Source: Planctomycetales bacterium (GTDB lineage Bacteria > 4484-113). From it: a stretch of DNA of 64,000 nucleotides. The stretch is taken from positions 125,612 through 189,611 of the forward strand of contig JAUWGS010000002.1 of assembly GCA_030606285.1 (NCBI GenBank), in the 5' to 3' direction. The first letter of the stretch is position 1. Every line of letters begins with the position of its first letter. The notes under the pieces were generated by a model, which saw only the letters and a program-made list of their open reading frames with translations, made no database searches and was not told the origin of the DNA. A program made the position numbers and the translations under genes. Of the stretch, positions 1 through 64,000 are shown piece after piece.

Positions 1-573
1 GATGTCGATCGCACCTGCGAAGACGACTTCCTCAAGCGGATGAAGCATCGCCTGGATGTCAACGGCCGTCCAATAGTGCTCGTCTGCCCGCTCGGGGGCT
101 GGCCCACGAAGAGCTGGCGACCGCAACTGATTAACCGCCTGCTTGACCGGTTCGCCGTGCACGATGCAACGTTTGCGATTGTCGGCGCTCCGGGCGAAGA
201 GCGATACGCAGCTGACATCTACTCGGTCAACAATGAGGTGGTCAATCTTGTAGGACGAACAACGCTGCGCGAGCTCGTGTACCTCGTGCAGCGGGCGGAT
301 GTGGTTGTCTCGCCGGATACGAGCGTGGTTCACCTGGCGAATGCGGTGGGAACGCCGGTGGTGGCGTTGTTCGGGCCGACGGCGGCGGAGCGTTGCGGGC
401 CCTCTCCCGGCTCGCAGGCTTCGGTGATATACGGTAAGGTGAACTGCCTGAAGTGCTATCTTAAGAAGTGCAACAAAGAGCCTTTCTGTATGGACACGAT
501 TACGCCGGAGGAGGTCAAGGCGGAGGTGGACCGTTACCTCGCGCGAAAACCGATTTCCGGCAATGCGGAGTGA
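1..573 (+). CDS. glycosyltransferase family 9 (LPS heptosyltransferase-like), 5' end outside window
   Basis: Frame open from nt 1 (no upstream stop). C-terminal GT9-like segment VVSPDTSVVHLANAVGTPVVALFGP. Lies immediately upstream of heptose activation genes. Confidence 0.6.
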   Translation, partial: DVDRTCEDDFLKRMKHRLDVNGRPIVLVCPLGGWPTKSWRPQLINRLLDRFAVHDATFAIVGAPGEERYAADIYSVNNEVVNLVGRTTLRELVYLVQRADVVVSPDTSVVHLANAVGTPVVALFGPTAAERCGPSPGSQASVIYGKVNCLKCYLKKCNKEPFCMDTITPEEVKAEVDRYLARKPISGNAE

Positions 574-576
574 ACT

Positions 577-1545
577 GTGAAGTTGGAAGAGCTTATTGAC
601 GCAATGGGTGGCGGCCGGGTGGCGGTGCTGGGAGACCTCATCTGCGACCGCTTCATCTATGGCGAAGTGGGTCGCATTTCGCCTGAAGCGCCGGTGCCCG
701 TAATGCGCGCCGGGCGCGAGGAATTCCGTGCGGGCGGTGCAGCGAATGTGGTGCACAACATCATCGCGCTTGGCGGCGACGCCGAGGCCTTCGGGATAAT
801 CGGCGACGACAGCAACGCCCGGATGTTGTTGGAACACATGCACTCCTTCGGCTCAGGCACGCAGGGGATAATCACGGTAAGCGGAAGGCCCACGACGATA
901 AAGACCCGGCTCGTGGCCCAGAGCCAGCAGCTTCTGCGGGTGGATGAGGAAGTGACAGAGGCAATCGACACACGCGCAGAAGACAGCATTCTTGGCGCTA
1001 TGAAGACAACACTTGGAGAATGCCAGGTTCTCGTCATCAGCGACTACGACAAAGGCGTGCTCACGGAGCGCCTCGCGCGTGAAGCCATCGCGCTCTACCG
1101 GGGCGCGGGCAAGCGGGTGATCTGCGACCCCAAACCGGCGAACATCCCGCACTTCAAGGGAGTTACGCTGCTCACACCCAACCGCAACGAAGCATTCCTT
1201 GCCGCCGGGATTGCGCGTGTGCAGCCGGATTCGCTGGAGGTGGCCGCCCGCAGGATTCGCGACGTGGTTGAAAGCGACGCTGTGGCGATAACTGCGGGCG
1301 CAGACGGAATCTACCTTCTGGCTGGCGACGACTTCATGCACATACCGGCCGAGGGCATCGAGGTCTACGATGTGGTCGGCGCGGGCGACACCGTTTGCGC
1401 GACAATTGCGCTGGCTCTGGCGACGGGGGCGGATTATGTAGAAGCCACAACACTCGCGAACTACGCCGCAGGCATCGTCGTCAGCAAGCTGGGATTGGCC
1501 ACGGTGAGCGCGGAGGAGTTGAAAGCGCGGGTAGCAGGCGGATAG
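577..1545 (+). CDS. hldA: D-glycero-beta-D-manno-heptose-7-phosphate kinase (RfaE domain I, PfkB carbohydrate kinase family)
   Basis: 322 aa. PfkB motifs: N-terminal GDLICDRFIYGE and C-terminal GAGDTVCATIALALATGADY. Stops (GG*) 2 nt before a relic hldC start. Confidence 0.75.
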   Translation: MKLEELIDAMGGGRVAVLGDLICDRFIYGEVGRISPEAPVPVMRAGREEFRAGGAANVVHNIIALGGDAEAFGIIGDDSNARMLLEHMHSFGSGTQGIITVSGRPTTIKTRLVAQSQQLLRVDEEVTEAIDTRAEDSILGAMKTTLGECQVLVISDYDKGVLTERLAREAIALYRGAGKRVICDPKPANIPHFKGVTLLTPNRNEAFLAAGIARVQPDSLEVAARRIRDVVESDAVAITAGADGIYLLAGDDFMHIPAEGIEVYDVVGAGDTVCATIALALATGADYVEATTLANYAAGIVVSKLGLATVSAEELKARVAGG

Positions 1546-1547
1546 AG

Positions 1548-1637
1548 ATGCTGAGTGCTGAAATAGCGGAGTTACTGGAGAAGGCTCAAGCATCCAACGA
1601 GACCATTGTCTTCACCAACGGGTGTTTTGAGCTGTAA
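1548..1637 (+). pseudogene. 29-codon relic of the hldC 5' end (MLSAEIAELLEKAQASNETIVFTNGCFEL*), displaced by an inserted cassette
   Basis: Peptide and nucleotide homology to the start of the intact hldC at 2555. 23-nt identical core gtcttcaccaacgggtgttttga at 1608-1630 and 2618-2640. Premature stop after FTNGCFEL. Confidence 0.5.
1608..1630 (+). repeat. left copy of 23-nt identical direct-repeat core flanking the 1-kb cassette (extended imperfect repeat ~1590-1635)
   Basis: Identical to 2618-2640. Flanks diverge at nucleotide level but encode similar peptides. Confidence 0.7.
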
Positions 1638-1767
1638 TCCGCAAGTTCCGCAGCGGCATGTGGCCGAAGGCCTAGGCGGAGGCGGAACCTATCTGAAGAA
1701 GCACTTGAGAATGGGACTTTCGGTGCCAGCGGGTCGAATCTGCATTTGACAAAGGAGGGATCGAAGA

Positions 1768-2535
1768 ATGGAGGGTGCGCAATTGAAAAGACTGGAAAGG
1801 CGCATAGCTTGTCTGGAACGGCAGAGGAATCTGCTGACAGTGCTATTTATGTTATGGGGCATAGGTGTTGGCCTATCGTTCCTGGTCTCCGCTACAACGC
1901 AGGGCGGCAGGCCACAAGCGGTCCAGGCACTGCGCTTTGACGTAGTGGACGAGGACCGAAATGTGTGTGGTGCACTCGGGCCACCCGCTGACGGAAGTCG
2001 AGGAGTAGCGCTGTTTGACGCCAACTATCATGAACGTGCCTTATTTTTTCTTGGTCGAAGTGGAAGCACCGCGCTAGTCTTGAAGGATGTGAATGGCTCT
2101 CCGCGTGTAGCGTTGGGGCTTTCTTGTGGCGGAAGTCCGGCCCTAAGACTCTACGATGAGGATGGAGCGATTCGCTCAAGGCTTGCTATTCGCCCAGACG
2201 GGATTGTGGACCTTGAATTGTCTGACGGAAGCGAGACGGGCTGCTTGTCCTTGGAGCTTTCTCAAGACGGGGTGCCTTGCATGACCATGCGCGGTTCCGA
2301 GGGACACGAGCGCCTAGCACTTGGGGTGCAGGCAAATGAGAGTGCGGGCCTATCGCTGTGGGAGCGCGAAGGCAGAGCTGGCATTCAACTCAACGTGAAT
2401 GCGGACGGTATGTCCCACATTGGCCTGCATGACCACGAAGGCGACCTTCGCGGGATGTTTGCGATGCTCTCAGAATGTATGCCCTGGATTCAGCTATGGG
2501 ACGATGACAAGAACTCGCTCTTCATGGCTCCTTGA
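1768..2535 (+). CDS. membrane-anchored tandem-repeat protein (N-terminal heptad/coiled-coil-like segment, TM helix, then ~20-aa repeats); paralog of 18671-19309
   Basis: GGAGG RBS 9 nt upstream. Coiled-coil-like LKRLERRIACLERQ, TM segment LLTVLFMLWGIGVGLSFLV, then repeats of the form L.LYD.DG..R..L....DG...L.L.D. Shares architecture with ORF 18671. Confidence 0.5.
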   Translation: MEGAQLKRLERRIACLERQRNLLTVLFMLWGIGVGLSFLVSATTQGGRPQAVQALRFDVVDEDRNVCGALGPPADGSRGVALFDANYHERALFFLGRSGSTALVLKDVNGSPRVALGLSCGGSPALRLYDEDGAIRSRLAIRPDGIVDLELSDGSETGCLSLELSQDGVPCMTMRGSEGHERLALGVQANESAGLSLWEREGRAGIQLNVNADGMSHIGLHDHEGDLRGMFAMLSECMPWIQLWDDDKNSLFMAP

Positions 2536-2542
2536 GCCGTGT

Positions 2543-2548
2543 ATAATC
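2543..2548 (+). promoter_or_regulatory. TATAAT -10-like hexamer 6 nt upstream of the hldC ATG (short-leader or leaderless promoter carried on the cassette side)
   Basis: Sequence gccgtgTATAATctgcctgATG. Confidence 0.3.
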
Positions 2549-2554
2549 TGCCTG

Positions 2555-3010
2555 ATGGGGATTTCACCTGAGCTGGAGCGGAAGCTCGCGGAACTGCGCG
2601 CATCCGGCAAGAGCATCGTCTTCACCAACGGGTGTTTTGACCTGTTGCATCCGGGGCACATCCATCAGCTTCGCGAGGCGAGGGCGCAGGGGGATTTCCT
2701 CATCGTGGGCCTGAACTCCGACTCCAGCACGCGGCGGCTGAAGGGCGAGGGCAGACCGATGCTGCCCCAGGACGCGCGCCAAGAACTGCTCGAAGCTATC
2801 CGCTACGTGGACGCCGTAGTCATCTTCGACGAGGACACACCGGAAGCTCTCATCCGCGAAGTGCGCCCCGACGTGCTGGTCAAAGGCGCGGGATATGAAA
2901 TCAAAGACATTGTCGGCGCGGAGTTAGTTAAGGGATACGGCGGCCGCGTGCACCGTGTGCCGATGCTGCCCGGATATTCCACAAGCGAGCTGCTATCAAA
3001 GCTCAAGTAG
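2555..3010 (+). CDS. hldC: D-glycero-beta-D-manno-heptose-1-phosphate adenylyltransferase (RfaE domain II, cytidylyltransferase fold)
   Basis: 151 aa starting MGISPELERKL. HxGH nucleotidyltransferase motif FTNGCFDLLHPGHIH. The longer 2399 ORF start is an upstream artefact. Confidence 0.8.
   Translation: MGISPELERKLAELRASGKSIVFTNGCFDLLHPGHIHQLREARAQGDFLIVGLNSDSSTRRLKGEGRPMLPQDARQELLEAIRYVDAVVIFDEDTPEALIREVRPDVLVKGAGYEIKDIVGAELVKGYGGRVHRVPMLPGYSTSELLSKLK
2618..2640 (+). repeat. right copy of the 23-nt direct-repeat core (inside the hldC 5' coding region)
   Basis: Identical to 1608-1630. Confidence 0.7.
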
Positions 3011-3016
3011 CGGAAT

Positions 3017-3787
3017 ATGGTTCGGCGGACACTCAGCGTGCTCAGCGACCTTATAGCGAGCGTCGCCGGGCTTATGTTTCCCCAGTACTGCATTTTCTGC
3101 GGCGAGCTGGCGGAGACGCTGGTGTGTGATGACTGCGCTGCAAAGCTCACTTCTGTCCAGCATCCCATCTGCCCGCGCTGCGGCAAGCCGCTGAAGACCG
3201 GCGTAGCGCGCAGCGAATGCTTGCACTGCTCCAGCCATCGCTGGTATGTTGATACTGCGCGGGCGCTCTTTGTCTACGAAGGCGAGGGGCGCGATGCTTT
3301 GCACCGCTTCAAGTACGGACGGCGACGCGGGTTGGCACGGTTTTTTGGCAGAGAGCTCTCACGTCAGGCGGGAGACCTGAACCGCCTGGGTGCGCTCTTC
3401 AACTGGGAATTCGGTGAAGAGCCCGAAATGGTGGTTCCAATGCCGCTGCATTGGGGCAAGCGCTTTCTCCGGTGGTTCAACCAGAGCGAGTTGATACTCA
3501 AGTTCTACGCGCCGTCACTTGGCCTGCCGGCGGAGCCTTCAGTTCTGAAAAGAACCAAGTTCACGCATTCGCAGGTAGGGCTGACCGAACCCCAGCGGTT
3601 CGTCAACGTTCGCAAGGCTTTTACCGTTCCTAAACGAGCAGCCGATCGCGTGCGCGGGAAGCGCATCCTGCTGATTGACGATCTGGTGACCACCGGCGCG
3701 ACTCTAAACGCTGCAGCGCGTGCGCTGAAGGACGCTGGCGCGAAGAAGGTCTACGCGCTGTCCTTCTTCACTGCCACGTTGAAGTGA
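3017..3787 (+). CDS. ComF-family protein (double Cys-pair zinc-ribbon-like N-terminus plus phosphoribosyltransferase domain)
   Basis: N-terminal CIFCGE...CDDCAA...CPRCGKP...CLHCS. C-terminal PRTase motif RILLIDDLVTTGATL. Confidence 0.7.
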   Translation: MVRRTLSVLSDLIASVAGLMFPQYCIFCGELAETLVCDDCAAKLTSVQHPICPRCGKPLKTGVARSECLHCSSHRWYVDTARALFVYEGEGRDALHRFKYGRRRGLARFFGRELSRQAGDLNRLGALFNWEFGEEPEMVVPMPLHWGKRFLRWFNQSELILKFYAPSLGLPAEPSVLKRTKFTHSQVGLTEPQRFVNVRKAFTVPKRAADRVRGKRILLIDDLVTTGATLNAAARALKDAGAKKVYALSFFTATLK

Positions 3788-3882
3788 GCAGGGCTGCTTG
3801 CGTCGCTGTCGGTAAAGCCGTTCCGGAGAGTCATGTCCGGCTTGAAAACTCGCAGGACGGCGGGTAGAATAGCTCGCACTGC

Positions 3883-3956
3883 GGGGACGTAGTGTAGAGG
3901 CCTAACATACTTGCCTGTCACGCAAGAGATCGCGAGTTCGAATCTCGTCGTCCCCG
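3883..3956 (+). tRNA. tRNA-Asp (anticodon GTC); CCA not encoded
   Basis: Cloverleaf read by eye: acceptor ggggacg/cgtcccc, anticodon loop ctGTCac, T-arm gcgagttcgaatctcgt, discriminator G. Confidence 0.85.
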
Positions 3957-4190
3957 TTTCGTGGCCTTACCTGTCACATATCAACCGGCTCTCCGCGCTG
4001 GTGCGTTCCCCGTCTGGCTTGAAAGGTGTAGGTTTTCAGCCCAATCCCGGTTCATGACGGGCGATGGTAGAATAACCTCGGATTGGTGAATTTCTGGAAC
4101 ACAAGCTGTGCGGCTTCCCGCGCGAACGCAATGCGAAACCGATATGATTCCCGCGCTTCCCTGCGCGACTTCACGAGGAGCTAGTCGCTT

Positions 4191-5045
4191 ATGACCGAAA
4201 TGAGCGTGACGATCCTGCGCGTGGCGCTGTTCGTGTATCTCGCCTCCACAGCCGCGTATCTGGCCCACGCGACCTTTGCCCGGCGCAATGCAGTGGGAGT
4301 TGTGGCGTACGCAGCCCTGGCCGTTGCATTTGCCCTGCACACAGTCTTTCAGGTTATCCGCGTCGTTGAGTACTGGTCGCAGCACCAGGCGTTCATTCTC
4401 CCAACAGCCTCATTCATTGAGGCGGTAAGCTACTGCGCGTGGATGGTTGCGCTGGTTTACCTCGTGGCGGAACGGTTCATCAAGACACGGCTCTTTGGTG
4501 CGGCAATTGGAGCTGCGATAGTCCTGCTTCTCGGTTATGCGATGCTTCATGGTTCAGAGATGGTTCCCCGTCCGCTGATTCCAGCGCTCAAGAGTCCCTG
4601 GCTCAACATACATGTCACGGCGGTAATCCTCTCCTACGCGGGATTCCTGTTCAGCGCCATCGCAGCCGTCTTCTACCTGCTGCGATTGCGCGGAATACGC
4701 TGGGTGGAGAACCTGTTTGCAAACCTGACGCTGGAGGATCACGACATGCTCACCTACAGGTTCGTCGTTTTCGCCTTTCCCATTCTTACTGTGGGGATCA
4801 TCACGGGAGCCATCTGGGCCGACCAGGCCTGGGGGCGTTTCTGGGGCTGGGATCCCAAGGAAACCTGGAGTCTCATTACGTGGCTCATCTGGGCGGGTTA
4901 CCTTCACACCCGATTGGCGTTTGGCTGGCGGGGCGCCCGAAGCGCCTGGTTCGCGATACTCGGAATCATCTCCGTCTTCATCACGTTTTTCGGTGTAAGT
5001 TTCCTCGCCGCCTATTTCAGTGTGGAATCGCTGCACACCTATTAA
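4191..5045 (+). CDS. ccsA: cytochrome c-type biogenesis protein CcsA/ResC (system II heme handling)
   Basis: Polytopic membrane protein with Trp-rich WGRFWGWDPKETWSLITWLIWAGYLH (WWD-type) motif. Confidence 0.75.
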   Translation: MTEMSVTILRVALFVYLASTAAYLAHATFARRNAVGVVAYAALAVAFALHTVFQVIRVVEYWSQHQAFILPTASFIEAVSYCAWMVALVYLVAERFIKTRLFGAAIGAAIVLLLGYAMLHGSEMVPRPLIPALKSPWLNIHVTAVILSYAGFLFSAIAAVFYLLRLRGIRWVENLFANLTLEDHDMLTYRFVVFAFPILTVGIITGAIWADQAWGRFWGWDPKETWSLITWLIWAGYLHTRLAFGWRGARSAWFAILGIISVFITFFGVSFLAAYFSVESLHTY

Positions 5046-5059
5046 ATTGGATTGAGTGA

Positions 5060-6628
5060 ATGGATAGCCAATCCAAGCATAGCGCTTCAGAGCCTTCCCG
5101 GAATGGCGTGAATGCAGCCGGTATAGGCTCTCGCGAAGGCTCGAATGGCAAAGAAGCCTACGAGCCCGGCCTGTTCGACCTGATGTGGAAATGGCTCAAC
5201 TCCCTCACGGTGGTCATATGGGTGCTGGTTGTGATCGCGCTTCTTTCGATCCTGGGCACTGTGGTTCCGCAGTGGAATCAGGTGCCCGACGCCAGCGAAG
5301 CGGCTTATCTGGCCCGCTTCGGCGAGTTCAAGTGGTCACTGATCAAATACTTCGGCCTGCACCGTCTCTACTCCGCGTGGTACTACGTCGCGCTCAACAC
5401 GTGGCTGGCGGTAAGTGCAACCGTATGCACTATCAAAAAGCTCCGCTACGCGGTTCGGGCGCAACGAGATCCGATTGTAATCCGTTCACCGGACTTCTAT
5501 CGCACGGGCAAGGTTCACCGCTCGGGCGAAGCGCTGGACGCGCCCCAGGTTGAAGAGCGGCTGCGCAGTGCCCGTTTTCGCGTGTTGGAGGCCGAAGCTC
5601 CGGACGGTTCTGTTCACATGCTCGGACAGCGCGGCCTCATCAGGCTCTGGTCGATTGTGGCGTTGCATCTAAGCATCATCATTCTCCTTCTTGGCGCAGT
5701 GGCGAGCGGGATTTACGGCGTGCAGGGGAATGTCGCCGTTGAGCCAGGCACAACCGTTGCCGTCACGATTGACCCGTCGGAAGGAAAGCCCGAATGGCTG
5801 GACAGATTCCTGGATACCCACGTGAAGCCGCGCGACTTCCTGTTCACGCTTCACAGCTTCAACATTCCGATGGATGTGCTCAAGACCGGGTTCCCCGGTG
5901 ACCTTGCCGGTTCCGGGCAGAGTCGCCTCCACGAGTTTGAGCGTCTCATCGTCCGGCAGTACACATCGGATCTCTCGGTGAGTGTTGGCGGCACAGAGCG
6001 GCGGAAGCAGGACCTTTCCGTGAACTGGCCGATGCGGATTGCCGGTGTCAGCATCTACCAGAACGCCTACCGTTACATAATCCCCCTTCACATCTATTAC
6101 GATGGGACAGAAGTTCCCTCCGACCTGATCACAACCGGCTCTGTGCTTGCGGTTTCCGCGAGAGGGGCTTTCGACCAGCGGTCAAATCCTTACGGACGTT
6201 ACATTGTTGAGGTTCTCGATTTCAAGCAGGGCGAGGTTTACGACGGCAATGATCTGACAGAAGTACTTCCACCCACGGCGCTTCTTCACATTTATGAGCC
6301 CCAGACGGGGCTTTCAGCCGTCCAGCTTGTCGACCCAGCCAATCCCGCTGAAACCTCCGGCATGGTCGTGAAGATGGGGTCGGCGGAAGAAGTCGTCAGC
6401 GTTTCCATCTTCACCTACAAGGACGACACAGGTATTGACATCGTGTATTTCGGCTCGATTCTCCTCTCACTTGCGTGTCTGCTGGCGTTATGGGTTGGCT
6501 ATGACCGGGTTCGAGTGCGCGTAAAGGATGGGAAGTCCGACTGGCGCTTCATCCGCCAGGGGTTGCAGATAGGGCTTGCGCGGGTTCTTGACGACCTCGT
6601 CCGCGGCCACGCTAGGAACTCGGACTAG
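5060..6628 (+). CDS. ccsB: cytochrome c biogenesis protein ResB/Ccs1 family
   Basis: 522 aa. N-terminal TM, large soluble domain and C-terminal TM typical of ResB. Adjacent to ccsA. Confidence 0.65.
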   Translation: MDSQSKHSASEPSRNGVNAAGIGSREGSNGKEAYEPGLFDLMWKWLNSLTVVIWVLVVIALLSILGTVVPQWNQVPDASEAAYLARFGEFKWSLIKYFGLHRLYSAWYYVALNTWLAVSATVCTIKKLRYAVRAQRDPIVIRSPDFYRTGKVHRSGEALDAPQVEERLRSARFRVLEAEAPDGSVHMLGQRGLIRLWSIVALHLSIIILLLGAVASGIYGVQGNVAVEPGTTVAVTIDPSEGKPEWLDRFLDTHVKPRDFLFTLHSFNIPMDVLKTGFPGDLAGSGQSRLHEFERLIVRQYTSDLSVSVGGTERRKQDLSVNWPMRIAGVSIYQNAYRYIIPLHIYYDGTEVPSDLITTGSVLAVSARGAFDQRSNPYGRYIVEVLDFKQGEVYDGNDLTEVLPPTALLHIYEPQTGLSAVQLVDPANPAETSGMVVKMGSAEEVVSVSIFTYKDDTGIDIVYFGSILLSLACLLALWVGYDRVRVRVKDGKSDWRFIRQGLQIGLARVLDDLVRGHARNSD

Positions 6629-6658
6629 GACCGATTCGGCACACTTGCCATCGTCCGT

Positions 6659-8023
6659 TTGAGCTGTGCGCATCGACCAAAGCCAGCTAGAACCAGCAAC
6701 GATTCTGCGCAGCATTCAGCTCTCGAGTCTGCCACTAAACTCGCTGCTGTTTCGAGCCGCCGTTGCGCTCATCTCCTGCAAAGCCTACAATACGTGTCTA
6801 TGCTCACAGGAATGAGCTGGCAGGAGGCCCAGAGTCGGTTGCTGGCGTGGGCCCGTCCGCTGGGCACAGACACAGTGCGTCTGCGCCACGCTTTGTCTCA
6901 TTATTCGGCGGTGGATGTGCTCGCACAGTCTCCGTATCCCGCGCACAACCTGGCCGAAGAACGGGGTTACGCACTGAGTTATGATGCGCTGAAGGCACGC
7001 TGGGACAAGGATGAGCTTCCGCTCTTCAGGTTCGGTGGCAATCTTGGTGGGCGGCACACGTTCAAGCGGCAGGTCTCAAGCGACCAGGCAATGCTGGTCG
7101 ATATTGGCGCTTTTCTTCCAGATGCATACGACCTGGTCGTTCCCGAAGACGAAGTCGAGCGGAGAGACAACGAGGTTGTGGTGAAGGCGCGCTCGGAGAG
7201 ATACAGCGGTGTTATCCGCCGGGGACAGTTCATCCCCGAGCAGAAAGCGCTGTTGTCCAAAGGTCGCCGCATCTCATACGCTGGCTACACGGCGCTCTAC
7301 AGCCAGCCGGTGGAAGAGGTCGACGTGTTGCGCAAGCCGATCATCGGCTCGCTCGTTCTCGGTTCCGGCCTGCACGACCCTCACGCGGTAAAGGTGCCCA
7401 AGGACTCGATTCCCGAGCTTCTCTCCCCCATGATGATGGGCATATGCGCACGCTGGCAGTTCCCATTCATCTCCTTGGGGGTTCAGGAGTCACACAGAAG
7501 TGTCGGCGAGGCAGTGAGCCGGGCATCGGAGCAGGCGGAAATCCTGGTTGTCTCGGGCATCCTTTCCTCGTCTCAATGGCAGGCCTTCACGCGCATGCTC
7601 GGCGAGACGTGGGAGCTGCGGGTTGAAGGTCTCAACCACCCGCTGTGCGGCAGGCTCTGTATGGCTGCGCGGGAAGGGAGGTGGCTCTTCTTCCTACCCT
7701 ATCATCCGCCCATGATACAGGCTCTTCTCACGCTGCTCATATTCCCGTTCGTTACGCGTGTGATGGGAGACGAACACGGATATGTTCCCTTCGTGTCCGC
7801 AAGGTCGCTGGAGACCGTTGAAGTGAAAGATCGGCGGGACGATATCTGGGTTGGACGCGAGGAGTCCACAGGCGAGTTTATGAATGTCGCGCAGGTTAAG
7901 CTAATCTGCCAGATATCCAGTGCGACGCTTACCTCCCTGGCTGAAGGCACCTGCTTCGCTATTCCCCGAGTATCGAGCGATCGCATTGAGGCGCACAGTG
8001 ACCTGGCGATAGTCCGGTACTAG
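6659..8023 (+). CDS. hypothetical protein with MoeA/gephyrin-like layout (divergent; catalytic residues not recognisable)
   Basis: Colinear resemblance to the MoeA N-terminal region (AEERGYALSYDAL vs SAMDGYAV-type segment; PVEEVDVLRKPIIGSLVLGSGL vs MoeA PVIRKVRVALFSTGDEL). True start probably at M48 (nt 6800). Confidence 0.3.
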   Translation: MSCAHRPKPARTSNDSAQHSALESATKLAAVSSRRCAHLLQSLQYVSMLTGMSWQEAQSRLLAWARPLGTDTVRLRHALSHYSAVDVLAQSPYPAHNLAEERGYALSYDALKARWDKDELPLFRFGGNLGGRHTFKRQVSSDQAMLVDIGAFLPDAYDLVVPEDEVERRDNEVVVKARSERYSGVIRRGQFIPEQKALLSKGRRISYAGYTALYSQPVEEVDVLRKPIIGSLVLGSGLHDPHAVKVPKDSIPELLSPMMMGICARWQFPFISLGVQESHRSVGEAVSRASEQAEILVVSGILSSSQWQAFTRMLGETWELRVEGLNHPLCGRLCMAAREGRWLFFLPYHPPMIQALLTLLIFPFVTRVMGDEHGYVPFVSARSLETVEVKDRRDDIWVGREESTGEFMNVAQVKLICQISSATLTSLAEGTCFAIPRVSSDRIEAHSDLAIVRY

Positions 8024-8084
8024 CGCAATCGAACGCTCCTGGCTGGCTTTTCGTCTCCCTTTCGGGTTCGCAACGGCGAATCCG

Positions 8085-10793
8085 GTGCTACAATTGAAGC
8101 TTCCGGCGATGATAGGAGGTTTGGGTAAAGCACGCCGCCCCGGCGGTGCGTGCGGGTCATCACACGCGCTTCGATGCCGAGCAGGGGCGAACTACTGGCG
8201 CGCGCCGGCGGTTGCGCTCACCTGCTTGCTGCTGGTGATTCTTTTTCCTGCATGGGCAATAGCGGGAGACTCCATTGACGTCGTGCATCCCGATAGCGAT
8301 TCAGCGCCACGGAAAGCCGACACTGTGGTGGGTAAGGAGGCGGAACTTGCACCTGATGAATCCACCCCGGCACCTTCTGAGCCGACACAGGTGGCTGAGA
8401 ATGGTGTGGACGAAATCGAAGACGAGTCTGCCGGAGACAGCGTGTCTGTTTCCACGAAGACAGTCGTTCCAATGTCCAAGAGCCTAACCATCCCACTTAC
8501 AGAGGGTGCGATGTACCTTGAAGCGTACGACCGGCTGGAGTTTGACCGCAGCGCGGGAACGGCGATCCTGGAGGGAGACGCTCTCATTGTGATTGACGAT
8601 TTAGAGATAGAGGCTGACTACATCGAGCTGAACGACCGGGCCAAGAATGTCTACCTCCGGGGCAGTATCGCCCTACAGCAGAAAGACGATGTCATGTTTG
8701 CCGACGAAGGCTACTACAGCTACGACACGAACGAATTCTCTTTCATCAATGTCTCCGGCAACACAGGCGGCACCGAGATAGGCGGAACCGTCTACTTCAA
8801 GGCTGATGAGGCGAAGGGTAGAATGGACGATTTTGACATGTGGAACGTGTGGGCTACTTCCTGTCCGCCCCACTGTAAGATATACGAATACGAGCTCCGC
8901 GCACGGAAGGCCAGAGTGCATCGGGACAGCAGTCTGATGCTGCACCACGTCTACATCTACGTAAGGGAGCGCAAGATAATGTTCGTGCCCGAACTCGCGT
9001 TTCCCCTTAAGAGATACAAGCCCTTGCGGCAAACGGAATCGCCCATCCAGCAGGATTTCGGGATGTCGCCGTATGAAGGATACTACTCGAAGTTCGCCTA
9101 TACGTACATGAATGAGTACTCGGAGGTTATAGGCGCGATTCTGCTGGGTGTCGCTTTGCTCGAGCTCACACAGAAACAGGGGCCCGGTACCGGCCTACGC
9201 CACGATTTCGCAACCCCGCTCGGCTTAACGACAGTGCGCGGTTTCTATCAGCGGCAGGTTGAGGGCGAGAAGGACGAGAAAACAGGCGTTGTCTATGAGC
9301 CGCAAATCAACTACGAGTACGAGCTGTTGCAGGAGCTCAAGCTCACCGATAACATTACCGGGGATCTCTCCACTAACCGGGTGAATCTCCCCACATCCTT
9401 CCGTGGCCGTAAGAACACAATGAGCAGCAAGCTGAATCTGACTTACAAGCGGCCGAAGGGAAACATCAGTCTTTCAGGAAGCCAGAATCTGAACATCAGG
9501 ACCACTTTGCCGACAGTCGAAGGTGGAGAAGTTACGCGGACGCAGACAAACTCCACAAAAGCCAACTTCTCGTTCACCCATAAGATAAACCGTAGGACAA
9601 ACCTCAATATCACGCAGACACTTGACGGTAACAAGACAACCGCAGGGGTGCCGATGGATCTGTGGGGCAACTTCAATGGCAGGTTGACCTACACGCGTCC
9701 CGACCACAGCATAGCGCTTGAGTACCAGGAGACGGGGATGGACTTCGATGGAGACCGCAATACGGAGGATGTAAACCGGTCGTACAGGAAACTGCAACCC
9801 GGGTTGACGTGGAACATCAGGCGGTCGGCTTTCGGGAAAAACACCCCATTCACCGGTGTGACGATGAATCTTGAGAGGAGATACGAACGCCGCGGCAGCG
9901 AAGATGATCCGCGCTCTACGACTCGATTCAAGGTAAACACAGGGCTGGGCAGGACTTTCAAGGGCAAGAGTACGACGCTCACGACATCCCTCGACTTCGC
10001 GCAATACATGTATGGTGACGGCAACGCCCAGTACTCGTTGAAGCCTTCGTTCAGGTTCGATTATGACAACCGGGATTGGTTCTCCTTTGGAACCCGGTGG
10101 TCGCGTACGGTGCAAAACGGGGTGAAGAACCCGCCGGTGCTGGGTGACAGAACCCGCTCGTCGCACACCACGAGCTTCAATATGGGTTTCTACAATGAGC
10201 GATGGTGGAAGCTCACCTTCCGTAGCGGCTACAATTTCCACCGGAAGGAATGGACCAAACTATCCTCCACGTGGAAGCTGTATCCCTCGCCGGATCTGGA
10301 CCTGACCTTTACTTCGGGCTACAACATAGAGAGAAAAACCTTTTCCAATCTCACCACAGAGGCCAGCTATAGTGCGCCTTCAGGAAACTGGTGGCTCAAC
10401 TGGCGAATGACCACGAAACTCCAGGGGTACGGTATTACGAGCCGGCCAGTGCCGTTCGAGAGTTATCGTTTCACATACTCGCGCAGGTATAAGCGCGGCT
10501 GGAGTTTCCATGCCACCGGCACCAAGAGCAGTCGGATTTTCGACCGCGTGCAGATCCAGAAGCGCAGCACCTGCACGACGATGAATATGGGTTACTCGTC
10601 ATATCGCGATGAATACTACGTGAGCTTTTTCATCAATGCCTTCCCGAGGTATCCAGTGGAAGTGCAGGCGAAGGAGGGAACCACAGGCGGCTGGGAATTC
10701 GACATGTCCACTCCCGCCAGTGGTTGGTTCGACATCCCGGGCCTGGCGAGCGGCTTGGGAGGCGCGTCAGGGGGCTATGCCGGGTATTACTAG
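8085..10793 (+). CDS. LPS-assembly outer-membrane protein LptD/OstA-like (N-terminal OstA beta-jellyroll plus large C-terminal beta-barrel)
   Basis: Signal/TM AVALTCLLLVILFPAWAIAG. OstA-like region KNVYLRGSIALQQKDDVMF. About 600 aa of amphipathic aromatic-rich beta-strand-like sequence, ending in aromatic residues (GYAGYY). Confidence 0.55.
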   Translation: MLQLKLPAMIGGLGKARRPGGACGSSHALRCRAGANYWRAPAVALTCLLLVILFPAWAIAGDSIDVVHPDSDSAPRKADTVVGKEAELAPDESTPAPSEPTQVAENGVDEIEDESAGDSVSVSTKTVVPMSKSLTIPLTEGAMYLEAYDRLEFDRSAGTAILEGDALIVIDDLEIEADYIELNDRAKNVYLRGSIALQQKDDVMFADEGYYSYDTNEFSFINVSGNTGGTEIGGTVYFKADEAKGRMDDFDMWNVWATSCPPHCKIYEYELRARKARVHRDSSLMLHHVYIYVRERKIMFVPELAFPLKRYKPLRQTESPIQQDFGMSPYEGYYSKFAYTYMNEYSEVIGAILLGVALLELTQKQGPGTGLRHDFATPLGLTTVRGFYQRQVEGEKDEKTGVVYEPQINYEYELLQELKLTDNITGDLSTNRVNLPTSFRGRKNTMSSKLNLTYKRPKGNISLSGSQNLNIRTTLPTVEGGEVTRTQTNSTKANFSFTHKINRRTNLNITQTLDGNKTTAGVPMDLWGNFNGRLTYTRPDHSIALEYQETGMDFDGDRNTEDVNRSYRKLQPGLTWNIRRSAFGKNTPFTGVTMNLERRYERRGSEDDPRSTTRFKVNTGLGRTFKGKSTTLTTSLDFAQYMYGDGNAQYSLKPSFRFDYDNRDWFSFGTRWSRTVQNGVKNPPVLGDRTRSSHTTSFNMGFYNERWWKLTFRSGYNFHRKEWTKLSSTWKLYPSPDLDLTFTSGYNIERKTFSNLTTEASYSAPSGNWWLNWRMTTKLQGYGITSRPVPFESYRFTYSRRYKRGWSFHATGTKSSRIFDRVQIQKRSTCTTMNMGYSSYRDEYYVSFFINAFPRYPVEVQAKEGTTGGWEFDMSTPASGWFDIPGLASGLGGASGGYAGYY

Positions 10794-10829
10794 GTAGTAC
10801 GGCTCCGGGGGGTGGCGGGCGCTGCAATC

Positions 10830-11801
10830 CTACTCCCCGCTAACCTGCTTCTCCAGGTCGAGATCGAGGACGGTGGCCATTCCCCGCACGCTGTCATAAT
10901 CGCTGTCGCTCGCCAAAACGAGGTCTTCAACGTTGTAGATATCGTACATCGCCTGCTTGCCTTCTTCAGTATGCACCAGGTCCAGAAGCGCCTGGGTTAT
11001 CGCTTCAGCGACTTCAGGCGGAACATCGGCGGCAATCGCCACCGTATCCGATGGGATTGGATCGGTCTTCCCGATGATCTTCGTCTGCTCGAAGATCTCG
11101 GGCATCGTCTCGCTGAACTTCTCGCGCGCGTCGTCATAGATAGCACCGGCGGCAACACTACCCATGTACACCGCCAGCACCGCGCTGTCGTGACCGCCTG
11201 CGAAGACATACCGCTCAAGGTCGGTATCGGGGTCAACACCGTGTTTCAGCAGAAGCGCCCGGGGGTACAGATGCCCCGATGCGCTGGCGGCATCCACGAA
11301 GGCGAATGTCTCGCCCTTCAGGTCTTCCAGTGTCTCGACGCCGGAATCCACTCGCGTGATGATTAGGCCGTAGTAAGTATCCTGCCCGTGGCGCACGACT
11401 TTGAGTACCACTTCAGCCCCGTTTCTCTGGTGGGCCAGCACGTAGGCAAGCGTTGGCAGCCAGGCGACCTGCACGTGTCCTTTGCCGAGCGCTTCGACGA
11501 CGGCGATGTAGCTTGTCGCGACGTAGTCCTTGAACTTGTAGCCGGTCTCGTCCTGCAGCATCTGCATCAGCGTCCCTGCACCCTCGACAATCTTCTCCGC
11601 CTCCGTGGATGGGACGAACGCCATCACTATGGGCTTCTTGTCGGTGCCCATAACAGGCCCCGAATCGGCGTCGCCATGCCCGACCGGTTGGTTGCACGTG
11701 CTGACGGCAAGCATGATGACAACGAGCAGTGCGATGCATGCAGGCTGAATGAGTTTCTTCACGCTGCTGATTCTAGCAGAGGTACATTCTGAAACTGCCA
11801 T
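10830..11801 (-). CDS. PhnD/SsuA-family ABC transporter substrate-binding lipoprotein (phosphonate/phosphite-type), orphan (no permease or ATPase adjacent)
   Basis: Lipoprotein signal (LLVVIMLAVSTC). Periplasmic binding protein fold with PhnD-like motifs (YIAVVEALGKGHVQVAWL, FAGGHDSAVLAV). Confidence 0.55.
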   Translation of the reverse strand: MAVSECTSARISSVKKLIQPACIALLVVIMLAVSTCNQPVGHGDADSGPVMGTDKKPIVMAFVPSTEAEKIVEGAGTLMQMLQDETGYKFKDYVATSYIAVVEALGKGHVQVAWLPTLAYVLAHQRNGAEVVLKVVRHGQDTYYGLIITRVDSGVETLEDLKGETFAFVDAASASGHLYPRALLLKHGVDPDTDLERYVFAGGHDSAVLAVYMGSVAAGAIYDDAREKFSETMPEIFEQTKIIGKTDPIPSDTVAIAADVPPEVAEAITQALLDLVHTEEGKQAMYDIYNVEDLVLASDSDYDSVRGMATVLDLDLEKQVSGE

Positions 11802-11964
11802 TATGCTGGAGAAACGAGCGACTCCGCGGAGTGCCTTGGCACGCTCGGTTGAAACAGGCTTGGAGGTTGAGGCTGTCTCGCGTTCCGCATATTCCTTTAC
11901 GGTATAATGAACTCAAGTATGGCAGTTGCACGCAGATACTGCGCAATCCGGGAGGAAAAAAAGG

Positions 11965-14900
11965 ATGTTTATTCCTTATAAAGGAACGATCAAATGGTTA
12001 TGTCTGGCTACGCTCCTGTTAGCGATAGCGCTGCTCGTGGCGTTCGCGGGCTGCGGCGGGCGCAAAGGCAAGACCTCGGTTCAGCCGGGCATCAATGTAG
12101 CGACCCCTGTGACGGGGACGCAGACTGAGACAACGCTGACGCAGGAGCTTGCGGACCTGGACGCGCTTCCGGTGCCGGAGGGTGTTGACCCATCGCTTTT
12201 CCAGGAACTCAAGGACGAGCTTGCGCGGCAGCTAAGCGAAATGGCGTCCGGCAGGATCGTGTCCACGCCGCCCACGGGCGACGCTAACGTAGTGGACGAT
12301 CTTGTGCTCATCGACTACGGCTCCGATGTCTATTCCCTCAGCTGGCACTACCGCAACAGCGGTGACTACGACCAGGACGGAGCCGTCGGCATCTCCGATA
12401 TCACGCCGATTGCCATGCATTACGGCGAAGCTGTAGAGGAAGATTACTCGTTGCTGGACGTCATTGACGGAAGCGGCAACGACGTAATCGACATCGCCGA
12501 TATTACTCCGATAGCTATGAACTATTCCAGCGAGGTTGCAGGCTATTCAATCCAGGGCGCCGACGACCTGGAAGCCCCGTTCACCGAGATAGGCACCGTG
12601 CCGTTTTCTGCGGGAACCGGTGACGGTTGTCTGAGCTTCACTCACGGTCTATCAACGCTGGCGAATCTTCTCTACCAGGTGGTGCCCTTCGACGCCGTCC
12701 CCGAAGAAGGAGTGCCATCGGGCGTGGTTTCAACGGCAGAAATGGCGTTCAACCCCACATCCGATATCGTGCTGAGCGGAGGTACGTACAACTTCTCCTT
12801 CATCAACATCCCTGCCGGTGTCACCGTTACGGTCGAAGGAGACGCGGTCTTTAATGTGAGCGGCGACATCAACATAGAAGGCACGGTCGTAGGCGACGGC
12901 TACGGGATGGACTTCCAGGGCCACGGTGACATTACGATTACGGGAACCTTGGACAACAGCACTCCCGGCGACCCCGAGGATGCGGGCGACCTGATAATCC
13001 ATACCGATGACGGCGCAATAGTCATCGGCACCGAGGACACTCCGTCGACTCTGGACTCTTCGGGCAATCTGGACATCAGCAATGATCCCACCATCGAGGA
13101 GTGGGAGTTCGACGTATTGCCGGATGAACTTTCAGAGACCCAGCTCCCACCGGTTGGGTTGGCAACGGCGGATATCATCCACGACACCGTCCTGCCTGAA
13201 TTGCCAGTCGAGATATCGTTCTTCGGCGACGGCGCGGACCCCGACGGCGGGCCGGTAACCTACGAGTGGTCTTTCGGCGACGGCGGCTCCTCGACCGAAA
13301 AAGACCCGGTGCATGAGTACGTTTCCGTGGGTTTCTACGATGTGGTCCTCACGATAACGGACGATGACGCGGAAAGCTGCCAGTCGTGGATTCGCGTTGT
13401 AATAGACGACGGCGACCTGGACATCCCCGACGAGCCTGCGGTCTGGATAGAGCCGTCAGATATCGTGGTCGAGGCTGACCAGGAAGTCTTCTTCAGCTCG
13501 GAAGCCCTGGACCCCCAGGGGCTTGATCTAACCTATTCCTGGGATTTCGGCGATGGCGGGGACTCAACGGAATCCGATCCTTCGCACACTTATACGACCT
13601 CCGGTCGCTACCAGGTGGCACTCGTCGTCACTGACACAGGCCTAAACGAATCAACTGCAACTGCGTCCATCTACGTCTTCTCGCCCACTGCTACGTCGTC
13701 GCTCTCGGCTTCGCAGATTGTGCAGAATCCCGACGGGTCCTACAACATAAACTACAACGGTGGCTCGGCTCAGCCGGGTCGCAAGGGCAAGCGTGCGCGG
13801 CTTCGCTGCCGGGGCGACACGGTCATCAACGGCGGCAACATTAAGGCGCAGGACGGTGGTGACGGCGTGGACCGCGCAGGCGTGAGCGTTCGCGGTGGGA
13901 GCGGCGGCAAGGGCGGCAGCCTGCAGATACTCGTTGCGGGAGAGCTGGAGGTTAGAGGCGGTACGACCTTCGCCAGCGGCAATGGCGGCGACGGTGGAGC
14001 TGCCGACGCTGACGCGCCCGCTGGAGGAAACGCGTACGCTAGAGGCGGCAAAGGCGGCGACGCAGGCTATAGTCTCAGGATCGCTGCGACGCAAGGCCTG
14101 AAATTCACCGGCGCGGTCACAATGAATCCTGGTAGCGGCGGCGATGGTGGTCAAGCTACCGCCGACGGCGGTGATGGAGCTGCCCAGTGTCCCCAGGGAC
14201 GGGACGGCGGCAGGGCTTCCGCTTACGGCGGCACTGGTGGTAAAGGCTCAAAGTCTGTTGCCATCCGGGGAAACGTCGTTGGGCTCGCAAACGTGTCGGT
14301 CGAAGGCGGGCAGGGCGGCATCGGCGGCTGGGCTGAGGCAACTGCTGGAGACGGCGGCGACGCTAACTGCGTGACTACCGCGACCGGTGGCGACGGAGAC
14401 AAAGCCTATGCCAAGGGCGGCAGGGGCGGTAACGCCTATCTATCAGGCCAGTTCGGCGCCTTTGGAGCAATTGCGGCGGATGCTTTCAAAGCCGGAGACG
14501 GCGGTAACGGCGAAGCCTGGGGCGGCTACGGTGGCGCTGCCATCGCTAACCCGCCAGGGCCAACGGACGCGACCGGCGGTGATGGCGCTAAAGCGATGGC
14601 CATCGGCGGCAAGGGAGGCTCGGGAAGGACCGCCGGTGATGGTGGTGACGCTGATGCTTTCGGCGGGTACGGCGGACCAGCCACTGCTCTGCCGGAACAC
14701 GGCGCAGCCTGCCAGGCCGGCAAGAGCGCGACCGCAAACGGCGGGAACGGTGGCGATGCCTATTCGCGTTACGGCAAATCCGGACGAGGTGGCGGTGTGG
14801 ATGGCCAGGCCACTTCCGACGCCGGAGAGGGCGGCAGCGCTACAGCTACCGGTGGAAACGGTGGTGACTGTAACGTGTGTCCGGGTGGTGCAGGCGGTGA

Positions 14901-15747
14901 CGGAGGCGCTGCTACGGCGACTGGCGGTGAGGGCGCAGATGCCACCGGCAACGGTAGCAAAACCGGAGGTAACGGCGGTAATGGTATGGCTACCGGTGGT
15001 GATGGCGGAGACGGCGCGAGCTGCTGCGTGAAGTTCTTCGAGCAGCAAGGTGGAGATGGCGGCGACGGCGGCGATGCTACCTCCACGGCTGGCAATGGCG
15101 GCAGCCCGGACGGTACCGGCGGTGGTAATGACGGGAAAGCTGGTGACGGCGGTGACGGCGGTGACGGCTGGGGCCCAGGCTCCGGCGGAGCCAAAGGTAT
15201 CGGAACCAATGTCCCTAACGGAGCGGATGGTGTGGATGGCAACCCGTGCCCGCCCTGGACCATCTGGTACATCTACCTGTCGACGATTGACCCGGGTCCG
15301 ATCGAGCCCGGAATCCCCCACGACCTGGACGTCTACCTGGATGACAAGACAACAAAGACCGGCTACACCGTGGAGGCTTACTTCCTGACCGAAGCAGAAT
15401 TTGGAGATCCTGTGGGCTACGACAAGGAGGCTGATTCTCTCTTCGTCAACCCGGCGGGCGCCGTCATATTCGACCTAATAAACGTGGTTCCGGATTTCCC
15501 TGTGGGCAGAGTGGAGGTGGAGATTAACCACTACAGCACGGAGGCTAACTCAATTCTGCTCAGTGGATATTACGATGGCGAGGAAGTGGCATATGTCGGC
15601 AACACCGCGGGTTCGGGTGACCTGGTCCACGAAACCCTGAAGCTGCCGCCTCCGCCTGGTGGAGTGCCCTACTATGATTCATTCGGGTTGTGGGGCTACG
15701 ACTACTTCGAAGTTGAGTGCTGGTGGATCGAGATCGTTGATCCGTAA
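11965..15747 (+). CDS. large secreted lipoprotein: dockerin-like Ca-binding repeats, two PKD domains, ~480-aa Gly/Asp/Ala low-complexity repeat region, C-terminal globular domain
   Basis: GGAGGA RBS and ATG at 11965. Lipobox LLVAFAGC. Dockerin-like DYDQDGAVGISDITPIAMHYGE and DVIDGSGNDVIDIADITPIAMNY. PKD signatures YEWSFGDGGSSTEKDPVHEY and YSWDFGDGGDSTESDPSHTY. GGxGGDG repeats 13.8-15.2 kb. Confidence 0.6.
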   Translation: MFIPYKGTIKWLCLATLLLAIALLVAFAGCGGRKGKTSVQPGINVATPVTGTQTETTLTQELADLDALPVPEGVDPSLFQELKDELARQLSEMASGRIVSTPPTGDANVVDDLVLIDYGSDVYSLSWHYRNSGDYDQDGAVGISDITPIAMHYGEAVEEDYSLLDVIDGSGNDVIDIADITPIAMNYSSEVAGYSIQGADDLEAPFTEIGTVPFSAGTGDGCLSFTHGLSTLANLLYQVVPFDAVPEEGVPSGVVSTAEMAFNPTSDIVLSGGTYNFSFINIPAGVTVTVEGDAVFNVSGDINIEGTVVGDGYGMDFQGHGDITITGTLDNSTPGDPEDAGDLIIHTDDGAIVIGTEDTPSTLDSSGNLDISNDPTIEEWEFDVLPDELSETQLPPVGLATADIIHDTVLPELPVEISFFGDGADPDGGPVTYEWSFGDGGSSTEKDPVHEYVSVGFYDVVLTITDDDAESCQSWIRVVIDDGDLDIPDEPAVWIEPSDIVVEADQEVFFSSEALDPQGLDLTYSWDFGDGGDSTESDPSHTYTTSGRYQVALVVTDTGLNESTATASIYVFSPTATSSLSASQIVQNPDGSYNINYNGGSAQPGRKGKRARLRCRGDTVINGGNIKAQDGGDGVDRAGVSVRGGSGGKGGSLQILVAGELEVRGGTTFASGNGGDGGAADADAPAGGNAYARGGKGGDAGYSLRIAATQGLKFTGAVTMNPGSGGDGGQATADGGDGAAQCPQGRDGGRASAYGGTGGKGSKSVAIRGNVVGLANVSVEGGQGGIGGWAEATAGDGGDANCVTTATGGDGDKAYAKGGRGGNAYLSGQFGAFGAIAADAFKAGDGGNGEAWGGYGGAAIANPPGPTDATGGDGAKAMAIGGKGGSGRTAGDGGDADAFGGYGGPATALPEHGAACQAGKSATANGGNGGDAYSRYGKSGRGGGVDGQATSDAGEGGSATATGGNGGDCNVCPGGAGGDGGAATATGGEGADATGNGSKTGGNGGNGMATGGDGGDGASCCVKFFEQQGGDGGDGGDATSTAGNGGSPDGTGGGNDGKAGDGGDGGDGWGPGSGGAKGIGTNVPNGADGVDGNPCPPWTIWYIYLSTIDPGPIEPGIPHDLDVYLDDKTTKTGYTVEAYFLTEAEFGDPVGYDKEADSLFVNPAGAVIFDLINVVPDFPVGRVEVEINHYSTEANSILLSGYYDGEEVAYVGNTAGSGDLVHETLKLPPPPGGVPYYDSFGLWGYDYFEVECWWIEIVDP
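13790..15230 (+). repeat. low-complexity Gly/Asp/Ala-rich coding repeat (GG-D/N-GG-x-A/G units) inside the large lipoprotein gene
   Basis: Repetitive ggcggcga / ggtgg motifs. Causes long spurious ORFs on both strands (e.g. 14443-15321 minus strand). Confidence 0.6.
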
Positions 15748-15885
15748 GGCGCGTTTTCGCGCTGGATATTACTAAGCAGCCAACGGCCAGAGAGTTGGCT
15801 GCTTCGCATTCGCGCTCGATTGCCGGTGACGTCGGCTCCCCGTGTGTTATCATCAGGCTTTGCGCGTTACATCAGGGAGAGCGCT

Positions 15886-17646
15886 ATGCACAAACGCACA
15901 CATCTGGTCGGCGAAGCCTTTTCGGTCGCACCCGAAACGCAGGTCACGCTTATGGGCTGGGTGGAGCGCCAGCGCGACCTGGGCAGCCTCGTTTTCTTCC
16001 GCTTGCGTGACCGATGGGGCAGCCTGCAGGTGCGGGTCAACGAGAGCGAGAATCCTGACGCGCACGCGGTCGCCCGTAAGCTGCGTGCCGAGTTCGTTGT
16101 CTCAGTAAACGGCGTCATCAAACTGCGCCCTGAAGACGAGCGCAAAGACGAGCCCGGCGGCGACCGGGAACTGGTGCCGGAGAGCATTGAAATCCTCGGC
16201 GAATCCAAAACGCCGCCGTTTTACATCACGGACGAAACGCCTTCCGACGACGTGCTGCGAATGCAGTACCGCTACCTCGATCTGCGCCGCCCGCCGATGG
16301 TGCGCATCATGGAGATTCGCCACCGGGCATTCTTCGAGCTGCGCCGCTACCTGGACAGTCTGGGCTTCTGGGAGATAGAAACGCCGATACTCACAAAGAG
16401 CACTCCCGAAGGTGCGCGCGACTATCTCGTGCCGAGCCGCGTGCAGCCCGGACGATTTTACGCGCTGCCGCAATCGCCGCAGCTGCTCAAGCAGACGCTG
16501 ATGATTGCCGGCACCGACCGCTACTTCCAGCTTTCGCGCTGCTTCCGTGACGAAGACCTGCGCGCCGACCGCCAGCCGGAGTTCACCCAGCTCGACCTGG
16601 AAATGAGCTTCGTCACGCGCAACGAACTCTTCGAAATCGGCGAAGGCTCGATGGCGCACATATTCAAAGAGACGCTCGGCGTGGAAGTCAAGCGGCCATT
16701 CCCCGTTTACACATACGCTGAAGTGATGGCACGCTTTGGGACGGACAAGCCCGATGTCCGCTACGGCTGCGAGATACGCGAGTTCAGCGGCGCGTTCGCC
16801 GGTACGGAGTTTCGCGTATTCGCGAGCGTGCTTGAAGCCGGCGGTGCGGTGAAAGGCATCTTCGTGCCAGATGTGAAGCCCTCGCGGAAGGAAGAAGATG
16901 AGCTCAACGCGTTAGTCCGCAAGCGCGGCGGGGGCGGCTTGGCGCTGCTGCGGGTGCAGGACGGCAAGCCCACAGGCTCTCTGGCAAAGTTCCTGGACGA
17001 ACAGCGCTTCAAGGCTATACAGGAAGCAGCGGGCGAAACCGGCGACGGCACGTTTATGCTTATGGCGGGCGAACCGGACGCGCTGCTGCCGGTGCTGGGC
17101 GAGCTTCGCGTGCACGTCGCGGACACATTCAGCATTCCGAAGGCAGACGGCTTCCAATTCTGCTGGGTCGTTGACTTCCCGCTGTACGAGCCGGACGAAG
17201 AAACCGGCAAGCCAATTCCGATGCACCATCCCTTCACGTCGCCGCTGGAAGAGGATATCGAGTTTCTCGAAAGCGATCCGCTCAAGGTTCGCGCGGATTC
17301 CTACGATATGGTGATGAACGGCGTCGAGCTTGGCAGCGGCAGTCTGCGCGTGTTCAACCCCGAGCTTCAGCGGCGCATCCTGCGCAACCTCGGAATGACC
17401 GACGATGTAATTACTCAGCGCTTCGGCTTTCTGCTGCAAGCGTACGGGTACGGCGGCCCCCCGCATCGCGGTTTCGCGCTGGGGCTTGACCGCATCATCG
17501 CGCTGATGGCGGGGACGTCCAGCATCCGTGATGTCATCGCGTTTCCCAAGACCACGAGCGCGCAATGTCCGCTGACCGGAGCGCCGTCTGAAGTGAGCGA
17601 CGACCAGCTTGCGGAACTTAAACTCAAGAAACGCGACGGCGATTAG
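15886..17646 (+). CDS. aspS: aspartate--tRNA ligase
   Basis: Class II aaRS motifs QSPQLLKQTLMIAG and FQLSRCFRDEDLRADRQPEFTQLDLE; C-terminal GGPPHRGFALGLDR. Start at M23 of the listed ORF (AGGGAGAG RBS). Confidence 0.9.
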   Translation: MHKRTHLVGEAFSVAPETQVTLMGWVERQRDLGSLVFFRLRDRWGSLQVRVNESENPDAHAVARKLRAEFVVSVNGVIKLRPEDERKDEPGGDRELVPESIEILGESKTPPFYITDETPSDDVLRMQYRYLDLRRPPMVRIMEIRHRAFFELRRYLDSLGFWEIETPILTKSTPEGARDYLVPSRVQPGRFYALPQSPQLLKQTLMIAGTDRYFQLSRCFRDEDLRADRQPEFTQLDLEMSFVTRNELFEIGEGSMAHIFKETLGVEVKRPFPVYTYAEVMARFGTDKPDVRYGCEIREFSGAFAGTEFRVFASVLEAGGAVKGIFVPDVKPSRKEEDELNALVRKRGGGGLALLRVQDGKPTGSLAKFLDEQRFKAIQEAAGETGDGTFMLMAGEPDALLPVLGELRVHVADTFSIPKADGFQFCWVVDFPLYEPDEETGKPIPMHHPFTSPLEEDIEFLESDPLKVRADSYDMVMNGVELGSGSLRVFNPELQRRILRNLGMTDDVITQRFGFLLQAYGYGGPPHRGFALGLDRIIALMAGTSSIRDVIAFPKTTSAQCPLTGAPSEVSDDQLAELKLKKRDGD

Positions 17647-17693
17647 CGTCGGCGGAACAATGCGCTGTTTGCCGCGTCAAAGCTGGTGAGGAT

Positions 17694-18311
17694 ATGCAGC
17701 GGTATCAGAAGTACAGCTACGGCCTGCTCTGGGCGCTGGTCGCCGTGGTTGTGCTGGCGCTGATTTCGTTCGTATTCCTATTCCGGCCCCCACAGGCGGA
17801 GCGTATCGCCATAGATCCCGCAAGCTACACGCCGTCGGAAGCGCGCCTGGAGGCGGAGCGCGAGGAAGCGGGGGAAGACCCGCTGCTCACCAATCCTCCG
17901 GACGTCAGCATCAAGGAGACCGAAATCGTCCTTTCCAGCACCGACGGGCAGATACAGATGCGCCTGTCGTCCAGTGAAGCGTTCAGCAAAGAGGGCGTGG
18001 TGAGCTTGCCCGAAGCCGAGCTTGAGTTCTACTTCAAAGACAGGCGCAAGCTATATTTGTTAGCGCGCGACCTGACTTACACGCTGCGCGAGGAAGTTGC
18101 CGAAGTCAGCGGCGAGCTTTCGGGCGAGATACAGTCGCTGAAGATGCGCTTCACCGCCGAGGGCGTCGTATGGAACCAGCGCGAGTCGGCGCTGACATTG
18201 AAGCGCGCAACGCTGGTGGACCCCGCGTTCGAGGTGGAGGCGCAGGACATCCGCGTGGACGTGAAAGAAGACACGCTGCAGGTCCTCGGCGGCGTCCGGG
18301 TGAATTTGTAG
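17694..18311 (+). CDS. membrane-anchored hypothetical protein (single N-terminal TM; possibly LptC/OstA-like beta-jellyroll)
   Basis: TM LLWALVAVVVLALISFVFLF followed by ~170-aa soluble domain. Fold assignment is speculative. Confidence 0.3.
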   Translation: MQRYQKYSYGLLWALVAVVVLALISFVFLFRPPQAERIAIDPASYTPSEARLEAEREEAGEDPLLTNPPDVSIKETEIVLSSTDGQIQMRLSSSEAFSKEGVVSLPEAELEFYFKDRRKLYLLARDLTYTLREEVAEVSGELSGEIQSLKMRFTAEGVVWNQRESALTLKRATLVDPAFEVEAQDIRVDVKEDTLQVLGGVRVNL

Positions 18312-18670
18312 TTGTGGCGGGCCTGAGATTGCCGGACGCGCGGCACGCCCAGGCGTGTAAATCTCCAGGCCGCGCGATTAAAGGTGTGGTGACCCTCCCG
18401 CGCCTACGGCTTGGCGGGTAAACCTGGAGGCTTGCCAGCCCTTCTGGCTGGTCACCACTCCGGACAGGGAAGACTCCCAACCGGGTAGGCGGTGCTAACC
18501 AGCGCCGCTCTTATTCTCTGGATTCTTTATTCTTGCTGGCGACTGGAAGCTGGAAGCTGACGTTTACCCGCCATCATGCGCCGCGCGTGACCGGCGGGAC
18601 TGCCAAGCCCCGCCTTTACCATGTGAGCTATTAGGGCTAAACTTAGATAAGACCACCTGGGAGGTAAAAG

Positions 18671-19309
18671 ATGGAGTCACAAGATATTCGTGCTTTGCAA
18701 TTAAGGCTTGACCGGCTGGAGGCGAGACTCGCCTCGATTTCCCCACCATCCGTCCAGGAAGTATTAAGGGCAAAAACCTTTGAGGTCGTGGATGCCAGCG
18801 GGAAGCTAAGAGCGGGGCTTGGGACACACCCTGACGGCTCGCCGGCGCTGGTGCTCACTGACGCCAGCGGGAAGCCTAGGGCGATGCTTGACACAGACGC
18901 TGACGGCTCGCCGACGCTAGCGCTCTTTGACGCGAGCGGGAAGATAAGAGCGGGGCTTAGCACAGACGCTGACGGCACGCCAGGGCTGGGGTTCCATGAC
19001 GCCAGCGGGGAGGTAAGAGCGGGGCTTGGCATACTCGCTGACGGCTCGACGTGGCTGGAGCTCTATGACGCCAGCGGGGAGCCGAGAGCGGTGCTTGGGA
19101 TACTCCCTGACGGCTCGCCGGGGCTGGATCTCTATGACGCCAGCGGGAAGGCGAGAGCCGTGCTTCGCACACGCGCTGACGGCTCGCCGGGGCTGGGGCT
19201 CTTTGACGCCAGCGAGGAGCCGAGAGCGGGGCTTCGCACACTCGCTGACGGCACGCCGGGGCTGCGGCTCTATGACGCCAGCGGGAACGTGTTGTTCTCC
19301 GCGCCGTAG
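18671..19309 (+). CDS. tandem-repeat protein: N-terminal coiled-coil-like segment plus 8 x 20-aa repeats (DASGK.RA.L.T.ADGSPGL.LY); paralog of 1768-2535
   Basis: GGGAGG RBS. 60-nt in-frame tandem repeats (about 85% nucleotide identity between units). Same family as the cassette ORF at 1768. Confidence 0.55.
   Translation: MESQDIRALQLRLDRLEARLASISPPSVQEVLRAKTFEVVDASGKLRAGLGTHPDGSPALVLTDASGKPRAMLDTDADGSPTLALFDASGKIRAGLSTDADGTPGLGFHDASGEVRAGLGILADGSTWLELYDASGEPRAVLGILPDGSPGLDLYDASGKARAVLRTRADGSPGLGLFDASEEPRAGLRTLADGTPGLRLYDASGNVLFSAP
18791..19290 (+). repeat. about 8 tandem 60-bp coding repeats (unit gacgccagcgggaag..agagcggggctt..gctgacggctcgccggggctgg..ctctat)
   Basis: Period-60 repetition read directly. 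Explains the antisense pseudo-ORFs 18917-19369 and 18957-19475. Confidence 0.8.
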
Positions 19310-19343
19310 ACAGACGCAGCATTCTAGCTCGCGTGAGGAGTGA

Positions 19344-20345
19344 ATGATGGAAGTGCATCCTGAAAACAAACTGGTGAGGGACCGTCACTTGGCGACTGCT
19401 CGCGATATACTTGTAGACGAGCAGAATCCTTGGACGCTGGAAAGCAGAGGTGAGGACTGGATTCGCCAGATTCAAGCCGAGACTCTTGCATCTCTGCTAG
19501 CTTTCGTTGAGCAGTGTTTCCAAGAAGCCATGGATGCTGTTAAGCGGCGGCTAGCGATTCCTGGTGAGTTCAAGGGAGCCCTGGCAGAACTAGTGCAGCT
19601 ATTCGCCTTACATCCCCGCAATTCGCCGCCTAGGGCTGAGCTAGTTCCCTACGATCTGGAGTATGACCCTGGAAGCGGCAGCCCAGATATCAAGATTATG
19701 CTCAATGGCGGGAAGAGCATCGGGGTTGAAGTCGCGCATCTGGAGGTGAAAAAGCCTGTCAACCATTCCGGGGGTGACCATGGATCTGTTGAGATGAGGA
19801 TCGAGGAACCTATGCACAAACTCAACGCAGTACTTGAGGGCAAAGTCGGCAGTTGTAGAAACTGCGATGTTGAAGTGCTCGCGCTTGACCTCACGGAGTA
19901 CATTAAGAAGAGGGTGTTCGTGATAGGGGATGTGTCTTCGGTTACCCACCATTTAGAGAACTACCTGTACGGTCAGCTCAAGGTCAGCTTTGAAGTCGAC
20001 CGCCGCAACGGGAGAATCAGCAATGTCCACTATATTAGAGATACGAGTGAGCTGCCTACAGTGAAAGGAGAGGATGTGGAGGGCTTTTTCCTGCGTTGGC
20101 CACATGTAGGCGCCGTAATCTACTTCTGGTGTCGCTTCGACAGTGCTGGCTCCAGTGAAAGATTCATGTGTAATCTGTATTCGAGGCTCGCGCTAAACAC
20201 TAATCCCGCAACGCCTGAGGACAAGCGGTTGCCTTCGGACCTTGCGTCTGTGCTCACGAACGTGATGAATGAGTGCGGCCCTCTTCTGGTGAGCACTGGA
20301 GAACACGGGATTAGCACCGAGCCTGATGGGGAGTGCCATGCGTGA
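19344..20345 (+). CDS. hypothetical protein, paralog A of a ~320-aa unknown family (second copy at 22587-23540)
   Basis: Shared blocks with paralog B: ETLASLLAF, PYDLEYDPGSGSPDIKI, IGVEV, ELPTVKGE, AVIYFW, NVMNE. No known domain recognised. Confidence 0.5.
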   Translation: MMEVHPENKLVRDRHLATARDILVDEQNPWTLESRGEDWIRQIQAETLASLLAFVEQCFQEAMDAVKRRLAIPGEFKGALAELVQLFALHPRNSPPRAELVPYDLEYDPGSGSPDIKIMLNGGKSIGVEVAHLEVKKPVNHSGGDHGSVEMRIEEPMHKLNAVLEGKVGSCRNCDVEVLALDLTEYIKKRVFVIGDVSSVTHHLENYLYGQLKVSFEVDRRNGRISNVHYIRDTSELPTVKGEDVEGFFLRWPHVGAVIYFWCRFDSAGSSERFMCNLYSRLALNTNPATPEDKRLPSDLASVLTNVMNECGPLLVSTGEHGISTEPDGECHA

Positions 20346-20547
20346 ATATGAAGATATCAGAATGTATGTGCGCCGGAAGCACGGGAGAGCGGTAAAGACC
20401 TGCTGGATTGCCCATGTGAAGGAATTCAACGGCCTGAAACCGAGACGCGCGCAGAATCGGTTTCCTGGAGAAGGGCGGTCAAATCCTTGCCCCGAATGGG
20501 CCCGCCCTCTCATCGAAGAGGCGATGCGGCATTATCGGATGCTCTAG
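20338..20547 (+). CDS. small hypothetical protein (69 aa), start overlaps stop of paralog A (ATGCGTGA)
   Basis: ATG at 20338 overlaps the TGA of the upstream gene by 3 nt (coupling-type arrangement). Basic, Cys/His-containing. Coding status uncertain. Confidence 0.3.
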   Translation: MREYEDIRMYVRRKHGRAVKTCWIAHVKEFNGLKPRRAQNRFPGEGRSNPCPEWARPLIEEAMRHYRML

Positions 20548-20680
20548 CTGTTCTCAAGAGCCGGGCTAGTGAGCCCGCGTACTCTTAGAGTCTTGCTGAC
20601 GGCTGATGGCTGACGGCTGATAGCTGTCACCCCCCATGCTATAATCCTCGCAGCCCACACTGCATCCGCAAAAAACGCCT

Positions 20681-22036
20681 ATGTCTGCTGAAGAGAAGTT
20701 CGATGTAATCATCGTTGGTGCGGGGCTGGCCGGCATCACCGCGGCGCTCGTCTGCGCCCGCGCGGGCCTGGAAACGGTGGTCTTCGAGCGCGGCGAATAC
20801 CCCGGCGCAAAAAACGTCTCCGGCGGCGTGCTGTTCTCGCCCATCATCCACGAGCTCATCCCCAACTTCTGGGAAACCGCGCCCGTCGAGCGACCGGTCA
20901 CGCGCAAGGAGTTCTCGTTCCTGTCCCGCGACCGCTCGCTGGCGTTCGAGTTCTCGTCGGGCAAGTTCGCCGAGCCGCCCTACAACAACACGTTTTCCGT
21001 CCTGCGCGCCAAATTCGACCGCTGGTACGCCGAGCAGGCGGAAGAGGCCGGCGCGTTCTTCGTCACCGACACCGTGGTGGACGACATCATCATGGACGGC
21101 GGCAAAGCCGTTGGCGTGAGAGCGCGGCGCGATGAAGGCGAGATGTACGCCGACTGCGTCATCATCGCCGAGGGCGCGAACGCCTTCCTGCCGGAGCGGA
21201 TGGGCCTGCGCCAGCCGTTCGGCCCCCGCGACATGGTCACGTGCGCCAAGGAAGTGCTCTCACTGCCCGCGGAAGCCATCGAGGATCGGTTCAACCTGGA
21301 GCCCGGCGAGGGATGCAGCATTGACTTCTTCGGCGAGGGCGCGTGCAGAGGGATGCTCGGCGCGGGCTTCATCTACACAAATAAGGATACGCTGTCCGTC
21401 GGCATCGGCGTGGCGGTGAGCGACGTAATGAAGCGCAAACTCACGCCGTTCAACGTGCTGGAGTACTTCAAGAGTCACCGAAGCGTCCGGCGTCTGCTCA
21501 AGGACGCGAAGCTGGAGGAATACTCGGCGCACCTCATCCCCGAATACGGCTACAGGAAGTTCTATCCGCGCTATGGCGACGGCTGGATGATCGTCGGCGA
21601 CACGGCGGGCTTCGTGAATACGAGCCTGTACCACGAGGGCACGAACTACGCGACGATGAGCGGCAAGCTCGCGGGCGAAACGGCGGTCGCAGCGAAGGAG
21701 AAGAGCGATTTCAGCGTGGCAACGCTTGCGGCATACGATAAAGCGCTCGAAGAATCGTTCGTGATGCAGGATCTGAAGCGCTTCCGCGACGTGGCGAGCT
21801 TCATGCACAAGCATCCTGAATTCCTCGGCGATTATCCGGAGAAGCTCATCGAGATGGCGGAGCGCTACTTCACCGTAACCGGCGAGCCGAAGGAAAAGGT
21901 GCTCAAGCACGCTGTGCGCGGCTTCCGCAGCAAGCTGTCGCTGTTGCGCACGGCGCTTTCGTCGCTGGCAATGATGCAAAAGGTGCTGGGCATCGACCCG
22001 AAATGGTTCCTCTTTCCGGGCAAGGAGGAGAAATAG
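20681..22036 (+). CDS. fixC: electron-transfer-flavoprotein:quinone oxidoreductase FixC-like (FAD-dependent)
   Basis: N-terminal FAD fold FDVIIVGAGLAGITAALVCARAGLETVVFERGEYPGAKNVSGG. Length ~450 aa. Followed by a fixX-like ferredoxin. Confidence 0.75.
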   Translation: MSAEEKFDVIIVGAGLAGITAALVCARAGLETVVFERGEYPGAKNVSGGVLFSPIIHELIPNFWETAPVERPVTRKEFSFLSRDRSLAFEFSSGKFAEPPYNNTFSVLRAKFDRWYAEQAEEAGAFFVTDTVVDDIIMDGGKAVGVRARRDEGEMYADCVIIAEGANAFLPERMGLRQPFGPRDMVTCAKEVLSLPAEAIEDRFNLEPGEGCSIDFFGEGACRGMLGAGFIYTNKDTLSVGIGVAVSDVMKRKLTPFNVLEYFKSHRSVRRLLKDAKLEEYSAHLIPEYGYRKFYPRYGDGWMIVGDTAGFVNTSLYHEGTNYATMSGKLAGETAVAAKEKSDFSVATLAAYDKALEESFVMQDLKRFRDVASFMHKHPEFLGDYPEKLIEMAERYFTVTGEPKEKVLKHAVRGFRSKLSLLRTALSSLAMMQKVLGIDPKWFLFPGKEEK

Positions 22037-22522
22037 ATGGCTGAAGAAAAACACGAGCAGATGCTGGAGCTGATTGGCAAGAACGTCGAGGAAATCGGCG
22101 CGGGCGGACAGGGAAAGACGCGCGGCGTGCCGGGCGCGGACGCGAAGGCGTTTGACTGCACCCAGCCCGCAGGCGAAGTAAATATCCGCAGCCAGGAAGA
22201 TGCGTGCGAGCTGCACGCGCCACGCGAGAAGCTGCCCTACGAGATGGTGGCGCTGGACGATAAACTCGGCGTCACCAAGTTCGTGGCCGCCGACGAAGAT
22301 CCGCACCTGCTGGTGGACAACAGCATCTGCCGCGAGTGCCCCGGGCAGTGGTGCCTCTACGTGTGCCCCTCGCAGCGCTACAGCAAGGACGCGGACGGCG
22401 TCATCCACGTGGACAGCGAAGGCTGCTTAGAGTGCGGCACCTGCCGCGTCGCCTGCCTGCCGGGCGGTCTCTACTGGAAGTACCCCCTCGGCGGCTTCGG
22501 CGTGTGCTTCAGATGGGGGTAA
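22037..22522 (+). CDS. fixX: FixX-like ferredoxin-like protein with ~65-aa N-terminal extension
   Basis: C-terminal region CRECPGQWCLYVCP...CLECGTCRVACLP typical of FixX. Start codon immediately follows the fixC stop. Confidence 0.6.
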   Translation: MAEEKHEQMLELIGKNVEEIGAGGQGKTRGVPGADAKAFDCTQPAGEVNIRSQEDACELHAPREKLPYEMVALDDKLGVTKFVAADEDPHLLVDNSICRECPGQWCLYVCPSQRYSKDADGVIHVDSEGCLECGTCRVACLPGGLYWKYPLGGFGVCFRWG

Positions 22523-22586
22523 GCGCAGTTTGAGTGCCAGGATTAGAGAAGCACTCGGGCGTTGTGAACGTTACTAAGGACTACAT

Positions 22587-23540
22587 ATGAAGAAAGCGGA
22601 ATTGATTAGAGATGGGATGATGCCCAACGCCAAAGCTATTTTGGAGAAGACGGAGAATCCTTGGCGCATGCGGTGGGAAAAGGCTGAGTCGCTGCAGAAG
22701 TCTCAGACTGAAACCTTGGCTTCTTTGCTAGCTTTTATTAAAGCGCTGTTTCCAGAAGCTTTGAACGCAGTAAACCGTAGGCTTGGCAATCCACGAGAGT
22801 TTCTCAGCACACTCTCTGAGCTTACGCTGCTCTTCGTCCTTCATCCCGCCAGCTCTGCTCCTAAACTAGGGTTAGCACCATACGAACTTCAATACGACCC
22901 CGGCACAGGGAGCCCTGACATCAAGATCGACCGTCCTAATGAGCCTGCCATCGGGATAGAAGTAACCCGTCCGGGAGTTAAAGATGGTGTAAACCGTCTA
23001 CTTGTTTCCGACGATCCTGACCCGCGATCGGTAGATGAGAAAATTGCATATGAGATGCATAAGCTATTCGCTGAACTTGAGGAAAAGGTGGGGAAATTCG
23101 GTTCTAGTGGCATCAAGGTCATTGCTTTAGATATAACCGACTATATGGGGAGCATATTCCTGTCCGAGTACTCAGCCAGTTATCATATAGAGAGCTATCT
23201 ATATGGCCAGGCTAAGATGACGATAAGCGTACACACGAACGAGGTGTATGCTTGGCGCGATGCTAGCGAGTTGCCAACAGTGAAGGGAGAGGGCGTACAC
23301 TCCTTCTTTGACCTCCATAGGGATGTCGCTGCGGTAATTTACTTCTGGCACGACTATTACAGGGGATCGCCTATCGAGGGATACCGTTTCACAATATGCT
23401 CTAAGCTTGCAGTAAACCTGGCATCCCCTGAAGAACAGAAATTGCCTTGGAATCTGGCGTTTGCCTTATCTAATGTGATGAATGAAGGCGGTCCATTCAC
23501 CGTAGTAGACCTTAGAGGCTGGGGTGTGCGGGTAGTATGA
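22587..23540 (+). CDS. hypothetical protein, paralog B of the ~320-aa unknown family
   Basis: See paralog A. Same conserved blocks in the same order. Confidence 0.5.
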   Translation: MKKAELIRDGMMPNAKAILEKTENPWRMRWEKAESLQKSQTETLASLLAFIKALFPEALNAVNRRLGNPREFLSTLSELTLLFVLHPASSAPKLGLAPYELQYDPGTGSPDIKIDRPNEPAIGIEVTRPGVKDGVNRLLVSDDPDPRSVDEKIAYEMHKLFAELEEKVGKFGSSGIKVIALDITDYMGSIFLSEYSASYHIESYLYGQAKMTISVHTNEVYAWRDASELPTVKGEGVHSFFDLHRDVAAVIYFWHDYYRGSPIEGYRFTICSKLAVNLASPEEQKLPWNLAFALSNVMNEGGPFTVVDLRGWGVRVV

Positions 23541-23651
23541 ACTAGGAAGTGGCTTCGCAAGAACCATCCTGAGCTACTTGGCGATTGACGAGATAGTGTG
23601 GCTGCTGCTTTCGCTTTACCCCTCATCGAAAACCGCTTACAATAGCCAGCG

Positions 23652-23705
23652 ATGCCAGAGCGAACGCGGAGAATCGGCTATGGGATGCTGGTCTATCTTG
23701 AGTAA
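23652..23705 (+). pseudogene. relic of the nadD 5' end ([17 protein letters not shown]), left-hand copy of the repeat flanking the MNT-HEPN cassette
   Basis: First 8 codons identical to the real nadD start at 25038. 21-nt identical core gagcgaacgcggagaatcggc at 23658-23678 and 25044-25064. About 70-nt imperfect direct repeat 23612-23684 vs 24999-25073. Confidence 0.5.
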
Positions 23706-23748
23706 GGTCAGAGGACACATAGGTTGATGCGCTAGCCGGCCTAGCCAA

Positions 23749-23789
23749 TTGTGGTAGTATTAACCATGCTTGTGGTTATATTAACCATG
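23749..23789 (+). promoter_or_regulatory. two tandem 20-bp direct repeats (ttgtggtagtattaaccatg and ttgtggttatattaaccatg), each with a near-palindrome TGGT(A/T)(G/A)-N3-TAACCA; candidate operator for the wHTH-MNT protein
   Basis: AT-rich island in a GC-rich intergenic region, 120 nt upstream of the MNT gene. Confidence 0.4.
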
Positions 23790-23911
23790 ATTATGGAGAA
23801 TTCACGGATGAGATTCGACTATCAGACTATGAGGTGCCAAGTTGGCACCTCAATGATAGCGAAAACCTATAACCCGCACAGCTGTGCGCCGCAGCTGCTG
23901 GCCGCTGTTCT

Positions 23912-24517
23912 ATGAGAAAGAAGAACATAGTCGAATCGCTCTTTCCCCTCATCCGGCGACTCGTGCTCGGTGAACTCGTGCGTTCAAAGGGAGAGAGTAT
24001 TCATATTCACGAGCTGGCGCGACGTGTGGGGAAAGAAGCCAAGAGCGTCTACAACGAACTGAAAAACCTCGAAAACTCAAGTATCGTGACGTCTCAGCGT
24101 GTGGGCAATCAAGTCCACTACTCCCTCAATCCCGCCTGTCCGGTCTATCCCGAACTCCGGATGCTCATTATTAAGACCGTAGGACTGGTGGATGTAATGC
24201 GCGATGCGCTCAAGCCGTTGGCTAAGAAAATCAAGGTGGCCTTTATATATGGAAGCTTCGCGCGCGGCGAGGAGCGCGCAGACAGCGATGTTGACGTGAT
24301 GGTTATCGGCGATGTGTCCTTCGGCGAGGTGGTCAGTGCGCTGGTCCCAGCGCAGGAGCAGCTTCGGCGCGAGGTCAACCCTACGGTTTACCCGCCTGCG
24401 GAGTTCCGGGAGAAGCTGGCGTCGGGGAAGCATTTCCTGACCGCAGTGATGGGTGCGGAGAAGATCTTCCTGGTGGGCGATGAACGAGAGCTTGAGCAAC
24501 TTGGCGGACGGCGTTAG
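23912..24517 (+). CDS. winged-HTH (ArsR-like) plus minimal nucleotidyltransferase (MNT) fusion protein, antitoxin-like
   Basis: NTase motif GSFARGEERADSDVDVMVIGD (GS-x9-13-DxD). N-terminal wHTH. Paralog at 47852. Confidence 0.7.
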   Translation: MRKKNIVESLFPLIRRLVLGELVRSKGESIHIHELARRVGKEAKSVYNELKNLENSSIVTSQRVGNQVHYSLNPACPVYPELRMLIIKTVGLVDVMRDALKPLAKKIKVAFIYGSFARGEERADSDVDVMVIGDVSFGEVVSALVPAQEQLRREVNPTVYPPAEFREKLASGKHFLTAVMGAEKIFLVGDERELEQLGGRR

Positions 24518-24926
24518 GCTCGCCACCCACGAAACCAGCCCGGCGGAAATCGCCGAGCTGCTAGCGGTCGCCGACCGTGACCTTCAAGACTGCATCGACG
24601 GCAGGCTCAGTGCGGACAACCTGCTGAGCATTGCCTACAGCGCAGGCCTTGTCTGCGCGAAGATTGCGCTGGCCGCCGCGGGTTACCGGGCCGGCCACCA
24701 ATCCGCTCATTATTGGACCATTCAGTCCCTCAAGCACACTCTTGGCCTTGACCGGATGCTGGTTGACCGGCTTGATGCCTTTCGCAAGAAGCGCAACGTC
24801 AGCGACTACGAAATGGTGGGAGCCGTGACCGACCGGGAAGCGGACGAGATGCTGGAGCTTGCGAAGTTCCTTCGCAGCAAGGTGGAGGACTGGCTTCGGT
24901 CGCGTTATCCAGGTCTGCTTGCGTAG
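24480..24926 (+). CDS. HEPN / NTase-substrate-binding-like protein (putative toxin partner of MNT)
   Basis: Overlaps the MNT gene 3' end. All-helical. R-x4-basic segment RKKRNVSDYE where the paralog has RKRRHDVIYD. Start codon choice (24480) is uncertain. Confidence 0.55.
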   Translation: MNESLSNLADGVRLATHETSPAEIAELLAVADRDLQDCIDGRLSADNLLSIAYSAGLVCAKIALAAAGYRAGHQSAHYWTIQSLKHTLGLDRMLVDRLDAFRKKRNVSDYEMVGAVTDREADEMLELAKFLRSKVEDWLRSRYPGLLA

Positions 24927-25037
24927 GATTGTGCTTCACTCTTGTGCGCTATACACCAAGCTCTCAACAAGTAACAGCCAGCAGTCGACCCCTGTCTATC
25001 TTTACCCCATTCCTAAAAGCGCATACAATACGCACCG

Positions 25038-25670
25038 ATGCCCGAGCGAACGCGGAGAATCGGCATTATGGGCGGGTCGTTCAATCCCATCCACAACGGG
25101 CACCTCGTCGCCGCCCAGGAAGCGCACTGCAAGTTCAACCTGGAGCGCATCATTTTCGTACCCGCCTACCACAACCCGTACAAGACCGGCGAGAAGTACG
25201 AGCGCGAGCTGGCGTCCACCTTCCACCGTTTCACCATGATCGAGCTGGCAACCTCGTCCAATCCCGATTTCTACGTCTCCAGCTTCGAAATCGACCGCCA
25301 GACTCCAAGCTACGCGCTGGACACTCTCAAGCATTTCCACGAGGAGTTCGGGGAGGGCACCAGCCTCTACTTCATCACCGGGACCGACGCCGTGATGACA
25401 ATGCCCCACTGGCAGGGCGTCGAGGAGTTCCACAAATACTGCGAGGTCATCGCGGTGACGCGACCGAGCTACATTCCGCAGTACGAGGAGTTCCTCGGTA
25501 AAGTCGCGCACCTGGGCCTCAAAGTCTACTTCGTCACGATCCCGGCGCTGGAGATATCGTCAAGCGACGTCCGCGACCGCGTCCGGCGCGGCATGCCTAT
25601 ACGTTATCTGACGCCAACGAGCGTTGCTATCTACATCGAAAAGCACGGGCTGTATCAGGAACAGGAATAG
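25038..25670 (+). CDS. nadD: nicotinate-nucleotide adenylyltransferase
   Basis: Motif [11 protein letters not shown] (HxGH), ~210 aa. TACAAT -10-like hexamer 9 nt upstream of the ATG. Confidence 0.8.
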
Positions 25671-25728
25671 CGCAAGGTCTTGCCAGAGCGCTTCGCAAGT
25701 GGTAATATTATCGTTCGCGATTTGTCCT

Positions 25729-26100
25729 ATGCCGACGATTAATCAGCTAATTCGGAAACCGAGGAAGAAGTCGCGGCGCACTAGCGATGCGCCCGCGCTC
25801 AAATCCTGCCCGCAACGGCGCGGGGTCTGTACGCGCGTGTGGACGGTGACACCCAGAAAGCCAAACTCCGCGCTGCGCAAGGTCGCGCGGGTGAAGCTCA
25901 CAAGCGGCTACGAAGTCACAGCGTACATTCCAGGGGTCGGACACAATCTGGCCGAGCACAGCGTTGTTCTGGTGCGCGGCGGCCGCGTGAAAGACCTCGC
26001 GGGAGTTCGTTACCACGTCATTCGCGGCACGCTTGACACGGCAGGCACCAGCGACCGCAAGCAGGGCCGCAGTAAGTACGGTACAAGGCGGCCTAAGTAG
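25729..26100 (+). CDS. rpsL: 30S ribosomal protein S12
   Basis: [13 protein letters not shown]... [13 protein letters not shown] signature. Confidence 0.9.
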
Positions 26101-26109
26101 AGAGGGAGT

Positions 26110-26589
26110 ATGCCCAGAGATCCACGCAAAGTGCAGAGACACCCGCCAGAACCTGACCCGGTGTACAACTCCGTTCTGGTGTCCAAGTTCATCAGCAACA
26201 TAATGGGGCGCGGCAAGAAGAGCACCGCGCGGCGCATCTTCTACAACTCGCTTGCCATTATCGAGAAGCGGAACAAGGGTGAGGAGCCTCCTGTCAAAAT
26301 CTTTGAGCGCGCGATCCAGAACACGCTGCCCACGCTCGAGGTCAAGAGCCGCCGCGTAGGGGGCTCGACGTATCAGGTGCCGATAGAGGTGCGGCCGGAG
26401 CGAAGGTATGCGCTGGCAATGCGCTGGCTTATCGGTTACGCAAAACAGCGCAGCGGGAAGACTTTCTCGGAGAAGCTCGCTAACGAACTCATGGATGCGG
26501 CAAAGGGCGCTGGCACAGCCATCAAGAAGCGCGACGACACGCATAAGATGGCCGAGGCGAACCGCGCGTTTGCGCAGTATCGCTGGTAG
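26110..26589 (+). CDS. rpsG: 30S ribosomal protein S7
   Basis: MPRDPRKVQR...LANELMDAAKGAG. Confidence 0.9.
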   Translation: MPRDPRKVQRHPPEPDPVYNSVLVSKFISNIMGRGKKSTARRIFYNSLAIIEKRNKGEEPPVKIFERAIQNTLPTLEVKSRRVGGSTYQVPIEVRPERRYALAMRWLIGYAKQRSGKTFSEKLANELMDAAKGAGTAIKKRDDTHKMAEANRAFAQYRW

Positions 26590-26714
26590 TTTCGGTTTCA
26601 GAAGGGACCCGGGTTCTCCCGGATTTTTTCGGAGCGAATATTGGGAGCATTTGCACCCAAAATTGTCGGAACGGCCCTCGGGGCCTTCCGAATTGAATAT
26701 GGTGAGCGTAAACG

Positions 26715-28781
26715 ATGTCTGCGCTGTCGCACATTCGGAACGTGGGGATTGCTGCCCACATTGACGCGGGTAAAACCACGCTCACTGAACGCATACTCTT
26801 CTACACCGGCCGCCAGCATAAGATAGGCGAGGTCCATGACGGCGCAGCCACCATGGACTGGATGATCCAGGAGAAGGAGCGCGGAATCACCATCACCAGC
26901 GCATGCACCTATTGCTCCTGGCTCGGCCACACAATCAACATCATAGACACTCCCGGCCATGTGGACTTCACGATGGAAGTCGAGCGCAGCATGCGCGTGC
27001 TGGACGGTCTCATTATCCTGCTGGATGCGGTAGCGGCGGTGCAGCCTCAGACCGAGACTGTCTGGCGGCAGGCGAATCGCTACCGGGTGCCGCGCATCGC
27101 CTTTGTCAACAAAATGGACCGCGCGGGTGCTGACTTCGTCAACGTTGTTGCCCGGATGCGGGAGAAGCTGATGGCGCCGGCCGTCGCGGTGCAGCTACCG
27201 GTGGGTGAAGAAGAGGATTTCCGAGGTGTGGTGGATCTGATCGACGGGAAGGCGTACTACTGGGAGGATGAAGACCTGGGCCAGACCTATAAGGCCGGTG
27301 AAATACCGGAGGAAATGCTGTCCGGTGTTGTGCAGCGCCGTCGTGAGCTTGTCGAAAAGATTTGCGAACGCGATGAAGGTCTTATGGAGAAGTACTTTTC
27401 AGAGCAGGAAATAGCTCCGGAAGACCTGCGGAAGGTTCTGCGACGGGCGACCTGCGAGGGCTCACTGGTTCCAGTATTCTGCGGCTCGGCGTTCCGCAAC
27501 AAGGGAGTCCAGCTTCTCACTGACGGGATCGTACACTACCTTCCCGCGCCGGACGAGGTTCCACCTGTCAAAGGGGAAAACCTGAAGACCGGCAAGGACG
27601 AGGAGCGCCCGGCGGATGAAAACGCTCCTTTTGCCGCGCTGGCATTCAAGATCGCCACCGATCCCCATGTGGGGAAGCTGACATTCGTGCGGGTGTATTC
27701 CGGCCGGATGAAGAAGAGCGGCACGGCGCTCAATGTGCGGGTTGGCAAGCGCGAGCGCTTCTCGCGGATTCTCCGCATGCACGCGAACCACCGCGAAGAG
27801 ATAGACGAAATCACCGCCGGCGACACCGTCGCTGTGGTCGGCCTGAAGAGCGCGACCACCGGCGACACGCTCGCAGATCCCAAGCATCCGATACTGCTTG
27901 AGATGATCCACATACCTCAGCCGGTGCTGGAAGTTGCGCTTGAGCCAAAAACCCAGGGCGACCAGGAGAAGATGGCGGTATCACTGGCGAAGCTGTCGGA
28001 GGAAGACCCGACGTTCAAATACAAGACCGACGAGGAGAGCGGCCAGGTTGTCATCTCCGGGATGGGGGAACTCCATTTGGAGATTATCGTAGACCGGCTG
28101 CTTCGTGAATTCAGGCTCGCCGCCAAAGTTGGCCGCCCCGAGGTCGCGTACCGCGAGACTGTGACCAAGCGTGTGGAAGGTGTTGAAGGTAGATTCGTCC
28201 GTCAGACCGGCGGTCACGGCCAGTATGGGCGCGTGACCATAAACCTGTTCCCGCAGACCGATAAAGGGGAGTTCTCCTTTAAAAGCCTCATCGGCGGCGA
28301 TGTCATACCACGGGAGTTCATCCCTGCGGTTAAACAAGGGGTGCGCGAAGCGCTGACTTCGGGCGTGCTGGCGGGATATCCGGTTGTGGGTGTAGGTGTA
28401 GAGCTGATCGACGGCTCGCACCATCCGGTCGACAGCAGCGATCTGGCGTTCCGCATCGCCGGTTCCATGGCGACCCGCGAAGCCCTGAAGAGGGCATCGC
28501 CCGTATTTTTGGAGCCGATGATGAGTGTCGAAGTGATCGTCCCCGATCAGTACCTGGGGGACATCGCCACTGACCTTAACACGCGGCGTGGTCGCGTGGG
28601 AGCGTTTGAGAAGGCTGAGGAGAACCTGCGTGCCATCCACGCAAAGGTGCCGCTGGCCGAGATGTTTGGATATGCAACCGATCTGCGCTCGCGCACCCAG
28701 GGGCGCGGGACTTTCACCATGGAGTTTGCCCGTTACGAGCCGGTGCCCCCGGAGAAGGCACGGGTCTCAGCCATGGCGTGA
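26715..28781 (+). CDS. fusA: elongation factor G
   Basis: G-domain [23 protein letters not shown]; 688 aa. Confidence 0.9.
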
Positions 28782-28805
28782 GCGCAAACAAGACAGAGGA
28801 AACAT

Positions 28806-29111
28806 ATGGCTCAAAAGATTCGCATCAAACTTAAAAGTTACGATTACAAGATACTCGACGAGAGCGTGAGCCGCATCGTGTCAACGGTGGAGCGCAGCGG
28901 CGCGCGCGTGGTTGGGCCTATCCCGCTGCCGACGGAGAGACGCGTGTTCTGCGTCCTGCGGAGTCCGCATGTGGACAAGAAGAGCCGCGAGCATTTCGAG
29001 ATACGGACTCACAAGCGGCTCATCGACATTCTTCATCCGACCACTCAGACCGTGGAGCATCTCTCGTCGCTTGATCTGCCTGCGGGCGTTGACATTGAAC
29101 TCAAGGTTTAG
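28806..29111 (+). CDS. rpsJ: 30S ribosomal protein S10
   Basis: [18 protein letters not shown]... Directly follows fusA with no tuf between. Confidence 0.9.
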
Positions 29112-29138
29112 TAAATTTGAATTTCGCGGAGCAATCCG

Positions 29139-29981
29139 ATGATCCCCACTATAAAGGGTGAAAAGCTGGGAATGACGTCGGTGTTTGACGGGGCTGGCAC
29201 GACGCTGGCGGTAACGCTCGTACGCCCGTACCCCGCCGTTGTCACCCAGATCAAGACGCCCGAGCGGGACGGCTACTCGGCGCTCCAGCTCGCCTATGGC
29301 GAGACCTCTCCCAAGCACGTGAACCGTCCGACCCGTGGGGTCTTTGACCGGGCAGGGGTCGGCAAGTCGTACGCCCGGTTCTACGAGGTCCGGGTGCCCG
29401 AAGGAGAACTGAACGATTTCAAGCTCGGCCAGGAGATTGCGCCGGCTGAGTTTCTTCTTGGCTGGGCGGAGGTTGACGTAGGTGGAACTTCCAAGGGGAA
29501 GGGTTTCGCCGGTGGCGTGAAGCGATGGGGCTTCCGCGGGCAGTGCCGCAGCCACGGCGACCCGGACAATCGCCGTCCGCAGAGCAGCGGGGCAACCGAT
29601 CCAGCGCGCGTGTTTAAAGGTGCCCGCAGGCCCGGGCAGATGGGAAATGCAAAAGCGACCGTCAAGTCCTGCGCGGTATTCGAGTATTACCGTGCGCTTA
29701 ACGTCTTGGTGATTCAGGGCTCAGTCCCCGGACCGACGGGTGTGGAACTGACCATTACTGTGACCAAAGAGTTCACGCCAGAAGAGCTTGCCGAGCACGA
29801 GGCTCAGATTACGCTGGACGAGAAGCAGGCGGCGATGCTGAAGACTGATGAGCCCGAGGCGGAAGCCCCGGTGCCGGAGTCCGACGAGGCTGCGGAAGCC
29901 GCTGCGGAGGCTGAGGTGGCGGAGAAGCCGTCGGGTGAGAGCGAAAGCAGCACCGCAGCAGGCACCGAGGAGGGTCAATAG
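29139..29981 (+). CDS. rplC: 50S ribosomal protein L3 with ~70-aa acidic C-terminal extension
   Basis: L3 core recognisable (N-terminal TLAVTLVRPYPAVVTQIKTPERDGYSALQLAYGE; GKGFAGGVKRWGF); tail EAEAPVPESDEAAEAAAEAE. Confidence 0.85.
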   Translation: MIPTIKGEKLGMTSVFDGAGTTLAVTLVRPYPAVVTQIKTPERDGYSALQLAYGETSPKHVNRPTRGVFDRAGVGKSYARFYEVRVPEGELNDFKLGQEIAPAEFLLGWAEVDVGGTSKGKGFAGGVKRWGFRGQCRSHGDPDNRRPQSSGATDPARVFKGARRPGQMGNAKATVKSCAVFEYYRALNVLVIQGSVPGPTGVELTITVTKEFTPEELAEHEAQITLDEKQAAMLKTDEPEAEAPVPESDEAAEAAAEAEVAEKPSGESESSTAAGTEEGQ

Positions 29982-29983
29982 CG

Positions 29984-30679
29984 ATGGCTGTGACTTACGA
30001 GACCCTCACTGAGATACCCGAAGTCGTAGTGGACAAGGTGAACTACGGCCACATTTCAGCGGCCTACCGCCGGCAACGTGTGCATGCGCATCCGCGCATG
30101 GCAAAGACAAAGAAGAAGGCTGAAGTCCGTACTTCCAAGGCGAAGTGGTTCCGTCAGAAGGGCACGGGCCGCGCTCGGCAGGGCGCGCGCAACAATCCCC
30201 ACCTGCGCGGTGGCGGAGTCGTGTTTGGCCCCATTCCGGGACAGCGCACAGTCGGGTTGAATAAGAGAGTGCGGCGCAGTGCTCTGCTGTCCGCGCTGAG
30301 ATACCATCTGGAAAACGAGTCGGTCAAGATTATCAAGGGCGGTGAGTTCGAGGGCTACGTAAAGACGCGGGACGCCTATGCTGCATTGCTGGACAGCGGA
30401 TTCAGCGGGAGCGGGCTCGTTGTCATACCGCGCGGAGCGCCGGTGACGCGGGCGCTGCGCAACATCGCTGGGATAAACGTCCTGTCGCCGGATCGGCTCA
30501 ACGTGGGCGATCTTGTGGATGCGCACTTCATCATCTTTACCGAAAGAGCGCTGGCGGATGCCCGGCAGCACCTTGCAGGCGCTGCGATTCCTGCGGAGTC
30601 CGAGCTTACTCCCGTAACGGAGCCTGATAGCGACGAAGACGCTGCGACCGAGGTGGGAGGTGTCGACGATGAGCTGTGA
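29984..30679 (+). CDS. rplD: 50S ribosomal protein L4 (with C-terminal acidic tail)
   Basis: WFRQKGTGRARQGARNNPHLRGGGVVFGP motif. Confidence 0.85.
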   Translation: MAVTYETLTEIPEVVVDKVNYGHISAAYRRQRVHAHPRMAKTKKKAEVRTSKAKWFRQKGTGRARQGARNNPHLRGGGVVFGPIPGQRTVGLNKRVRRSALLSALRYHLENESVKIIKGGEFEGYVKTRDAYAALLDSGFSGSGLVVIPRGAPVTRALRNIAGINVLSPDRLNVGDLVDAHFIIFTERALADARQHLAGAAIPAESELTPVTEPDSDEDAATEVGGVDDEL

Positions 30680-30968
30680 AAGGCACCCGAGCGACATCAT
30701 CCGCTATCCCATCATCTCCGAGAAGTCGATGGACTATACGGAGCAGGGCAAGTACATCTTTGTTGTCTCACCGGGCGCAACAAAGGCGGAAATACGCCGC
30801 GCGGTTTCAGAGCTATACAACGTGGATGTTGTCAAGGTCAATGTGGTAAACCTCCCGCGCAAGCCTAAAACGTGGGGCAGGTACAGATACAAGACCGGTA
30901 AAGTGCGGAAGGCCATCGTGACTTTGGCGGAAGGCCAGACAATCCCGCAGATTATGGAGGCTGTGTAA
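30660..30968 (+). CDS. rplW: 50S ribosomal protein L23
   Basis: IRYPIISEKS...KAEIRRAVSELYNVDVVKVNVVNLPRKPK. True start may lie a few codons downstream. Confidence 0.8.
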   Translation: MSTMSCERHPSDIIRYPIISEKSMDYTEQGKYIFVVSPGATKAEIRRAVSELYNVDVVKVNVVNLPRKPKTWGRYRYKTGKVRKAIVTLAEGQTIPQIMEAV

Positions 30969-30971
30969 CCA

Positions 30972-31799
30972 ATGCCGCTCAAGACCTTCAAGCCGTACAC
31001 CGCCTCACGCCGGGGTATGCAGACAACGGACTACTCCTCGCTCACTGGCGGCCGGGTACCCAAGACTCTGACGGAGCCGAAGCGTAAGAGCGGCGGGCGG
31101 AACAATCTGGGCCGCACCACGGTTCGGTTCCGTGGCGGCGGCAACCGGCAGCGCTATCGCAAGATAGACTTCCTCCGTCGGGAGCAGGGCGAGGCCGAAG
31201 TCGTTGCGCTGCAGTACGACCCCAACCGCAGCGCCTTCATTGCCCTTGTGCGCTACCGTGGCACGGGCAAGCTTTCGTATATCCTTGCACCGGAGGGGAT
31301 CAAGGTCGGCAATGTGGTTCAGTCCGGAGAGGCGGCTCCGATAAAGCCCGGCAATGCATTGCCGCTCAAGAGCATCCCTGACGGGACCTTCGTTCACAGC
31401 GTCGAGCTTCGCGCGGGATCTCGCGGAAAGCTCGTACGGGCTGCCGGTACCTACGCGCAAGTTATGGCGAAAGAAGGCCGGCGGTGCATTTTGCGCCTTC
31501 CGAGCGGTGAAATGCGATACGTGCCGGTTGACTCCTACGCGACTATCGGCCGTGTGAGCAACGTGGAGCACGAGAACGTGAAACTGGGCAAGGCGGGACG
31601 CAGGCGCAATATCGGGCGGCGCCCCCATCCGCGCGGTGTGCATATGAATCCGGTGGATCACCCGCTCGGTGGCGGCGAGGGAAAGAGCAAGTCTGGACGA
31701 CCGCCCTGCAGCCCCACCGGCGTCATCGCCAAGGGGTTCAGAACCCGGCGCAAGGGTAAGTCAAAGGTTCACCAGGTAAAGGACCGCCGACAGAAGTGA
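30972..31799 (+). CDS. rplB: 50S ribosomal protein L2
   Basis: GGGNRQRYRKIDF...HPLGGGEGKS. Confidence 0.9.
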   Translation: MPLKTFKPYTASRRGMQTTDYSSLTGGRVPKTLTEPKRKSGGRNNLGRTTVRFRGGGNRQRYRKIDFLRREQGEAEVVALQYDPNRSAFIALVRYRGTGKLSYILAPEGIKVGNVVQSGEAAPIKPGNALPLKSIPDGTFVHSVELRAGSRGKLVRAAGTYAQVMAKEGRRCILRLPSGEMRYVPVDSYATIGRVSNVEHENVKLGKAGRRRNIGRRPHPRGVHMNPVDHPLGGGEGKSKSGRPPCSPTGVIAKGFRTRRKGKSKVHQVKDRRQK

Positions 31800-31818
31800 T
31801 GCGAGGTGACTACATAGT

Positions 31819-32103
31819 ATGAGTCGTTCAACAAAGAAGGGACCGTTTGTGGATGATCACCTGTTAAAGAAGGTGCTGAAAATGAATGAAACTGGCGAGA
31901 AGCGCGTGATACGCACCTGGTCGCGGCGCTCCACCATCGTGCCGGAGTTCATCGGTCACAATTTCGAGGTGCACAACGGTAAAAAGTTCGTGCCGCTTTA
32001 CGTTTCCGAAGAGCTTGTGGGCCACAAACTGGGAGAGTTTGCGCCCACGCGGACTTTCCGCAGCCACATCAGGGACGAAAAGAAGGCGCGGCTGAGAGGG
32101 TAA
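31819..32103 (+). CDS. rpsS: 30S ribosomal protein S19
   Basis: [19 protein letters not shown]...[17 protein letters not shown]. Confidence 0.9.
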
Positions 32104-32107
32104 TACT

Positions 32108-32683
32108 GTGAGTGTCACGGCCAGACTGAGGTTTTTGCGGGTCTCGCCCTTCAAGGTGCGCAAATACGCGCAGCTGTTCAAGGGCAAGGGCATTGAAGAA
32201 GCGCGCGCCATACTGTCGTATCATCCAAGCCCGACCTGTGACGACCTTCTGAGGCTGCTCAATTCCGCGGTCGCCAACGCCGAGAACAACCACGAGTTCG
32301 ATCCCGAGCTTATGGAGGTCAAGAACGTCCTGGTCGACGGTGGAATGACCCACAAGCGGTGGCGGCCGCGCGCCCGCGGACGGGTGAACCGGATTCGCAA
32401 GCGCACCTCCCACGTGCTGATTGAGATTGACCTCAAGGAAGAGTTCAAAGTCAAACCTACGGCTGAAGTGGAAGAGCCGGTGGAGGAGAAGCGCCCCCGC
32501 CGCCGCGCCGCGAAGAAGGTACCGAAGGAAGCCGTCAAGAAGCCGAAAGCTGTGGCACCGGAAACCGGCGTCGCCGAAGAGGCTGAGACCGAAGAAATGA
32601 CGGAGGCTGCCGAGCAGCCTGCCAAAGCTGAGCCACGCGAGCGCGTGGTCGCGGAGGAAACAGGGGAGGAGACTGAGGAATAA
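32108..32683 (+). CDS. rplV: 50S ribosomal protein L22 with ~75-aa Lys/Glu-rich C-terminal extension
   Basis: L22 core then KVKPTAEVEEPVEEKRPRRRAAKKVPKEAVKKPK... tail. Confidence 0.85.
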   Translation: MSVTARLRFLRVSPFKVRKYAQLFKGKGIEEARAILSYHPSPTCDDLLRLLNSAVANAENNHEFDPELMEVKNVLVDGGMTHKRWRPRARGRVNRIRKRTSHVLIEIDLKEEFKVKPTAEVEEPVEEKRPRRRAAKKVPKEAVKKPKAVAPETGVAEEAETEEMTEAAEQPAKAEPRERVVAEETGEETEE

Positions 32684-33348
32684 TGGGCCAAAAGACTCAT
32701 CCAATTGGGTTCAGGCTTAAGCAAACGACCACCTGGAGCGCGGTGTGGTTCGCCAACCGGCGCAACTACGGTGACCAGCTCGTCAAGGACATGAAGGTGC
32801 GGCTGTACCTTGACCGGGAGCTGCGCAGCGCCCAGGTATCTCGTGTTGAGATAAAGCGCTACGTCGGTCGCTTCATCGTCAACGTATACTGCGTGCGTGT
32901 CGGCATCGCGGTCGGGCGGGGCGGCAGCCGGCGCGAGGAGCTTCGCCGCGGGATTACAAGGATTGTGGGTGAAGGCGAGGTTCACCTGGACTTCTACGAG
33001 GAGTCCAACCCGGACCTCTCTGCCGCCGTGGTCGTGAACAACATCTGTGCCCAGCTGGAGAAACGCATCAACTTCCGCCGCGCACTGAAGCAGCAGCTCA
33101 GGCGCTGCGAGCAGGCCGGCGCCAAGGGCGTGAAACTGATGGTGGCTGGACGCCTGAACGGTGCTGAGATGTCGCGCACTGAATGGTACAAGCGCGGGCG
33201 CATCCCGCTGCATACACTCCGCGCCAAGATTGACTACGCCGCCGACGTGGCGCGGACAACCTATGGTTCGATCGGCGTGAAGGCGTGGATTTACACGGGC
33301 GACGTGGTGCCGGAACGGTCGGAGCAGGAAGCTGGAGGCGAGAAGTAA
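32683..33348 (+). CDS. rpsC: 30S ribosomal protein S3
   Basis: [25 protein letters not shown] (KH domain). Confidence 0.9.
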
Positions 33349-33761
33349 TGCTCGTTCCCAGCCGCGTCAAACACCGTAAGACTCAGCGCCGCCGTATGAA
33401 GGGTAAGGCCTATCGCGGCAGCACAGTGCACTTCGGCCAGTTTGGGCTGAAGGCGTTGGAGCCCGCCTGGATCACTGCCAACCAGATAGAGTCCGCTCGC
33501 ATCGCCATCAACCGCAAGATCAAAAAGTCGGGCAAGGTCTGGATACGGATATTCCCCGACAAGCCGTTCACGAAGAAGCCTGCCGAGACCCGGATGGGTT
33601 CAGGCAAAGGCTCTCCGGAGGGCTTCGTCGCAGTTGTGCGCCCCGGGCGCGTCATGTTTGAGGTGGAGGCACCGAGCGAAGAGCTTGCCCGTGAAGCGCT
33701 CGTCCGTGCATCTCACAAGCTGCCCATAAAGACCCGAATCGTGGAGCGGGACAACCTGTAG
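33348..33761 (+). CDS. rplP: 50S ribosomal protein L16
   Basis: [19 protein letters not shown]; TAATG overlap with rpsC. Confidence 0.9.
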
Positions 33762-33770
33762 GAGAAACCG

Positions 33771-33977
33771 ATGGCTCGCAAGACACAGCTGGCGGAAATG
33801 CGGAAGCTTAGTTTGCCTGAACTGAGGAAACGCTTGCGCGACCTCAAGAACGAGCATTTCGAGATGCGTTTCGAGAGGATTTCGGGCAAGCTGGAGAACT
33901 ACCGCCGATTGCGCGAGCTGCGTCGTGAAATCGCCCGCGTGCAGACGCTGATTACCGAAATGGAGATGGGAATCTGA
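33771..33977 (+). CDS. rpmC: 50S ribosomal protein L29
   Basis: 68 aa, [17 protein letters not shown]. Confidence 0.85.
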
Positions 33978-34468
33978 TGCCGCGCAAGACCAAAGTCGGC
34001 AAGGTCGTTTCCGACAAGAACGCCAAGACCATTGTGGTTGAGGTGCACCGTCGAAAGAAACACCCGCGCTACCACAAGTACATCAAGGTGCGCAAGCGCT
34101 TCATGGCGCATGACGAAGAAGAGCGCGCAACAGTGGGTGACATCGTCCGTATAATCGAGAGTCGACCCCTTTCAGCACGGAAGCGCTGGGAGCTCGCGCA
34201 GATAGTCACTCGCGGTGTGGGGCCCGAAGTCCAGCTGCAGGACGAAGAAGGACTCGTCGAAGCGCTCGGTGGCAAGGTCGCTGAGCAGGAGGCGGATGAG
34301 AAGGTCGAGCAGGCCGAGGGCGAGACCGTGGAAGAGATCGTAGAGGTGGAGGCGAAAGCTGCATTAGTGGAAGCCCCTGCACCTGCACCTGAGGCCGATG
34401 CCGGTCCCGGTGGCGACGAGATAACGGATGAGAACAAGGCCGCTTCGGAGGAGCCCGCAGGGGTGTAG
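33977..34468 (+). CDS. rpsQ: 30S ribosomal protein S17 with ~80-aa acidic C-terminal extension
   Basis: S17 core [44 protein letters not shown] then EEQ/EAD-rich tail. Confidence 0.85.
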
Positions 34469-34471
34469 GAA

Positions 34472-34843
34472 ATGATACAGCAGGAAACAAGGCTGCTGAT
34501 TGCTGATAACACGGGCGGAAAGGAGCTCCTCTGCATCCGTGTCCTCGGACGCTCCACGAGCAAGTACGCGTCGGTGGGAGACCTCATCGTGGGAACCGTG
34601 AAGGTGGCTAGCCCGCGCGGCCAGGTGAAGAAGGGCCAGGTCGTCAAAGCAGTGGTGGTGCGCACCAAGTTCCCGCTGAAGAGGCAGGACGGCTCGGTGG
34701 TGCGGTTCGACGACAACGCATGCGTCATCATAGATGCCGAGACGCGCAACCCGCAGGGCACCCGGGTGTTCGGGCCTGTTGCGCGGGAACTCCGTGAGCG
34801 CGGCTTCATGAAAATCGTATCGCTCGCCCCGGAGGTGCTTTGA
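34472..34843 (+). CDS. rplN: 50S ribosomal protein L14
   Basis: [26 protein letters not shown]. Confidence 0.9.
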
Positions 34844-35163
34844 TGAAGCTGCACGTAAAGAAGGGTGATGAAGTGATGGTCATTGCGGGGAAGGACCGGG
34901 GGCGCAAGGGTAAGATCCTGCGCGTCTTCGCCAAGAAGCGCAAGGTCGTCGTGGAAAACATAAACGTGTACAAGCGGCATCAGAAGCCAACGAAACAAAA
35001 CCAGGCCAGCGGGATAATCGAGAAGCCGATGCCGATGGACATCAGCAACTTGATGCTTATCGATAAGACGTCGGGAAAGGCGACTCGCGTCGGCCGCAGG
35101 CGGATTGAGGGCAAGTGGCTTCGATATAGCCGCCGCAGCGGGGAGCTGATCGACGCCAAGTAG
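34840..35163 (+). CDS. rplX: 50S ribosomal protein L24
   Basis: [27 protein letters not shown] (KOW). Confidence 0.9.
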
Positions 35164-35171
35164 GTGCTGTT

Positions 35172-35747
35172 ATGGGTTTACCGAAATCAAGATTGCACGA
35201 AGCGTACGATAAGGAGGTTAAGCCGGCGCTGATGCGCGAGCGGGGGCTGAAAAACGTGATGGAAGTCCCCCGGCTCGTGAAGGTCAAGGTGAATATCGGC
35301 GCGGGTGAAGCCAAGGACAACCAGAAGGTTCTGGACGGCGTCGTGCGCACGCTGACGGTCATCACCGGCCAGAAACCCGTCATAACGCGCGCAAAGAAGT
35401 CTATCAGCAACTTCAAGCTGCGCGAGGGGCAGCCCGTTGGAGCCACGGTGACTCTGCGGGGCGAGCTGATGTGGCATTTCCTGGACCGGCTCGTGAACAT
35501 TACGCTGCCGCGAGTGCGCGACTTCCAGGGCGTGAGTGTGCGGGGTTTCGACGGGCGCGGCAGCTACAGCCTCGGGCTGCGCGACCAGCTCATATTCCCC
35601 GAGGTTATTTTTGACGAGGTTGAAGTGATAAAGGGCATGCAGGTCACAGTCGTCACGACCGCGAAGGACGACGCGCTGGCTGCCGACCTGCTCTATCGCT
35701 TGGGCATGCCCTTCCGCGACTATAAGGTAACCAAGGAGGTTGCATAA
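35172..35747 (+). CDS. rplE: 50S ribosomal protein L5
   Basis: [37 protein letters not shown]. Confidence 0.9.
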
Positions 35748-35751
35748 CCGG

Positions 35752-35937
35752 ATGGCGAAGGTCTCTAAAGTCATGCGCAACCAGCGGAAGTACAAGTTCG
35801 CAATCAGGCACCGGAATCGGTGCGCGATATGCGGACGGCCGCGTGGATACTATCGGATGTTCAACATCTGCCGCGTGTGCTTCCGGGAGTTTGCGCTTAA
35901 AGGATACCTGCCTGGCGTGACCAAAAGCAGCTGGTAG
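35752..35937 (+). CDS. rpsZ: 30S ribosomal protein S14 type Z (zinc-binding, 61 aa)
   Basis: [16 protein letters not shown]...[23 protein letters not shown] (C4 zinc ribbon). Confidence 0.85.
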
Positions 35938-35947
35938 GAGAAGCAGT

Positions 35948-36361
35948 ATGCAGACTGACCCGATAGCAGATTTCATAACTATCATCCGCAATGCGGTGAG
36001 GGCACGCGCAAGGGATGCGGTCACGCCGCACTCGAAGATGCGCGAGGCCATCGCAAGCATCCTCGCCAGAGAGGGCTTTATCGACCGGATTGAGGTGTTT
36101 GACGAGCGCCGACAGAACCGGAAGTTCAAGCGCCTGCGCGTGCACATGCGGTATTACGATGAACTGCGCCACAAGGGGCCGCTCACGCACATTGCCCGCG
36201 TGAGCAAGCCGAGCCGGCGCGTGTATGCGGGCGCATCGGAGAATAAACCTTTGCGTGGCGGTGTGGGTGTTCGTATCCTATCCACTTCCAGTGGAGTGAT
36301 GACGGATAACGAGGCTCGCCGCAGGAACGTCGGCGGCGAGGTTCTGGTGGAGGTCTGGTAA
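35948..36361 (+). CDS. rpsH: 30S ribosomal protein S8
   Basis: MQTDPIADFITIIRNAVRAR. Confidence 0.9.
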   Translation: MQTDPIADFITIIRNAVRARARDAVTPHSKMREAIASILAREGFIDRIEVFDERRQNRKFKRLRVHMRYYDELRHKGPLTHIARVSKPSRRVYAGASENKPLRGGVGVRILSTSSGVMTDNEARRRNVGGEVLVEVW

Positions 36362-36363
36362 CG

Positions 36364-36921
36364 ATGTCTCGCGTTGGCAAGAAGCCTATAAATATACCGG
36401 CTGGCGTCGAAGTGAGCATTGATGGCCGCACCATCAAGGCGAAGGGTAAGCTCGGTGAGCTTTCCTACGAAGTGCCCGAACGGATTACCTGGGAGCTTAA
36501 GGAGAATATGCTCACCTTTGCGCGTGAGAGCAACCTGCCTTCAGTGCGTGCCCTTCACGGCCTGGCGCGCGCCCTCGTACAGAACATGATCACCGGTGTC
36601 TCCGAGGGCTTCGCCAAACGGCTGGAAGTTCGCGGAACCGGATACAGGGCCAACGTCTCCGGTAACACGCTGACGCTGAGCGTGGGGCTGTCGCATCCCA
36701 TAGTTGTCGAGTTCCCCGAGAATGTGACTGTCAAGGTGGAGGGGACAACGTCGCGGGAGCAACTTCCCACAACGATCGTTTCCGTGAGCGGCATCGACAG
36801 GTCTGTGGTGGGCCACTGGGCCGACCAGGTCCGGCGCTCCCGCCCACCTGAGCCATATAAGGGCAAGGGCATCCGTTACGAGGGTGAATACGTCAGGCGC
36901 AAGGCTGGTAAGACCGGCTAA
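36364..36921 (+). CDS. rplF: 50S ribosomal protein L6
   Basis: MSRVGKKPINIPAGVEVSIDGRTIKAKGKLGEL. Confidence 0.9.
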   Translation: MSRVGKKPINIPAGVEVSIDGRTIKAKGKLGELSYEVPERITWELKENMLTFARESNLPSVRALHGLARALVQNMITGVSEGFAKRLEVRGTGYRANVSGNTLTLSVGLSHPIVVEFPENVTVKVEGTTSREQLPTTIVSVSGIDRSVVGHWADQVRRSRPPEPYKGKGIRYEGEYVRRKAGKTG

Positions 36922-36933
36922 TGAGGTTGCCGA

Positions 36934-37299
36934 ATGGCGAAGATTACTGACAGACGCAAAATGAGGTTGGTGCGGCACCGGCGGCTGCGCAAGCAGATGT
37001 CGGGCGCTGCCGACCGCCCACGCCTGTGCGTTTTCCGCAGCAATCGTCAGCTTTACGTTCAGGTGATTGACGATACGAAGGGGCGGACGCTTGTCTCTCT
37101 TTCAACGCTGTCTCCCGACATGAAGGAAAAGCTCACCGGCAAGCCGGTGGAGCAGGCCGGTCAACTGGGTGCCGAGCTGGCGAAGCAGGCGCTCAACGCG
37201 GGCGTCAAGGAAGTCGTCTTTGATCGTGGCGGGCACAAGTTCCACGGTCAGGTAAAGGCGCTTGCTGATGCCGCACGCGAGGGCGGCCTGCAGTTCTAA
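36934..37299 (+). CDS. rplR: 50S ribosomal protein L18
   Basis: [29 protein letters not shown]. Confidence 0.9.
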
Positions 37300-38123
37300 T
37301 GAGGAAACCTATGCGTTACTACCGACGCGACAGACGTGATCGACGAACGGAGCAGGAGGACACCAGGTTCAAGTCCGAAGTGCTCTACATCAACCGTGTA
37401 GCCAAGGTGCTCAAGGGAGGTCGGCGTTTCCGCTTCACCGCTCTAGTTGCTGTCGGTGACAGTGAGGGCAAGATTGGGCTGGGGCTGGGTAAAGCTCCCG
37501 AGGTCGTGGAAGCGATTCACAAGGGCGAAGAACTCGCCAAGAAGAATATGGTGGATATCTGCCGGGTGGGCACCACAATCCCGTTCGGGATAAAAAAGAC
37601 CTACTGCTCGACCACAGTCCTTCTCCGGCCCGCGCGCGAGGGCGCCGGCATTACCGCTGGGGGCACGGCACGTCCGATACTGGCCCTGGCGGGGCTTTCG
37701 GACTGCACTGCAAAGTTCTTCGGCAGCAACAACCGCGTGAACTGTGCAAGGGCGACTTTCGAAGCTCTCAAGAGCATCGAAAGCCCGGCGGAAACTCTGA
37801 AGCACCGGCGAGACCGCAAGTATCGCATCGAGTCCCATCGTGCCGTCCGCGTGCCTGTAGAGGGGGAGGAGGCTGGAGCTAAAGCTGCTCCCAAAGCCCC
37901 CCCCACCGAAGCCGCTCCGCAGAAGGCTGCGCCTGCTGACGCTCCCGCGGCAATTCCCGTGCAGGCTGACGCGCGACCGTCCGAGGAAGCCGCTAAGCCC
38001 ATTGAGAAGCAGGCGCCTCCTCCTCCGGCAGCAGCAAAGAGCGTTGAGCCTGCCGATTCAGCTGAACCTGAAGGTGGGGCGGCTGAGGAGCCCGATTCGT
38101 CTGCCGTGGGGGTGGGTGAATAG
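37299..38123 (+). CDS. rpsE: 30S ribosomal protein S5 with ~100-aa Ala/Pro/Glu-rich C-terminal extension (no L30 gene follows)
   Basis: S5 core VLYINRVAKVLKGGRRFRFTALVAVGD then a long tail. rplO follows immediately. Confidence 0.85.
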   Translation: MRKPMRYYRRDRRDRRTEQEDTRFKSEVLYINRVAKVLKGGRRFRFTALVAVGDSEGKIGLGLGKAPEVVEAIHKGEELAKKNMVDICRVGTTIPFGIKKTYCSTTVLLRPAREGAGITAGGTARPILALAGLSDCTAKFFGSNNRVNCARATFEALKSIESPAETLKHRRDRKYRIESHRAVRVPVEGEEAGAKAAPKAPPTEAAPQKAAPADAPAAIPVQADARPSEEAAKPIEKQAPPPPAAAKSVEPADSAEPEGGAAEEPDSSAVGVGE

Positions 38124-38576
38124 ATGCCTATCCCGCTGGTACAGAATCCCGGCAGCGACAAGTCCCGGAGGCGCGTTGGGCGCGGGCACAGTGCGGGTCG
38201 CGGAAAGACCTGCGGCAGGGGGATGAAAGGGCAGAAATCACGCTCCGGCGGCACAAAGGCTCCGCACTTTGAAGGCGGCCGGACTCCTGCCTACCGCCAC
38301 CTGCCAAAGCTGCCCGGCTTCAAGCGCACTAACCAGGTGCGTTACTATCCGGTTAACCTCGGCTCGATTGAGAATATCCCTGAAGGTGGTGTGGTGGACT
38401 TTGCTTTCCTTGCCACGCAGGGGTTGCTGCCAAAGAAATCTCTGCCGATAAAGATACTGGGGCAGGGAGAGGTTGCGGTGAAAGCGACCTTCCGGGCGCA
38501 CGCATTCAGCAAAACCGCCCGGGAGAAGATAGAAGCTGCGGGTGGAACCTGTGAGGAGGTGGGCGGTGGGCACTGA
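38124..38576 (+). CDS. rplO: 50S ribosomal protein L15
   Basis: Gly/Arg-rich N-terminus GRGHSAGRGKTCGRGMKGQKSRSGG. Confidence 0.9.
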   Translation: MPIPLVQNPGSDKSRRRVGRGHSAGRGKTCGRGMKGQKSRSGGTKAPHFEGGRTPAYRHLPKLPGFKRTNQVRYYPVNLGSIENIPEGGVVDFAFLATQGLLPKKSLPIKILGQGEVAVKATFRAHAFSKTAREKIEAAGGTCEEVGGGH

Positions 38577-39888
38577 TATAAGCCCGCTGAACATCGCCCA
38601 GGTCTGGAACGTTCCTGACATCAAGCGCAGGCTGAAGTTTCTCATCTTCGCTCTGCTCATCTTCGTTATCGGCACTCATATTCCCACGCCGGGCATAAGC
38701 TCCAGCCTTATCTCCAGCTTCTTCGGCCAGACTGGCGCGGGCGGCGGCGGGCTTTTCGGGCTGCTCGACCTGTTTACCGGTGGAGCGCTCCGCAAGTTCA
38801 GCGTGCTGGCGCTGGGCGTAATGCCCTACATTAACGCCAGCATTCTTATGCAGATTCTCGTTGCCATCGAGCCCCGCCTGAAGGAGATCCAGCAAGAGGG
38901 CGAGGAAGGCCGTAAGCTCATCAGCAAGTACACCCGCTACCTGGCGATATTCTTCGGGTTTCTGCAGGGCTTTGGCCTCATATTCTCTATACAGGGCGGC
39001 GCGCTTTCACCGGACTACACGGGTATGATGAGCTTCATCGCCCCGCTTACCGCCCTGCTGGTGGTCGTCGCAGGGACCTGCTTCTTGATGTGGCTGGGTG
39101 ACGAGATAACGCAGAAGGGCATCGGCAACGGCATCTCGCTCATCATTTTCATCGGGATCGTCGCCAGCGTGCCGTGGATGCTGGCAACCGAGATCATGCA
39201 GGCGCAGTTCGACCAGACCCGGTGGTCGGCTATCCTGCTGTTCGCGGTCTTTTTAGTAATAATCGTAGCCGGGATTGTCTGGATCCAGCTCTCCGTCCGT
39301 AAGATACCTATCCAGTACGCGCGGCGTCAGGTAGGGCGCAAGATATATGGAGGACAGAGCACATTCCTGCCGGTGAAGGTGGCAATGGCTGGAGTCATCC
39401 CCATCATCTTCGCGGTCTCGCTTCTGATGATTCCACCCACGATACTCGGCTTCATGCCTCAATGGGGTGTGGGCAACCAGATCTGGGCACGCTTCGTGAA
39501 CTCTATTTGGTATCTGATATTCGAATGGTCGCTGGTCTTCATGTTCACGTTCATCTACACGGCCATCACCTTCAACACCAAGGAGATATCGGACAATCTG
39601 AAAAAGCATGGAGGGTTCATACCGGGCATCCGTCCCGGCAAGCCCACGTTTGACTTCCTGGATAAGGTCCTGCACCGGGTGACTTTCTTCGGCGGCGTAT
39701 TCCTGGCGACCGTGGCGGTGCTACCGATTGTCGTCAACTGGCTGGTATTCGAGGTTACGCAGGTGCAGATCCAGACGTTCTACATAGGCGGTACCAGCCT
39801 GCTGATTGTCGTGGGTGTGGCTCTCGATACCGTGCAGCAGCTCCACGCTCATATGGTAATGCGGCACTATTCGGGGTTCACCAAGTGA
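38542..39888 (+). CDS. secY: preprotein translocase subunit SecY (start codon uncertain; may be non-ATG downstream of 38542)
   Basis: IKRRLKFLIFALLIFVIGTHIPTPGI and 10 TM segments. The listed start overlaps rplO by 35 nt. Confidence 0.85.
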   Translation: MEPVRRWAVGTDISPLNIAQVWNVPDIKRRLKFLIFALLIFVIGTHIPTPGISSSLISSFFGQTGAGGGGLFGLLDLFTGGALRKFSVLALGVMPYINASILMQILVAIEPRLKEIQQEGEEGRKLISKYTRYLAIFFGFLQGFGLIFSIQGGALSPDYTGMMSFIAPLTALLVVVAGTCFLMWLGDEITQKGIGNGISLIIFIGIVASVPWMLATEIMQAQFDQTRWSAILLFAVFLVIIVAGIVWIQLSVRKIPIQYARRQVGRKIYGGQSTFLPVKVAMAGVIPIIFAVSLLMIPPTILGFMPQWGVGNQIWARFVNSIWYLIFEWSLVFMFTFIYTAITFNTKEISDNLKKHGGFIPGIRPGKPTFDFLDKVLHRVTFFGGVFLATVAVLPIVVNWLVFEVTQVQIQTFYIGGTSLLIVVGVALDTVQQLHAHMVMRHYSGFTK

Positions 39889-40535
39889 TGAATATAGTGA
39901 TTTTCCTGGGACCTCCAGCGAGCGGCAAAGGTACTCAAGCTGCGAGGTTCTCAGAAGCGCATGGCTTCCTGCACTTTGACATGGGTAAGGCGTTGCGTGA
40001 GGAGGCTGCCGGCAGTTCTCCTTTGGCTGAAGAAATACGGAGCTACACTAATGCAGGTCGGCTCGTTCCGAACGAGGTTGTCCAGCGGCTTATACAGCTC
40101 ATGTTCGCCGCCAATCAGGAGCGTGACATCATCCTGGACGGCTTCCCGCGAAGCATGGAGCAAGTTGAGCTTCTTGAGCGCGTGATGGAGGAAGCGGGGC
40201 GGAATCTGACGGCGGCGGTGTTGGTGAACCTGCCGGAAGACGACATAGCCGAGCGCATTCTGAACCGCCGCGTGTGCCCGCAATGCGGCAGGGTCTACAA
40301 TCTGGTGACGATGCCGCCGCGTTCGGATGAGATGTGCGACGATGACGGCAGTGTGCTGGAGCATCGTGCAGATGATACGGAAGAGGTTCTGAACGAGCGG
40401 CTTGCGGTTTACAGCGAGCAGACGCAGCCTATCATCGACCATTACGAATCAGCGGGTTTGCTAACGAGAGTGGACGGAGCGGCTGACGTTGACGATGTCA
40501 GCAGGCAAATTGAAAAGGTTGTTTTTGGCGCATGA
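39885..40535 (+). CDS. adk: adenylate kinase (zinc-binding lid)
   Basis: P-loop GPPASGKGTQA; lid CPQCGRVYN...CDDDGSVLEHRADD. Confidence 0.9.
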   Translation: MMNIVIFLGPPASGKGTQAARFSEAHGFLHFDMGKALREEAAGSSPLAEEIRSYTNAGRLVPNEVVQRLIQLMFAANQERDIILDGFPRSMEQVELLERVMEEAGRNLTAAVLVNLPEDDIAERILNRRVCPQCGRVYNLVTMPPRSDEMCDDDGSVLEHRADDTEEVLNERLAVYSEQTQPIIDHYESAGLLTRVDGAADVDDVSRQIEKVVFGA

Positions 40536-41359
40536 TGCAGGGCAACATCAGGATTAAGTCGCATCGGGACCTGCGCTTGATCTATCGGGCCTGCCAGGTT
40601 GCCGGGAGGCTGCTGGGAGAACTCGGATTGCGGATTCGTCCGGGCGCGTCAACCGGCGAGTTGAACGAGTTCGCCGAGGACTTCATTGCCCGGGCAGGCT
40701 GCAAGCCCGCTTTCAAGGGCTACCAGGGGTTTCCGGCGGCGTTGTGCACGAGCATCAATGAGGAAATCGTGCATGGCATACCGAGTCGCCAGCGGATTCT
40801 GGAAGAAGGCGACATCCTGAGTGTGGACACCGGCGCGGTACTTGACGGCTTCTACTCGGATACCGCGTACACGTATTACGTGGGTGAAGGTGAGCCGAAA
40901 GGGGAAACGGCGCAGCTGTTGTCGGTTACGCGCAAGGCGCTGGCCGACGGCATCTCAGCTGTCAGGGCCGGTGCGAAGCTCAATCGTGTCAGCGAAGCCA
41001 TCGCCAGAGCCGTGGGCAGGGAAGGCTTCAAGGTGATACGTGACCTCACCGGGCACGGGGTCGGATACGACTTGCACGAGCCGCCCACCATTTACAACTA
41101 TCCTGTGCCGGCAGGTGAGAATATCCGCCTGCGGAACGGAATGGTCCTCGCCCTGGAGCCGATGGTCAGCCGGGGATCGGAAGACATCCTCCTGGGAGAG
41201 GACGGCTGGACGTACAGAACCACCGACGGGTCACTGGCGGCGCATTTCGAGCACACCGTCGTCGTATGGGATGGCAAGGCGGTGGTACTCACCGAGGAGG
41301 GAAACGAAAAGGCCCGGTGCCTGTTTGGGCCGGTCGAGGAGGCAAGTGCGAAAACTTGA
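40532..41359 (+). CDS. map: methionine aminopeptidase type I
   Basis: Pita-bread fold, metal-ligand context ([25 protein letters not shown]). Confidence 0.9.
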
Positions 41360-41601
41360 CGAAAGAAGATGTAATTGAGGTGGAAGGAACCGTCGTGCAG
41401 GCTCTGCCGAACGGTATGTTTAAGGTGGAATTGAAGCCCGACCATTGCATTCTAGCACACGTAAGTGGTAAAATTAGGGTTCATTACATTCGCATCCTTC
41501 CGGGTGATCGGGTGAAGGTCGAGATATCGCTGTACGACCTGACGCGCGGAAGGATTACTTATCGGTATCGTCCGGACAATCGTCCGGCTACGGGAAAATG
41601 A
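41356..41601 (+). CDS. infA: translation initiation factor IF-1 (TTG start overlapping the map stop)
   Basis: [25 protein letters not shown]...[33 protein letters not shown] (S1-like OB fold). Confidence 0.8.
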
Positions 41602-41711
41602 AAGTAAGGTCGTCCGTAAAGAAGATCTGCCCGAAGTGCCGCATCATACGGCGGCGCGGTAGGGTCTATGTCATCTGCGTCAACCCGCGGCATAAGCAGC
41701 GGCAGGGCTGA
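41598..41711 (+). CDS. rpmJ: 50S ribosomal protein L36 (37 aa; below the ORF-track size cutoff)
   Basis: Read from DNA: [41 protein letters not shown] overlap with the infA stop. Confidence 0.8.
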
Positions 41712-41721
41712 AGGAGTAGCA

Positions 41722-42105
41722 GTGCGCATTATCGGCGTTGACATACCGGACAATAAGCGGGGCGAAATAGCCCTGACCTATATATTCGGCGTCGGCCGGA
41801 CAAGCGCTCGCAAGATCCTTGAGCACGCGGGTATCGATGCAGAGAAGAAGGCCGGTGAGTTTACGGGTGACGAGGTTATAGCGATCCGCGACGCGATTAG
41901 CAAGCTGGGTGTTATCACTGAGGGAGACCTGCGCAGGGACACCACGCTCAATATCAAGCGGCTGATTGAGATCAAGTCGTACCGCGGTATCCGCCATCGC
42001 CGCAATCTTCCGGTGCGCGGGCAACGGACGCATACGAACGCTCGCACTCGGAAAGGCCCGCGCCGTCAGGCTATCGCCGGGAGGCGGCGGCCGGTAAAGA
42101 AGTAA
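41722..42105 (+). CDS. rpsM: 30S ribosomal protein S13 (GTG start after AAGGAG)
   Basis: [25 protein letters not shown]. Listed ORF start 41668 is upstream read-through. Confidence 0.85.
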
Positions 42106-42120
42106 CGGGGTGACTGTAGT

Positions 42121-42513
42121 TTGGCCAAGGGCAAACCCAAAACACGAAAAAAGAGGGTCAAGAGGAATATCGTCGAGGGACGCATCTACGTTCGCAGCTC
42201 CTTCAATAATACGATTGTGACCGTTACAGACCTTGAGGGAAACACTCTGGCGTGGGCCACGTCAGGAATCCGTGGCTTCAAGGGAACGAAAAAAGGGACC
42301 GCGTATGCCGCGCAGCTTGCAGCGGAAGACGCCTGCCGCCAGGCCAAAGACATGGGCATGCGCGAGGTCTCCATATACACCAAGGGTCCGGGCAGCGGGA
42401 AGGAAGCTGCAGTTCGCGTGATTAACGGGCAGGGGCTGAAGATTAGGCTCATTCGCGACGTTACGTCGGTGCCCCATAACGGTTGTCGTCCGCGCAAGCG
42501 TCGGCGCGTGTGA
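42121..42513 (+). CDS. rpsK: 30S ribosomal protein S11
   Basis: GRIYVRSSFNNTIVTVTDLEGNTLAWATSG. Confidence 0.9.
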   Translation: MAKGKPKTRKKRVKRNIVEGRIYVRSSFNNTIVTVTDLEGNTLAWATSGIRGFKGTKKGTAYAAQLAAEDACRQAKDMGMREVSIYTKGPGSGKEAAVRVINGQGLKIRLIRDVTSVPHNGCRPRKRRRV

Positions 42514-42537
42514 TCGGCGCAGGAGTCTGTAAAGAAT

Positions 42538-43170
42538 ATGGGACGAGATCTCGGTTCAAAGTGCAAAAAATGCAGGGCTGCAGGGGTGAAGCTCTTTCTG
42601 AAGGGCGAGCGATGCCTGGGTAACCGTTGCGCCTTGGAGCTGCGCAACTTCCCTCCCGGGCCGCGCCGCCGCCGGGGCAAGGTCACGGACTACGGGACGC
42701 ACCTTCGGGAGAAGCAGTTGATGCGCCGTATGTTCGGTACCGGCGAGCGGCAGTTCCGCAACTATTTCAAGCAGGCCAAGCGCACTCCGGGCGTCACCGG
42801 TGAGGAGCTTGTGCGCTTGCTGGAACGGAGACTCGATAACGTCGTCTTCCGGGCCGGGCTGGCGGACTCACGCGCACAGGCCAGGCAACACGTGGCGCAC
42901 CGGCATTTCTGGGTGAACGGCCGCGTTGTGGACCGTCCGTCCTACCTTGTCCGCGTGTCCGACGTGGTGGAGGTCAAGCCGGAACGGCGCACCCGTCCGT
43001 ACTACCGCACGCTCAAGGAGCGCGGTCTTGACGAGCTGCCGGCGGATTTCTGGCTCAGCTTCGATCCTGAGAAGCTGCGGGCGGAGGTCAGGCGATTGCC
43101 GAAGGCGGATGAAATGGAGGAGAATTTCCAGCACCTCCTGGTTGTCGAGTACTACTCCAACAGGGTGTAA
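42538..43170 (+). CDS. rpsD: 30S ribosomal protein S4
   Basis: Zinc-ribbon-like CKKCRAAGVKLFLKGERCLGNRC; S4 domain. Confidence 0.9.
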   Translation: MGRDLGSKCKKCRAAGVKLFLKGERCLGNRCALELRNFPPGPRRRRGKVTDYGTHLREKQLMRRMFGTGERQFRNYFKQAKRTPGVTGEELVRLLERRLDNVVFRAGLADSRAQARQHVAHRHFWVNGRVVDRPSYLVRVSDVVEVKPERRTRPYYRTLKERGLDELPADFWLSFDPEKLRAEVRRLPKADEMEENFQHLLVVEYYSNRV

Positions 43171-43191
43171 TCTTGGGGGAGAGGCGCCACG

Positions 43192-44172
43192 ATGGTTGAA
43201 AGTAAAGTTACCAGAGAGGCTAATCCGTATTTCGGCCTGCTCACGATGGACCGAGTCGAGGACATCCCGGGTGTCAAGGCACGGTTCGTCTTTGAGCCGT
43301 TGCCACGCGGCTTCGGTTCCACGCTGGGTAACAGCCTGCGGCGTGTACTGCTCTCCGCGGTTCCCGGTTCTGCGATCACGCATGTGGAAATAGCCGGAGT
43401 ACCGCACGAGTTCGCCTCGCTTGCAGGGATTATGGAAGACACGACCGAGCTTCTGTTCAATCTCCGTAAGGTAAGGGTCAAGCTGCTGGACAACGTGGCA
43501 TCCGCGGTGCTTGAGCTGAAGGTCACTGGCAAGAAAAACGTGTCCGCGGCTAACTTCGAGAAGAACCCGGACGTGGAGATAATCGAAGCGAAAAAAGCCT
43601 GCCTGTGTTCGGTGACTAACAAGAAAACGACGCTGGAAATGAAGGTGCATGTTTCACGCGGCGTCGGCTTTGTCCTGGCGGCGGACCTGAAACACAAGGA
43701 CGCCCCCATTGGAGAGATAGCGCTGGATTCCAGTTTCACACCGGTGGAGCGTGTCTCTTTCAGTGTCGAGAACACGCGCGTCGGAAAAGAAACCAACTTC
43801 GAGCGGCTCGTGCTGACTGTCGAGTGCAACGGCTCCAAGACGCCCGACGAGGTGCTCGGCGAAGCTGCATCCCAGCTCAACTCATACTATCAGTGGGTGC
43901 GCGAGGAGCAGAACCGGTTCCTCGGCATCGAGGAAGAGCCCGCGGTGGACGAGGAGCTGATGCGCAAGATTGAGATGCCCATCGAGGATCTCGCTCTGTC
44001 CAGCCGCGCGTACAACTGCCTCTCGGCCACTAGGATCCGCACTGTGGGCGAACTCACAAAGTACACCGCCGAGAAGCTGATGTCCATCAAGAATTTCGGC
44101 GAGAAGTCGCTGGTGGAGATAGTCGACAAGCTGGCCGAGCTCGGGCTGTTCCTCGCGGAGAAGGAGGACTGA
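43192..44172 (+). CDS. rpoA: DNA-directed RNA polymerase subunit alpha
   Basis: RGFGSTLGNSLRRVLLS; C-terminal domain LSSRAYNCLSATRIRTVGEL. Confidence 0.9.
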   Translation: MVESKVTREANPYFGLLTMDRVEDIPGVKARFVFEPLPRGFGSTLGNSLRRVLLSAVPGSAITHVEIAGVPHEFASLAGIMEDTTELLFNLRKVRVKLLDNVASAVLELKVTGKKNVSAANFEKNPDVEIIEAKKACLCSVTNKKTTLEMKVHVSRGVGFVLAADLKHKDAPIGEIALDSSFTPVERVSFSVENTRVGKETNFERLVLTVECNGSKTPDEVLGEAASQLNSYYQWVREEQNRFLGIEEEPAVDEELMRKIEMPIEDLALSSRAYNCLSATRIRTVGELTKYTAEKLMSIKNFGEKSLVEIVDKLAELGLFLAEKED

Positions 44173-44178
44173 CGGAGC

Positions 44179-44553
44179 ATGCGGCATCGCAAAGGCGTCA
44201 CGAAACTGGGACGGCCTACCGACCAGCGCATGGCATTGTTGCGCGGTCTGGTTTCGCTTCTGTTCACAGAAGGCCACATCGAAACAACGCTTGCGCGGTG
44301 CAAGGCCACGCAGGCCCTTGCCGAACGCCTGATAACGCGGGCGAAGCGGGGCAGCCTTGCCGACCTGAGACAGGTAGGGCGTAGGGTCAACGGGAAGCGT
44401 CCGTTCAAGGCGCTTATGTCGCGGGTCGTGCCGTCGGCTAAAGACCGCCAGAGCGGTTATACGAGCGTTGTGCGCATCAAGCGCCGGCGCGGCGACGGGT
44501 CGGTGATAGCCCGGCTCTCAATAATCGGCTATCCGGAGGAATCCTCCGACTGA
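44179..44553 (+). CDS. rplQ: 50S ribosomal protein L17
   Basis: MRHRKGVTKLGRPTDQRMALLRGL. Confidence 0.9.
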   Translation: MRHRKGVTKLGRPTDQRMALLRGLVSLLFTEGHIETTLARCKATQALAERLITRAKRGSLADLRQVGRRVNGKRPFKALMSRVVPSAKDRQSGYTSVVRIKRRRGDGSVIARLSIIGYPEESSD

Positions 44554-44574
44554 GTCTATTGTGCTGGTTGCACA

Positions 44575-45393
44575 TTGACAGCACCGAGACACAGCGTAAT
44601 CCTGGTTATCCAGTATGACGGGACCGACTTTTACGGTTCCCAGATTCAACCGGGAGTACGCACGGTGCAGGGAACATTGACAGACGCCCTTTGCGAAACT
44701 CTCGGTCTTACGGTAAGGCTTCTGTTCGCTTCGCGGACCGACCGGGGAGTGCACGCGACCCACAATATCGCGATGCTGACCGTTGATCAGCTCCCGTTCG
44801 CCGCCGAGAAGCTGGCGGACGTGCTCAACGACAGGCTCCCGCTAGACCTGGTTGTGGTGGAGTCGCGGGAAGTCCCGCGCGGATTCCATCCACGCTACTT
44901 CGCCGACCGGCGGGAGTACGTCTACCGCATATTTCGCGGGTTGCGGCCCGATATCCGCTACTCGCGGATCGCGGCACACCATCCGCAGCCGCTTGACGTT
45001 CCAGCGATGAGGCTGGCGGCGGAGTTGTTCCTCGGTGAGCACGATTTCACGGAGTTCTCCTGCCGTGACAAGGCGCTGAAGAATCCCATCTGTAACGTGC
45101 ATGCATGCGAGGTCGAGGAGCGCCGCAAGCTGCTGACGGTTAATGTGAGCGCGGCGCGTTTTCTGCGGCGGATGGTATGCCTGATAGTGGGAGCGCTGGT
45201 TGACATTGGGTCGGGAAGGCTCTCGCCTGGCCATATCGCAGATGCGCTCTCGGGCATGGAGCACCCGGCCTTCACCAACATGCCGGGGCACGGTCTTACG
45301 CTAACGGGCGTGCACTACCCCGAGCACGTCTGGTTTGAGGGTTTCGCTGAAGGTGCGCTGGACGTAGAAGATGCCGGTGACGACGATGAATAA
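44575..45393 (+). CDS. truA: tRNA pseudouridine(38-40) synthase TruA
   Basis: IQYDGTDFYGSQIQ...ASRTDRGVHA (catalytic Asp motif). Confidence 0.85.
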   Translation: MTAPRHSVILVIQYDGTDFYGSQIQPGVRTVQGTLTDALCETLGLTVRLLFASRTDRGVHATHNIAMLTVDQLPFAAEKLADVLNDRLPLDLVVVESREVPRGFHPRYFADRREYVYRIFRGLRPDIRYSRIAAHHPQPLDVPAMRLAAELFLGEHDFTEFSCRDKALKNPICNVHACEVEERRKLLTVNVSAARFLRRMVCLIVGALVDIGSGRLSPGHIADALSGMEHPAFTNMPGHGLTLTGVHYPEHVWFEGFAEGALDVEDAGDDDE

Positions 45394-45838
45394 TCCGACG
45401 CCGTATTACACAAAGCTGGATGTGGACCGGGAATGGTACCTGGTCGATGCCGAGAATGAGGTGCTCGGCCGGATGTGCACGCAAGTTGCCAAGCTGCTTC
45501 TGGGCAAGCACAGGCCGACCTTCACGCCCGGCCAGGACGCTGGCGCGTTTGTGGTCATCGTCAACGCTGACAAGGTGCGCCTCACCGCGGGCAAAGAGCA
45601 CAAGAAGGTGTACTTCTGGCACACCGGTTACATCGGCCATCTGAAACAGCGGACATTCGCCGAGAAGATGAAGCGGTCCCCGCGCAAGGTGCTGACGGAT
45701 TCGGTGCGCGGCATGCTGCCGCACAACAAGCTCGGCGACCGTCTCATCACGAAGCTGAAGGTCTACGCCGGGCCCGACCATCCCCACAAGGCCCAGCAGC
45801 CGACCGAGCTTACATCTGAACAACTACACAAACTCTGA
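45371..45838 (+). CDS. rplM: 50S ribosomal protein L13 (start probably a few codons inside the listed ORF)
   Basis: YYTKLDVDREWYLVDAENEVLGRMCTQVAKLLLGKHRPTFTP. Confidence 0.85.
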   Translation: MPVTTMNNPTPYYTKLDVDREWYLVDAENEVLGRMCTQVAKLLLGKHRPTFTPGQDAGAFVVIVNADKVRLTAGKEHKKVYFWHTGYIGHLKQRTFAEKMKRSPRKVLTDSVRGMLPHNKLGDRLITKLKVYAGPDHPHKAQQPTELTSEQLHKL

Positions 45839-45854
45839 GGTCTAACATACGCTT

Positions 45855-46250
45855 ATGGCGGAAGAACGGCAGTTTATATCGGTAGGTCGAAGGAAGACCG
45901 CCACGGCGCGCGTCATCCTGGCGCAGGGCAGTGGCAACTTCCTCATCAACAAACGGCCCTTGACTGATTACTTCAAGACGCCCTACGGGCAGCTTCGCGT
46001 CCAGGAGCCGCTGCGCGTCCTCGGTCTGGAGGACAAGTTCGATGTGAGGGCAAACGTTCGCGGCGGCGGTGTTACCGGTCAGGCGGACGCCGTGTGCCTG
46101 GGCATCGCGCGTTACCTTGAGCACATCAACCCGGACCACCGTCCGGCGCTGAAGAAAGAAGGCCTGCTCTCCCGTGATCCCCGGGCGAAGGAGCGCAAGA
46201 AATACGGTCGGAAGCGCGCGCGCAAACGCTTCCAGTTCAGTAAGCGCTAA
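45855..46250 (+). CDS. rpsI: 30S ribosomal protein S9
   Basis: VGRRKTATARVIL...C-terminal GRKRARKRFQFSKR. Confidence 0.9.
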   Translation: MAEERQFISVGRRKTATARVILAQGSGNFLINKRPLTDYFKTPYGQLRVQEPLRVLGLEDKFDVRANVRGGGVTGQADAVCLGIARYLEHINPDHRPALKKEGLLSRDPRAKERKKYGRKRARKRFQFSKR

Positions 46251-46253
46251 TCT

Positions 46254-47156
46254 ATGCGTATTTCATTTGCACTTGGGCGAAATCTGCTTCTCGGCCTGAT
46301 GGTCGCGGCAGTGGCATTGCTGCCCGTTCCGCTATCGGCAAGTGCAGCACCGTCGCCCGCGTTCCACGAAGAAGCCGACGATGCGGGTTTCGACTGGGCG
46401 CGCATCATCTCAGATTCCGCGCAGCTTCTGGCGGCGCCCAGCTACCGCAGCCGCTCGGTGCGTGAAACCGACCTGTTTGAGCTGTTGCTCGTCGTCGACC
46501 GCGTGAAGTCCTTCTACCTCGTGCGCGACGAGCAGACCCAGTCCTTCCTATTCGTGGACCAATTCGCCGTCGAGTTCGTGGATTACGAGCCGCCGAAGCG
46601 CCAGGGCGCGTACGTGCGCGACGAGAAGATGCGCCTGGGCACGACCCATCCCGACCTGCAGCTTTTCGGCAGCCAGTGGAGCAGTTCAACGCGGGGTTCC
46701 GGCAAGGAAGCGGCCTACGATGGCTATTGTGGCGGCAAGTGGTATCCCACAAACTACAGCGAAAACGCAAGTTACGAGTCAAAACTCGACGGCCACGAGC
46801 TTATCAGCGACGCCCAGGCGTACACCGGGGCTCGCTACGTCTATGGCGGCAATTCCACTAAGGGCATCGACTGCTCCGGCCTGACATCCGCTGCTGCGCG
46901 CAAGCAGGGAGTTAGCCTGCCGCGCCGTGCGTCGTTGCAGGCGCAGAAAGGCAAGATGGTCTCTCGCAGCGAGCTTAAGCCCGGCGACCTGGTATTCTTC
47001 CGCGACTACCGCGATCCCGGCTATCTCTCCCACGTGGGAATCTACCTAACCGGCGGGCGCTTCATCCACGCCAGCAGCAAGCTGCACAAAGTCGGTGTCT
47101 CCTCGCTTTCCGAGAAATACTACTCCGAGCACTTCGCCTTCGGCCGCCGGCTGTAG
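46254..47156 (+). CDS. secreted NlpC/P60 (C40) family cell-wall peptidase
   Basis: Signal peptide. C-terminal domain YVYGGNSTKGIDCSGLTSAA (catalytic Cys) ... HVGIYL (His). Confidence 0.7.
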   Translation: MRISFALGRNLLLGLMVAAVALLPVPLSASAAPSPAFHEEADDAGFDWARIISDSAQLLAAPSYRSRSVRETDLFELLLVVDRVKSFYLVRDEQTQSFLFVDQFAVEFVDYEPPKRQGAYVRDEKMRLGTTHPDLQLFGSQWSSSTRGSGKEAAYDGYCGGKWYPTNYSENASYESKLDGHELISDAQAYTGARYVYGGNSTKGIDCSGLTSAAARKQGVSLPRRASLQAQKGKMVSRSELKPGDLVFFRDYRDPGYLSHVGIYLTGGRFIHASSKLHKVGVSSLSEKYYSEHFAFGRRL

Positions 47157-47175
47157 GGTGGCAGGACAGGAGAAA

Positions 47176-47397
47176 TTGAGGAACTACCTGGCGATTTACG
47201 AACACACGGCGAACAACTGGGCGGCGTTCTCACCGGATGTGCCGGGATGCGTCGCCACCGGTGACACTCGTCAGGAAGCTGAAAAGGCGTTCTCTGAAGC
47301 GCTGGCATTCCATCTTGAAGGGCTGGCGGAAGAAGGCCTTCCTATCCCTGAGCCCCGCTCCGAAGCCGGTATGGTCGCAGTCAGCGTTCCTGAGTGA
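47176..47397 (+). CDS. HicB-family antitoxin-like protein (UPF0150 RNase-H-like fold only, no DNA-binding tail); TTG start after AGGAGA
   Basis: RNYLAIYEHTANNWAAFSPDVPGCVATGDTRQEAEKAFSEALAFHLEGL is the classic HicB N-domain signature. Confidence 0.6.
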   Translation: MRNYLAIYEHTANNWAAFSPDVPGCVATGDTRQEAEKAFSEALAFHLEGLAEEGLPIPEPRSEAGMVAVSVPE

Positions 47398-47426
47398 GGC
47401 GAGACTGTGATGTGACCCTTGGAGGA

Positions 47427-47792
47427 ATGGTGATTGTCGAACTAATCAGGAGACAAGTTAGTCCCGGAACGGTCGTGCCGAAACCTAAGGTTAAGAAGCC
47501 CTGCATAGTGAAGGGATGGGGAAGACGGCGCAACGAACCAGCACTTGTCTACTTCATCCCGAGCCGCAGTCATCCTGACAAACCGTACGAAAAGGGGATA
47601 ACCGTCTCGGAGTTCCGAAAGGCACATCGGCGGCTGATACGTGCCGGGGAGTTTACGAGAGCTTGGTTCAAGCGGCATATGCCCGAATGCGACGCCGAAG
47701 GCAGCTGCAATTTCACGACGATCGGCGGTATCTTCGTGGGACTTGGCATAGCGCGGTATGAGAGCAGAGGGAAGTACGTTAGGGTGGGCTAA
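47427..47792 (+). CDS. hypothetical 121-aa protein downstream of hicB-like gene; possible divergent HicA-like toxin
   Basis: GGAGGA RBS. Segment VYFIPSRSHPDKPYEKGITVSEFRKAHRRLIRAG loosely resembles the HicA core (vP.H...d...G.l..ilkq.G). Assignment is speculative. Confidence 0.3.
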   Translation: MVIVELIRRQVSPGTVVPKPKVKKPCIVKGWGRRRNEPALVYFIPSRSHPDKPYEKGITVSEFRKAHRRLIRAGEFTRAWFKRHMPECDAEGSCNFTTIGGIFVGLGIARYESRGKYVRVG

Positions 47793-47851
47793 TAAGGAGC
47801 CAAGTTCCGCTCTTGCATCCTGCGGGCAAATAGTCTACAATTGGCGGCGAT

Positions 47852-48439
47852 ATGTCGCCAACAGATCTACTGGCTGTCCTCCTACCCCGGGCGCGGCGAG
47901 CGATACTCGCCGAGCTTTTCGCGCGTCCGGACGAGCGGCTGCACCTGCGCGAGCTTGAACGGCGCACCGGTCTTAATGCCAAAGGACTGATGCGCGAGCT
48001 GCATTCGCTCACCGAGGCCGGCATACTCGCAGCGCAGCGCTCCGGTAATCGAGTATACTACCGGGCCAATCCCGATTGCCCGATTTACTCGGAGCTGCGC
48101 GCACTGGTTCTCAAGACCGCAGACCTCGCGGGAGTCTTGAAGCAGGCGCTTGAGCCGCTTGCCGACCGCATCGTACTCGCATACATCTACGGTAGTCACG
48201 CCACAGGCGAAGCCGGTCCAGAAAGCGACATTGATCTTATGCTGGTGGGTGAGCTTGCGCTTTCGGACATCGCATCGCCCATCGCGGAGGCCGAGCGGGC
48301 GCTTTCCCGCGAGGTTAGCCCGACGCTCTACGCGCCCGAAGAATACCGGCGCAAGGCCAGCGACGAAGACGGCTTTGTGGCGAAGGTGCATCGCGGCGCG
48401 AAGATTGTATTGCTGGGAGACGCAGATGAAGCTGTATAA
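47852..48439 (+). CDS. winged-HTH plus minimal nucleotidyltransferase (MNT) protein, paralog of 23912-24517
   Basis: GSHATGEAGPESDIDLMLVGE NTase motif. N-terminal wHTH. Start overlaps a palindrome GGCGAtatgTCGCC. Confidence 0.7.
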   Translation: MSPTDLLAVLLPRARRAILAELFARPDERLHLRELERRTGLNAKGLMRELHSLTEAGILAAQRSGNRVYYRANPDCPIYSELRALVLKTADLAGVLKQALEPLADRIVLAYIYGSHATGEAGPESDIDLMLVGELALSDIASPIAEAERALSREVSPTLYAPEEYRRKASDEDGFVAKVHRGAKIVLLGDADEAV

Positions 48440-48440
48440 G

Positions 48441-48902
48441 ATGGAGGAGCGCGGGTACCTCGCGCGGATCACGCCCAGCAGGGACGATCTGGCGCACCTG
48501 ATAACCGCGATCCAACGCCGGCTGATGGATGCGAAAAACGTAACCGTTACGCGGGAGAACCGGCTCCAGCAGGCGTACCAGGCCGTCTTGCAGGTCGCCA
48601 TCGCCGCGCTTCACGCGAAGGGCTACCGGCTGAAGAGCAAGCCCGCGCATCACGTTATGGCGATAGAGAGCCTGGAGCACACCATCGGCGTTGAGCGTGG
48701 GCTGCGCGACTACTACCAGTCGCTGCGCAAGCGTCGCCACGACGTAATCTACGACGCCATCATCTCGGTGTCGGAACAGGATCTGGAGGAGGCTATAGAG
48801 CGTGCTGAAGGCCTGTTCGCAGCATTCCGCGAATGGCTGGAGAAATATCAGCCGGATCTGGTGGACGCCTCCATCTGGCACCGCCCGGCGGATCCAGGCT
48901 AG
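48441..48902 (+). CDS. HEPN / NTase-substrate-binding-like protein, paralog of 24480-24926
   Basis: ATG directly after the MNT stop (alternative ATG at 48426). R-x4-H segment LRKRRHDVIYD. Confidence 0.55.
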   Translation: MEERGYLARITPSRDDLAHLITAIQRRLMDAKNVTVTRENRLQQAYQAVLQVAIAALHAKGYRLKSKPAHHVMAIESLEHTIGVERGLRDYYQSLRKRRHDVIYDAIISVSEQDLEEAIERAEGLFAAFREWLEKYQPDLVDASIWHRPADPG

Positions 48903-49107
48903 CACGACCGCGCGTTGTCTTATCCTCCTTCCCCGGCTACCGGCTATTTACCCGCCATAGTCACGCGCCTTGCGCGACGACGGCGGGCTGGTCACTGGCT
49001 ACTGGCTACACGATATTTTCTCCCCTCGCGTCAAACCCGCATCTAGCGCGGTATAATACATATGCGGGGCGCTAATAGACGCGCATTCCGCAGTGGAACA
49101 TTTACAT

Positions 49108-49473
49108 GGGGGTGACCTGGTTTCGACCGGAAGAGTTGAAGGCGAGGTCGCGGCAGGTGGCAGCCCACGACGTCCACCTAAATCACGCGTGGGAATGGTT
49201 CAAGCGCCAACTATCAGCTTGCTGCAGCTTAAGCTTTAGGCTGCACCTCGATCGGCGCGTCGCCCGGGGCGCGTCGGCGGGGCAAAGTTCCCGGGCTTTC
49301 CGCCGGAGCTGGCCGGCCCGGTGGGAGACATAGGCCTGCACCTCAGGGGCACGGGTGTTCGCGCGCCGTCCCTTTGGTTAAGAGCGCCTGACGCGAAAGA
49401 GCGTGGACTATTGCCGTAGACGCCGCACCGGAAGCTTCCTGGGACGGGGGTTCGACTCCCCCCACCTCCACCA
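49108..49473 (+). ncRNA. ssrA: tmRNA (ssrA), 366 nt, CCA encoded; predicted tag ending ...ANYQLAAA*
   Basis: 5' GGGGGUGACCUGGUUUCGAC start. Acceptor pairs GGGGGUG / CACCUCC with a G3:U70 wobble (AlaRS identity element). 3' GGACGGGGGUUCGACUCCCCCCACCUCCACCA T-arm and acceptor. In-frame tag gcc aac tat cag ctt gct gca gct taa. Confidence 0.8.
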
Positions 49474-49475
49474 GC

Positions 49476-49498
49476 CTTCGCCAAGGCTTCGGCTGGCA
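49476..49498 (+). repeat. left copy of 23-nt identical direct repeat ccttcgccaaggcttcggctggc, immediately 3' of the tmRNA CCA
   Basis: Identical to 50216-50238. Contains an imperfect hairpin with GCTTCGGC (UUCG-type loop). Confidence 0.7.
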
Positions 49499-49616
49499 AG
49501 CCCGTTCTCGTATAGATGTGCTGAGAGCGTCGAGGATTCATTCTCTTGCGAAGGCTGGTGCCCGACGTAGCTTTAGCGAAGTCGGGCCGGCGTCTCCTGC
49601 AAGATTGGGGGAACGT

Positions 49617-49859
49617 ATGCACTACGTATACTTGCTGAGAAGCACATCTGAACCCAAGCAAACTTACATCGGGATCACAACAGACCTGAAGAAGCGCTTG
49701 GCGAAACACAACAACGGCAGCGGTTACCACACGTCTAAGTACCGCCCGTGGGAGTTCGTTATGTACTGCGGCTTCCGATCCTCTGAGCGGGCTACCGCAT
49801 TTGAGGCTTATCTGAAGACTGGTTCGGGCAGGGCGTTCGCCCGCCGGCATTTCTGGTAG
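49617..49859 (+). CDS. small GIY-YIG nuclease-superfamily protein (YhbQ-like), copy 1
   Basis: HYVYLLRSTSEPKQTYIGITTDLKKRLAKHNNG (GIY...YIG). 80 aa. GGGGGAACG RBS. Confidence 0.7.
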   Translation: MHYVYLLRSTSEPKQTYIGITTDLKKRLAKHNNGSGYHTSKYRPWEFVMYCGFRSSERATAFEAYLKTGSGRAFARRHFW

Positions 49860-49892
49860 CCTTCTCGCTCGCAGCCCTGCGAAGAGAGAAGG
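49860..49892 (+). terminator. imperfect hairpin after GIY-YIG copy 1 (ccttctcgctcgcag-ccc-tgcgaagagagaagg), no T-tract
   Basis: 14-15-bp inverted repeat read by eye. Terminator function not established. Confidence 0.25.
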
Positions 49893-49955
49893 ATGGTGCC
49901 CTCCATAGCCTTGGCGACGGAGGGCTAAATGGCCCATTGAAACTGCGAGCTACAG

Positions 49956-50213
49956 ATGGCAGGCCATATGATGTACTACACTTACGTCCTTGAGAGTGAA
50001 GCAAAGCCCGGGGTGCGTTATATCGGACATACATCCGATCTCAAGCAACGCATTTCTAATCACAACAGCGGAAAAAGTGCTCACACCGCGAAACTGCGTC
50101 CCTGGAAACTCAAGCTCTATATTGCATTTGAAGATCTCGAACATGCCCGGCGTTTCGAGCGCTACTTGAAGAGTGGCTCCGGCCACGCGTTCGCCACTCG
50201 CCACTTCTGGTAG
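49956..50213 (+). CDS. small GIY-YIG nuclease-superfamily protein (YhbQ-like), copy 2 (true start possibly MMYYTYVL, a few codons in)
   Basis: YYTYVLESEAKPGVRYIGHTSDLKQRISNHNSG. About 50% identical to copy 1. Stop abuts the right direct repeat. Confidence 0.7.
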   Translation: MAGHMMYYTYVLESEAKPGVRYIGHTSDLKQRISNHNSGKSAHTAKLRPWKLKLYIAFEDLEHARRFERYLKSGSGHAFATRHFW

Positions 50214-50215
50214 CC

Positions 50216-50238
50216 CCTTCGCCAAGGCTTCGGCTGGC
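50216..50238 (+). repeat. right copy of the 23-nt direct repeat
   Basis: Identical to 49476-49498. Confidence 0.7.
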
Positions 50239-50292
50239 GAGTTCAGCTTCGCTCCTATCGGCGCTTCGCTCACAGTCGCTGCTCAGAACAGC

Positions 50293-51291
50293 CTACACCC
50301 GGCTTTCGTCTCCCTGAGCCTCTTCCTGTTCGACTGTCTTGGCGCGTTCCCGTGCGGCTTTCTTCACCGCGCCCACGCTGGCCGAAGGCTCGAAGATGAC
50401 GCTGTAGGGCGGCAGGTTTGAGGTGAGGAACACTCTTGCGCCGATGATCGAGTGGTGTCCCACGGTAATCCGCCCCAGCACGGTGGCTCCGGCGTAGATC
50501 ACCGTGTCGTGCTCAATGATGGGGTGGCGCGGGACGCATTTCTTCGGGCGCCCGGTTTCCTCGTCCATCTCGAACTTCTTGACCCCGAGTGTCACAGCCT
50601 GGTACAGCCGCACGCGGTCCCCGAGCACACAGGTCTGACCGATCACCACACCAGTGCCATGGTCGATGAAAACTTCCTCGCCGATCTGAGCACCCGGATG
50701 AATGTCGATGCCGGTCAGGCTGTGGGCTTGCTCGGTGATGATCCGTGGAATGATGGGAACCCCGAGATTGTAGAGTTCGTGGGCGATGCGGTAGCTGGTC
50801 AGTGCCATCATATTGGGGTAACAGAAGATCGGCGCTTCCGGGATCGTCACCGCGGGGTCCCACTCGTAGCTGGCCCGGGCGTCCGCCATCAGCTTGCGCT
50901 TGATCTCCGGCAAGGCTTCAAGGAACGAATCGATGACTTGTTCCGTTTGGTCAGGCGCTGCAAGCACGCGGATGCCCGGAAACTGGCGGCCTTCAATGTA
51001 ACGCAGAGCGTGGCGGGTCTCCTCTTGTAGCGTGTAAAGCGCCTGATCGAGGTTGGCCCCGATGTGGTAACCCTGGGTATCGGTACGGAATTCGCGGTAG
51101 CCGAAATAGCCGGGGAACATGACCCGGCGAAGTTCTTCCACGCATTCCAGAACTTTGTGCCTCGAAGGCAAAAACACGTTAGCGAAGCGCCGGTTATGCT
51201 CGTGCTCGTGCCAGGCCGGCGGCTTGCACAGCTCCTCGACTACCCAGTTCACTTTCTCGTTGCGGTTCTCGCCGCTGTTGGTGATGCCCAT
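50293..51291 (-). CDS. cysE: serine O-acetyltransferase (long form with N-terminal SATase domain)
   Basis: Hexapeptide-repeat region GIDIHPGAQIGEEVFIDHGTGVVIGQTCVLGDRVRLYQAVTLG plus N-terminal helical domain. 332 aa. Confidence 0.75.
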   Translation of the reverse strand: MGITNSGENRNEKVNWVVEELCKPPAWHEHEHNRRFANVFLPSRHKVLECVEELRRVMFPGYFGYREFRTDTQGYHIGANLDQALYTLQEETRHALRYIEGRQFPGIRVLAAPDQTEQVIDSFLEALPEIKRKLMADARASYEWDPAVTIPEAPIFCYPNMMALTSYRIAHELYNLGVPIIPRIITEQAHSLTGIDIHPGAQIGEEVFIDHGTGVVIGQTCVLGDRVRLYQAVTLGVKKFEMDEETGRPKKCVPRHPIIEHDTVIYAGATVLGRITVGHHSIIGARVFLTSNLPPYSVIFEPSASVGAVKKAARERAKTVEQEEAQGDESRV

Positions 51292-51510
51292 GATGACTCC
51301 ATGATTTTTAGCCAGTATCTTACATCATTGCGGGCGCGCTACTCACTGCTTGCACTGCGCAGCCTAAGCGCCAGCATTCTGTGCCAGTTTCTTCGGAACA
51401 TTCGCGCGGGGGTTTGGGGCATGATGGACCCGCTTATCGCTGCCATGGCTGCTATCGCAGTCACATCCCAGCCGTCGGTTATTGGAGCCTCTTTTCTGTT
51501 CCGGATTGGC

Positions 51511-52422
51511 TTAGGGTGCGGATTCCCCAGCAGCTTCCGATGCAGCGGGCGGTTCCTTGAATAGCTCCGCCACGCCGGCAATCGAGCCAAGAATCCCGCT
51601 TACCTCCGCCGGCAGGATTATCTTGGTCGCCTTGCCGTCGGCGAGCTTCTCCATCATCTCAAGATAGCGAATGGCGATGAGGTCGTTGGTAGGTCTGCCT
51701 TCGTGGATGGAGTTAAAAACAGTGATGATTGCTTCAGATTTGCCTTCCGCCTCCAGTATCTGCGCCTGCTTAAATCCCTCGGCTTTCAAGATGCGAGCCT
51801 GCTTGTCACCCTCCGCCTCGCGGATCGCCGCCATCTTCACACCTTCAGCATCCAGGATGACCGCGCGCTTTTCACGCTCCGCCTTCATCTGCTTCTGCAT
51901 CGCTTCGGTGATTTCGGGCGGCGGGATGATGTTCTTCAGCTCCACGCGGTTCACCTTCACGCCCCACTTGTCGGTCGCCGTGTCCAGAATCTCGCGAAGC
52001 ATCGTGTTGATCCGGTCACGGCTCACGAGCGTCTGATCAAGCTCCAGATCGCCCACAACGTTACGCAGCGTGGTCACGGTCAGTTTCTCAATACCCATAA
52101 CCGTACTGGCAATCTCATAGACGGCGCGAAAGCTGTCCATAACCTGGTAGTACATCACCGCGTCAATCTTGATGCCAACGTTATCCTTGGTGATGACCTG
52201 CTGCGGCGGATGGTCGAGCACCTGTTCGCGCATGTCAACGCGAGCACGCACCCTATCCACGAAGGGGATGATGACACTCAGACCTGGATGGAGAGTGCGG
52301 CTGTACCGCCCCAAGCGTTCGATTATCCACTCGTGTGCCTGGGGAACCACCTTCACCGAATTGGAGAAGACGATCAGAACAAATACAATGAGGACAAATA
52401 TGCCAAGGCCTGTTGCTTCCAT
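51511..52422 (-). CDS. SPFH/band-7 (stomatin-like) membrane protein
   Basis: N-terminal TM then SPFH domain (VITKDNVGIKIDAVMYYQV) and C-terminal coiled-coil-like EA-rich region (EAEGDKQARILKAEG). Partner of NfeD. Confidence 0.8.
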   Translation of the reverse strand: MEATGLGIFVLIVFVLIVFSNSVKVVPQAHEWIIERLGRYSRTLHPGLSVIIPFVDRVRARVDMREQVLDHPPQQVITKDNVGIKIDAVMYYQVMDSFRAVYEIASTVMGIEKLTVTTLRNVVGDLELDQTLVSRDRINTMLREILDTATDKWGVKVNRVELKNIIPPPEITEAMQKQMKAEREKRAVILDAEGVKMAAIREAEGDKQARILKAEGFKQAQILEAEGKSEAIITVFNSIHEGRPTNDLIAIRYLEMMEKLADGKATKIILPAEVSGILGSIAGVAELFKEPPAASEAAGESAP

Positions 52423-52444
52423 TTCCTTCCTCCTGGAAAGGTAA

Positions 52445-53047
52445 TTATGATTGTGATTCGTCGGTGGGTTGCTCGCCGCGAGCTTGCTCTGGCGGTAGCG
52501 CCTCTACGACCACCTTATTTCCGGATATCCTGAGAACCTTCGCCCGTGTGCCTTTCGGCAGGTGCTCGGGCCCCGCTCCAATACAGCTCCAAGGCTCGCC
52601 CTGAATCACGATTGTTCCCTTACTGACGTCACCGCCTACTTCACGCGTAATCGTCCCCACCGCACCCACGAGTGCTGCCACATTGCTGGCACGGCTTTCC
52701 TTGGCCAAGAGAAACATGCGGCGGCTGATGGGACGAATGAAGATGAGCAGAAATGCAGAGGTGACAACGAAAACGGCAAGCAGGATGAGAACCTGATTGG
52801 TGAAGAAGGCAAACGCCATCGTGATGAGGGCAGCAATACCGAAGAAAAAGAGGTAGAAGGTCGGTGCGGTCATCTCCAGCAGCAACAGCACCACTCCGAC
52901 TACGAGCCAGAACACCCATCCGCCGAAGAATGGACTTAAGGCGTTACCCTCCCCAGCGAGTGACGCATCCGCCCGCGCCGCAAGCGCAAAGGGCAGCAAA
53001 AGACTGAGTGCAAATATGAAGTGCCTTCTCATGTGTATTCCCCGCAT
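52445..53047 (-). CDS. NfeD-family membrane protein (stomatin operon partner, short form)
   Basis: Signal peptide plus TM region then C-terminal OB-fold-like GTIVIQGEPWSCIGAGPEHLPKGTRAKVLRISGNKVVV. Immediately upstream of the stomatin gene on the same strand. Confidence 0.7.
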   Translation of the reverse strand: MRGIHMRRHFIFALSLLLPFALAARADASLAGEGNALSPFFGGWVFWLVVGVVLLLLEMTAPTFYLFFFGIAALITMAFAFFTNQVLILLAVFVVTSAFLLIFIRPISRRMFLLAKESRASNVAALVGAVGTITREVGGDVSKGTIVIQGEPWSCIGAGPEHLPKGTRAKVLRISGNKVVVEALPPEQARGEQPTDESQS

Positions 53048-53278
53048 ACCGCCTAGCAGCTATTGTAGCAGAAGCCGCGTTTCGGTGAGGGGGTATGGGG
53101 CTGGCCAGCCCCACGTCCCCTTGGCTTAGCTGTGGATTCCTTCGTTTTAGGAATCATTTTTCCTACCGTGTTTCCGCGCAGGCAATCTGCTGCATAGGCA
53201 CATCTACCAGAAAAGGTTGCCTGAACCAACGTTTGACGGTATAGTGAAAGTTCAGATGTCGAGGAGGTAGGCGATCAT

Positions 53279-54421
53279 ATGAATTTACACCTGAAACTGC
53301 CACGGATGCCGAAGCTCAGGATCGGCAAACTGGTGGCCAAGATTCCGATCATACAAGGAGGTATGGGCGTCGGAATCTCGCTTTCAGGCCTTGCATCGGC
53401 CGTGGCAAGGGAGGGTGGCATAGGAGTGATCGCAACCGCCGGGATCGGTATGCTGGAACGGGACTTCCAGAGTAATCTCAAGGCGGCCAACGAGCGGGCT
53501 CTGCGCCGCGAGATCAGACAGGCGCGAAAAAAAACCGATGGCATCATCGGTGTGAATATTATGCTGGCCCTGTCGGATTACGGTGAACTCTGTCGGGCGG
53601 CAATCGAGGAGGGTATCGACCTGGTCATCCTCAGTGCGGGACTTCCGCTGAAGGTCCCTGATAACATGCCACCGGACTGGCCTCGGGGCTGCAGCAGCAT
53701 GATCGTGCCCAAGGTGTCCTCCGGCCGGGCTGCCCGTCTGATATTCCAATACTGGGCAAGACACTACGACCGCGTGCCTGACGCTGTTGTTCTCGAAGGG
53801 CCGATGGCTGGCGGTCATCAAGGATTCCGCAAGGAAGACCTGGACAATCCAGACTTCGGGGTGGAAAAGCTGGTACCCGATGTCATCGCTGCAGTGCGCC
53901 CCTTCGAGCAGCGTTACGGGCAGCAAATCCCGGTGATTGTTGGCGGTGGCATCTTCACGGGCGCGGATATTCACCGCTTCTTGCAGATGGGCGTCCAGGG
54001 CGTGATGATGGGCACGAGATTCGTGGCCACATACGAGTGTGACGCCCACGAGCACTTCAAGGAAGCGTACTTGAACTGCCGGAAGGAGGATATGGTCGTA
54101 ATCGACAGCCCGGTTGGGCTGCCGGGCCGGGCTATTCTCAATAAATACTTGAAGGACGTGGCCGAGGGGATCCGCAAGCCATACAAGTGTTTCTGGAAGT
54201 GTCTTCGCACCTGCGATGTCCGGAACGCGCCCTACTGCATCGCCCAGGCTCTGACTAACGCCAAGAAGGGCCTGCTCGAGGAGGGCTTCGCATTCGCGGG
54301 CTACAACGCATACCGCGTGAACAAGATCGTTTCGGTGAAGAATCTCATCGAATCGCTGGTCTGGGAATACCAGCGCGCAGTGGCGGCGGCGACTGCGACA
54401 CTGCGACCCGTACACGCCTGA
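53279..54421 (+). CDS. nitronate monooxygenase / FabK-like FMN-dependent oxidoreductase (NMO family)
   Basis: PIIQGGMGVGIS motif, TIM-barrel NMO signature; 380 aa. Confidence 0.65.
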   Translation: MNLHLKLPRMPKLRIGKLVAKIPIIQGGMGVGISLSGLASAVAREGGIGVIATAGIGMLERDFQSNLKAANERALRREIRQARKKTDGIIGVNIMLALSDYGELCRAAIEEGIDLVILSAGLPLKVPDNMPPDWPRGCSSMIVPKVSSGRAARLIFQYWARHYDRVPDAVVLEGPMAGGHQGFRKEDLDNPDFGVEKLVPDVIAAVRPFEQRYGQQIPVIVGGGIFTGADIHRFLQMGVQGVMMGTRFVATYECDAHEHFKEAYLNCRKEDMVVIDSPVGLPGRAILNKYLKDVAEGIRKPYKCFWKCLRTCDVRNAPYCIAQALTNAKKGLLEEGFAFAGYNAYRVNKIVSVKNLIESLVWEYQRAVAAATATLRPVHA

Positions 54422-54765
54422 GCCCTGCGACCACAGTGTGTGCCCGGACGCTCCTTCAGCGAATAAGGGAACTCAGACGCCGGCGGACATTCACCGCCCT
54501 CAGATGCTTCTCTTCTTTCGTTCGCTGTCCAGTACTCCCGCCCTGTCCGGCCCCACCTGCTCAATAGTTGCATTCCCCCCCGCCCTGTGGTATTATTATG
54601 TTGCGCTGTTAGCAGCGCGAGTGCACTTAAAGGATGATTTCTTCCCGACCCTTCGATGGCTGCCTGGTGAGTGTTCCAGCGTTAGTGGTTATTCCCAGTC
54701 TAGCATCCGTGGGCAAGGTCCGAAGCGCCTTTGTGTGCCCCAACTAACCACAAGGAGTTTGTATT

Positions 54766-55053
54766 GTGAACATTTACGTAGGTAACCTGTCTTTTGACTG
54801 TTTGGATGATGACCTCAAGACTGCCTTTAGCGCTCACGGCCAGGTGGAATCTGCAAGAGTCATCTCCGACAAGTACACCGGCAAGTCACGGGGCTTTGGC
54901 TTCGTGGAGATGGCCAACGACACCGAGGCGCAGGCTGCGATTGCAGCTTTGAACGGCACCGAGCTGAAGGGACGCGAGATCAAAGTCAACGAGGCGCGGC
55001 CAAAGACCCAGAGCCGTCCCAGAGGCGGCGGCGACCGCGATCGCGGCTGGTAG
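54766..55053 (+). CDS. RNA-binding protein with single RRM domain and Gly/Arg-rich tail (GTG start)
   Basis: RNP-2 IYVGNL and RNP-1 RGFGFVEM. About 330-nt untranslated leader upstream. Confidence 0.8.
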   Translation: MNIYVGNLSFDCLDDDLKTAFSAHGQVESARVISDKYTGKSRGFGFVEMANDTEAQAAIAALNGTELKGREIKVNEARPKTQSRPRGGGDRDRGW

Positions 55054-55187
55054 TCGAACTCTGCACCTTTACACCAGGGGCCTGCGTCGCACGTGCGTCG
55101 CGGGCCCCTTCTCGCATTCTGCATCCATGCCACCGCGCAATGAGGGCGTGCGGTTCGCGTGGCCGGTAACTGCTGGAGTTTTCGGGG

Positions 55188-55658
55188 CTAAGGCTCCTCG
55201 CCGCTCACCTTGTTGATATCAAGTATGCCCTCGGAGGCTTCCCGCTCTTCCTTCGCTTTCTTGCACGCCGGGCACAGGCCAAGGAGCTCCAGCCGATGCC
55301 CGATAACCTCATAGTCGCAGAGATCGCGGAACGCCTGCTCCAGGTATGTAAACGGCTGCACGGGCAGATTCTCCACCCGGCCGCAGCGTGCGCATCTGAC
55401 GTGGTAATGGTCCTTCGTGTCGGCGTCGAAGTGCTTCTTCGAGCAGCCGACTTCGAGCACCTGGATCTTTCCCCATTCGCATAGGGCTTCGAGGTCCCGG
55501 TAGATGGTGCTCATGCTGATGCGCGGCAGGCGCTTCCTGACCGCCTCGTAGACCTCGTCGGCCGTGGGATGGCAGTCAAGTTTCCTTATTTCCTCGAGGA
55601 TAACCCGCCGCTGCCGGGTCATCCTGAGTTCCTGATTTGACGAATTGCGATTACCCAA
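55188..55658 (-). CDS. Fur-family transcriptional regulator (Fur/PerR/Zur-type), copy 2
   Basis: MTRQRRVILEEI DNA-binding helix. Two CxxC pairs (RCARCG, CPACK). Start 30 nt after the nuoF-like stop; alternative start MTRQRR. Confidence 0.7.
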   Translation of the reverse strand: MGNRNSSNQELRMTRQRRVILEEIRKLDCHPTADEVYEAVRKRLPRISMSTIYRDLEALCEWGKIQVLEVGCSKKHFDADTKDHYHVRCARCGRVENLPVQPFTYLEQAFRDLCDYEVIGHRLELLGLCPACKKAKEEREASEGILDINKVSGEEP

Positions 55659-55688
55659 GTACAGACATTTTACCTCATCTTTCTGTAC

Positions 55689-57581
55689 TTAGGCAGCCCC
55701 CGCGGGCGCCACTGCGGGTGACCTTTTTTCGACGGCATTCTCTTTACATATCTGCACGCAGGCGCCACACTTGTCGCAGAGAGTCTGGTCGATCTCACGC
55801 AGCAGCCCTTCCTTGCGCTTCTGTCTTCGAACAGAATGGATAGCTAAGGACGCACAGGCTTCTTCGCATTCGCCGCAGCCGTTGCAGAGGTCAGGAACGA
55901 TGTGATAGGAAATGAGCGATTGGCATACTCCCCCGGGGCACTTGTGCTCAACGATGTGAGCAGTGTATTCATCCCGGAAATACTTGATGCTGGACAGCAC
56001 GGGGTTGGGAGCTGATTTCCCGAGTCCACAGAGCGCAGTTGCGGCAACCGTCTCGGCAAGTTCCTCAAGGTCGTTGATATCCTTGAGCTTACCTTGCCCG
56101 TCGCAGATCCGGTGCAGAATCTTGGACATCTGCCTGAGCCCCTCGCGGCAAGGGAGGCACTTCCCGCAGCTTTCGTCGATGAGGAAATCGATGAAGTACT
56201 TGGCCACGTCTACCACACAGGTGTGTTCATCCATCACGATCATCCCGCCCGAGCCCATCATTGAGCCGGCATCAGTCAGCGCATCAAAGTCAACGGGAAG
56301 ATTAAGCTTGCTCTCCGGCAGCATCCCTCCGGACGGTCCTCCGGTCTGAACCGCTTTGAACTTCCCATCCTTCTTTATGCCGCCGCCGATATCATAAACG
56401 ATTTCCCGCAGCGAAGTGCCCATTGGCACCTCTATCAGCCCGGTGTTGTTGACTTTGCCCACGAGCGAGAAGACCTTGGTGCCCGGGCTTCCTTCCGTTC
56501 CGATGCCGCGGAACCACTTGGCGCCCTTGTTGATGATGTGCGGGACGTTCGCCCAGGTCTCGACATTGTTGAGGGTCGTCGGTTCGTCGTGGAAGCCCTT
56601 TTCAGTGGCGTGGGTGAACTTGTCGCGCGGCTCGCCAACCTGTCCGTCAAGCGAGCGCATGAGGGCCGATGACTCCCCGCAGACAAAGGAACCTGCACCG
56701 AACGTCATGTCGATATCGAAGCTGAAGTCGGTGCCGAGGATATTGTCACCCAGCAGGCCAAGTTCCCTGGCCTTGTCCAGCGCTGCGCTGAAGGTCTTGA
56801 CAGCCTGAGGATATTCGTGGCGTATGTAGATGTAGCCGTTGGTTCCTCCAATTGCGTACGCGCCGATGAGCATTCCCTCAATCACCGAATGCGGGTTGCC
56901 CTCCAGGACCGCTTGGTCCATGAATGCGCCGGGATCACCCTCGTCGGCGTTGCAGATGATGTGCCGGCGGTCGCCGGGAGCTTCCTTGCAGCTCTTCCAC
57001 TTCCAGCCTGCCGGGTATCCGGCGCCTCCGCGCCCCCGCAGGTTCGCCTCAATCATCTCCTCGATAATGTGTCCAGGCTCCATCACCTGCAGGGCTTTCG
57101 CGAGCGCGGAATATCCACCGTGCGCCAGATAGTCATCGATGCGGAGAGGGTCGACATAGCCATTCAGCGCCAGTACGATACGGTGCTGTTTCGAGTAAAA
57201 CTCGATCTCGTGCTCCCGTCCCAGTTTTTCGCCGGTACCGGGATGCGTGTATAGCAGGCGGTCAACCACCTCATCTTCCTCCTTGGTAGACCGCATGATA
57301 TCTGTTACATCGCCGGGCTTTACCATATGGTAGAAGATGTTTGCCGGACGGACAACGCTGAGCGGACCGTATTCACAGAAGCCCTGGCACCCGCTTTTGA
57401 TGAACCTGATATCGCTGCTCCCTGTGGTCAGCTTCTCGAAAACGTTCGCGACTTCCTCTGAGCCTGCGGCCCGGCACGACGCTCCCTGGCAGACGGAAAT
57501 GACGAGCGGGTACTCCTCGAACTCACGGCGGCACTTGTCCTGAAACAGCTTGAACTGCTCGATGCTCCTAAGCTTCTCCAT
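55689..57581 (-). CDS. NuoF-like flavoprotein (NADH dehydrogenase 51-kDa-type; HydB/HndC-like with N-terminal [2Fe-2S] thioredoxin-like domain and C-terminal 2x[4Fe-4S] domain), copy 2
   Basis: RGRGGAGYPAGWKW FMN/NADH motifs, NADEGDPGAFMD, ESCGKCLPCREG 4Fe-4S motif, C-terminal CxxCxxCxxxC pairs. Confidence 0.8.
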   Translation of the reverse strand: MEKLRSIEQFKLFQDKCRREFEEYPLVISVCQGASCRAAGSEEVANVFEKLTTGSSDIRFIKSGCQGFCEYGPLSVVRPANIFYHMVKPGDVTDIMRSTKEEDEVVDRLLYTHPGTGEKLGREHEIEFYSKQHRIVLALNGYVDPLRIDDYLAHGGYSALAKALQVMEPGHIIEEMIEANLRGRGGAGYPAGWKWKSCKEAPGDRRHIICNADEGDPGAFMDQAVLEGNPHSVIEGMLIGAYAIGGTNGYIYIRHEYPQAVKTFSAALDKARELGLLGDNILGTDFSFDIDMTFGAGSFVCGESSALMRSLDGQVGEPRDKFTHATEKGFHDEPTTLNNVETWANVPHIINKGAKWFRGIGTEGSPGTKVFSLVGKVNNTGLIEVPMGTSLREIVYDIGGGIKKDGKFKAVQTGGPSGGMLPESKLNLPVDFDALTDAGSMMGSGGMIVMDEHTCVVDVAKYFIDFLIDESCGKCLPCREGLRQMSKILHRICDGQGKLKDINDLEELAETVAATALCGLGKSAPNPVLSSIKYFRDEYTAHIVEHKCPGGVCQSLISYHIVPDLCNGCGECEEACASLAIHSVRRQKRKEGLLREIDQTLCDKCGACVQICKENAVEKRSPAVAPAGAA

Positions 57582-58098
57582 TGTTTTCCTCCTTGTTGGC
57601 CCGTTTCCTGAGCCTTTTCACAAGCGCATCGACCCGATCGTGCGTTACATTCGCGTGGTATTCGCCGTCGACCACAAGGACCGGGCCCATAGAGCACGCG
57701 CCTATGCAGTTGACAGACTCCAGCGTGAACAATCCATCATCAGACGTCCCGTTCCAGGGGATCCCGTGCCGCTTATCCAGCGTTTTTGCTAGCAGTGCCG
57801 AACCTAGTATGTAGCAGCCAGTGCCCGTGCAAAGCTGCAGGATGTGCTTGCCCCGCTGCACGAGGCTGAACACTTTGTAGAAGGTTGCAATGTGGTAGAT
57901 CTGACCTTTGGGAACGCCAAGGCGTATCGAGATGTACTCCAGAGCCTCCTGAGGAAGCCAGTTGTACTTCTCCTGGACGGCGAGCATGGCCATGATAGTT
58001 TTCGACGGATTGCCCGCCCACTTCCCTATGAGATCTTCGACTTCTCGTTCGATTTCGCTTGCCGGTTCCGTCATCTCTGGATGTCCGGTTGCTTCCAT
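57568..58098 (-). CDS. NuoE-like [2Fe-2S] thioredoxin-like subunit (24-kDa-type), copy 2
   Basis: LAVQEKYNWLPQEALEYIS...CTGTGCYILG...CIGACSMGPV. Confidence 0.8.
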   Translation of the reverse strand: MEATGHPEMTEPASEIEREVEDLIGKWAGNPSKTIMAMLAVQEKYNWLPQEALEYISIRLGVPKGQIYHIATFYKVFSLVQRGKHILQLCTGTGCYILGSALLAKTLDKRHGIPWNGTSDDGLFTLESVNCIGACSMGPVLVVDGEYHANVTHDRVDALVKRLRKRANKEENNGEA

Positions 58099-58323
58099 AG
58101 TTCATTCCTCCTCGTTTCGTTCTCATGCCAATCGGATGCTCAGTCGACCCTCATAGCACCTCCCCCTTATTGCGCAATCAGCGCAGTCTTGCGAATACGC
58201 AGCTCGTAATAACTCCTATTTCCCTTCAGCTTCTTAACCGGACATCTGTAGCGTGAGCGCATCTCCGCAAAACCCTTACACAATAATAACACCTATTCTA
58301 GCAATGTCAAGCTCATTCTATCA

Positions 58324-58342
58324 GGAATAGGGTATTCCCTTA
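58324..58342 (+). promoter_or_regulatory. operator-like inverted repeat GGAATA-ggg-TATTCC(CTTA) upstream of cassette-2 nuoE-like gene
   Basis: Matches the motif AATAGG-N(1-3)-TATTCCC found twice upstream of cassette 1. Confidence 0.4.
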
Positions 58343-58458
58343 CATAGTAACCTGATATGGTAAGCGGGATGTCCAGGCGAAAGCCTGCGTAGCTGGGGAA
58401 TGGCCTTTTGCGCGTACGGGCGAAGGTCAGTTTCTTGTAGAGATGGGGATTACACGCC

Positions 58459-58920
58459 TTAGCCTTTCTTATCTGCCGCAACCGGTTCAGTGGCGGCTTG
58501 TCTTTGCTCTTCTTTCTTCTGCTTCAAGCATTCCGGGCACAGCCCAATGAGCTCCAATCGGTGCCCGATTACTTCGTAGTCGCATAGATCGCGGAATGCC
58601 TGTTCCAGGTACGTGAACGGCTGCACGGGCAGATTCGTCACTCGGCCGCAGCGTACGCATCTGGCGTGGTAGTGATTATTGGTATCGGCGTCGAAGTGCT
58701 TCTTAGAGCAGCCGACCTCAAGCACCTGGATCTTGCCCCATTCGCACAGCGTTTCGAGGTCTCGGTAGATGGTGCTCATGCTGATGCGTGGTAGCCGCTT
58801 CCTGACGGCCTCGTAGACCTCGTCGGCTGTCGGATGGCCGTCGAATTTTCTTGTCTCCTCAAGGATGACCCGGCGTTGCCGGGTCATCCTGAGTTCCTGA
58901 TTTGACGAATTGCGATTCAC
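58459..58920 (-). CDS. Fur-family transcriptional regulator, copy 1
   Basis: About 90% identical to copy 2 in the first 110 aa. Same 30-nt spacing after the nuoF-like stop. Confidence 0.7.
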   Translation of the reverse strand: MNRNSSNQELRMTRQRRVILEETRKFDGHPTADEVYEAVRKRLPRISMSTIYRDLETLCEWGKIQVLEVGCSKKHFDADTNNHYHARCVRCGRVTNLPVQPFTYLEQAFRDLCDYEVIGHRLELIGLCPECLKQKKEEQRQAATEPVAADKKG

Positions 58921-58948
58921 CTGTTAGAGACCATCTGCCCTGTCTCCG

Positions 58949-60847
58949 TCAGCTCCTGGCCGCGCCTACCGGAACTTCTGCCGGAGAGCGCTTCTCGATG
59001 GCATCCTCCGGACAGATCTCGATGCAGGCGCCACACTTAACGCAAGCTTCAAGGTCGATTTCGTGAAGCAAGCCATCCTTGCGCTTCTTCCCGCGTACCG
59101 TGTGGATAGCGTCGACCGGACAGATTTTAGCGCAGGCTCCGCAACCGGTGCAGGATTCCGGCAGGATGTGGTAGGAGATCAGCGCCTTGCAGACGCCGCC
59201 GGGGCACCTGTGCTCAACGATGTGCGCAAGGTACTCCTCGCGGAAATGCCTGATACTCGAAAGTACCGGGTTCGGTGCTGACTTCCCGAGTCCGCAAAGC
59301 GCGGTTGCTGCAACCGTCTCGCCGAGCGCCTCCAGGTCGTTTACGTCCTTGAGCTTGCCGTCCCCGTCGCAGATCCGGTGGAGCATCTCGGACATCTGCC
59401 GGAGTCCTTCACGGCAGGGCAAACACTTGCCGCAGCTCTCATCGATCAGGAAGTCGATGAAGTACTTGGCTACGTCAACAACGCATGTGTCCTCGTCCAT
59501 TACTATCATGCCTCCCGAGCCCATCATTGAGCCCGCTTCAGTCAGCTCGTCGAAGTCCACAGGGAGGTCCAGCTGGGCTTCCGAGAGCATCCCGCCGGAC
59601 GGCCCGCCGGTCTGCACTGCTTTGAATTCCTTGTCTTCTTTGATGCCGCCGCCAATGTCGAAGACGATTTCCCGAAGCGATATTCCCATCGGGACCTCGA
59701 TGAGGCCGGTGTTTTCCACCTTGCCGACGAGCGAGAAGACCTTCGTGCCGGGGCTGTCCTTGGTGCCGATACCCCGGAACCACTGCGCGCCCTTGTTGAC
59801 GATGTGCGGTACGTTCGCCCAGGTCTCGACGTTGTTGAGGTTTGTGGGCTCGTCATGGTACCCCTGCTCGGTGGCGTGGATGAACTTGTCGCGCGGCTCG
59901 CCGACCTGTCCCTGGAGAGAACGCACAAGCGCGGATGATTCGCCGCATACAAACGCGCCGGCGCCGAAGCACACCTGGATGTCGAAGTCGAAGCCGGTGC
60001 CGAGGATGTTCTCGCCCAGCAGGCCGTAGTCTCTCGCCTGGTCCAGGGCGTTCTGGAACGTATGCACGGCGTACGGATACTCGTGGCGAATGTAGATGTG
60101 GCCGTCGGTTCCGCCGATGGCGTACGCGCCGATGATCATGCCTTCGATGACCGAGTGCGGGTTGCCTTCCAGGACCGCCTGGTCCATGAACGCGCCCGGG
60201 TCGCCCTCGTCGGCGTTGCAGATGATGTGGCGGCGCTCGCCGGGCGCTTCGCTACAGGTCTTCCACTTCCATCCTGCGGAGAAGCCGGCGCCGCCACGCC
60301 CGCGCAGGTTCGCCTGGATCATCTCCTCGATGACCTCCCCGCGCTCCATCCCGGTCATTGCCTTGGCGAGCGCGGAGTACCCATCGTAGGCGAAGTAGTC
60401 CTCGATCCTGAACGGATCGATGTACCCGTTGAGCTCCAGCACTACCCGGTGCTGCTTCGCGTAGAAGTCGATTTCGTGCTCTTTACCGAGCTTCTCCCCA
60501 GTTGTCGGATGCGCGTAGAGCAACCGGTCAACGACCTCGCCGCGTTCGACCGTCTTCTGCATAACCTCGCTGGCGTCACCGGGCTTGAGCATCTGGTAGA
60601 AGATATTCGACGGTCGGACAACGCTTAGTGGGCCCTTCTCGCAGAAGCCCTGGCATCCGCTTCTGATGAATCGGATGTCACTGCTTCCCCCGACGATTTT
60701 CTCAAATGCGTTGGCGACTTCCACGGCGCCGGTCGCCCGGCACGACATCCCATGGCAGATGGAAATGACCATGGGGTAGGCCTCAAGCTCCTTGCGGAAC
60801 TTTTCCTGAATGACTTTGAGCATTTCAGCTGATTCGATTCTAGGCAT
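58949..60847 (-). CDS. NuoF-like flavoprotein (HydB/HndC-like), copy 1
   Basis: About 80% identical to copy 2. Same domain order. Confidence 0.8.
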   Translation of the reverse strand: MPRIESAEMLKVIQEKFRKELEAYPMVISICHGMSCRATGAVEVANAFEKIVGGSSDIRFIRSGCQGFCEKGPLSVVRPSNIFYQMLKPGDASEVMQKTVERGEVVDRLLYAHPTTGEKLGKEHEIDFYAKQHRVVLELNGYIDPFRIEDYFAYDGYSALAKAMTGMERGEVIEEMIQANLRGRGGAGFSAGWKWKTCSEAPGERRHIICNADEGDPGAFMDQAVLEGNPHSVIEGMIIGAYAIGGTDGHIYIRHEYPYAVHTFQNALDQARDYGLLGENILGTGFDFDIQVCFGAGAFVCGESSALVRSLQGQVGEPRDKFIHATEQGYHDEPTNLNNVETWANVPHIVNKGAQWFRGIGTKDSPGTKVFSLVGKVENTGLIEVPMGISLREIVFDIGGGIKEDKEFKAVQTGGPSGGMLSEAQLDLPVDFDELTEAGSMMGSGGMIVMDEDTCVVDVAKYFIDFLIDESCGKCLPCREGLRQMSEMLHRICDGDGKLKDVNDLEALGETVAATALCGLGKSAPNPVLSSIRHFREEYLAHIVEHRCPGGVCKALISYHILPESCTGCGACAKICPVDAIHTVRGKKRKDGLLHEIDLEACVKCGACIEICPEDAIEKRSPAEVPVGAARS

Positions 60848-61370
60848 CTTTTGCCTCCTTCTCAGCCAGCCGCTTCAGTCTCTTGACGACTGCGCCTGCG
60901 CGATTCTGCGTCATGTTTCCCCGGTGCTTGCCGTCCACAACCAGAACCGGGCCGATTGTGCAGGCTCCCACGCAGTTCACGCGTTCCAGTGTGAACAGCC
61001 CATCCTCGGACGTACCTCCCAGCGGAATCCCGTAGTCCCTTTCCAGGGCGTCCGCCACCATGGGTGCGCCTCGAACGTGGCACGCTGTTCCCATGCAGAG
61101 CTTGAGGATGTGCTTGCCCCGCGGGACCAGGCTGAACACCTTGTAGAACGTCGCGATGTGATAGATCTGGCCCTTGGGGACCTCGAAGCGCCGGGAGATA
61201 TAGTCCAGGGCGTCCGGCGGCAGCCAGTTGTACTTGTCCTGAACCGCCAGCATAGCCATGATCAGCTTTTCCTGGTCTCCCCCCCAGTCTTTGACCAGCT
61301 CCTCGACCTCCTTGTCGGTCTGCGAAGTTGGCTCGATTACACTAAGTTCCCTTATTGCCTCCATGGTCAC
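60840..61370 (-). CDS. NuoE-like [2Fe-2S] subunit, copy 1
   Basis: LAVQDKYNWLPPDALDYIS...CMGTACHVRG...CVGACTIGPV. Confidence 0.8.
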   Translation of the reverse strand: MTMEAIRELSVIEPTSQTDKEVEELVKDWGGDQEKLIMAMLAVQDKYNWLPPDALDYISRRFEVPKGQIYHIATFYKVFSLVPRGKHILKLCMGTACHVRGAPMVADALERDYGIPLGGTSEDGLFTLERVNCVGACTIGPVLVVDGKHRGNMTQNRAGAVVKRLKRLAEKEAKDA

Positions 61371-61407
61371 CTCCGATGCCCTTTCGCTATTGTCTTCATA
61401 ATTAGCG

Positions 61408-61499
61408 AATAGGAACTATTCCCATTATATCGTCCGAAATGGGGTCTGTCAACCCCCTGTAAGGAAATTTAACCTATGCAAATAGGAATTATTCCCATT
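61408..61499 (+). promoter_or_regulatory. two copies of AATAGGAAnTATTCCCATT (61408-61426, 61481-61499), 73 bp apart, in the promoter region of cassette 1; palindrome GGGGTctgtcaACCCC between them
   Basis: AT-rich motif island in a GC-rich intergenic region. Related motif upstream of cassette 2. Candidate binding site for the co-transcribed Fur-family regulator. Confidence 0.45.
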
Positions 61500-61779
61500 T
61501 TGCAGTTATCAGAAGGGACATCTGTGCTCTCAGGTCTAAACCCGCAAATGCAGGCTCAGCACGCTGGATTGAGTCTAGCGTTGCTGAAGTGTCTGAATCT
61601 AGAGACCAGTTGCCACTCACTCTCAGTTGTGATGCCCAAAAGAGCCTTCGCGGGCTGATGATCACTGCGCTGACCTTCTGAGTTGAGTCGATGGCGCTGC
61701 CGCTTGAGTATCAAGCTCGCACACTGCACAGCTAGGTTCTGTGCTAGTATCTTCGGAACGCTTTCAGCGGGGGTTGTAT

Positions 61780-62376
61780 ATGGCCTATTTGCTTACCGCA
61801 GCGATTGTCGTCGTTGTAGCTCTAATTGCATTATGGCTCATCGTAGCCTACAACCGCTTCATTCGCGGCACGAACCTTGTGCGCGAAGCGTGGAGCGGCA
61901 TAGACGTGCAGCTCAAGCGCCGTCACGACCTAATCCCCAACATTGTCGAAGCCGTCAAGGGATACAGCAGCCACGAACGCGAGGTGTTCGAAGAAGTGGC
62001 GGCGCTGCGGGCGAAAGGTGCGGACGACGACGTGCTCAAGCGCAGTGAAACGGAAAACGCACTCACTCGTTCGATTAAGACTCTCTTCGCGGTCGCCGAG
62101 GATTATCCCGAGCTCAGAGCCAACGAGAACTTCCTCTCGCTGCACGAGGCGCTGGTCGAGGTCGAGGACGATATCCAGTACGCTCGCCGGTACTACAACG
62201 GTACGGTGCGCGACTTCAACATCCGGGTGGAGGCTTTCCCCAGCAACTTAGTTGCCGCTGCGTTCAGCTTCAGGCGCAAAGTGTACTTCGAGATTGAGCT
62301 GGCGAGCGAGCGTGAAGCGCCGGAAATGGACCTGTCGGATACGCGCGAAGAATCTTCGGAGGGGCACGATGCATAA
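61780..62376 (+). CDS. LemA-family membrane protein
   Basis: N-terminal TM (LLTAAIVVVVALIALWLIVAY) then NRFIRGTNLVREAWSGIDVQLKRRHDLIPN...YYNGTVRDFN. Confidence 0.75.
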   Translation: MAYLLTAAIVVVVALIALWLIVAYNRFIRGTNLVREAWSGIDVQLKRRHDLIPNIVEAVKGYSSHEREVFEEVAALRAKGADDDVLKRSETENALTRSIKTLFAVAEDYPELRANENFLSLHEALVEVEDDIQYARRYYNGTVRDFNIRVEAFPSNLVAAAFSFRRKVYFEIELASEREAPEMDLSDTREESSEGHDA

Positions 62377-64000
62377 ATACTTAGCCGCCGCATCCTTACT
62401 GCTTGTCACACTGCTGGCCGTCACAATCCTCGTTCCTTCCACTGCGCGAGTGGCCGAAGTCATACTGGACTTTCGCAGCGACATCACCGTAAACGAAGAC
62501 TCGACAATGACGGTGCGCGAAACCATCACCGTGCGCGCCGAAAACAACCGGATAAAGCACGGCATCTACCGCGAATTCCCCACCCGCTACACCGATCGGT
62601 TCGGCAACAGGTACGTCGTGGATTTCCGCGTGCTGGAGGTGCTGCGGGACGGCGAGCCCGAGCCGTACCACACTAAGCGGCGCAGTAACGGCGTCGCGGT
62701 GTACATCGGGCATGAGGACGTGATAATCCCCCCAGGGATCTATACGTACACCATCGCCTACAAGACCAACCGGCAGCTTGGCTACTTCGACGGCCACGAC
62801 GAGCTCTACTGGAACGTCACCGGCAACGGCTGGATTTTCCCCATTGAAAACGTCCACGCTACGGTAACCCTCCCGGCGGGCGTCCCGCCTGATGATTTGA
62901 AGGCGTACGGATTCACCGGCGTGCAGGGCGCAACGGGCGATGACTACACAAGCTCGGTGGGAACTTCCGGGCTCTGCTACTTCGCTACTACCCGCACGCT
63001 ACGTTCGTACGAAGGGCTGACTGTCGTCGTCGAGTTCCCCAAGGGCTTCGTCACCGCGCCTTCGGGATCAACGCGGCTGAAGTGGCTTCTGCGCGACAAC
63101 GCCGCGCTGATCGTCGCTCTGCTCGGCCTAATCCTGCTGATTGCTTTTTACTGGCAGGCGTGGTCTATTGTTGGCAGAGACCTGCCGCGCGGGACGATAA
63201 TCCCGCTCTTTGAGCCGCCCACGGACTTCTCTCCCGCTGCCGTGCGCTTCCTCAGGCGCATGGGATTCGACCACAAGGTGCTCGCCGCAGCGATTATCAA
63301 TATGGCGGTAAAGGGCTACGTGAAGATCGACGAGGCTGAAAAGCGCAAGTACACCATCACCCGTCTGCGCGACGACGTGAAGGAGCTTTCGGGCGTGGAA
63401 ATCCAGTTGCTCGACAAGCTCCTTCCCGCCGCCGGCGCGAGCATCGTTTTAGAAAAAGACAACGCGTCCACGCTCCAGAGCGGCGTTTTCGCCGTCACAA
63501 AATACCTCGACAAGATGCTGAGGAAGCGCTACTACGTCCTGAACGCCGGAGTGTTCTCCATAGGCCTGGTGTTCGCCATCGCCGTGAGCGCAGTCGCCTT
63601 CCTCATTATGATAAATGCGGGAAGCGTGTCCCTCTTCGTAATCCCGTTCGCGTTCGCCTACGTAGTAGTGATCGCGCTGTTCGGTCACCTGCTCAAAGCC
63701 TGGACGCCCATAGGCCGCGACGTGCTGGACCGGATAGAGGGCTTCCGCATGTACCTCTCGGTCGCCGAGAAGGAGCGCCTGGAGATGCTCAACCCACCGG
63801 AGCGCACGCCGGAGCTTTTCGAGATGTTCCTGCCCTACGCGCTGGCGCTGGACGTGGAGCAGAAGTGGTCCGAGCAGTTCGCCGACGTCTTCGCACGGAT
63901 GAGCGCGGAAGGCAAGGAATACCGCCCGGTGTGGTATTCGGGCAGCTCGTGGCGCGGGCTGGCGGCGTCGCGGTTCGCGCACACGATGGGCAGCTCGTTC
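62369..64000 (+). CDS. DUF2207-type membrane protein (usual LemA partner), 3' end outside window
   Basis: Read from DNA (not in the ORF track because no stop occurs before the window end): MHKYLAAASLLLVTLLAV... Large extracytoplasmic domain then TM helices. ATG overlaps the lemA stop. Confidence 0.55.
   Translation, partial: MHKYLAAASLLLVTLLAVTILVPSTARVAEVILDFRSDITVNEDSTMTVRETITVRAENNRIKHGIYREFPTRYTDRFGNRYVVDFRVLEVLRDGEPEPYHTKRRSNGVAVYIGHEDVIIPPGIYTYTIAYKTNRQLGYFDGHDELYWNVTGNGWIFPIENVHATVTLPAGVPPDDLKAYGFTGVQGATGDDYTSSVGTSGLCYFATTRTLRSYEGLTVVVEFPKGFVTAPSGSTRLKWLLRDNAALIVALLGLILLIAFYWQAWSIVGRDLPRGTIIPLFEPPTDFSPAAVRFLRRMGFDHKVLAAAIINMAVKGYVKIDEAEKRKYTITRLRDDVKELSGVEIQLLDKLLPAAGASIVLEKDNASTLQSGVFAVTKYLDKMLRKRYYVLNAGVFSIGLVFAIAVSAVAFLIMINAGSVSLFVIPFAFAYVVVIALFGHLLKAWTPIGRDVLDRIEGFRMYLSVAEKERLEMLNPPERTPELFEMFLPYALALDVEQKWSEQFADVFARMSAEGKEYRPVWYSGSSWRGLAASRFAHTMGSSF

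Follow-up and report, generated by a model that had tools for sequence, protein, structure and literature searches.

How did three short blocks of accessory DNA, each bounded by a pair of direct repeats, come to lie beside the core genes hldC, nadD and ssrA, and did a single mechanism place them there? An earlier note on this 64-kb stretch of DNA, the whole of which was analysed and is here called the window, had proposed one site-specific mechanism for the three loci. The repeat pairs on which it was based are present and far above chance; in fact, no other short-range repeats of this type occur in the 64 kb, where the chance expectation is 0. The blocks, described as short, measured 0.7-1.4 kb, the inserted genes are of accessory type as had been claimed, and the block ORFs gave no recombinase family match in Pfam, NCBIfam and PADLOC searches, in agreement with the proposal that no recombinase is carried on board. 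All three sites are polymorphic, as had been predicted, with empty and differently filled versions found in related metagenome genomes.

A mechanism common to the three loci was not supported. The cores are unrelated and have no motif in common, some occupied sites lack repeats, no integrase was seen in the approximately nine occupied configurations, and the anatomy of the ssrA locus differs. We consider, with a probability of about one in two, that the loci are independent hypervariable insertion hot spots beside core genes of an uncultured bacterium, filled by two different processes, integrase-free recombination at hldC and nadD and GIY-YIG units at ssrA. At the first two the repeats have the look of recombination scars, and at the third that of motifs belonging to very small units built around a nuclease gene. 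The hot spots themselves are of a familiar kind, and the GIY-YIG units are the most novel lead.

GIY-YIG units downstream of ssrA

The features of the ssrA locus are the following:
49108-49473, + strand: intact ssrA (tmRNA; ARAGORN and Rfam RF00023, 117 bits)
49475-49500, + strand: repeat copy 1, the GIY-unit motif AGCCTTGGCGAAGG in reverse orientation, with a part resembling motif B
49482-49864, + strand: GIY-YIG unit 1, structured leader and ORF 49617-49859 (80 aa; PF01541, E 6e-17; fold z-score -3.8)
49865-50215, + strand: GIY-YIG unit 2, leader 49865-49972 and ORF from 49956 or 49968 to 50213 (PF01541, E 4e-15)
50216-50241, + strand: repeat copy 2, which follows the GIY-YIG 2 stop codon directly and ends in 5 nt of backbone common to L023

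The two repeat copies are identical at 25 of 26 nt. The repeat begins 2 nt past the tmRNA CCA and is wholly outside the gene, and its similarity could not be extended significantly to the left into ssrA; no gene end was replaced or copied here, contrary to the original description of the locus. A motif associated with the GIY-YIG units has four copies, among them the repeat, and a 23-nt imperfect inverted repeat (49898-49920 / 50216-50238) flanks the ORF of unit 2. We propose that the 26-nt repeat belongs to the conserved motifs flanking very small GIY-YIG gene units, which would sit immediately 3' of tRNA or tmRNA genes. These units would form a separate family that is possibly self-mobile, and at ssrA the nuclease is likelier to be the agent than to be cargo.

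A distinct possibility at this locus is that the two GIY-YIG genes are ordinary accessory genes, their conserved 5' leader serving in regulation and the unit itself being immobile, and that the repeats and the array of L022 arose by local duplication, deletion and unequal crossing-over. The proteins, of 80-85 aa, consist of the catalytic domain alone and have no DNA-binding domain, as this explanation would have it; no more than two full copies are visible in the window, 53% identical to each other, and the family was not found on plasmids and phages when looked for there. The ssrA flank of L022 and L023 has no GIY-YIG ORF and carries an ORF-less 117-nt derivative, once or, in L022, as 4.1 tandem copies that are 100% identical, as from recent unequal crossing-over or an assembly effect; the leader of unit 2 is 94-95% identical to this 117-nt unit over 108-109 nt. 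It is harder to explain by local duplication that, with respect to the same two genomes, unit 1 has been cleanly inserted, with CCTTCGC on one side and TCGCAG on the other, as read from BLAST breakpoints and the sequences, and that in family members from unrelated metagenomes peptides typical of translated tRNA/tmRNA 3' ends appear in 8 of 62 called N-terminal extensions and leader-motif peptides in 11/62 and 8/62.

A replaced gene start at hldC

The features of the hldC locus are the following:
577-1545, + strand: hldA, PfkB-type heptose kinase (Pfam PF00294, E 2e-40)
1548-1637, + strand: stranded ancestral hldC start, MLSAEIAELLEKAQASNETIVFTNGCFEL*, with the exact core at 1608-1630
1638-2554, + strand: inserted DNA, not in L006, L008-L010 and L029
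2555-3010, + strand: live hldC, 151 aa (PF01467, E 2e-20)

In the relatives without the insert hldA and hldC are directly adjacent. Native-type relatives have the hldA stop codon, 2 nt, and then an hldC beginning MLSA..., as in the relic, whose ATG (1548) likewise lies 2 nt past the hldA stop codon; the relic aligns with the native starts of empty-site genomes, down to GGCGGATAGAGATGCTGAGTGCTGA. Its similarity to the live copy stops sharply at ~1635. The repeat pair (1590-1635 / 2600-2645) spans 46 nt with 87% identity and contains the exact 23-nt core GTCTTCACCAACGGGTGTTTTGA at 1608 and 2618. Codons 1-21 of the live gene, which bears the second core copy at 2618-2640, are of an imported allele type: this start has a different length from the relic, most of the first 20 codons differ, and its N-terminus and promoter are common to L002 and L028 and not to the native-type relatives, which match the relic. 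The upstream copy, taken earlier for a decayed duplicate of the live start, is therefore the original one; the live start and its TATAAT promoter arrived with the insert, and the ancestral start was stranded upstream.

The insert encodes a repeat protein of 255 aa (ORF 1768-2535) and, 7 nt ahead of the hldC ATG, carries a TATAAT box (2542-2547). The protein had no family match in Pfam, NCBIfam and PADLOC searches; a 34%-identical paralogue is encoded at 18671-19309. In L002, a start of the second allele class accompanies a different cargo, an 832-aa ORF, and this occupied site has neither relic nor repeat. The site is empty in L008, the closest relative of the window, and occupied in the more distant L002. 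In every relative, whether its site is filled or empty, the core, which codes for VFTNGCFD, is either identical or differs at no more than 1 nt; since it is conserved coding sequence, its identity cannot count as evidence of an att site. A sliding comparison of the hldC body with L008, of low resolution against 86% background identity, detected no donor tract to the right of the core.

Mosaic cassettes upstream of nadD

The features of the nadD locus are the following:
22523-23555, + strand: cassette A, 317-aa ORF 22587-23540 with low GC3 and no family match
23614-23678, + strand: relic nadD promoter and first 9 codons (CTTTACC as -35, TACAAT 23638-23643, ATG 23652, core 23658-23678)
23679-24999, + strand: cassette T, MNT-type nucleotidyltransferase 23912-24517 and HEPN partner 24480-24926
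25000-25670, + strand: live nadD with its own promoter (PF01467, E 6e-21; CTTTACC 25000, TACAAT 25024-25029, ATG 25038)

Here, the repeat pair (23614-23678 / 25000-25064) spans 65 nt with 83% identity, and an exact 21-nt core is found at 23658 and 25044. Both nadD copies do have the -10 hexamer that the earlier note ascribed to the repeats (TACAAT, 8 nt before the ATG); at hldC it is found in the live copy only and not in the relic. Ten of the 11 mismatches between relic and live nadD fall in the promoter part (P=0.024), a clustering which indicates that the repeat is of hybrid origin and did not decay uniformly. On the right side of the relic, the window corresponds to the sequence that flanks cassette T in L011, the join showing a GGC microhomology, and cassette T is 93% identical to L011 from 23747 onward. 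Its toxin-antitoxin pair matched Pfam PF01909 and PF18765 and PADLOC PDC-M05A and PDC-M05B (E 6e-69 and 7e-46), and two 21-nt operator-like repeats precede it at 23749-23790. Cassette A is not in L011, L012 and L032 and recurs in L035 at 91% identity beside a different toxin-antitoxin pair.

The cargo of this site is mosaic. Seven configurations were found in eight occupied lineages: A+T, A+T', T alone, Mrr-like+T' (L019, plus L021 as far as it is visible), M+T'', T-fragment+M, and an ORF6N pair. Two lineages are empty, and fixX-nadD junctions without cargo were seen in L012, L013 and L032. The modules recombine freely, and their order varies, M then T in L018 and T-fragment then M in L020. 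Backbone homology among genomes with different cargo begins at ~25000, which is the promoter -35 and the left edge of the repeat. The clean repeat is found in the window only: the relic segment is missing from L011 and L035, and the occupied sites of L018, L019, L020, L031 and L035 have no repeat.

Possible routes of insertion at hldC and nadD

We infer that at both genes it was general recombination, with no dedicated integrase involved, that spliced small accessory cassettes in front of the core gene. The incoming DNA would derive from another strain with cargo already upstream of the same gene, and so would bring with it a promoter of its own together with the gene's first codons. On one side, homologous recombination would take place in or beyond the conserved 5' coding stretch, and on the other an illegitimate join or one using very short homology. 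Where this second join fell inside the resident gene start, that start would be left as a relic and the imported one would drive the gene; most cargo turnover would take place through the flanking core genes as ordinary allelic replacement, a process that leaves no relic. Neither the tested ORFs of the window, to whose 64 kb the search of this genome was confined, nor the gene calls of related hldC and nadD loci gave a recombinase family. Against this route, homology-facilitated illegitimate recombination is rare, and neither a donor sequence nor a recombination intermediate was seen. The sharp edge of the repeat at the end of the exact 21-23-nt stretch also fits site-specific recombination or Campbell-type integration of a circle, and the identical 9 codons of both nadD copies beside a 26%-divergent promoter part need the extra assumption of a crossover or gene conversion there. 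Both repeat-bearing targets belong to one protein family, PF01467, which a non-specific mechanism leaves unexplained.

It is unlikely that, as in the model of the earlier note, the blocks are miniature site-specific islands, that is, decayed integrative or cis/trans-mobilisable elements that keep attL and attR, carry a replacement gene start and cross over at the cores by means of a tyrosine or serine recombinase encoded elsewhere. The order in the window at both genes (native flank, core, cargo, imported promoter and start, core, gene) is the one expected of a 5'-end-restoring element, with similarity ending sharply at one core edge; moreover, the imported hldC start is an allele class that has different cargo in three lineages that are not a clade, and L011 retains, on the left side of the same toxin-antitoxin cassette, a decayed relic of promoter plus ATG. 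Integration at the 5' ends of protein genes is documented, if rare, and so are integrase-less CIMEs flanked by attL and attR (PMC5704250), which the blocks resemble in being short and without an integrase. Unlike CIMEs, no relative has a related integrase-bearing element at hldC or nadD, and none of the approximately nine occupied configurations contains an integrase or a fragment of one, the non-coding DNA of the cassettes (<250 nt) leaving no room for remnants. Most occupied genomes are repeat-less (L002, L018, L019, L020, L031 and L035), the cassette order is shuffled (L018 versus L020), and the cores are mutually unrelated and without dyad symmetry, that of hldC being merely the most conserved coding stretch.

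More doubtful is an integrase-free mobile circle, looped out by RecA between the relic and live starts with one repeat copy, that would enter another cell and re-integrate by a single crossover in the short conserved 5' coding stretch, rebuilding the repeat structure. With 21-23 nt, the exact cores come near the shortest length that RecA-dependent exchange requires, and their location in sequence conserved throughout the lineage would offer a landing pad in any relative; the circle would account as well for the sharp one-sided edge and the missing recombinase. However, recombination over ~23 bp is very inefficient, the origin of the first repeat is left unexplained, the repeat is missing at most occupied sites, and the circle junction was not observed. 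That the repeats are artefacts, or simple tandem duplications that diverged, can hardly be correct: the source is a metagenome-assembled genome and the nadD relic is in this assembly only, but a second assembly (Logan contig of SRR14876847) has a 100% identical hldC structure, cargo and flanks are unrelated, both cassette A and cassette T were met again in independent samples, and the live hldC start is not of the relic type seen in the relatives.

Relation to known systems

The integrase-free recombination that we favour at hldC and nadD has a close parallel in the Rhs, CDI and T6SS displacement arrays, where modules are inserted without an integrase beside a conserved anchor gene, leaving stranded pieces of previous gene ends, where modules are mosaic among close strains, and where most exchanges are plain homologous replacement without a relic; for T6SS effector-immunity and Rhs arrays illegitimate recombination facilitated by homology was proposed (PMC5361080). 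In those arrays the displaced piece is the 3' end of a toxin gene, whereas here it is the 5' end and promoter of a housekeeping gene, the cargo is of toxin-antitoxin or defence type together with genes of unknown function, and the imported piece must supply a promoter. Flexible genomic islets, defence hot spots and the tycheposons of Prochlorococcus share with our loci the fixed sites beside core genes or genes for tRNA or tmRNA, the stacking of small cargo of accessory or defence type and the remnants of earlier insertions; tycheposons encode site-specific integrases and leave partial tRNA repeats (10.1101/2020.12.28.424599), whereas no such integrase or series of partial-gene repeats was seen at the window loci.

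The ssrA locus resembles the ssrA-GIs of Dehalococcoides in its variable region immediately downstream of the single-copy tmRNA gene and in the tandem accumulation of units; the islands have as their repeat a ~20-bp copy of the ssrA 3' end, with a serine or tyrosine integrase next to attL (PMC3146451). Here, in contrast, the repeat is outside ssrA, the units are of ~0.12-0.4 kb, and the sole enzyme is an 80-aa GIY-YIG domain. The Seg proteins of T-even phages are free-standing GIY-YIG homing endonucleases, whose genes are cleanly inserted, present or absent among relatives, and do not require repeats; the GIY-YIG gene of the window is likewise cleanly inserted between conserved flanks and present or absent among relatives. 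Seg proteins are larger, have DNA-binding domains and are phage-borne, and we know of no Seg gene with a conserved structured leader or an ORF-less tandem derivative.

A fourth hot spot upstream of ssrA

A further variable region precedes ssrA:
47163-48994, + strand: fourth hot spot, between the NlpC/P60 gene and ssrA, empty in L023 and holding in L022 nothing but the MNT/HEPN pair

In the window it contains a HicB-like ORF (47170-47397, HicB_lk_antitox match), a 132-aa ORF and a second MNT/HEPN pair (47852-48902), which is 41% identical to that of cassette T.

Repeat pairs and the genes they enclose

The three repeat pairs claimed in the earlier note were all found in place, and we regard the repeat observation as real. 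Their positions and the gene content of the blocks between them are as follows:

1590-1635 / 2600-2645: hldC repeat pair, 46 nt, 87% identical, exact 23-nt core; the block encodes a 255-aa repeat protein
23614-23678 / 25000-25064: nadD repeat pair, 65 nt, 83% identical, exact 21-nt core; the block holds an MNT/HEPN two-gene system, PADLOC candidate PDC-M05
49475-49500 / 50216-50241: ssrA repeat pair, identical at 25/26 nt; the block encodes two GIY-YIG domain proteins of 80-85 aa

A scan of the whole window revealed no further short-range repeats of this type, shuffled sequences gave 0 matches, and the hldC structure recurs without a single difference in another assembly of the source run. No recombinase family was matched among the window ORFs tested, as the description of the blocks as lacking a recombinase had it, and the predicted presence/absence polymorphism was confirmed in related loci. 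At hldC and nadD, no significant similarity extends beyond the reported repeat edges on either side, and the cassette ends carry neither terminal inverted repeats nor attC-like structures. A -10 box had been described in both upstream copies of the protein-gene starts (hereafter relics); it is present in the nadD relic but not in that of hldC.

The hldC locus

The close homologues of HldC, at 83-89% identity, form two N-terminal classes. The native class has 150 aa and begins MLSA...; on its contigs the hldC ATG lies 2 nt after the hldA stop codon, which constitutes the empty site (L006, L008-L010 and sister-clade L029 among the loci of related metagenome genomes). The imported class, found in the window, L002-L005 and L028, has 151 aa, differs in the first 20 codons and carries TATAAT 7 nt upstream of the ATG. 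The upstream copy in the window is the following:

1548-1637: hldC relic, MLSAEIAELLEKAQASNETIVFTNGCFEL*, whose alignment with the native class takes in the hldA-hldC junction

Because it aligns with the native class, the relic is the ancestral start, and it follows that the live start and its promoter came with the insert. The upstream copy had been taken for a decayed duplicate of the live start; instead, it matches the native class of relatives. In L002 the site is occupied by other cargo, an 832-aa secreted-type ORF on the opposite strand, and neither relic nor repeat was found there. The window is nearest to the empty L008, not to the occupied L002, so occupation is not clade-defining. 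The 23-nt core, which encodes VFTNGCFD, is identical or differs by at most 1 nt in every relative, occupied or empty; since it is so conserved, identity between the window copies is expected and is not by itself the mark of an att site. When identity to L008, L002 and L006 was followed along hldC in sliding steps, no discontinuity appeared that would delimit a donor tract.

The hldC cargo (1768-2535) has a 34%-identical paralogue elsewhere in the window, a 212-aa protein (18671-19309) with five tandem 69-nt (23-aa) repeats of the form DASGKxRAxLxxxADGSPxLxL; neither protein gave a family match. A homologue search with the 255-aa cargo gave no match at all, the query protein included. Consensus-like -10 boxes only 7-10 nt from the ATG precede the live hldC copy, nadD and the second MNT gene (2542-2557, 25024-25040 and 47836-47854), which points to mRNAs with no leader, or almost none, in this lineage.

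The nadD locus

The interval between fixX and nadD differs widely among relatives.

Content of the fixX-nadD interval (A, 317-aa ORF, in the window at 22587-23540; T, T' and T'', diverged MNT/HEPN pairs, T in the window at 23679-24999; M, 328-aa membrane protein)
L012, L013, L032: empty
L011: T
Window: A, relic, T
L035: A, T'
L019, L021: Mrr-like, T' (in L021 only the HEPN gene of T' is visible before nadD)
L018: M, T''
L020: T-fragment, M
L031: ORF6N pair

The modules recombine freely in their combinations and change order too, and the nadD promoter, CTTTACC-N17-TACAAT-N8-ATG, is kept regardless of what lies upstream. In genomes with different cargo, homology begins at CTTTACC (the -35 element), the exact left edge of the nadD repeat of the window. 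A clean repeat occurs in the window only; what L011 retains is a decayed relic, TACAAT-ATG, whose distance from fixX is the ancestral one, and no nadD relic or repeat was found in L018, L019, L020, L031 or L035. The stretch 22522-23746 (A plus relic) is absent from L011, where T is otherwise 93% identical, and the window sequence to the right of the relic (GGCTATGGGATGCTGGT) matches the L011 flank of T (GGCTATGAGATGGCTGTT). The relic and T are joined at a GGC microhomology that is also present in nadD. Ten of the 11 mismatches between the relic and the live nadD copy lie within the promoter part (P=0.024), a clustering that suggests a hybrid origin or gene conversion and not uniform decay.

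Cassette T was matched by PADLOC PDC-M05A (E 6e-69) and PDC-M05B (E 7e-46) and by Pfam PF01909 and PF18765, and it has the features of an MNT/HEPN system, namely an HTH-bearing nucleotidyltransferase and an adjoining, overlapping HEPN-like partner; the second MNT/HEPN pair matches PF05168. Upstream of the MNT/HEPN operon are two tandem 21-nt repeats (TTGTGGTNNTATTAACCATGA; window 23749-23790, L011 1560-1601, L018 3844-3885), kept in these 3 genomes though the protein-coding DNA is only 76% identical, and probably serving as an operator for the HTH-bearing MNT protein. Just 5' of the nadD promoter, the motif GACTGACGACTGA(A/G)AGC (L018 4960-5000, L031 3795-3815) stands after the stop codons of unrelated cargo genes, a HEPN gene in L018 and an 81-aa ORF in L031. 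In L021 (448-678), nadD runs to codon 63 only and is followed by NADH dehydrogenase-like genes on the other strand; this is probably a chimeric metagenome contig. Upstream of fixC, the stretch 17694-20640 (ORFs of 205, 212, 333 and 73 aa, GC3 down to 0.59) does not recur in L018, L031, L032 or L012, where other genes stand, and is probably a further variable region.

Origin of the hldC and nadD cassettes

The unifying interpretation of the earlier note, one site-specific system for all three loci, is only partly supported. Such a system is not supported because the cores are mutually unrelated, the repeat is missing from most occupied sites, no integrase appears in about nine occupied configurations, and the anatomy of the ssrA locus differs. 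For hldC and nadD we favour recombination without an integrase, to which we assign a probability of roughly 0.5. The donor DNA would come from a strain already carrying cargo upstream of the same gene, and would recombine through a homologous anchor on one side and by an illegitimate or very-short-homology join on the other. A join falling inside the resident gene start would leave a relic; crossovers both lying in flanking core genes would leave none, as is commonly seen in relatives. The closest precedent for such displacement is homology-facilitated illegitimate recombination (HFIR), which has been proposed to build arrays of orphans at the T6SS, Rhs and CDI loci (PMC5361080): a conserved anchor gene, a stranded relic and the absence of a recombinase are all found at hldC and nadD. 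Of the junction features, the nadD relic/T join shows microhomology (GGC), and no donor tract is resolvable in hldC.

An origin as CIMEs by site-specific recombination is, in our judgment, unlikely. CIMEs, and rare integration at 5' ends, are documented (PMC5704250), and the descriptive feature of CIMEs that we tested was found at hldC and nadD of the window and not at ssrA. However, no recombinase was found in the occupied configurations, none of L002-L005, L011, L018-L021, L031 and L035 bearing an integrase at the same sites (a small sample), and, whereas a CIME has the same core repeat at its bounds everywhere, here it is absent from L002, L018, L019, L020, L031 and L035, and L011 has only the decayed promoter-plus-ATG relic. 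We give somewhat less credence still to circles that looped out and were re-integrated by RecA on the conserved 21-23-nt stretch. Xer/dif-type modules were rejected, as the cores, read from the sequence, have no dyad symmetry.

Integron arrays have attC-type inverted repeats and intI/attI, whereas the hldC and nadD ends have no inverted repeats, no integrase was found, and the cassettes carry their own promoters; nor are the terminal inverted repeats and target-site duplication of IS elements, MITEs or transposons seen there. Tycheposon islands are alike in ecology, but they encode integrases.

Hot spots of this kind are familiar; what is new is the displacement of 5' ends and the imported promoter on housekeeping genes. 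Should integrase-free recombination be the correct reading, the window offers a compact and well-resolved case of defence and toxin-antitoxin genes entering fixed hot spots next to essential genes with no integrase involved, and with the unusual outcome that a housekeeping gene is placed on an imported promoter and first codons. This reading is relevant to the filling of defence hot spots that lack an integrase, a matter still unsettled.

Both relic-bearing genes, hldC (2555-3010) and nadD (25038-25670), belong to the cytidylyltransferase-like family PF01467, and both repeats end a few codons from the N-terminal GxFxxxHxGH motif. Given the handful of such genes per genome, chance is unlikely, and a non-specific mechanism does not explain the coincidence.

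The ssrA locus and the GIY-YIG units

The elements at this locus are:

49108-49473: tmRNA gene; the ssrA repeat starts 2 nt past its CCA
49482-49864: GIY-YIG unit 1, a clean insertion (CCTTCGC / TCGCAG) relative to L022 and L023
49865-50215: GIY-YIG unit 2, flanked by a 23-nt inverted repeat (78%)

In integrase-mediated ssrA islands, the repeat copies the ssrA end and an integrase adjoins it (PMC3146451). The ssrA repeat had been presented as a copy of the gene's 3' end; it lies outside the tmRNA and copies none of the gene, unlike the repeats of ssrA and tRNA islands, and instead of an integrase beside an att site the block has two GIY-YIG domains as its only ORFs. A hidden ssrA copy extending leftward through the GIY-YIG C-terminal coding region was suggestive in a MAFFT alignment but was rejected as not significant (P about 0.12-0.16). 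No transposase was found at the ssrA block. The two proteins (PF01541, E 6e-17 and 4e-15) consist of the catalytic domain only, which they share with free-standing GIY-YIG homing endonucleases.

Directly 3' of the tmRNA gene, L022 (7176-7653) has 4.1 perfect tandem copies of a 117-nt unit, an identity that could stem from assembly or from amplification in the very recent past; the L023 tmRNA gives way to TCCTTCGC, then TCGCAG and a single unit. No GIY-YIG ORF was found in either ssrA flank. The 117-nt unit is 94-95% identical to window 49865-49972 over 108-109 nt and consists of the unit 2 leader and first few codons joined to the sequence after the unit 1 stop; it is an ORF-less derivative of a GIY-YIG unit. 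The sequences bounding unit 1 are CCTTCGC / CCTTCTCGC; those bounding the L022 units are TCGCTCGCAG.

Both GIY-YIG leaders have the same predicted fold (z-scores -3.3 to -4.4), a CCTTC/GAAGG-closed stem and then a hairpin of 7 bp whose 14-nt loop is conserved (RTAGCYTTRGCGAM), followed by the motif AGCTACGGATGGCAGGCC; two compensatory changes distinguish the stems of the copies (GCCCGAC/GTCGGGC vs GCCCTCC/GGAGGGC). At gathering and permissive thresholds, Rfam matched nothing in the ssrA flank other than the tmRNA. Four related copies of a motif stand within 800 nt, two per orientation; the ssrA 26-mer is among them and is the reverse of the motif AGCCTTGGCGAAGG plus a second motif.

Beyond the window, a profile search for the GIY-YIG subfamily gave 10,810 clusters at E<=0.001 and 2,385 at E<=1e-10. 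Among the best 150 matches, 62 had at least 15 residues called upstream of the domain. In these extensions, motif A appears in two translation frames as SLGEGG, SFSEGG or ALAKEG (11/62), and motif B as YGWQA or AGKPA (8/62); another 8/62 contain peptides typical of translated tRNA/tmRNA 3' ends, such as GRGFESPRLHH in P0337, against GRGFDSPHLHQ in the window tmRNA read-through. As indirect evidence, these peptides suggest that the leader is subfamily-wide and that the genes recurrently lie a short way 3' of tRNA-like genes. The viral collection gave no match to the hairpin motif and, for GIY-YIG relatives, one irrelevant giant-virus match; tblastn against plasmids and phages gave nothing useful for the subfamily, and nothing relevant was found in the literature on a multicopy GIY-YIG element with hairpins.

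We tentatively propose, as a possibility that we hold to be doubtful, that the stand-alone GIY-YIG genes of ~80 aa (C-terminus ...YLKSGSGxAFAxRHFW) are the core of an undescribed class of miniature mobile units. Homing would take such units to sequence directly 3' of tRNA and tmRNA genes, and they would spawn ~117-nt ORF-less derivatives amplifying in tandem; the ssrA repeat would be the terminal motif of a unit, and we infer that the nuclease itself may be the mobility agent at ssrA. The GIY-YIG units are the part of this work that could be new: if self-mobile, they would be very small elements of a new type, built around a nuclease and accompanied by non-autonomous derivatives, in a subfamily that is large and with a seemingly conserved leader absent from Rfam.

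Two further features of the window are noted. Between the NlpC/P60 gene and ssrA, 47163-48994 is a fourth insertion hot spot, empty in L023, occupied in L022 by an MNT/HEPN pair alone, and with a HicB-like ORF and a 132-aa ORF added in the window; the insertions begin directly after the NlpC stop codon (TAGGGTGGC) and have no repeats. Farther on, 55188-58098 and 58459-61412 make up a gene cluster duplicated in tandem (about 3.27 kb, 74-85% identity), which includes a Fur-like regulator of ~155 aa, a ~630-aa ORF and another, small ORF.

Follow-up and report, generated by a model that had tools for sequence, protein, structure and literature searches.

In the 64,000-nt stretch of DNA analysed here (the window, to which all positions refer), nadD, the gene for nicotinate-nucleotide adenylyltransferase, is intact (25038–25670, + strand), and its beginning is present twice. 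The ORF of 210 aa matches Pfam CTP_transf_like (E 5.5e-21), and the NadD proteins of relatives, syntenic with rpsL-rpsG-fusA, are 80–94% identical to it, which bears out the initial annotation in taking the right-hand copy for the real nadD start. The two copies form an imperfect direct repeat of 73/75 nt (23612–23684 versus 24999–25073), placed by that annotation exactly where repeat search, MAFFT alignment and nhmmer also find it. The repeat search returns an ungapped stretch of 65 nt (23614–23678 versus 25000–25064) with 83% identity at a spacing of 1386; the MAFFT alignment carries the similarity across a 2-nt indel as far as TATGGG; and nhmmer, run with a profile of the module, matches at 23613–23684 (E 3e-21) and 24999–25073 (E 6e-24). 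The copies differ at 11 positions and share an exact 21-nt core, GAGCGAACGCGGAGAATCGGC, which has two occurrences. A 41-nt pattern, TACAAT-N8-ATGCCNGAGCGAACGCGGAGAATCGGC, matches at 23638 and 25024 only, with 0 matches expected from 100 shuffles.

Each copy comprises a promoter, an ATG and about 11 nadD codons. The promoter has the form TTTACC-17-TACAAT in both (23615–23643 and 25001–25029); the TACAAT hexamer that had been described as lying about 9 nt before the ATG is indeed there twice, at a spacing of 8 nt. In the right copy (24999–25073, +) promoter and start codon are the active ones, and in the left copy (23612–23684, +) they are a relic, whose reading frame is shifted by a 2-nt deletion and which encodes, as the sequence had been read before, a truncated ORF of 17 codons (23652–23705, +). 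An exact look-up of the NadD protein for strain variants, in its 210-aa and 200-aa forms, returned no record.

Between the copies lie 1.3 kb in which, as first described and as the listing of ORFs and repeats confirms, there are only a tandem 2 × 21-nt repeat and two overlapping ORFs. The tandem repeat, TTGTGGTnnTATTAACCATGn (23749–23790, +), is operator-like, each of its units being internally palindromic; it is kept upstream of the gene pair in two relatives (L001 and L005), and in a third (L085) a different repeat is coupled with a different wHTH domain. The first ORF (23912–24517, +) joins a wHTH to a minimal nucleotidyltransferase (MNT) and is a candidate MNT-type antitoxin: its N-terminus is ArsR-like, it matches Pfam NTP_transf_2 (E 4e-8) and also Polbeta, PADLOC matches it over its full length to PDC-M05A (E 6e-69), and the GSx10DxD motif in its translation, YGSFARGEERADSDVDV, is invariant across five homologs. 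The second ORF (24480–24926, +), whose start was picked by alignment with relatives, overlaps the first by 38 nt and matches PADLOC PDC-M05B (E 3e-45); with these two matches, the proposal of an MNT/HEPN-type cargo holds. The pair is made of two overlapping, co-oriented genes with a putative autoregulatory operator.

How far does the second protein resemble a HEPN toxin? It has no match in Pfam, its PDB profile match to a HEPN protein reaches only E 0.76, and its single-sequence AF2 model is weak (pLDDT 62.7); the top Foldseek matches of that weak model are nevertheless HEPN domains (2hsb, E 0.013, prob 1.0; range E 0.013–0.1). The Rx4–6H motif is lacking in the window, where RKKRNVSDYE carries an Asp at the position of the His of L001/L006 (RIKRHAAHYE), and therefore an RNase activity of the HEPN-like partner is not to be assumed. 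The same position is occupied by Asp in L005 and by Glu in L009, and the Arg of the motif and the downstream Tyr-Glu are invariant among the compared homologs. The MNT and HEPN proteins of relatives are 57–75% and 45–79% identical to those of the window, versus 80–94% for NadD, and because the pair diverges more than NadD, its sequences suggest an old mosaic resident of the position upstream of nadD.

Upstream of the left copy lies ORF317 (22587–23540, +), an accessory gene in the variable spacer between fixX and nadD, which has no Pfam, NCBIfam or PADLOC match and whose AF2 model, built on a five-sequence alignment, is unusable (pLDDT 44). A homolog (92%) stands in the same place in L085, where the ORF317 block (91% nucleotide identity) is followed directly by the pair, without the filler S2 and without the relic; in the window itself, ORF333 (19344–20345) is a paralog, 44% identical. 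The patch around ORF317 has a GC content of 0.47–0.52, versus about 0.60 in the flanks, and low GC is common to ORF317, relic and operator. Three window-specific fillers separate the recognisable parts: S2 (23556–23611), between the end of the L085 homology at 23555 and the relic; S4 (23685–23742), a 58-nt leader that runs from the relic to the operator, with homology to L001 beginning at 23743; and S6 (24927–24986), a 60-nt spacer from the HEPN stop to the B-type promoter, with homology to L001/L006/L085 beginning at 24987. None of the fillers has a match in the window or in 100 fetched loci, and their single-strand folds, like that of the relic, are no better than those of shuffles (z +0.7 to +1.45, the latter for S2).

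Comparison with nine related loci reveals six architectures between fixX and nadD. In five of them (L001, L005, L006, L009 and L085) the pair stands directly upstream of nadD and nhmmer finds no left copy; L002 and L008 retain a decayed 117-nt remnant of the pair; and L003 has an empty fixX-nadD site, the uninterrupted upstream region that the initial annotation had proposed to look for. The order pair, B-type promoter, nadD, which we call donor-type, is found in L001, L006 and L085, and an A-type promoter without the pair in L007 and L008. Most variable is the slot between fixX and the pair, which is empty or holds Memb328, ORF334, ORF237 or ORF317. The fixX-nadD spacer is a variable hotspot for differing small accessory genes. 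No relic copy is detected by nhmmer in any of the nine close loci, and the whole block 23556–23742 is absent from them; the upstream copy is a relic that belongs to no conserved gene, which would have counted against the initial annotation. The repeat flanks the cassette in the window, as had been described, but does not delimit it regularly: five relatives have the pair without a second copy and L002/L008 only a remnant.

Nor is the left copy simply a diverged duplicate of the right one, as first described: read against the relatives' sequences, the two nadD copies are chimeric. On the right, the promoter part shares 92% identity with that of L001/L006/L085 and 74% with the left promoter, and the left promoter part, which is A-type, has its closest match in L007 (31/38 identical, hand count on the alignment; 82%, versus 74% to the right copy), so that each is nearer to another genome than to its sister. 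By contrast, the 21-nt core is the same in both copies and differs by 3–5 nt from all nine relatives, and the core region shows 1 substitution and one 2-nt indel over 35 nt. The identity within the repeat switches within about 8 nt of the ATG. In all five contexts of the promoter module, divergence begins exactly at (G)CTTTACC. Sliding identity is uninformative on a recombination breakpoint inside nadD, because conservation of its first 180 nt extends to every lineage.

A second case occurs in the same window at hldC, and the parallel drawn in the initial annotation (relic start, cargo, intact gene with restored start) is real. Directly after hldA lies a relic of the native hldC start (1549–1637, +; 29 codons, ending IVFTNGCFEL*), recognised by its match to the native start of relatives; then follows the cargo ORF255 (1768–2535, +), a membrane-anchored repeat protein with no close homolog and 2884 distant matches, which have multiple matched stretches of the repeat-family type; and then, as repeat search and the relatives' alignment indicate, the intact hldC (2555–3010, +), whose 15-codon N-terminus is new, as is its promoter, TGTATAAT, 7 nt upstream. 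The repeat (1590–1635 and 2600–2645) has an exact core of 23 nt, and the restored start is that of a diverged hldC homolog. The site is empty in six loci, which stand for five distinct relatives (L088/L089, L090, L091, L092 and L093; L094 has the same sequence as L093 there); in them the hldA stop is followed by 2 nt and then the hldC ATG. As judged from these alignments, polarity at hldC is unambiguous, the relic being the native start, because it adjoins hldA, matches the native start and is accompanied by five empty relatives. A third lineage, L095, carries a different, 832-aa cargo at the hldA-hldC junction. At nadD and hldC alike, the duplicated segment is the sole homologous stretch between the end of the insert and the target, and its two copies form a chimera of two lineages; pattern searches read no motif common to the two cores. 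When the start and end of every gene in the window were compared by local Smith-Waterman alignment, the search for further relic starts returned, true paralogs aside, only nadD and the hldC junction. Both nadD and hldC are nucleotidyltransferase-fold genes.

Several classes of mobile element were considered for the nadD locus. No recombinase or integrase is encoded between the repeats, in ORF317 or in ten further ORFs of the window. An integron cassette was rejected, there being no attC-type hairpin (folds of S2, S4, S6 and relic equal those of shuffles) and no integrase found, as was a transposon or IS, with no convincing terminal inverted repeat, no transposase ORF and a repeat of 65–75 nt that is chimeric. 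A search of 22000–26000 gave no Rfam match to a known RNA element at E <= 1, and a phage origin was dismissed with 0 matches of the core and operator pattern in viral contigs. SXT/R391 elements in prfC belong to the islands that replace the 5' end of the gene they enter. The dusA-specific islands likewise enter their gene at its 5' end, for which they bring a substitute (PMC4482086). Like these islands, the window shows a remnant 5' end, cargo and a gene restored by the insert, with imperfect direct repeats of target-gene sequence around an identical core of about 21 bp. The islands, however, measure 10–100 kb, carry their own integrase beside the target and have both half-sites in every copy, whereas here the insert is 1.3 kb, no recombinase was found, and, although one empty site exists (L003), 0/5 of the pair-bearing relatives have both half-sites, their copies of the cargo being without the left one.

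Other known systems resemble parts of the locus. In insertion-duplication through one crossover of a recircularised fragment, and in homology-facilitated illegitimate recombination (HFIR; PMC3240628), foreign DNA likewise comes to lie between duplicates of part of the sole homologous stretch without a dedicated recombinase; the experimental duplications comprised 109–950 bp of identical DNA, against about 70 nt of diverged sequence with 21–23 nt exact here, where moreover the event became fixed in a natural genome and affects the start of an essential gene. Displacement arrays at Rhs/CDI/T6SS effector-immunity loci (PMC5361080) share the conserved anchor segment, the displaced old variable part that stays as an orphan attached to some of that segment, and the many alleles per locus. 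There, however, toxin genes have their 3' ends displaced; here the displaced parts are promoters and 5' ends, the genes are housekeeping ones (nadD, hldC), and each locus has one relic. The cargo itself, with its overlapping genes for an NTase and a HEPN-like helical protein and strong matches to both, resembles MNT-HEPN systems and the candidate defence system PDC-M05 (PMC12988326), from whose typical form it departs in the N-terminal ArsR-like wHTH on the NTase with its matching putative operator and in the His-to-Asp exchange of the HEPN motif.

What, then, placed a second nadD start upstream of the first? The duplicated start looks like a recombination scar and not like the edges of a self-mobile element. 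Starting from the directly observed duplication, chimerism, hotspot, empty sites and hldC polarity, we infer for nadD a recombination route and a polarity: homology-anchored insertion-duplication of a relative's DNA at the hotspot, for which no dedicated recombinase or att site would be needed and to which we assign a probability of about 0.5. The incoming DNA would have comprised the 58-nt leader, the operator, the wHTH-NTase/HEPN pair, the 60-nt spacer and a B-type nadD promoter, and homologous exchange in the first ~30 nt of the coding sequence would have linked it to the resident nadD, the 21-nt identical core being the perfect-identity block where the exchange occurred. The likeliest route would be a single Campbell-type crossover of a circularised fragment with homology confined to the nadD promoter and start; the product of an HFIR-like 'displacement' event would be no different. 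Either way, the A-type promoter of the resident gene, with its first 11 codons, would have been pushed upstream as the relic, and the imported promoter would now drive nadD, whose mRNA is probably leaderless. The same process would have put ORF255 between hldA and hldC, and a crossover between the cores would delete the pair and bring back an intact nadD with its A-type promoter (A-type promoter and core joined to ATTATGGGCGGG).

This reading is preferred because the repeat is chimeric, donor-type arrangements are present and the locus is a hotspot; because polarity at hldC is clear and the exact cores measure 21 and 23 nt; and because there is experimental precedent and no recombinase (in the ORFs scanned), filler fold or Rfam match was found. 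A block of 21–23 nt is near the minimum of identity for RecA-type exchange. As for precedent, 56/60 Escherichia coli integrants of DNA with one-sided homology were single crossovers of recircularised molecules, in which some of the homologous stretch became duplicated (PMC3240628), and displacement arrays that leave orphan fragments are found at T6SS and Rhs loci (PMC5361080). Several points count against it. The expected recipient (fixX-ORF317-S2-A-type promoter-nadD without the pair) was found in no database locus, and a donor with the exact set (L005-like HEPN, S6 and B-type promoter) was not found. A reciprocal single crossover of diverged partners does not by itself yield identical cores, which require a donor sharing the 21 nt, or heteroduplex repair. 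Homologous exchange over 21–23 nt is inefficient, and yet two events lie within 64 kb; and the common break at (G)CTTTACC could reflect a specific site, or selection for a -35 element.

The pair, moreover, is present here in most relatives and could be ancestral, the relic having entered from the left. On this reverse polarity, the pair and B-type promoter already stood beside nadD, and the relic came with ORF317 and S2 from a donor in which ORF317 immediately preceded nadD, the incoming DNA being anchored through fixX homology, with an illegitimate join just upstream of the operator. One-sided homology with an illegitimate join is classical HFIR (PMC3240628), the fixX-pair slot is the most variable part of the locus, ORF317, relic and operator are alike in their low GC, and the pair adjoins nadD across relatives whose NadD is 80–94% identical. 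We nevertheless consider such an order rather unlikely: in L085 the ORF317 block precedes the pair without S2 or relic, so that ORF317 and relic are separable; the relic core is that of the window's own nadD, unlike every relative, and would call for a conspecific donor or later gene conversion; and the same architecture at hldC has the relic as the native sequence. The pair, more probably than the ORF317 block, was the last to arrive at nadD. A local duplication followed by divergence, be it a long transposon-like target-site duplication or a tandem or slippage event, would account for the near-identity of the native-looking cores, which over 35 nt differ by 1 substitution and one 2-nt indel; but each promoter part is closer to another genome than to its sister copy (92% versus 74%, 82% versus 74%), and terminal inverted repeats and a transposase are lacking, which leaves it very improbable. 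A target-site duplication of 65–75 nt would also far exceed those of known transposases.

Site-specific integration would account for other features. Here the 1.39-kb unit would be a non-autonomous cassette integrated by a tyrosine or serine recombinase encoded elsewhere, with an att site that mimics the nadD promoter and start (left copy attL, right copy attR, 21-nt core the crossover), on the pattern of the islands that target dusA or prfC, or of a cis-mobilisable element in decay. Imperfect repeat, short identical core, remnant and insert-supplied 5' ends are the layout of such islands (PMC4482086); homology stops sharply after the core at nadD and hldC alike, the promoter-module contexts all break at one nucleotide, and two events fall within one 64-kb window. 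Against this stand the lack of a recombinase in the cassette and in the other window ORFs scanned (a scan that was not exhaustive), the five relatives that hold the pair here without a left half-site, cores without a common motif at nadD and hldC, the lack of viral matches to core and operator, and cargo that differs between nadD, hldC and L095; we regard it as unlikely. More doubtful still is the idea that the lineage has a dedicated new way to insert small cassettes that lack a recombinase at the 5' ends of essential genes, by a trans-acting recombinase reading the ~21-nt cores, the cassette bringing a leaderless promoter and replacement start codons on which the essential gene would then depend. 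Finally, the source is an assembly from an uncultured organism, strain mixtures are common, and an artefact or a two-strain chimeric join in a metagenome-assembled genome might be suspected. The Logan assembly of run SRR14876847 (L086) is 100% identical to window positions 19279–26345, reproducing the 7-kb arrangement, and has the hldC arrangement as well, though both assemblies were probably built from the same reads; with 11 differing positions the copies are not easily collapsed or mis-joined, and the sequence between them is unique, so that an artefact is scarcely credible.

Returning to homology-anchored insertion-duplication, the locus would be a natural example of an essential gene whose promoter and first codons were swapped for imported ones, with accessory genes slipped in and the former start surviving as a dated scar. 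The PDC-M05 pair at nadD appears to be a long-standing mosaic polymorphism and not a recent insertion. If the homology-anchored reading is true, 20–25 identical nucleotides at the start of a conserved gene suffice to capture toxin-antitoxin or defence genes without the machinery of a mobile element, and such captures would be reversible via the same repeat. Relic gene starts could therewith be a searchable marker of recent gene gain in uncultured genomes.

The nadD locus is arranged as follows. From upstream to downstream, fixC and fixX (20681-22522) are followed by ORF317 (22587-23540; low GC, no family match), a unique 56-nt filler (S2), the left repeat copy (23612-23684), a unique 58-nt filler (S4), a palindromic tandem repeat of 2 x 21 nt (23749-23790), the wHTH-nucleotidyltransferase (MNT) gene (23912-24517), the HEPN-like gene overlapping it (24480-24926), a unique 60-nt filler (S6) and, at the downstream end, the second repeat copy (24999-25073) with nadD (25038-25670), then rpsL-rpsG-fusA. 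The direct repeat that the initial annotation had placed at nadD was recovered by repeat search (23614-23678 versus 25000-25064; 65 nt ungapped, 83% identity, 1386 nt apart), by MAFFT alignment, which carries it across a 2-nt indel to a TATGGG common to both copies, and by a promoter/start module profile matching both places (E 3e-21 left, 6e-24 right). The 41-nt pattern TACAAT-N8-ATGCCN-GAGCGAACGCGGAGAATCGGC matches solely at 23638 and 25024, and had no match in 100 shuffles. Both copies carry a sigma-70-like TTTACC-17-TACAAT, 8 nt between the -10 element and the ATG, no Shine-Dalgarno sequence, and about 11 nadD codons after the ATG; because the -10 element lies so close to the ATG and no Shine-Dalgarno sequence intervenes, the nadD mRNA is probably leaderless. 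The intact nadD (210 aa; Pfam CTP_transf_like, E 5.5e-21) begins in the right copy, and the left copy carries a 2-nt deletion that leaves a reading of 17 residues, in keeping with the proposal that the former is the true start and the latter a relic. Two assemblies give the same arrangement (19279-26345 is 100% identical in the Logan assembly of run SRR14876847), and the intervening sequence is unique, which makes an assembly artefact unlikely.

The cargo had been described as an MNT/HEPN toxin-antitoxin pair, and its type holds: the pair matches the two subunits of PDC-M05, a candidate system in PADLOC (E 6e-69 and 3e-45). In the literature, PDC-M05 comprises an NTase and a HEPN protein and is toxin-antitoxin-like, its antiviral role being unconfirmed (PMC12988326). 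Taken by itself, the HEPN-like assignment of the partner protein is tentative; the protein has no Pfam match, and the best Foldseek matches of its single-sequence AlphaFold model (pLDDT 62.7) are HEPN domains (E 0.013-0.1). At the position where the canonical, catalytic HEPN histidine is expected (window 24780-24800, residues ~101-110), the window copy and that of the relative L005 have Asp, L009 has Glu, and L001 and L006 have His, the adjoining Arg and Tyr-Glu being invariant.

What occupies this position in relatives? Two scans with NadD, one of genomes and one of metagenomes, together with look-ups via ORF317 homologs, recovered nine close loci with NadD 80-94% identical to that of the window. 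The uninterrupted upstream region looked for among them is found in L003, an empty site where 65 nt separate fixX from nadD. The pair alone lies between fixX and nadD in L009; it is preceded by a 328-aa membrane protein and an operator in L005, by ORF334 and an operator in L001, by ORF237 in L006, and by a 92% ORF317 homolog with a different operator and wHTH domain in L085 (fixX lying upstream in L005, L001 and L085). L002 and L008 have fixX, a 117-nt pair remnant, the membrane protein seen in L005 and nadD, and L007 has different upstream genes. The remnant (L002 166-282, L008 526-642) runs from the MNT 3' end to the HEPN 5' end, is 90% identical to window 24457-24573, and lies between fixX and the membrane-protein gene; L005 has that gene on the opposite flank of an intact pair, and the spacer genes thus occur in permuted order. 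Profile search found a second promoter/start module copy in none of the nine relatives. The direct repeat is peculiar to this genome. It is not a standard boundary of a mobile toxin-antitoxin cassette, and the earlier interpretation is partly supported overall. The pair (MNT 57-75% and HEPN 45-79% identical to the window's, versus 80-94% for NadD) is thus a widespread, strongly diverged occupant of the position upstream of nadD. It is also mosaic: across window 23743-24144, compared in L001, L005, L006, L009 and L085, the operator and wHTH module occurs in three types, operator and wHTH changing together, with a breakpoint inside the nucleotidyltransferase gene at about 24103-24144.

On the other side of fixC-fixX, ORF333 (19344-20345) is a 44% identical paralog of ORF317, and each of the two is located in a low-GC patch. 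Members of this family share the conserved motifs GSPDI...IGxEV and YGQxK but match no known domain; the neighbours of one homolog, P0004 (L087), are an Avd-like gene and a PLD/SNF2-helicase gene. The ORF at 18671-19309 contains at least five tandem copies of a 69-nt unit (18782-19290; 76-81% identical), also present in L005. Farther downstream, between the point where the ribosomal-protein cluster ends and the tmRNA gene (49108-49473), is a second PDC-M05-type pair (47852-48902; E 9e-64 for A, 4e-32 for B), and the window therefore holds two paralogous pairs. Two small GIY-YIG-like ORFs (49617-49859, 49968-50213) follow immediately on the tmRNA 3' end, flanked by the two exact copies of a 23-nt direct repeat, CCTTCGCCAAGGCTTCGGCTGGC (49475-49497, 50216-50238); the stretch 49475-50238 is possibly a small insertion at the tmRNA site. 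On the minus strand, a three-gene unit of ~3.27 kb is tandemly duplicated (55188-58100, 58459-61412; nucleotide identity 74-88%, the first gene 94% identical at its N-terminus).

The two nadD copies make up a chimeric repeat. Over the 38 nt preceding the ATG, the right copy (B-type promoter) is 92% identical to L001/L006/L085 and 74% to the left copy (A-type), whose closest relative is L007 (31/38, counted by hand on the alignment, the identity table being out of register for this locus). The 21-nt core is identical in both copies and differs by 3-5 nt from every relative, and the promoter-type mismatch nearest to the ATG is 3 nt upstream of it. Since the copies are chimeric between lineages, a local duplication, whether of a target site or in tandem, is excluded; an exchange between the nadD 5' regions of two lineages, near the start codon, is needed.

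The parallel drawn earlier with hldC also stands. After hldA comes an hldC relic of 29 codons (1549-1637; ...IVFTNGCFEL*), then the cargo ORF255 (1768-2535), a TGTATAAT promoter 7 nt upstream of the new ATG, and intact hldC (to 3010), relic and gene being linked by a repeat of 46 nt with 87% identity and an exact core of 23 nt; the Logan assembly reproduces this arrangement. Six loci, counted as five distinct relatives (L088/L089, L090, L091, L092, L093; L094 is identical to L093 here), have the hldA stop, 2 nt and the hldC ATG, an empty site whose native start the relic matches. Codons 1-15 of restored hldC code for a diverged version of the hldC N-terminus; P0009 and P0010 have one of this kind too. 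At hldC the polarity is clear: the relic is native, a foreign start came in along with the cargo, and the join on the right is homologous. At this junction L095 carries a different gene (832 aa, opposite strand); the TTATAAT promoter and the hldC N-terminus are new there too, but a relic is missing. The -10 hexamer lies 7-8 nt before the ATG, without a ribosome-binding site, at nadD (25024-25040), restored hldC (2543-2557) and L095 (3114-3129), suggesting leaderless transcripts for nadD and restored hldC; the native hldC start of relatives is, unlike the restored one, coupled to the hldA stop.

How might such chimeric copies arise? Homology-anchored recombination at a hotspot, without dedicated machinery, is the explanation with the best support. 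A donor fragment from a relative already having the pair beside nadD, with the nadD promoter and start as sole homology, would have recombined inside the identical block, most likely by a single crossover of a recircularised molecule that left the homologous segment duplicated on either side of the insert. At 21 and 23 nt, the exact cores come close to the shortest stretch of identity that RecA-type exchange requires. In E. coli, one-sided homology gave duplications of 109-950 bp as the dominant outcome (56/60 integrants; PMC3240628), and T6SS and Rhs arrays are generally accepted to form by displacement that leaves orphan fragments behind (PMC5361080). The architecture here matches 5'-end-replacing islands or, in mirror image, displacement arrays, but it is found at housekeeping gene starts and apparently without a recombinase.

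A non-autonomous cassette with site-specific integration of the dusA/prfC type would likewise fit the architecture, by analogy with the 21-bp semiconserved core and remnant 5' end of such elements (PMC4482086), and would account for all promoter-module contexts breaking exactly at (G)CTTTACC; however, no recombinase was found among the scanned ORFs, pair-carrying relatives have no left half-site, and the nadD core is unrelated to the hldC core. With reversed polarity, the relic would have entered from the left with ORF317. This reading fits the ancestral look of the pair, but it must invoke a conspecific donor or gene conversion for the genome-specific identical core, and L085 has ORF317 without a relic.

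If homology-anchored recombination built the locus, nadD would now depend on an imported promoter, and the relic promoter would still face the pair, with the operator in between. Crossing over between the two cores would delete the pair and restore an intact nadD under the A-type promoter.

Follow-up and report, generated by a model that had tools for sequence, protein, structure and literature searches.

Small GIY-YIG nuclease genes with hairpin leaders are stacked behind a tmRNA gene and recur at tRNA gene 3' ends across bacteria

Across bacteria, a short cassette made up of a hairpin-containing leader and a gene for a small GIY-YIG protein directly adjoins the 3'-terminal base of a tRNA or tmRNA gene, whose orientation it shares. 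We describe this arrangement from a 64,000-nt stretch of Planctomycetales DNA (the window), in which two copies of one cassette kind, acquired independently, are stacked behind the tmRNA gene. The acquisitions are considered independent because each gene is closer to genes of other organisms than to its neighbor. Such a site preference for tRNA and tmRNA 3' ends is not described in the searchable literature; searches that included a 16-mer of the repeat as query found no description of the tRNA-end linkage.

The locus begins with a complete tmRNA gene (ssrA, 49108-49473, plus strand) encoding the tag ANYQLAAA, as the initial annotation had proposed and as both ARAGORN and Rfam (RF00023, 117 bits) agree. 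The ACCA at its end (49470-49473) supplies the outer stem of unit 1's left hairpin (49470-49497, minus orientation; GCCAGCC-GAA-GCC-TT-GGC-GAA-GGCTGGT). The right hairpin of this unit follows (49560-49587, plus; GCCCGAC-GTA-GCT-TT-AGC-GAA-GTCGGGC), then GIY-YIG gene 1 (49617-49859, plus; 80 aa; Pfam PF01541, E 2e-17). Unit 2 consists of the left part of its leader, CCTTCTCGCTCGCAG...GAGAAGGATGGT (49860-49897, plus; part of a blastn block shared with locus L097, see below), its right hairpin (49898-49925, plus; GCCCTCC-ATA-GCC-TT-GGC-GAC-GGAGGGC), a conserved module, GCGAGCTACAGATGGCAGGCCAT (49945-49967, plus), and GIY-YIG gene 2 (49956-50213, plus; PF01541, E 4e-15), an 85-aa ORF whose family-consistent start is at 49971 (protein length 81-85 aa). 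The description of the genes as diverged tandem copies of about 50% amino acid identity is accurate (53% measured, both PF01541), and the imperfect hairpin reported between them is real, with a homologous one preceding gene 1. Past gene 2 lies the second copy of a 23-nt repeat, recognizable over 26 nt with one mismatch (50216-50241, plus).

No recombinase is encoded in the cargo (49474-50241), whose only products are the two GIY-YIG proteins. Neither a sigma-70-like promoter nor a terminator was found between ssrA and cysE. The search for an intrinsic terminator of ssrA gave no terminator-like site in 48850-50350, the hairpins having no T-run behind them. Expression of the cassette genes is probably by read-through from the tRNA/tmRNA promoter. 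Rfam searches in gathering and E-value modes matched the tmRNA alone, and the remainder of 49400-50400 gave nothing better than E 0.9. One further hairpin of the same loop type lies upstream of the tmRNA promoter (48950-48988, plus; 18.7 bits and E 0.036 with the covariance model R1 described below); it has a DNA fold of -15.1 kcal/mol (z -3.4), is conserved in L097 and is a possible part of the element.

The 23-mer, CCTTCGCCAAGGCTTCGGCTGGC, is present in exact form at 49475-49497 and 50216-50238, so that the repeat first reported at these two places stands, its coordinates having been correct to within 1-3 nt. These are its only two matches in the 64 kb, even with three mismatches allowed, and 100 shuffles yielded none; the repeat can be extended to 26 nt with one mismatch. 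Copy 1 begins 2 nt past the CCA of the tmRNA and copy 2 begins 2 nt past the TAG of gene 2. What the cassette contributes to a left hairpin of about 28 nt is the 23-mer, and the stem of that hairpin is completed by the tRNA's own (A)CCA. Each cassette leader carries two copies, inverted relative to each other, of a hairpin of this size with a 7-bp stem, a 3x3 internal loop of the GAA/GAA type and a second stem of 3-5 bp. The participation of the tRNA end is apparent from the pairing of CCA plus the next 3 nt, for which an exact reverse complement exists within 70 nt at 42 of 64 tRNA ends, with 9 different triplets; with permuted partners the mean was 8.8 and the highest value 17. In a folding-strand test, the excess in left-hairpin asymmetry between G.T and A.C pairs came almost wholly from the fixed discriminator position.

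Hairpins were scored with a covariance model (R1), which gave 44.3 bits (E 9e-9) for the left hairpin of unit 1, 43.7 bits (E 1e-8) for its right hairpin and 39.7 bits (E 1e-7) for the right hairpin of unit 2, three scores that are not independent since all three sequences (49470-49497, 49560-49587 and 49898-49925) were in the R1 seed. The inter-gene hairpin at 49898-49925 is also supported by a DNA fold, independently of R1, and the right hairpin of unit 1 has a DNA fold of -9.4 kcal/mol (z -2.2). The left hairpin is not significant alone in a single-sequence DNA fold (z about -1.3); its support is comparative. Outside the training set, R1 matches the hairpin of copy 2 (50213-50238, minus; 29.1 bits, E 7e-5), and copy 2 is a left-hairpin remnant without the ACCAG part, best read as a resident hairpin, or what is left of an older cassette, that was moved downstream. 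All five R1 matches in the window fall at this locus. In 487 kb there are 149 matches at E<=0.01, about 140 of them, as read from the table of matches, within 800 nt upstream of the gene. Minus-type hairpins are found upstream of the gene in 61 of 82 loci and plus-type hairpins in 59 of 82; where both occur, the minus type is on the left in 44 of 45 loci.

The leader of unit 1 is closed by a long-range stem. The sequence GCGAAGGCTGGTG (49548-49560, plus) is perfectly complementary to CACCAGCCTTCGC (49469-49481) over 13 nt (100%), and an RNA fold of 49440-49625 (z -3.2) predicts this stem, with 12 bp in which ACCA plus 8 nt pair with GCGAAGGCUGGU, followed by the right hairpin. In the unit-2 leader, GAAGGATGGTG is still complementary to CACCATCCTTC, and the 38 nt spanning the right hairpin differ by 1 nt from the Desulfobacterales locus L076. 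The module GCGAGCTACAGATGGCAGGCCAT corresponds to the 3' arm of a left hairpin together with a small hairpin and is found also in L076, L081, L084 and L075; in L097 it reads GGATGG, which is complementary to CCA+TCC. Leaders measure about 90-140 nt per cassette and whole units about 350-390 nt. Some leaders contain UUCG- or UACG-like loop sequences. A general role of the right hairpin in masking the ribosome binding site was rejected; a Shine-Dalgarno-like core lies in its 3' arm, no more than 15 nt from the ATG, in just 10 of 58 loci.

The proteins of the two units share 53% identity. The best relatives of the gene 1 product, P0001 (71% identical) and P0002 (70%), are both encoded downstream of a tRNA or tmRNA-like end and share the leader of gene 1, and the gene 2 product is 71% identical to that of the Desulfobacterales L076 gene. 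Tandem duplication as the source of the pair was rejected, each protein being 71% identical to a foreign one as against 53% to its neighbor. No identical records were found for either GIY-YIG protein or for the cysE product. Membership of the GIY-YIG superfamily is supported by the PF01541 match, the conserved Arg, His and Glu residues and an AlphaFold model that matches GIY-YIG structures. Residues Y5, Y17, R27, H31 and E63 are invariant in 27 sequences and intact in both window genes; the protein also carries RPWE and YLKxGSGRAF motifs. It is a GIY-YIG domain only (80 aa), with neither a separate DNA-binding domain nor a RING finger. In the AlphaFold model (pLDDT 94), the best-matching solved folds are structure-specific nucleases of the SLX1 lineage. 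Profile and Foldseek searches gave significant matches only to UPF0213 or SLX1, UvrC appearing only at E 2; 1zg2 had an E-value of 1e-9, and identities to At-HIGLE and Slx1 were 29-38%, the TM-scores being 0.7-0.77 (query-normalized). NCBIfam and PHROGs offered no specific family. Together, sequence and model comparisons place the cassette nuclease in the Slx1/UPF0213 lineage.

The generality of the tRNA-end position was assessed in 82 distinct homologous loci, which represent at least 17 named lineages. Cultured carriers include Aquisalinus luteolus NH6-79, Reyranella soli NBRC 108950 and Geomonas paludis Red736, and Synoicihabitans lomoniglobus encodes such a protein as well. In 63 of the 82 loci, the 800 nt upstream include a tRNA or tmRNA gene on the same strand; in an upstream survey with a limit of less than 400 nt to the RNA gene's end the count was 62 of 83, with a usual spacing of 85-140 nt and with eleven tRNA species plus tmRNA as partners. 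A tRNA, or a hairpin abutting a CCA, is found in 70 of 82 loci, so the attachment of small GIY-YIG genes to tRNA-like ends, first noted at this one locus, is the rule in the family. Partners can differ within one genus, as in Rhizomicrobium, whose loci use a Gln and two different Leu tRNAs; those of Victivallaceae use Val and Ala tRNAs. The exact 23-mer itself lies 2 nt past a tRNA or tmRNA end in loci assigned by title to Opitutaceae, Akkermansiaceae, Nitrospira/Nitrospiraceae, a delta proteobacterium, Armatimonadota and Solibacteraceae, and behind a CCA end in a Pontiellaceae locus.

One close relative carries the same boundary with a different occupancy. Locus L097 has a cysE 89% identical to that of the window and the same tmRNA tag; in it, the unit-2 leader lies directly behind the tmRNA CCA and unit 1 is absent (window 49482-49864 missing). 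By blastn, window 49865-49978 corresponds to L097 6302-6189 at 94%. The junctions read CCA/TCCTTC in L097 and TAG/CCTTC in the window, one base misfitting a clean cut-and-paste event. As read from these two aligned genomes, the difference is a site-specific insertion polymorphism, in which gain of unit 1 on one side and loss on the other are both possible. This is the single case of occupied and unoccupied alleles at one tmRNA CCA boundary; further cysE relatives (L099, L100 and L223) have no tmRNA beside cysE, the synteny of the two genes being lost. Since the unit-1 insertion is not flanked by the 23-mer when compared with L097, the 23-mer was rejected as a target-site duplication of that insertion.

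Downstream of the genes, traces of other units are seen in a minority of loci. A hairpin copy follows the gene in about 13-17% of loci, and about 85% of occupied loci have none. Of 62 loci, 8 repeat the 5' part of their own leader behind the stop codon (control mean 2.4), and downstream copies begin at variable points in the hairpin, 0 to about 14 nt in. In L031 the gene is followed by another leader and, behind that, by a pseudogene. Leader DNA from different named lineages is nearly identical. Altogether, the comparison of sequences indicates that cassettes arrive by insertion. The initial idea of self-mobile units thus gains comparative signs of insertion (separate lineages of the two genes, the L097 allele and shared leader DNA), the mechanism being one that we infer.

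We think it rather probable, judging from sequence comparison and from analogy with characterized nucleases, that the units are selfish, stackable cassettes inserted at tRNA 3' ends through a nuclease cut followed by repair copying. New cassettes would enter at the boundary between tRNA and hairpin, and residents would be pushed downstream and decay there. In the window, unit 1 (49474-49859) would then be the newest, unit 2 (49860-50213) older, and the 26 nt at 50216-50241 the remnant of a still older hairpin. The nuclease, by analogy with Ssn (see below) and Slx1, may recognize the hairpin as single-stranded or extruded DNA and cut near the tRNA-hairpin junction; the hairpin is the presumed target. 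Repair from a cassette-bearing copy would then copy the cassette in, with the conserved tRNA or tmRNA 3' end and the hairpin providing homology on the left, and a hairpin remnant or a microhomology such as CCTTC on the right. The right arm would not be a general one, because most occupied loci are without a downstream hairpin copy. In effect, the cassette would home to a structure for which nearly every tRNA end can supply the missing part, and recombination between flanking hairpin copies would remove the gene, with solo hairpins left behind at the tRNA ends, where they are common. RNA-level roles of the same stems are equally compatible with the covariation. It is possible, at a more tentative level, that these units represent an unrecognized class of cassette, in which a minimal Slx1-like nuclease would break the junction at a hairpin completed by any CCA end, the cassette would be copied in by repair, and solo hairpins would be empty landing pads or footprints.

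The hairpin is also encountered apart from the gene. The exact 23-mer occurs in at least 120 metagenomic stretches, and a GIY-YIG homolog lies within 900 nt of it in 18 of 58. Solo hairpins limited to about 30 nt, with no gene downstream, are common at tRNA ends. Because about two thirds of the 23-mer copies have no GIY-YIG gene nearby, the hairpin has a partly independent life and might spread or be selected alone. The same abundance could suggest an ordinary REP-like intergenic repeat that lies beside the genes by chance, the circumstance that the initial annotation had named as fatal to its own reading. Against this, the only two copies in the 64 kb both belong to this locus; CCA plus one base directly precedes 69 of 82 metagenomic copies; and in GIY-YIG loci the gene-adjacent copy starts at tRNA end +2, a few extra copies lying further downstream in L016, L038 and L045. 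The chance reading, which we regard as highly improbable, is largely refuted by these data, together with the proximity of a homolog in 18 of 58 stretches. As for carriers, viral contigs gave two protein homologs only and no copy of a 22-mer lying within or overlapping the repeat, and plasmids gave no protein homolog; with so few viral and no plasmid homologs, phages and plasmids are not an evident vehicle.

Three other explanations were weighed. The initial annotation had taken the repeat for a possible att site, and in its developed form this idea makes the 23-mer the core of a recombination site, at which a circular hairpin-plus-gene cassette integrates into a resident hairpin, so that direct repeats surround the cargo, and from which it can excise, leaving solo sites. 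Direct repeats of the left hairpin do flank the cargo in the window and in L016, L021, L022, L031 and L091, with less exact flanking copies in L050, L054 and L092; the ~30-nt solo hairpins at tRNA ends would fit, and the stacking, in which the newest unit lies nearest the tRNA, is like that of integron cassettes. We nevertheless find this unlikely: the one reconstructable insertion, unit 1 relative to L097, has no flanking repeat, a second copy is absent from most loci, downstream copies vary in where they start, and the cargo has no recombinase, its sole intact family-matching ORFs being the two GIY-YIG genes, whose enzyme class consists of hydrolytic nucleases. The repeat is the cassette's own left hairpin and not a classic att core.

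Alternatively, the nuclease could be domesticated and not self-mobile, an Ssn-like ssDNA nuclease that cuts hairpin-bearing DNA such as incoming transforming DNA or replication intermediates; tRNA-end hairpins would be its recognition sites, and tandem copies and polymorphisms would be the product of ordinary recombination at a site prone to it. In Neisseria meningitidis, transformation by NTS-flanked DNA is restricted by SsnA, whose gene is flanked by hairpins of its own (PMC11893778), hairpins are more numerous than genes here too, and both window genes keep all invariant residues and are therefore under purifying selection. This explanation seems improbable to us in that it leaves unexplained the exact position of the gene at the tRNA 3' end (at least 70 of 82 loci, with varied tRNAs per genus) and the stacking of two divergent lineages at one site, and the published SRM motif is absent here. 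A role at the RNA level, which could coexist with DNA mobility, would make the leader a structured 5' UTR co-transcribed with the tRNA or tmRNA: the CCA stem would direct or protect tRNA 3' processing and the mRNA 5' end, and the right hairpin would control translation. The predicted fold of 49440-49625 with its 12-bp stem and right hairpin, the UUCG/UACG-like loops, the ssrA-cysE interval without promoter-like or terminator-like sequence and the 10 of 58 loci with a Shine-Dalgarno-like arm near the ATG all speak for it. We rate it as very unlikely: masking of the ribosome binding site is not general, solo hairpins exist with no gene downstream, the relative SsnA does not bind RNA (PMC11893778), and motif copies on opposite strands would give a sense transcript GAA/GAA loops in one case and UUC/UUC loops in the other, which is unexpected for a single RNA motif. 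The reading that we prefer remains that of cassettes inserted at tRNA ends by nuclease cutting and repair.

Among known systems, the closest in concept is Ssn with its hairpin repeats and the closest in fold is Slx1. Ssn proteins are small GIY-YIG site-specific ssDNA endonucleases that bind an oriented hairpin and cut a few nucleotides upstream of it; their genes are flanked by NTS/SRM hairpins and the system was likened by its authors to REP/RAYT (Chenal et al., Nat Commun 2025, PMC11893778). The cassettes share with them a small single domain (80 aa here against 94 aa in N. meningitidis, both within the <150 aa limit), catalytic Tyr/Tyr/Glu residues (Y5/Y17/E63 against Y6/Y17/E64), and oriented imperfect hairpin repeats of 20-50 nt that flank the gene and outnumber it. 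They differ in that their hairpins do not match the degenerate SRM motif: HGTCWYN(0-2)YYVSBRHN(0-5)WNVSBRGN(0-2)RNCYNB gave no match in the window; over 476 kb of loci it matched 5 times, compared with 6 in shuffled sequence, and only 1 of the matches in loci lay within 600 nt of a gene. The nearest solved relatives here belong to the Slx1/UPF0213 lineage, as compared by fold and profile, and the tRNA/tmRNA-end position, the CCA in the stem and the stacking are absent from PMC11893778, which contains no mention of tRNA.

Slx1 cuts branched and stem-loop DNA, and the Slx1/UPF0213 (YhbQ-like) group gives the best sequence and fold matches to the cassette protein. To our knowledge, proteins of this group have no tie to tRNA genes or to specific hairpin repeats. 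A minimal domain, lacking the C-terminal Asn that typifies the UvrC/I-TevI lineage, defines this group and is found here as well, and a 2006 survey regarded the prokaryotic members of the group as mostly vertically inherited repair proteins (PMC1564403). The cassette protein lacks the RING domain and the Slx4-type partner of orthodox Slx1. Phage T4 SegB, a free-standing GIY-YIG homing endonuclease in a tRNA gene cluster (PMC2330249), likewise combines a GIY-YIG gene beside tRNA genes with presence/absence polymorphism between relatives and with spread inferred to run by way of a break whose repair copies the gene together with its flanks. However, Seg proteins have about 200 aa or more with a separate DNA-binding domain and read a specific dsDNA sequence in phage genomes, whereas the 80-aa cassette protein has no second domain, and so none of the sequence-specific DNA-binding kind that marks homing endonucleases, is associated with a hairpin module and is found with many tRNA partners in cellular chromosomes.

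The inverted hairpin doublets with one small enzyme gene, and the likely recognition of folded ssDNA, are reminiscent of REP/REPIN-RAYT and IS200/IS605 elements. IS200/IS605 elements insert on the 3' side of a short motif in the host that base-pairs with the end of the element, which the CCA-TGG pairing parallels here. The enzyme of the cassettes is GIY-YIG and not an HUH/Y1 transposase, which sets them outside that group, and we know of no covalent-intermediate chemistry among GIY-YIG enzymes. Unlike REPs, which are dispersed between genes, cassette copies are concentrated at tRNA ends and in 64 kb are confined to this locus. Islands that carry an integrase classically land at tRNA and tmRNA 3' ends. 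With these islands and with integron arrays the cassettes have in common the 3'-end hot spot, stacked units and a structured site per cassette; in contrast to the islands, they have no integrase, and their repeat starts after the CCA and does not overlap the tRNA, so that they do not belong to the integrase type.

If our reading is correct, these cassettes would add an integrase-free route to tRNA and tmRNA ends, run by the smallest kind of nuclease gene. The universality of CCA would account for their cross-phylum spread and for a near-identical, at times identical, non-coding sequence of 23-28 nt in bacteria of unrelated lineages. The pairing of a tiny GIY-YIG nuclease with hairpin repeats, as in Ssn, would be extended to a further superfamily branch, one that has a defined target in the genome, and a tRNA end joined to the hairpin offers a concrete test substrate. 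An enzyme that cuts a structure-defined junction beside any CCA end may be of use as a programmable tool specific for ssDNA or for structure. Annotators could give a single element label to many genes now named "GIY-YIG nuclease family protein" and to the hairpins located behind tRNA genes.

The locus in the window is one case of a widespread cassette, a GIY-YIG nuclease gene with a hairpin pair, that is linked to tRNA ends. A complete tmRNA with the tag ANYQLAAA, called by both ARAGORN and Rfam, occupies positions 49108-49473 (+). Downstream of it, in the same orientation, are two diverged tandem GIY-YIG genes: gene 1 (80 aa; 49617-49859, +; PF01541, E = 2e-17) and gene 2 (85 aa; 49956-50213, +, with a family-matching start at 49971; PF01541, E = 4e-15), whose products are 53% identical. 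As described in the initial annotation, a hairpin separates the two genes (49898-49925, +) and the 23-mer CCTTCGCCAAGGCTTCGGCTGGC is found in exact copies at 49475-49497 and 50216-50238. A sequence search allowing up to 3 mismatches detected no further copy in the 64-kb window (0 in 100 shuffles). A hairpin homologous to the intergenic one lies upstream of gene 1 (49560-49587, +). The segment preceding ssrA (47095-48902) is a small toxin-antitoxin-rich region, with a HicB-like ORF (47095-47397, +) and, directly upstream of ssrA, a nucleotidyltransferase and HEPN pair (47852-48439 and 48423-48902, +; PF18765/PF01909 and PF05168). Genes of a similar type also border other occupied sites (L016, 3866-4524; L038, from ~5128).

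Relatives of the 80-aa protein at 55-71% identity number in the hundreds, and a profile search returned 3,659 representatives of 50%-identity clusters (E≤1e-10). The first three contexts examined were tRNA-Ala, tmRNA and tRNA-Asn, with the gene 120-140 nt past the CCA in each. Taking one genome per species, we surveyed 80 loci from at least 17 lineages, as named in record titles: Verrucomicrobiota, Nitrospirota, 'Deltaproteobacteria' (Geobacteraceae, Desulfobacterales), Dependentiae/TM6, Alpha- and Gammaproteobacteria, Lentisphaerota, Acidobacteriota, NC10, Armatimonadota, Planctomycetota, Zixibacteria, Binatia, Kiritimatiellota, Actinomycetes, Cloacimonadota, Saccharimonadales and Parcubacteria. 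The association with tRNA genes that had been suspected from the window was borne out: 62 of 83 loci have a same-strand tRNA or tmRNA that ends <400 nt 5' of the start codon, usually at 85-140 nt. Eleven tRNA species serve as partners, as does tmRNA, the latter at about 18 loci. Counting either a tRNA/tmRNA or a CCA-abutting hairpin, the score is 70 of 82 distinct loci; at several of the others, inspection by eye shows incomplete tRNA 3' ends that other insertions seem to have displaced. Judging from tRNA gene density, the chance level for an ordinary gene would be about 1% or less.

The 23-mer could have been an intergenic repeat scattered without regard to these genes. It is indeed common, occurring in at least 120 stretches of JGI metagenomes, yet it marks tRNA-type 3' ends: among the matches listed, CCA plus one base precedes it in 69 of 82 (CCAG in 63 of those), so it is frequent but not scattered. 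Where enough flank was available among these matches, ARAGORN placed a tRNA or tmRNA ending at the 23-mer in 23 of 58, and a GIY-YIG homolog lay within 900 nt in 18 of 58; about two thirds of the copies listed are solo hairpins or solo hairpin pairs. Exact copies 2 nt past a tRNA or tmRNA end occur in loci whose record titles name Opitutaceae, Akkermansiaceae, Nitrospira/Nitrospiraceae, a delta proteobacterium, Armatimonadota and Solibacteraceae. A Pontiellaceae locus has the exact 23-mer after a CCA end at which ARAGORN calls no tRNA. Three metagenomic loci (L136, L168 and L169) carry it without a preceding CCA; there, an opposite-strand ORF with a prepilin-like N-terminus (start MKSNQTKNKAFTLIELLACQPKPWRRQ) reads through it. 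In two others (L161 and L175), independent GIY-YIG ORFs behind the 23-mer leader (ATGCACTAGGTT... and TTGTACTAGGTC...) have TAG at the conserved Tyr3 codon, a change that repeated inactivation at a single codon could explain, among other possibilities.

The leader starts at the first base past the CCA or, where CCA is not encoded (e.g. L070), past the discriminator base. The left hairpin forms by pairing of the tRNA's ACCA plus three variable bases with N'N'N'TGG, which lies a few tens of nt further on. An exact 6-mer complement of CCA+NNN was found within 70 nt at 42 of 64 ends, involving nine different triplets, whereas permuting the partners 1000 times gave 8.8 on average and 17 at most; other tRNAs of the same loci have such a complement in only 2 of 19 cases. 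The minus strand of the left hairpin reads GCCAGCC-GAA-GCC-TT-GGC-GAA-GGCTGGT; the plus-strand hairpin just 5' of the gene, GCCCNCC-GAA-GCC-TT-GGC-GAA-GGNGGGC, is the same motif, in which a 3x3 G(A/T)A/GAA internal loop separates a 7-bp stem from a 3-5-bp stem capped by a small loop. Across 487 kb of loci, a covariance model of this motif (R1), built from 45 instances, gave 149 matches (E≤0.01), about 140 of which, reading the table by eye, lie within 800 nt upstream of a nuclease gene. The minus-type hairpin is to the left of the plus-type in 44 of the 45 loci having both. All five matches in the window map to the tmRNA/GIY-YIG locus: 49470-49497 (-), 49560-49587 (+) and 49898-49925 (+), which belong to the seed, and 50213-50238 (-) and a weak one at 48950-48988 (+), which do not. 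Since the seed pattern required pairing, R1 pair statistics and the E-values of seed members are circular; support independent of the seed comes from the position-defined CCA+NNN test, the confinement of R1 matches to leaders and the two non-seed matches in the window. From this anatomy and R1, the 23-mer is the portion of the left hairpin that the cassette itself encodes. The weak match (18.7 bits, E = 0.036; DNA fold -15.1 kcal/mol, z -3.4) lies upstream of the tmRNA promoter, has the same 7-bp stem and 3x3 loop (ACCCGCC-ATA-...-GAC-GGCGGGC) and is kept in L097, the relative described below; it could derive from another element or serve as terminator to the HEPN gene upstream.

Leader and gene are inherited together. 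Gene 2 is 71% identical to a Desulfobacterales gene (L076) and 65% to others, against 53% to gene 1, and the 38 nt around its right hairpin match L076 at all positions but one. The nearest relatives of gene 1, P0001 and P0002 (71% and 70% identical), follow a tmRNA-like end and a tRNA end, respectively, behind a leader with the same 23-mer as that of unit 1. The persisting complementarity of GAAGGATGGTG to CACCA(T)CCTTC led us to predict that unit 2 (gene 2 and its leader) had formerly abutted the tmRNA, before L097 was seen. This metagenomic contig, from a close relative, has a cysE 89% identical and the NTase-HEPN-ssrA-cysE order and tag of the window: directly past the tmRNA it reads CCA|TCCTTCGCTCGCAG...GAGAAGGATGGTG and then the unit-2 hairpin, and positions 49482-49864, corresponding to unit 1, are missing. 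Positions 49979-50246 (most of gene 2 and the second 23-mer) are replaced in L097 by 143 unrelated nt. On sequence comparison, the two loci thus represent one insertion polymorphism, gain and loss both being compatible with the two genomes compared. The more distant relatives L099, L100 and L223 (cysE 76-77% identical) have a DUF1858/DUF438/hemerythrin/PAS gene after cysE and no tmRNA beside it; hence the ssrA-cysE adjacency is restricted to the close clade of the window.

Stacking, decay and solo hairpins all occur. In L031 a gene is followed by a second leader and then a truncated pseudogene, in L024 a truncated gene by a leader and an intact gene. Five tandem leader units of ~102 nt (L062, 2472-3000) or six of ~118-128 nt (L083, 2226-3000) precede a single gene, with no genes between. 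Eight of 62 loci carry, 3' of the stop codon, a 10-38-nt copy of sequence from their own left hairpin (control mean 2.4, maximum 7), and L050, L054 and L092 carry less exact ones; the copies begin 0 to ~14 nt into the hairpin and always keep its 3' half. L016 closely resembles the window in this respect, having the same sequence, identical over 28 nt, 15 nt past the stop. Its 2824-4664 segment comprises tRNA-Ala, the cassette, a degenerate second leader, an ORF pair that we take, from reading the translations, to be DUF433-like and PIN-like, a 21-nt copy of the tRNA-Ala 3' end and a left-hairpin copy; this cassette appears to have travelled inside a larger island bounded by tRNA-end repeats. 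L112 has, from ~6370, 3-4 tandem 30-nt units of GCTTCGGCTGGCAGGCCAGCCCCCGTCATC. In L152 (140-800), a solo hairpin pair lies behind the internal ACCA of a 20-nt tRNA-Pro anticodon-arm copy, followed by a complete tRNA-Pro without encoded CCA, a second leader type and a GIY-YIG gene, a layout that hints at (A)CCA within a stem as the insertion target.

Y5, Y17, R27, H31 and E63 are invariant in a 27-sequence alignment including both window genes. The AlphaFold model, a confident one (pLDDT 94), matches significantly only solved structures of structure-specific nucleases of the SLX1 lineage (At-HIGLE; Slx1-Slx4 with branched DNA) or UPF0213 (1zg2), and no second domain is present in the 80-aa protein. 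Motifs and nearest structures point to the Slx1-like branch. Conceptually, the nearest system is that of the Ssn proteins (cd10448), small single-domain GIY-YIG nucleases that recognise an oriented hairpin repeat (NTS/SRM) solely as ssDNA and cut a few nt upstream of it; 71% of ssn genes have at least one flanking hairpin, 42% on both sides (PMC11893778). The window contains no match to the Ssn SRM search motif, and the loci have it no more often than shuffled sequence does.

Where the cassette sits, how its hairpins are built with the help of CCA and how the two hairpins form an inverted pair can be read from the loci; a proposed mechanism for their origin is as follows. The nuclease would recognise the hairpin in folded form, as single-stranded or extruded DNA, and would break the tRNA-hairpin junction, with repair from a cassette-bearing template. 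Left homology would be supplied by the tRNA/tmRNA 3' end (24 of 25 nt are common to L221 and the tmRNA end of the window), and right homology by a hairpin remnant or microhomology. Alternatively, the stems may act at the RNA level, as a 12-bp stem taking in ACCA in the RNA fold (z -3.2) would allow; the presence of the same motif on opposite strands argues against a single RNA motif and, together with the Ssn and Slx1 precedents, for a hairpin read as folded DNA. In the simplest account of the stacked loci, each new cassette would enter next to the tRNA and displace residents, making the copy at 50216 a displaced resident hairpin. Recombination between flanking hairpin copies would leave solo hairpins, which may be targets, footprints or independently mobile.

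We found no description of the tRNA-end arrangement in the literature searched. The Ssn paper does not mention tRNA (PMC11893778), and a 2006 superfamily survey lists prokaryotic Slx1-like stand-alone domains with no tRNA-gene link given (PMC1564403). T4 SegB, a GIY-YIG homing nuclease among tRNA genes, is a precedent, but it is a two-domain phage enzyme. We tentatively consider that the cassette could form a distinct class of nuclease-driven mobile cassette, a view we hold at somewhat less than even chances. A small GIY-YIG nuclease associated with hairpin repeats is of a known kind; what is new is the genomic niche, which is well supported, and the stacking.
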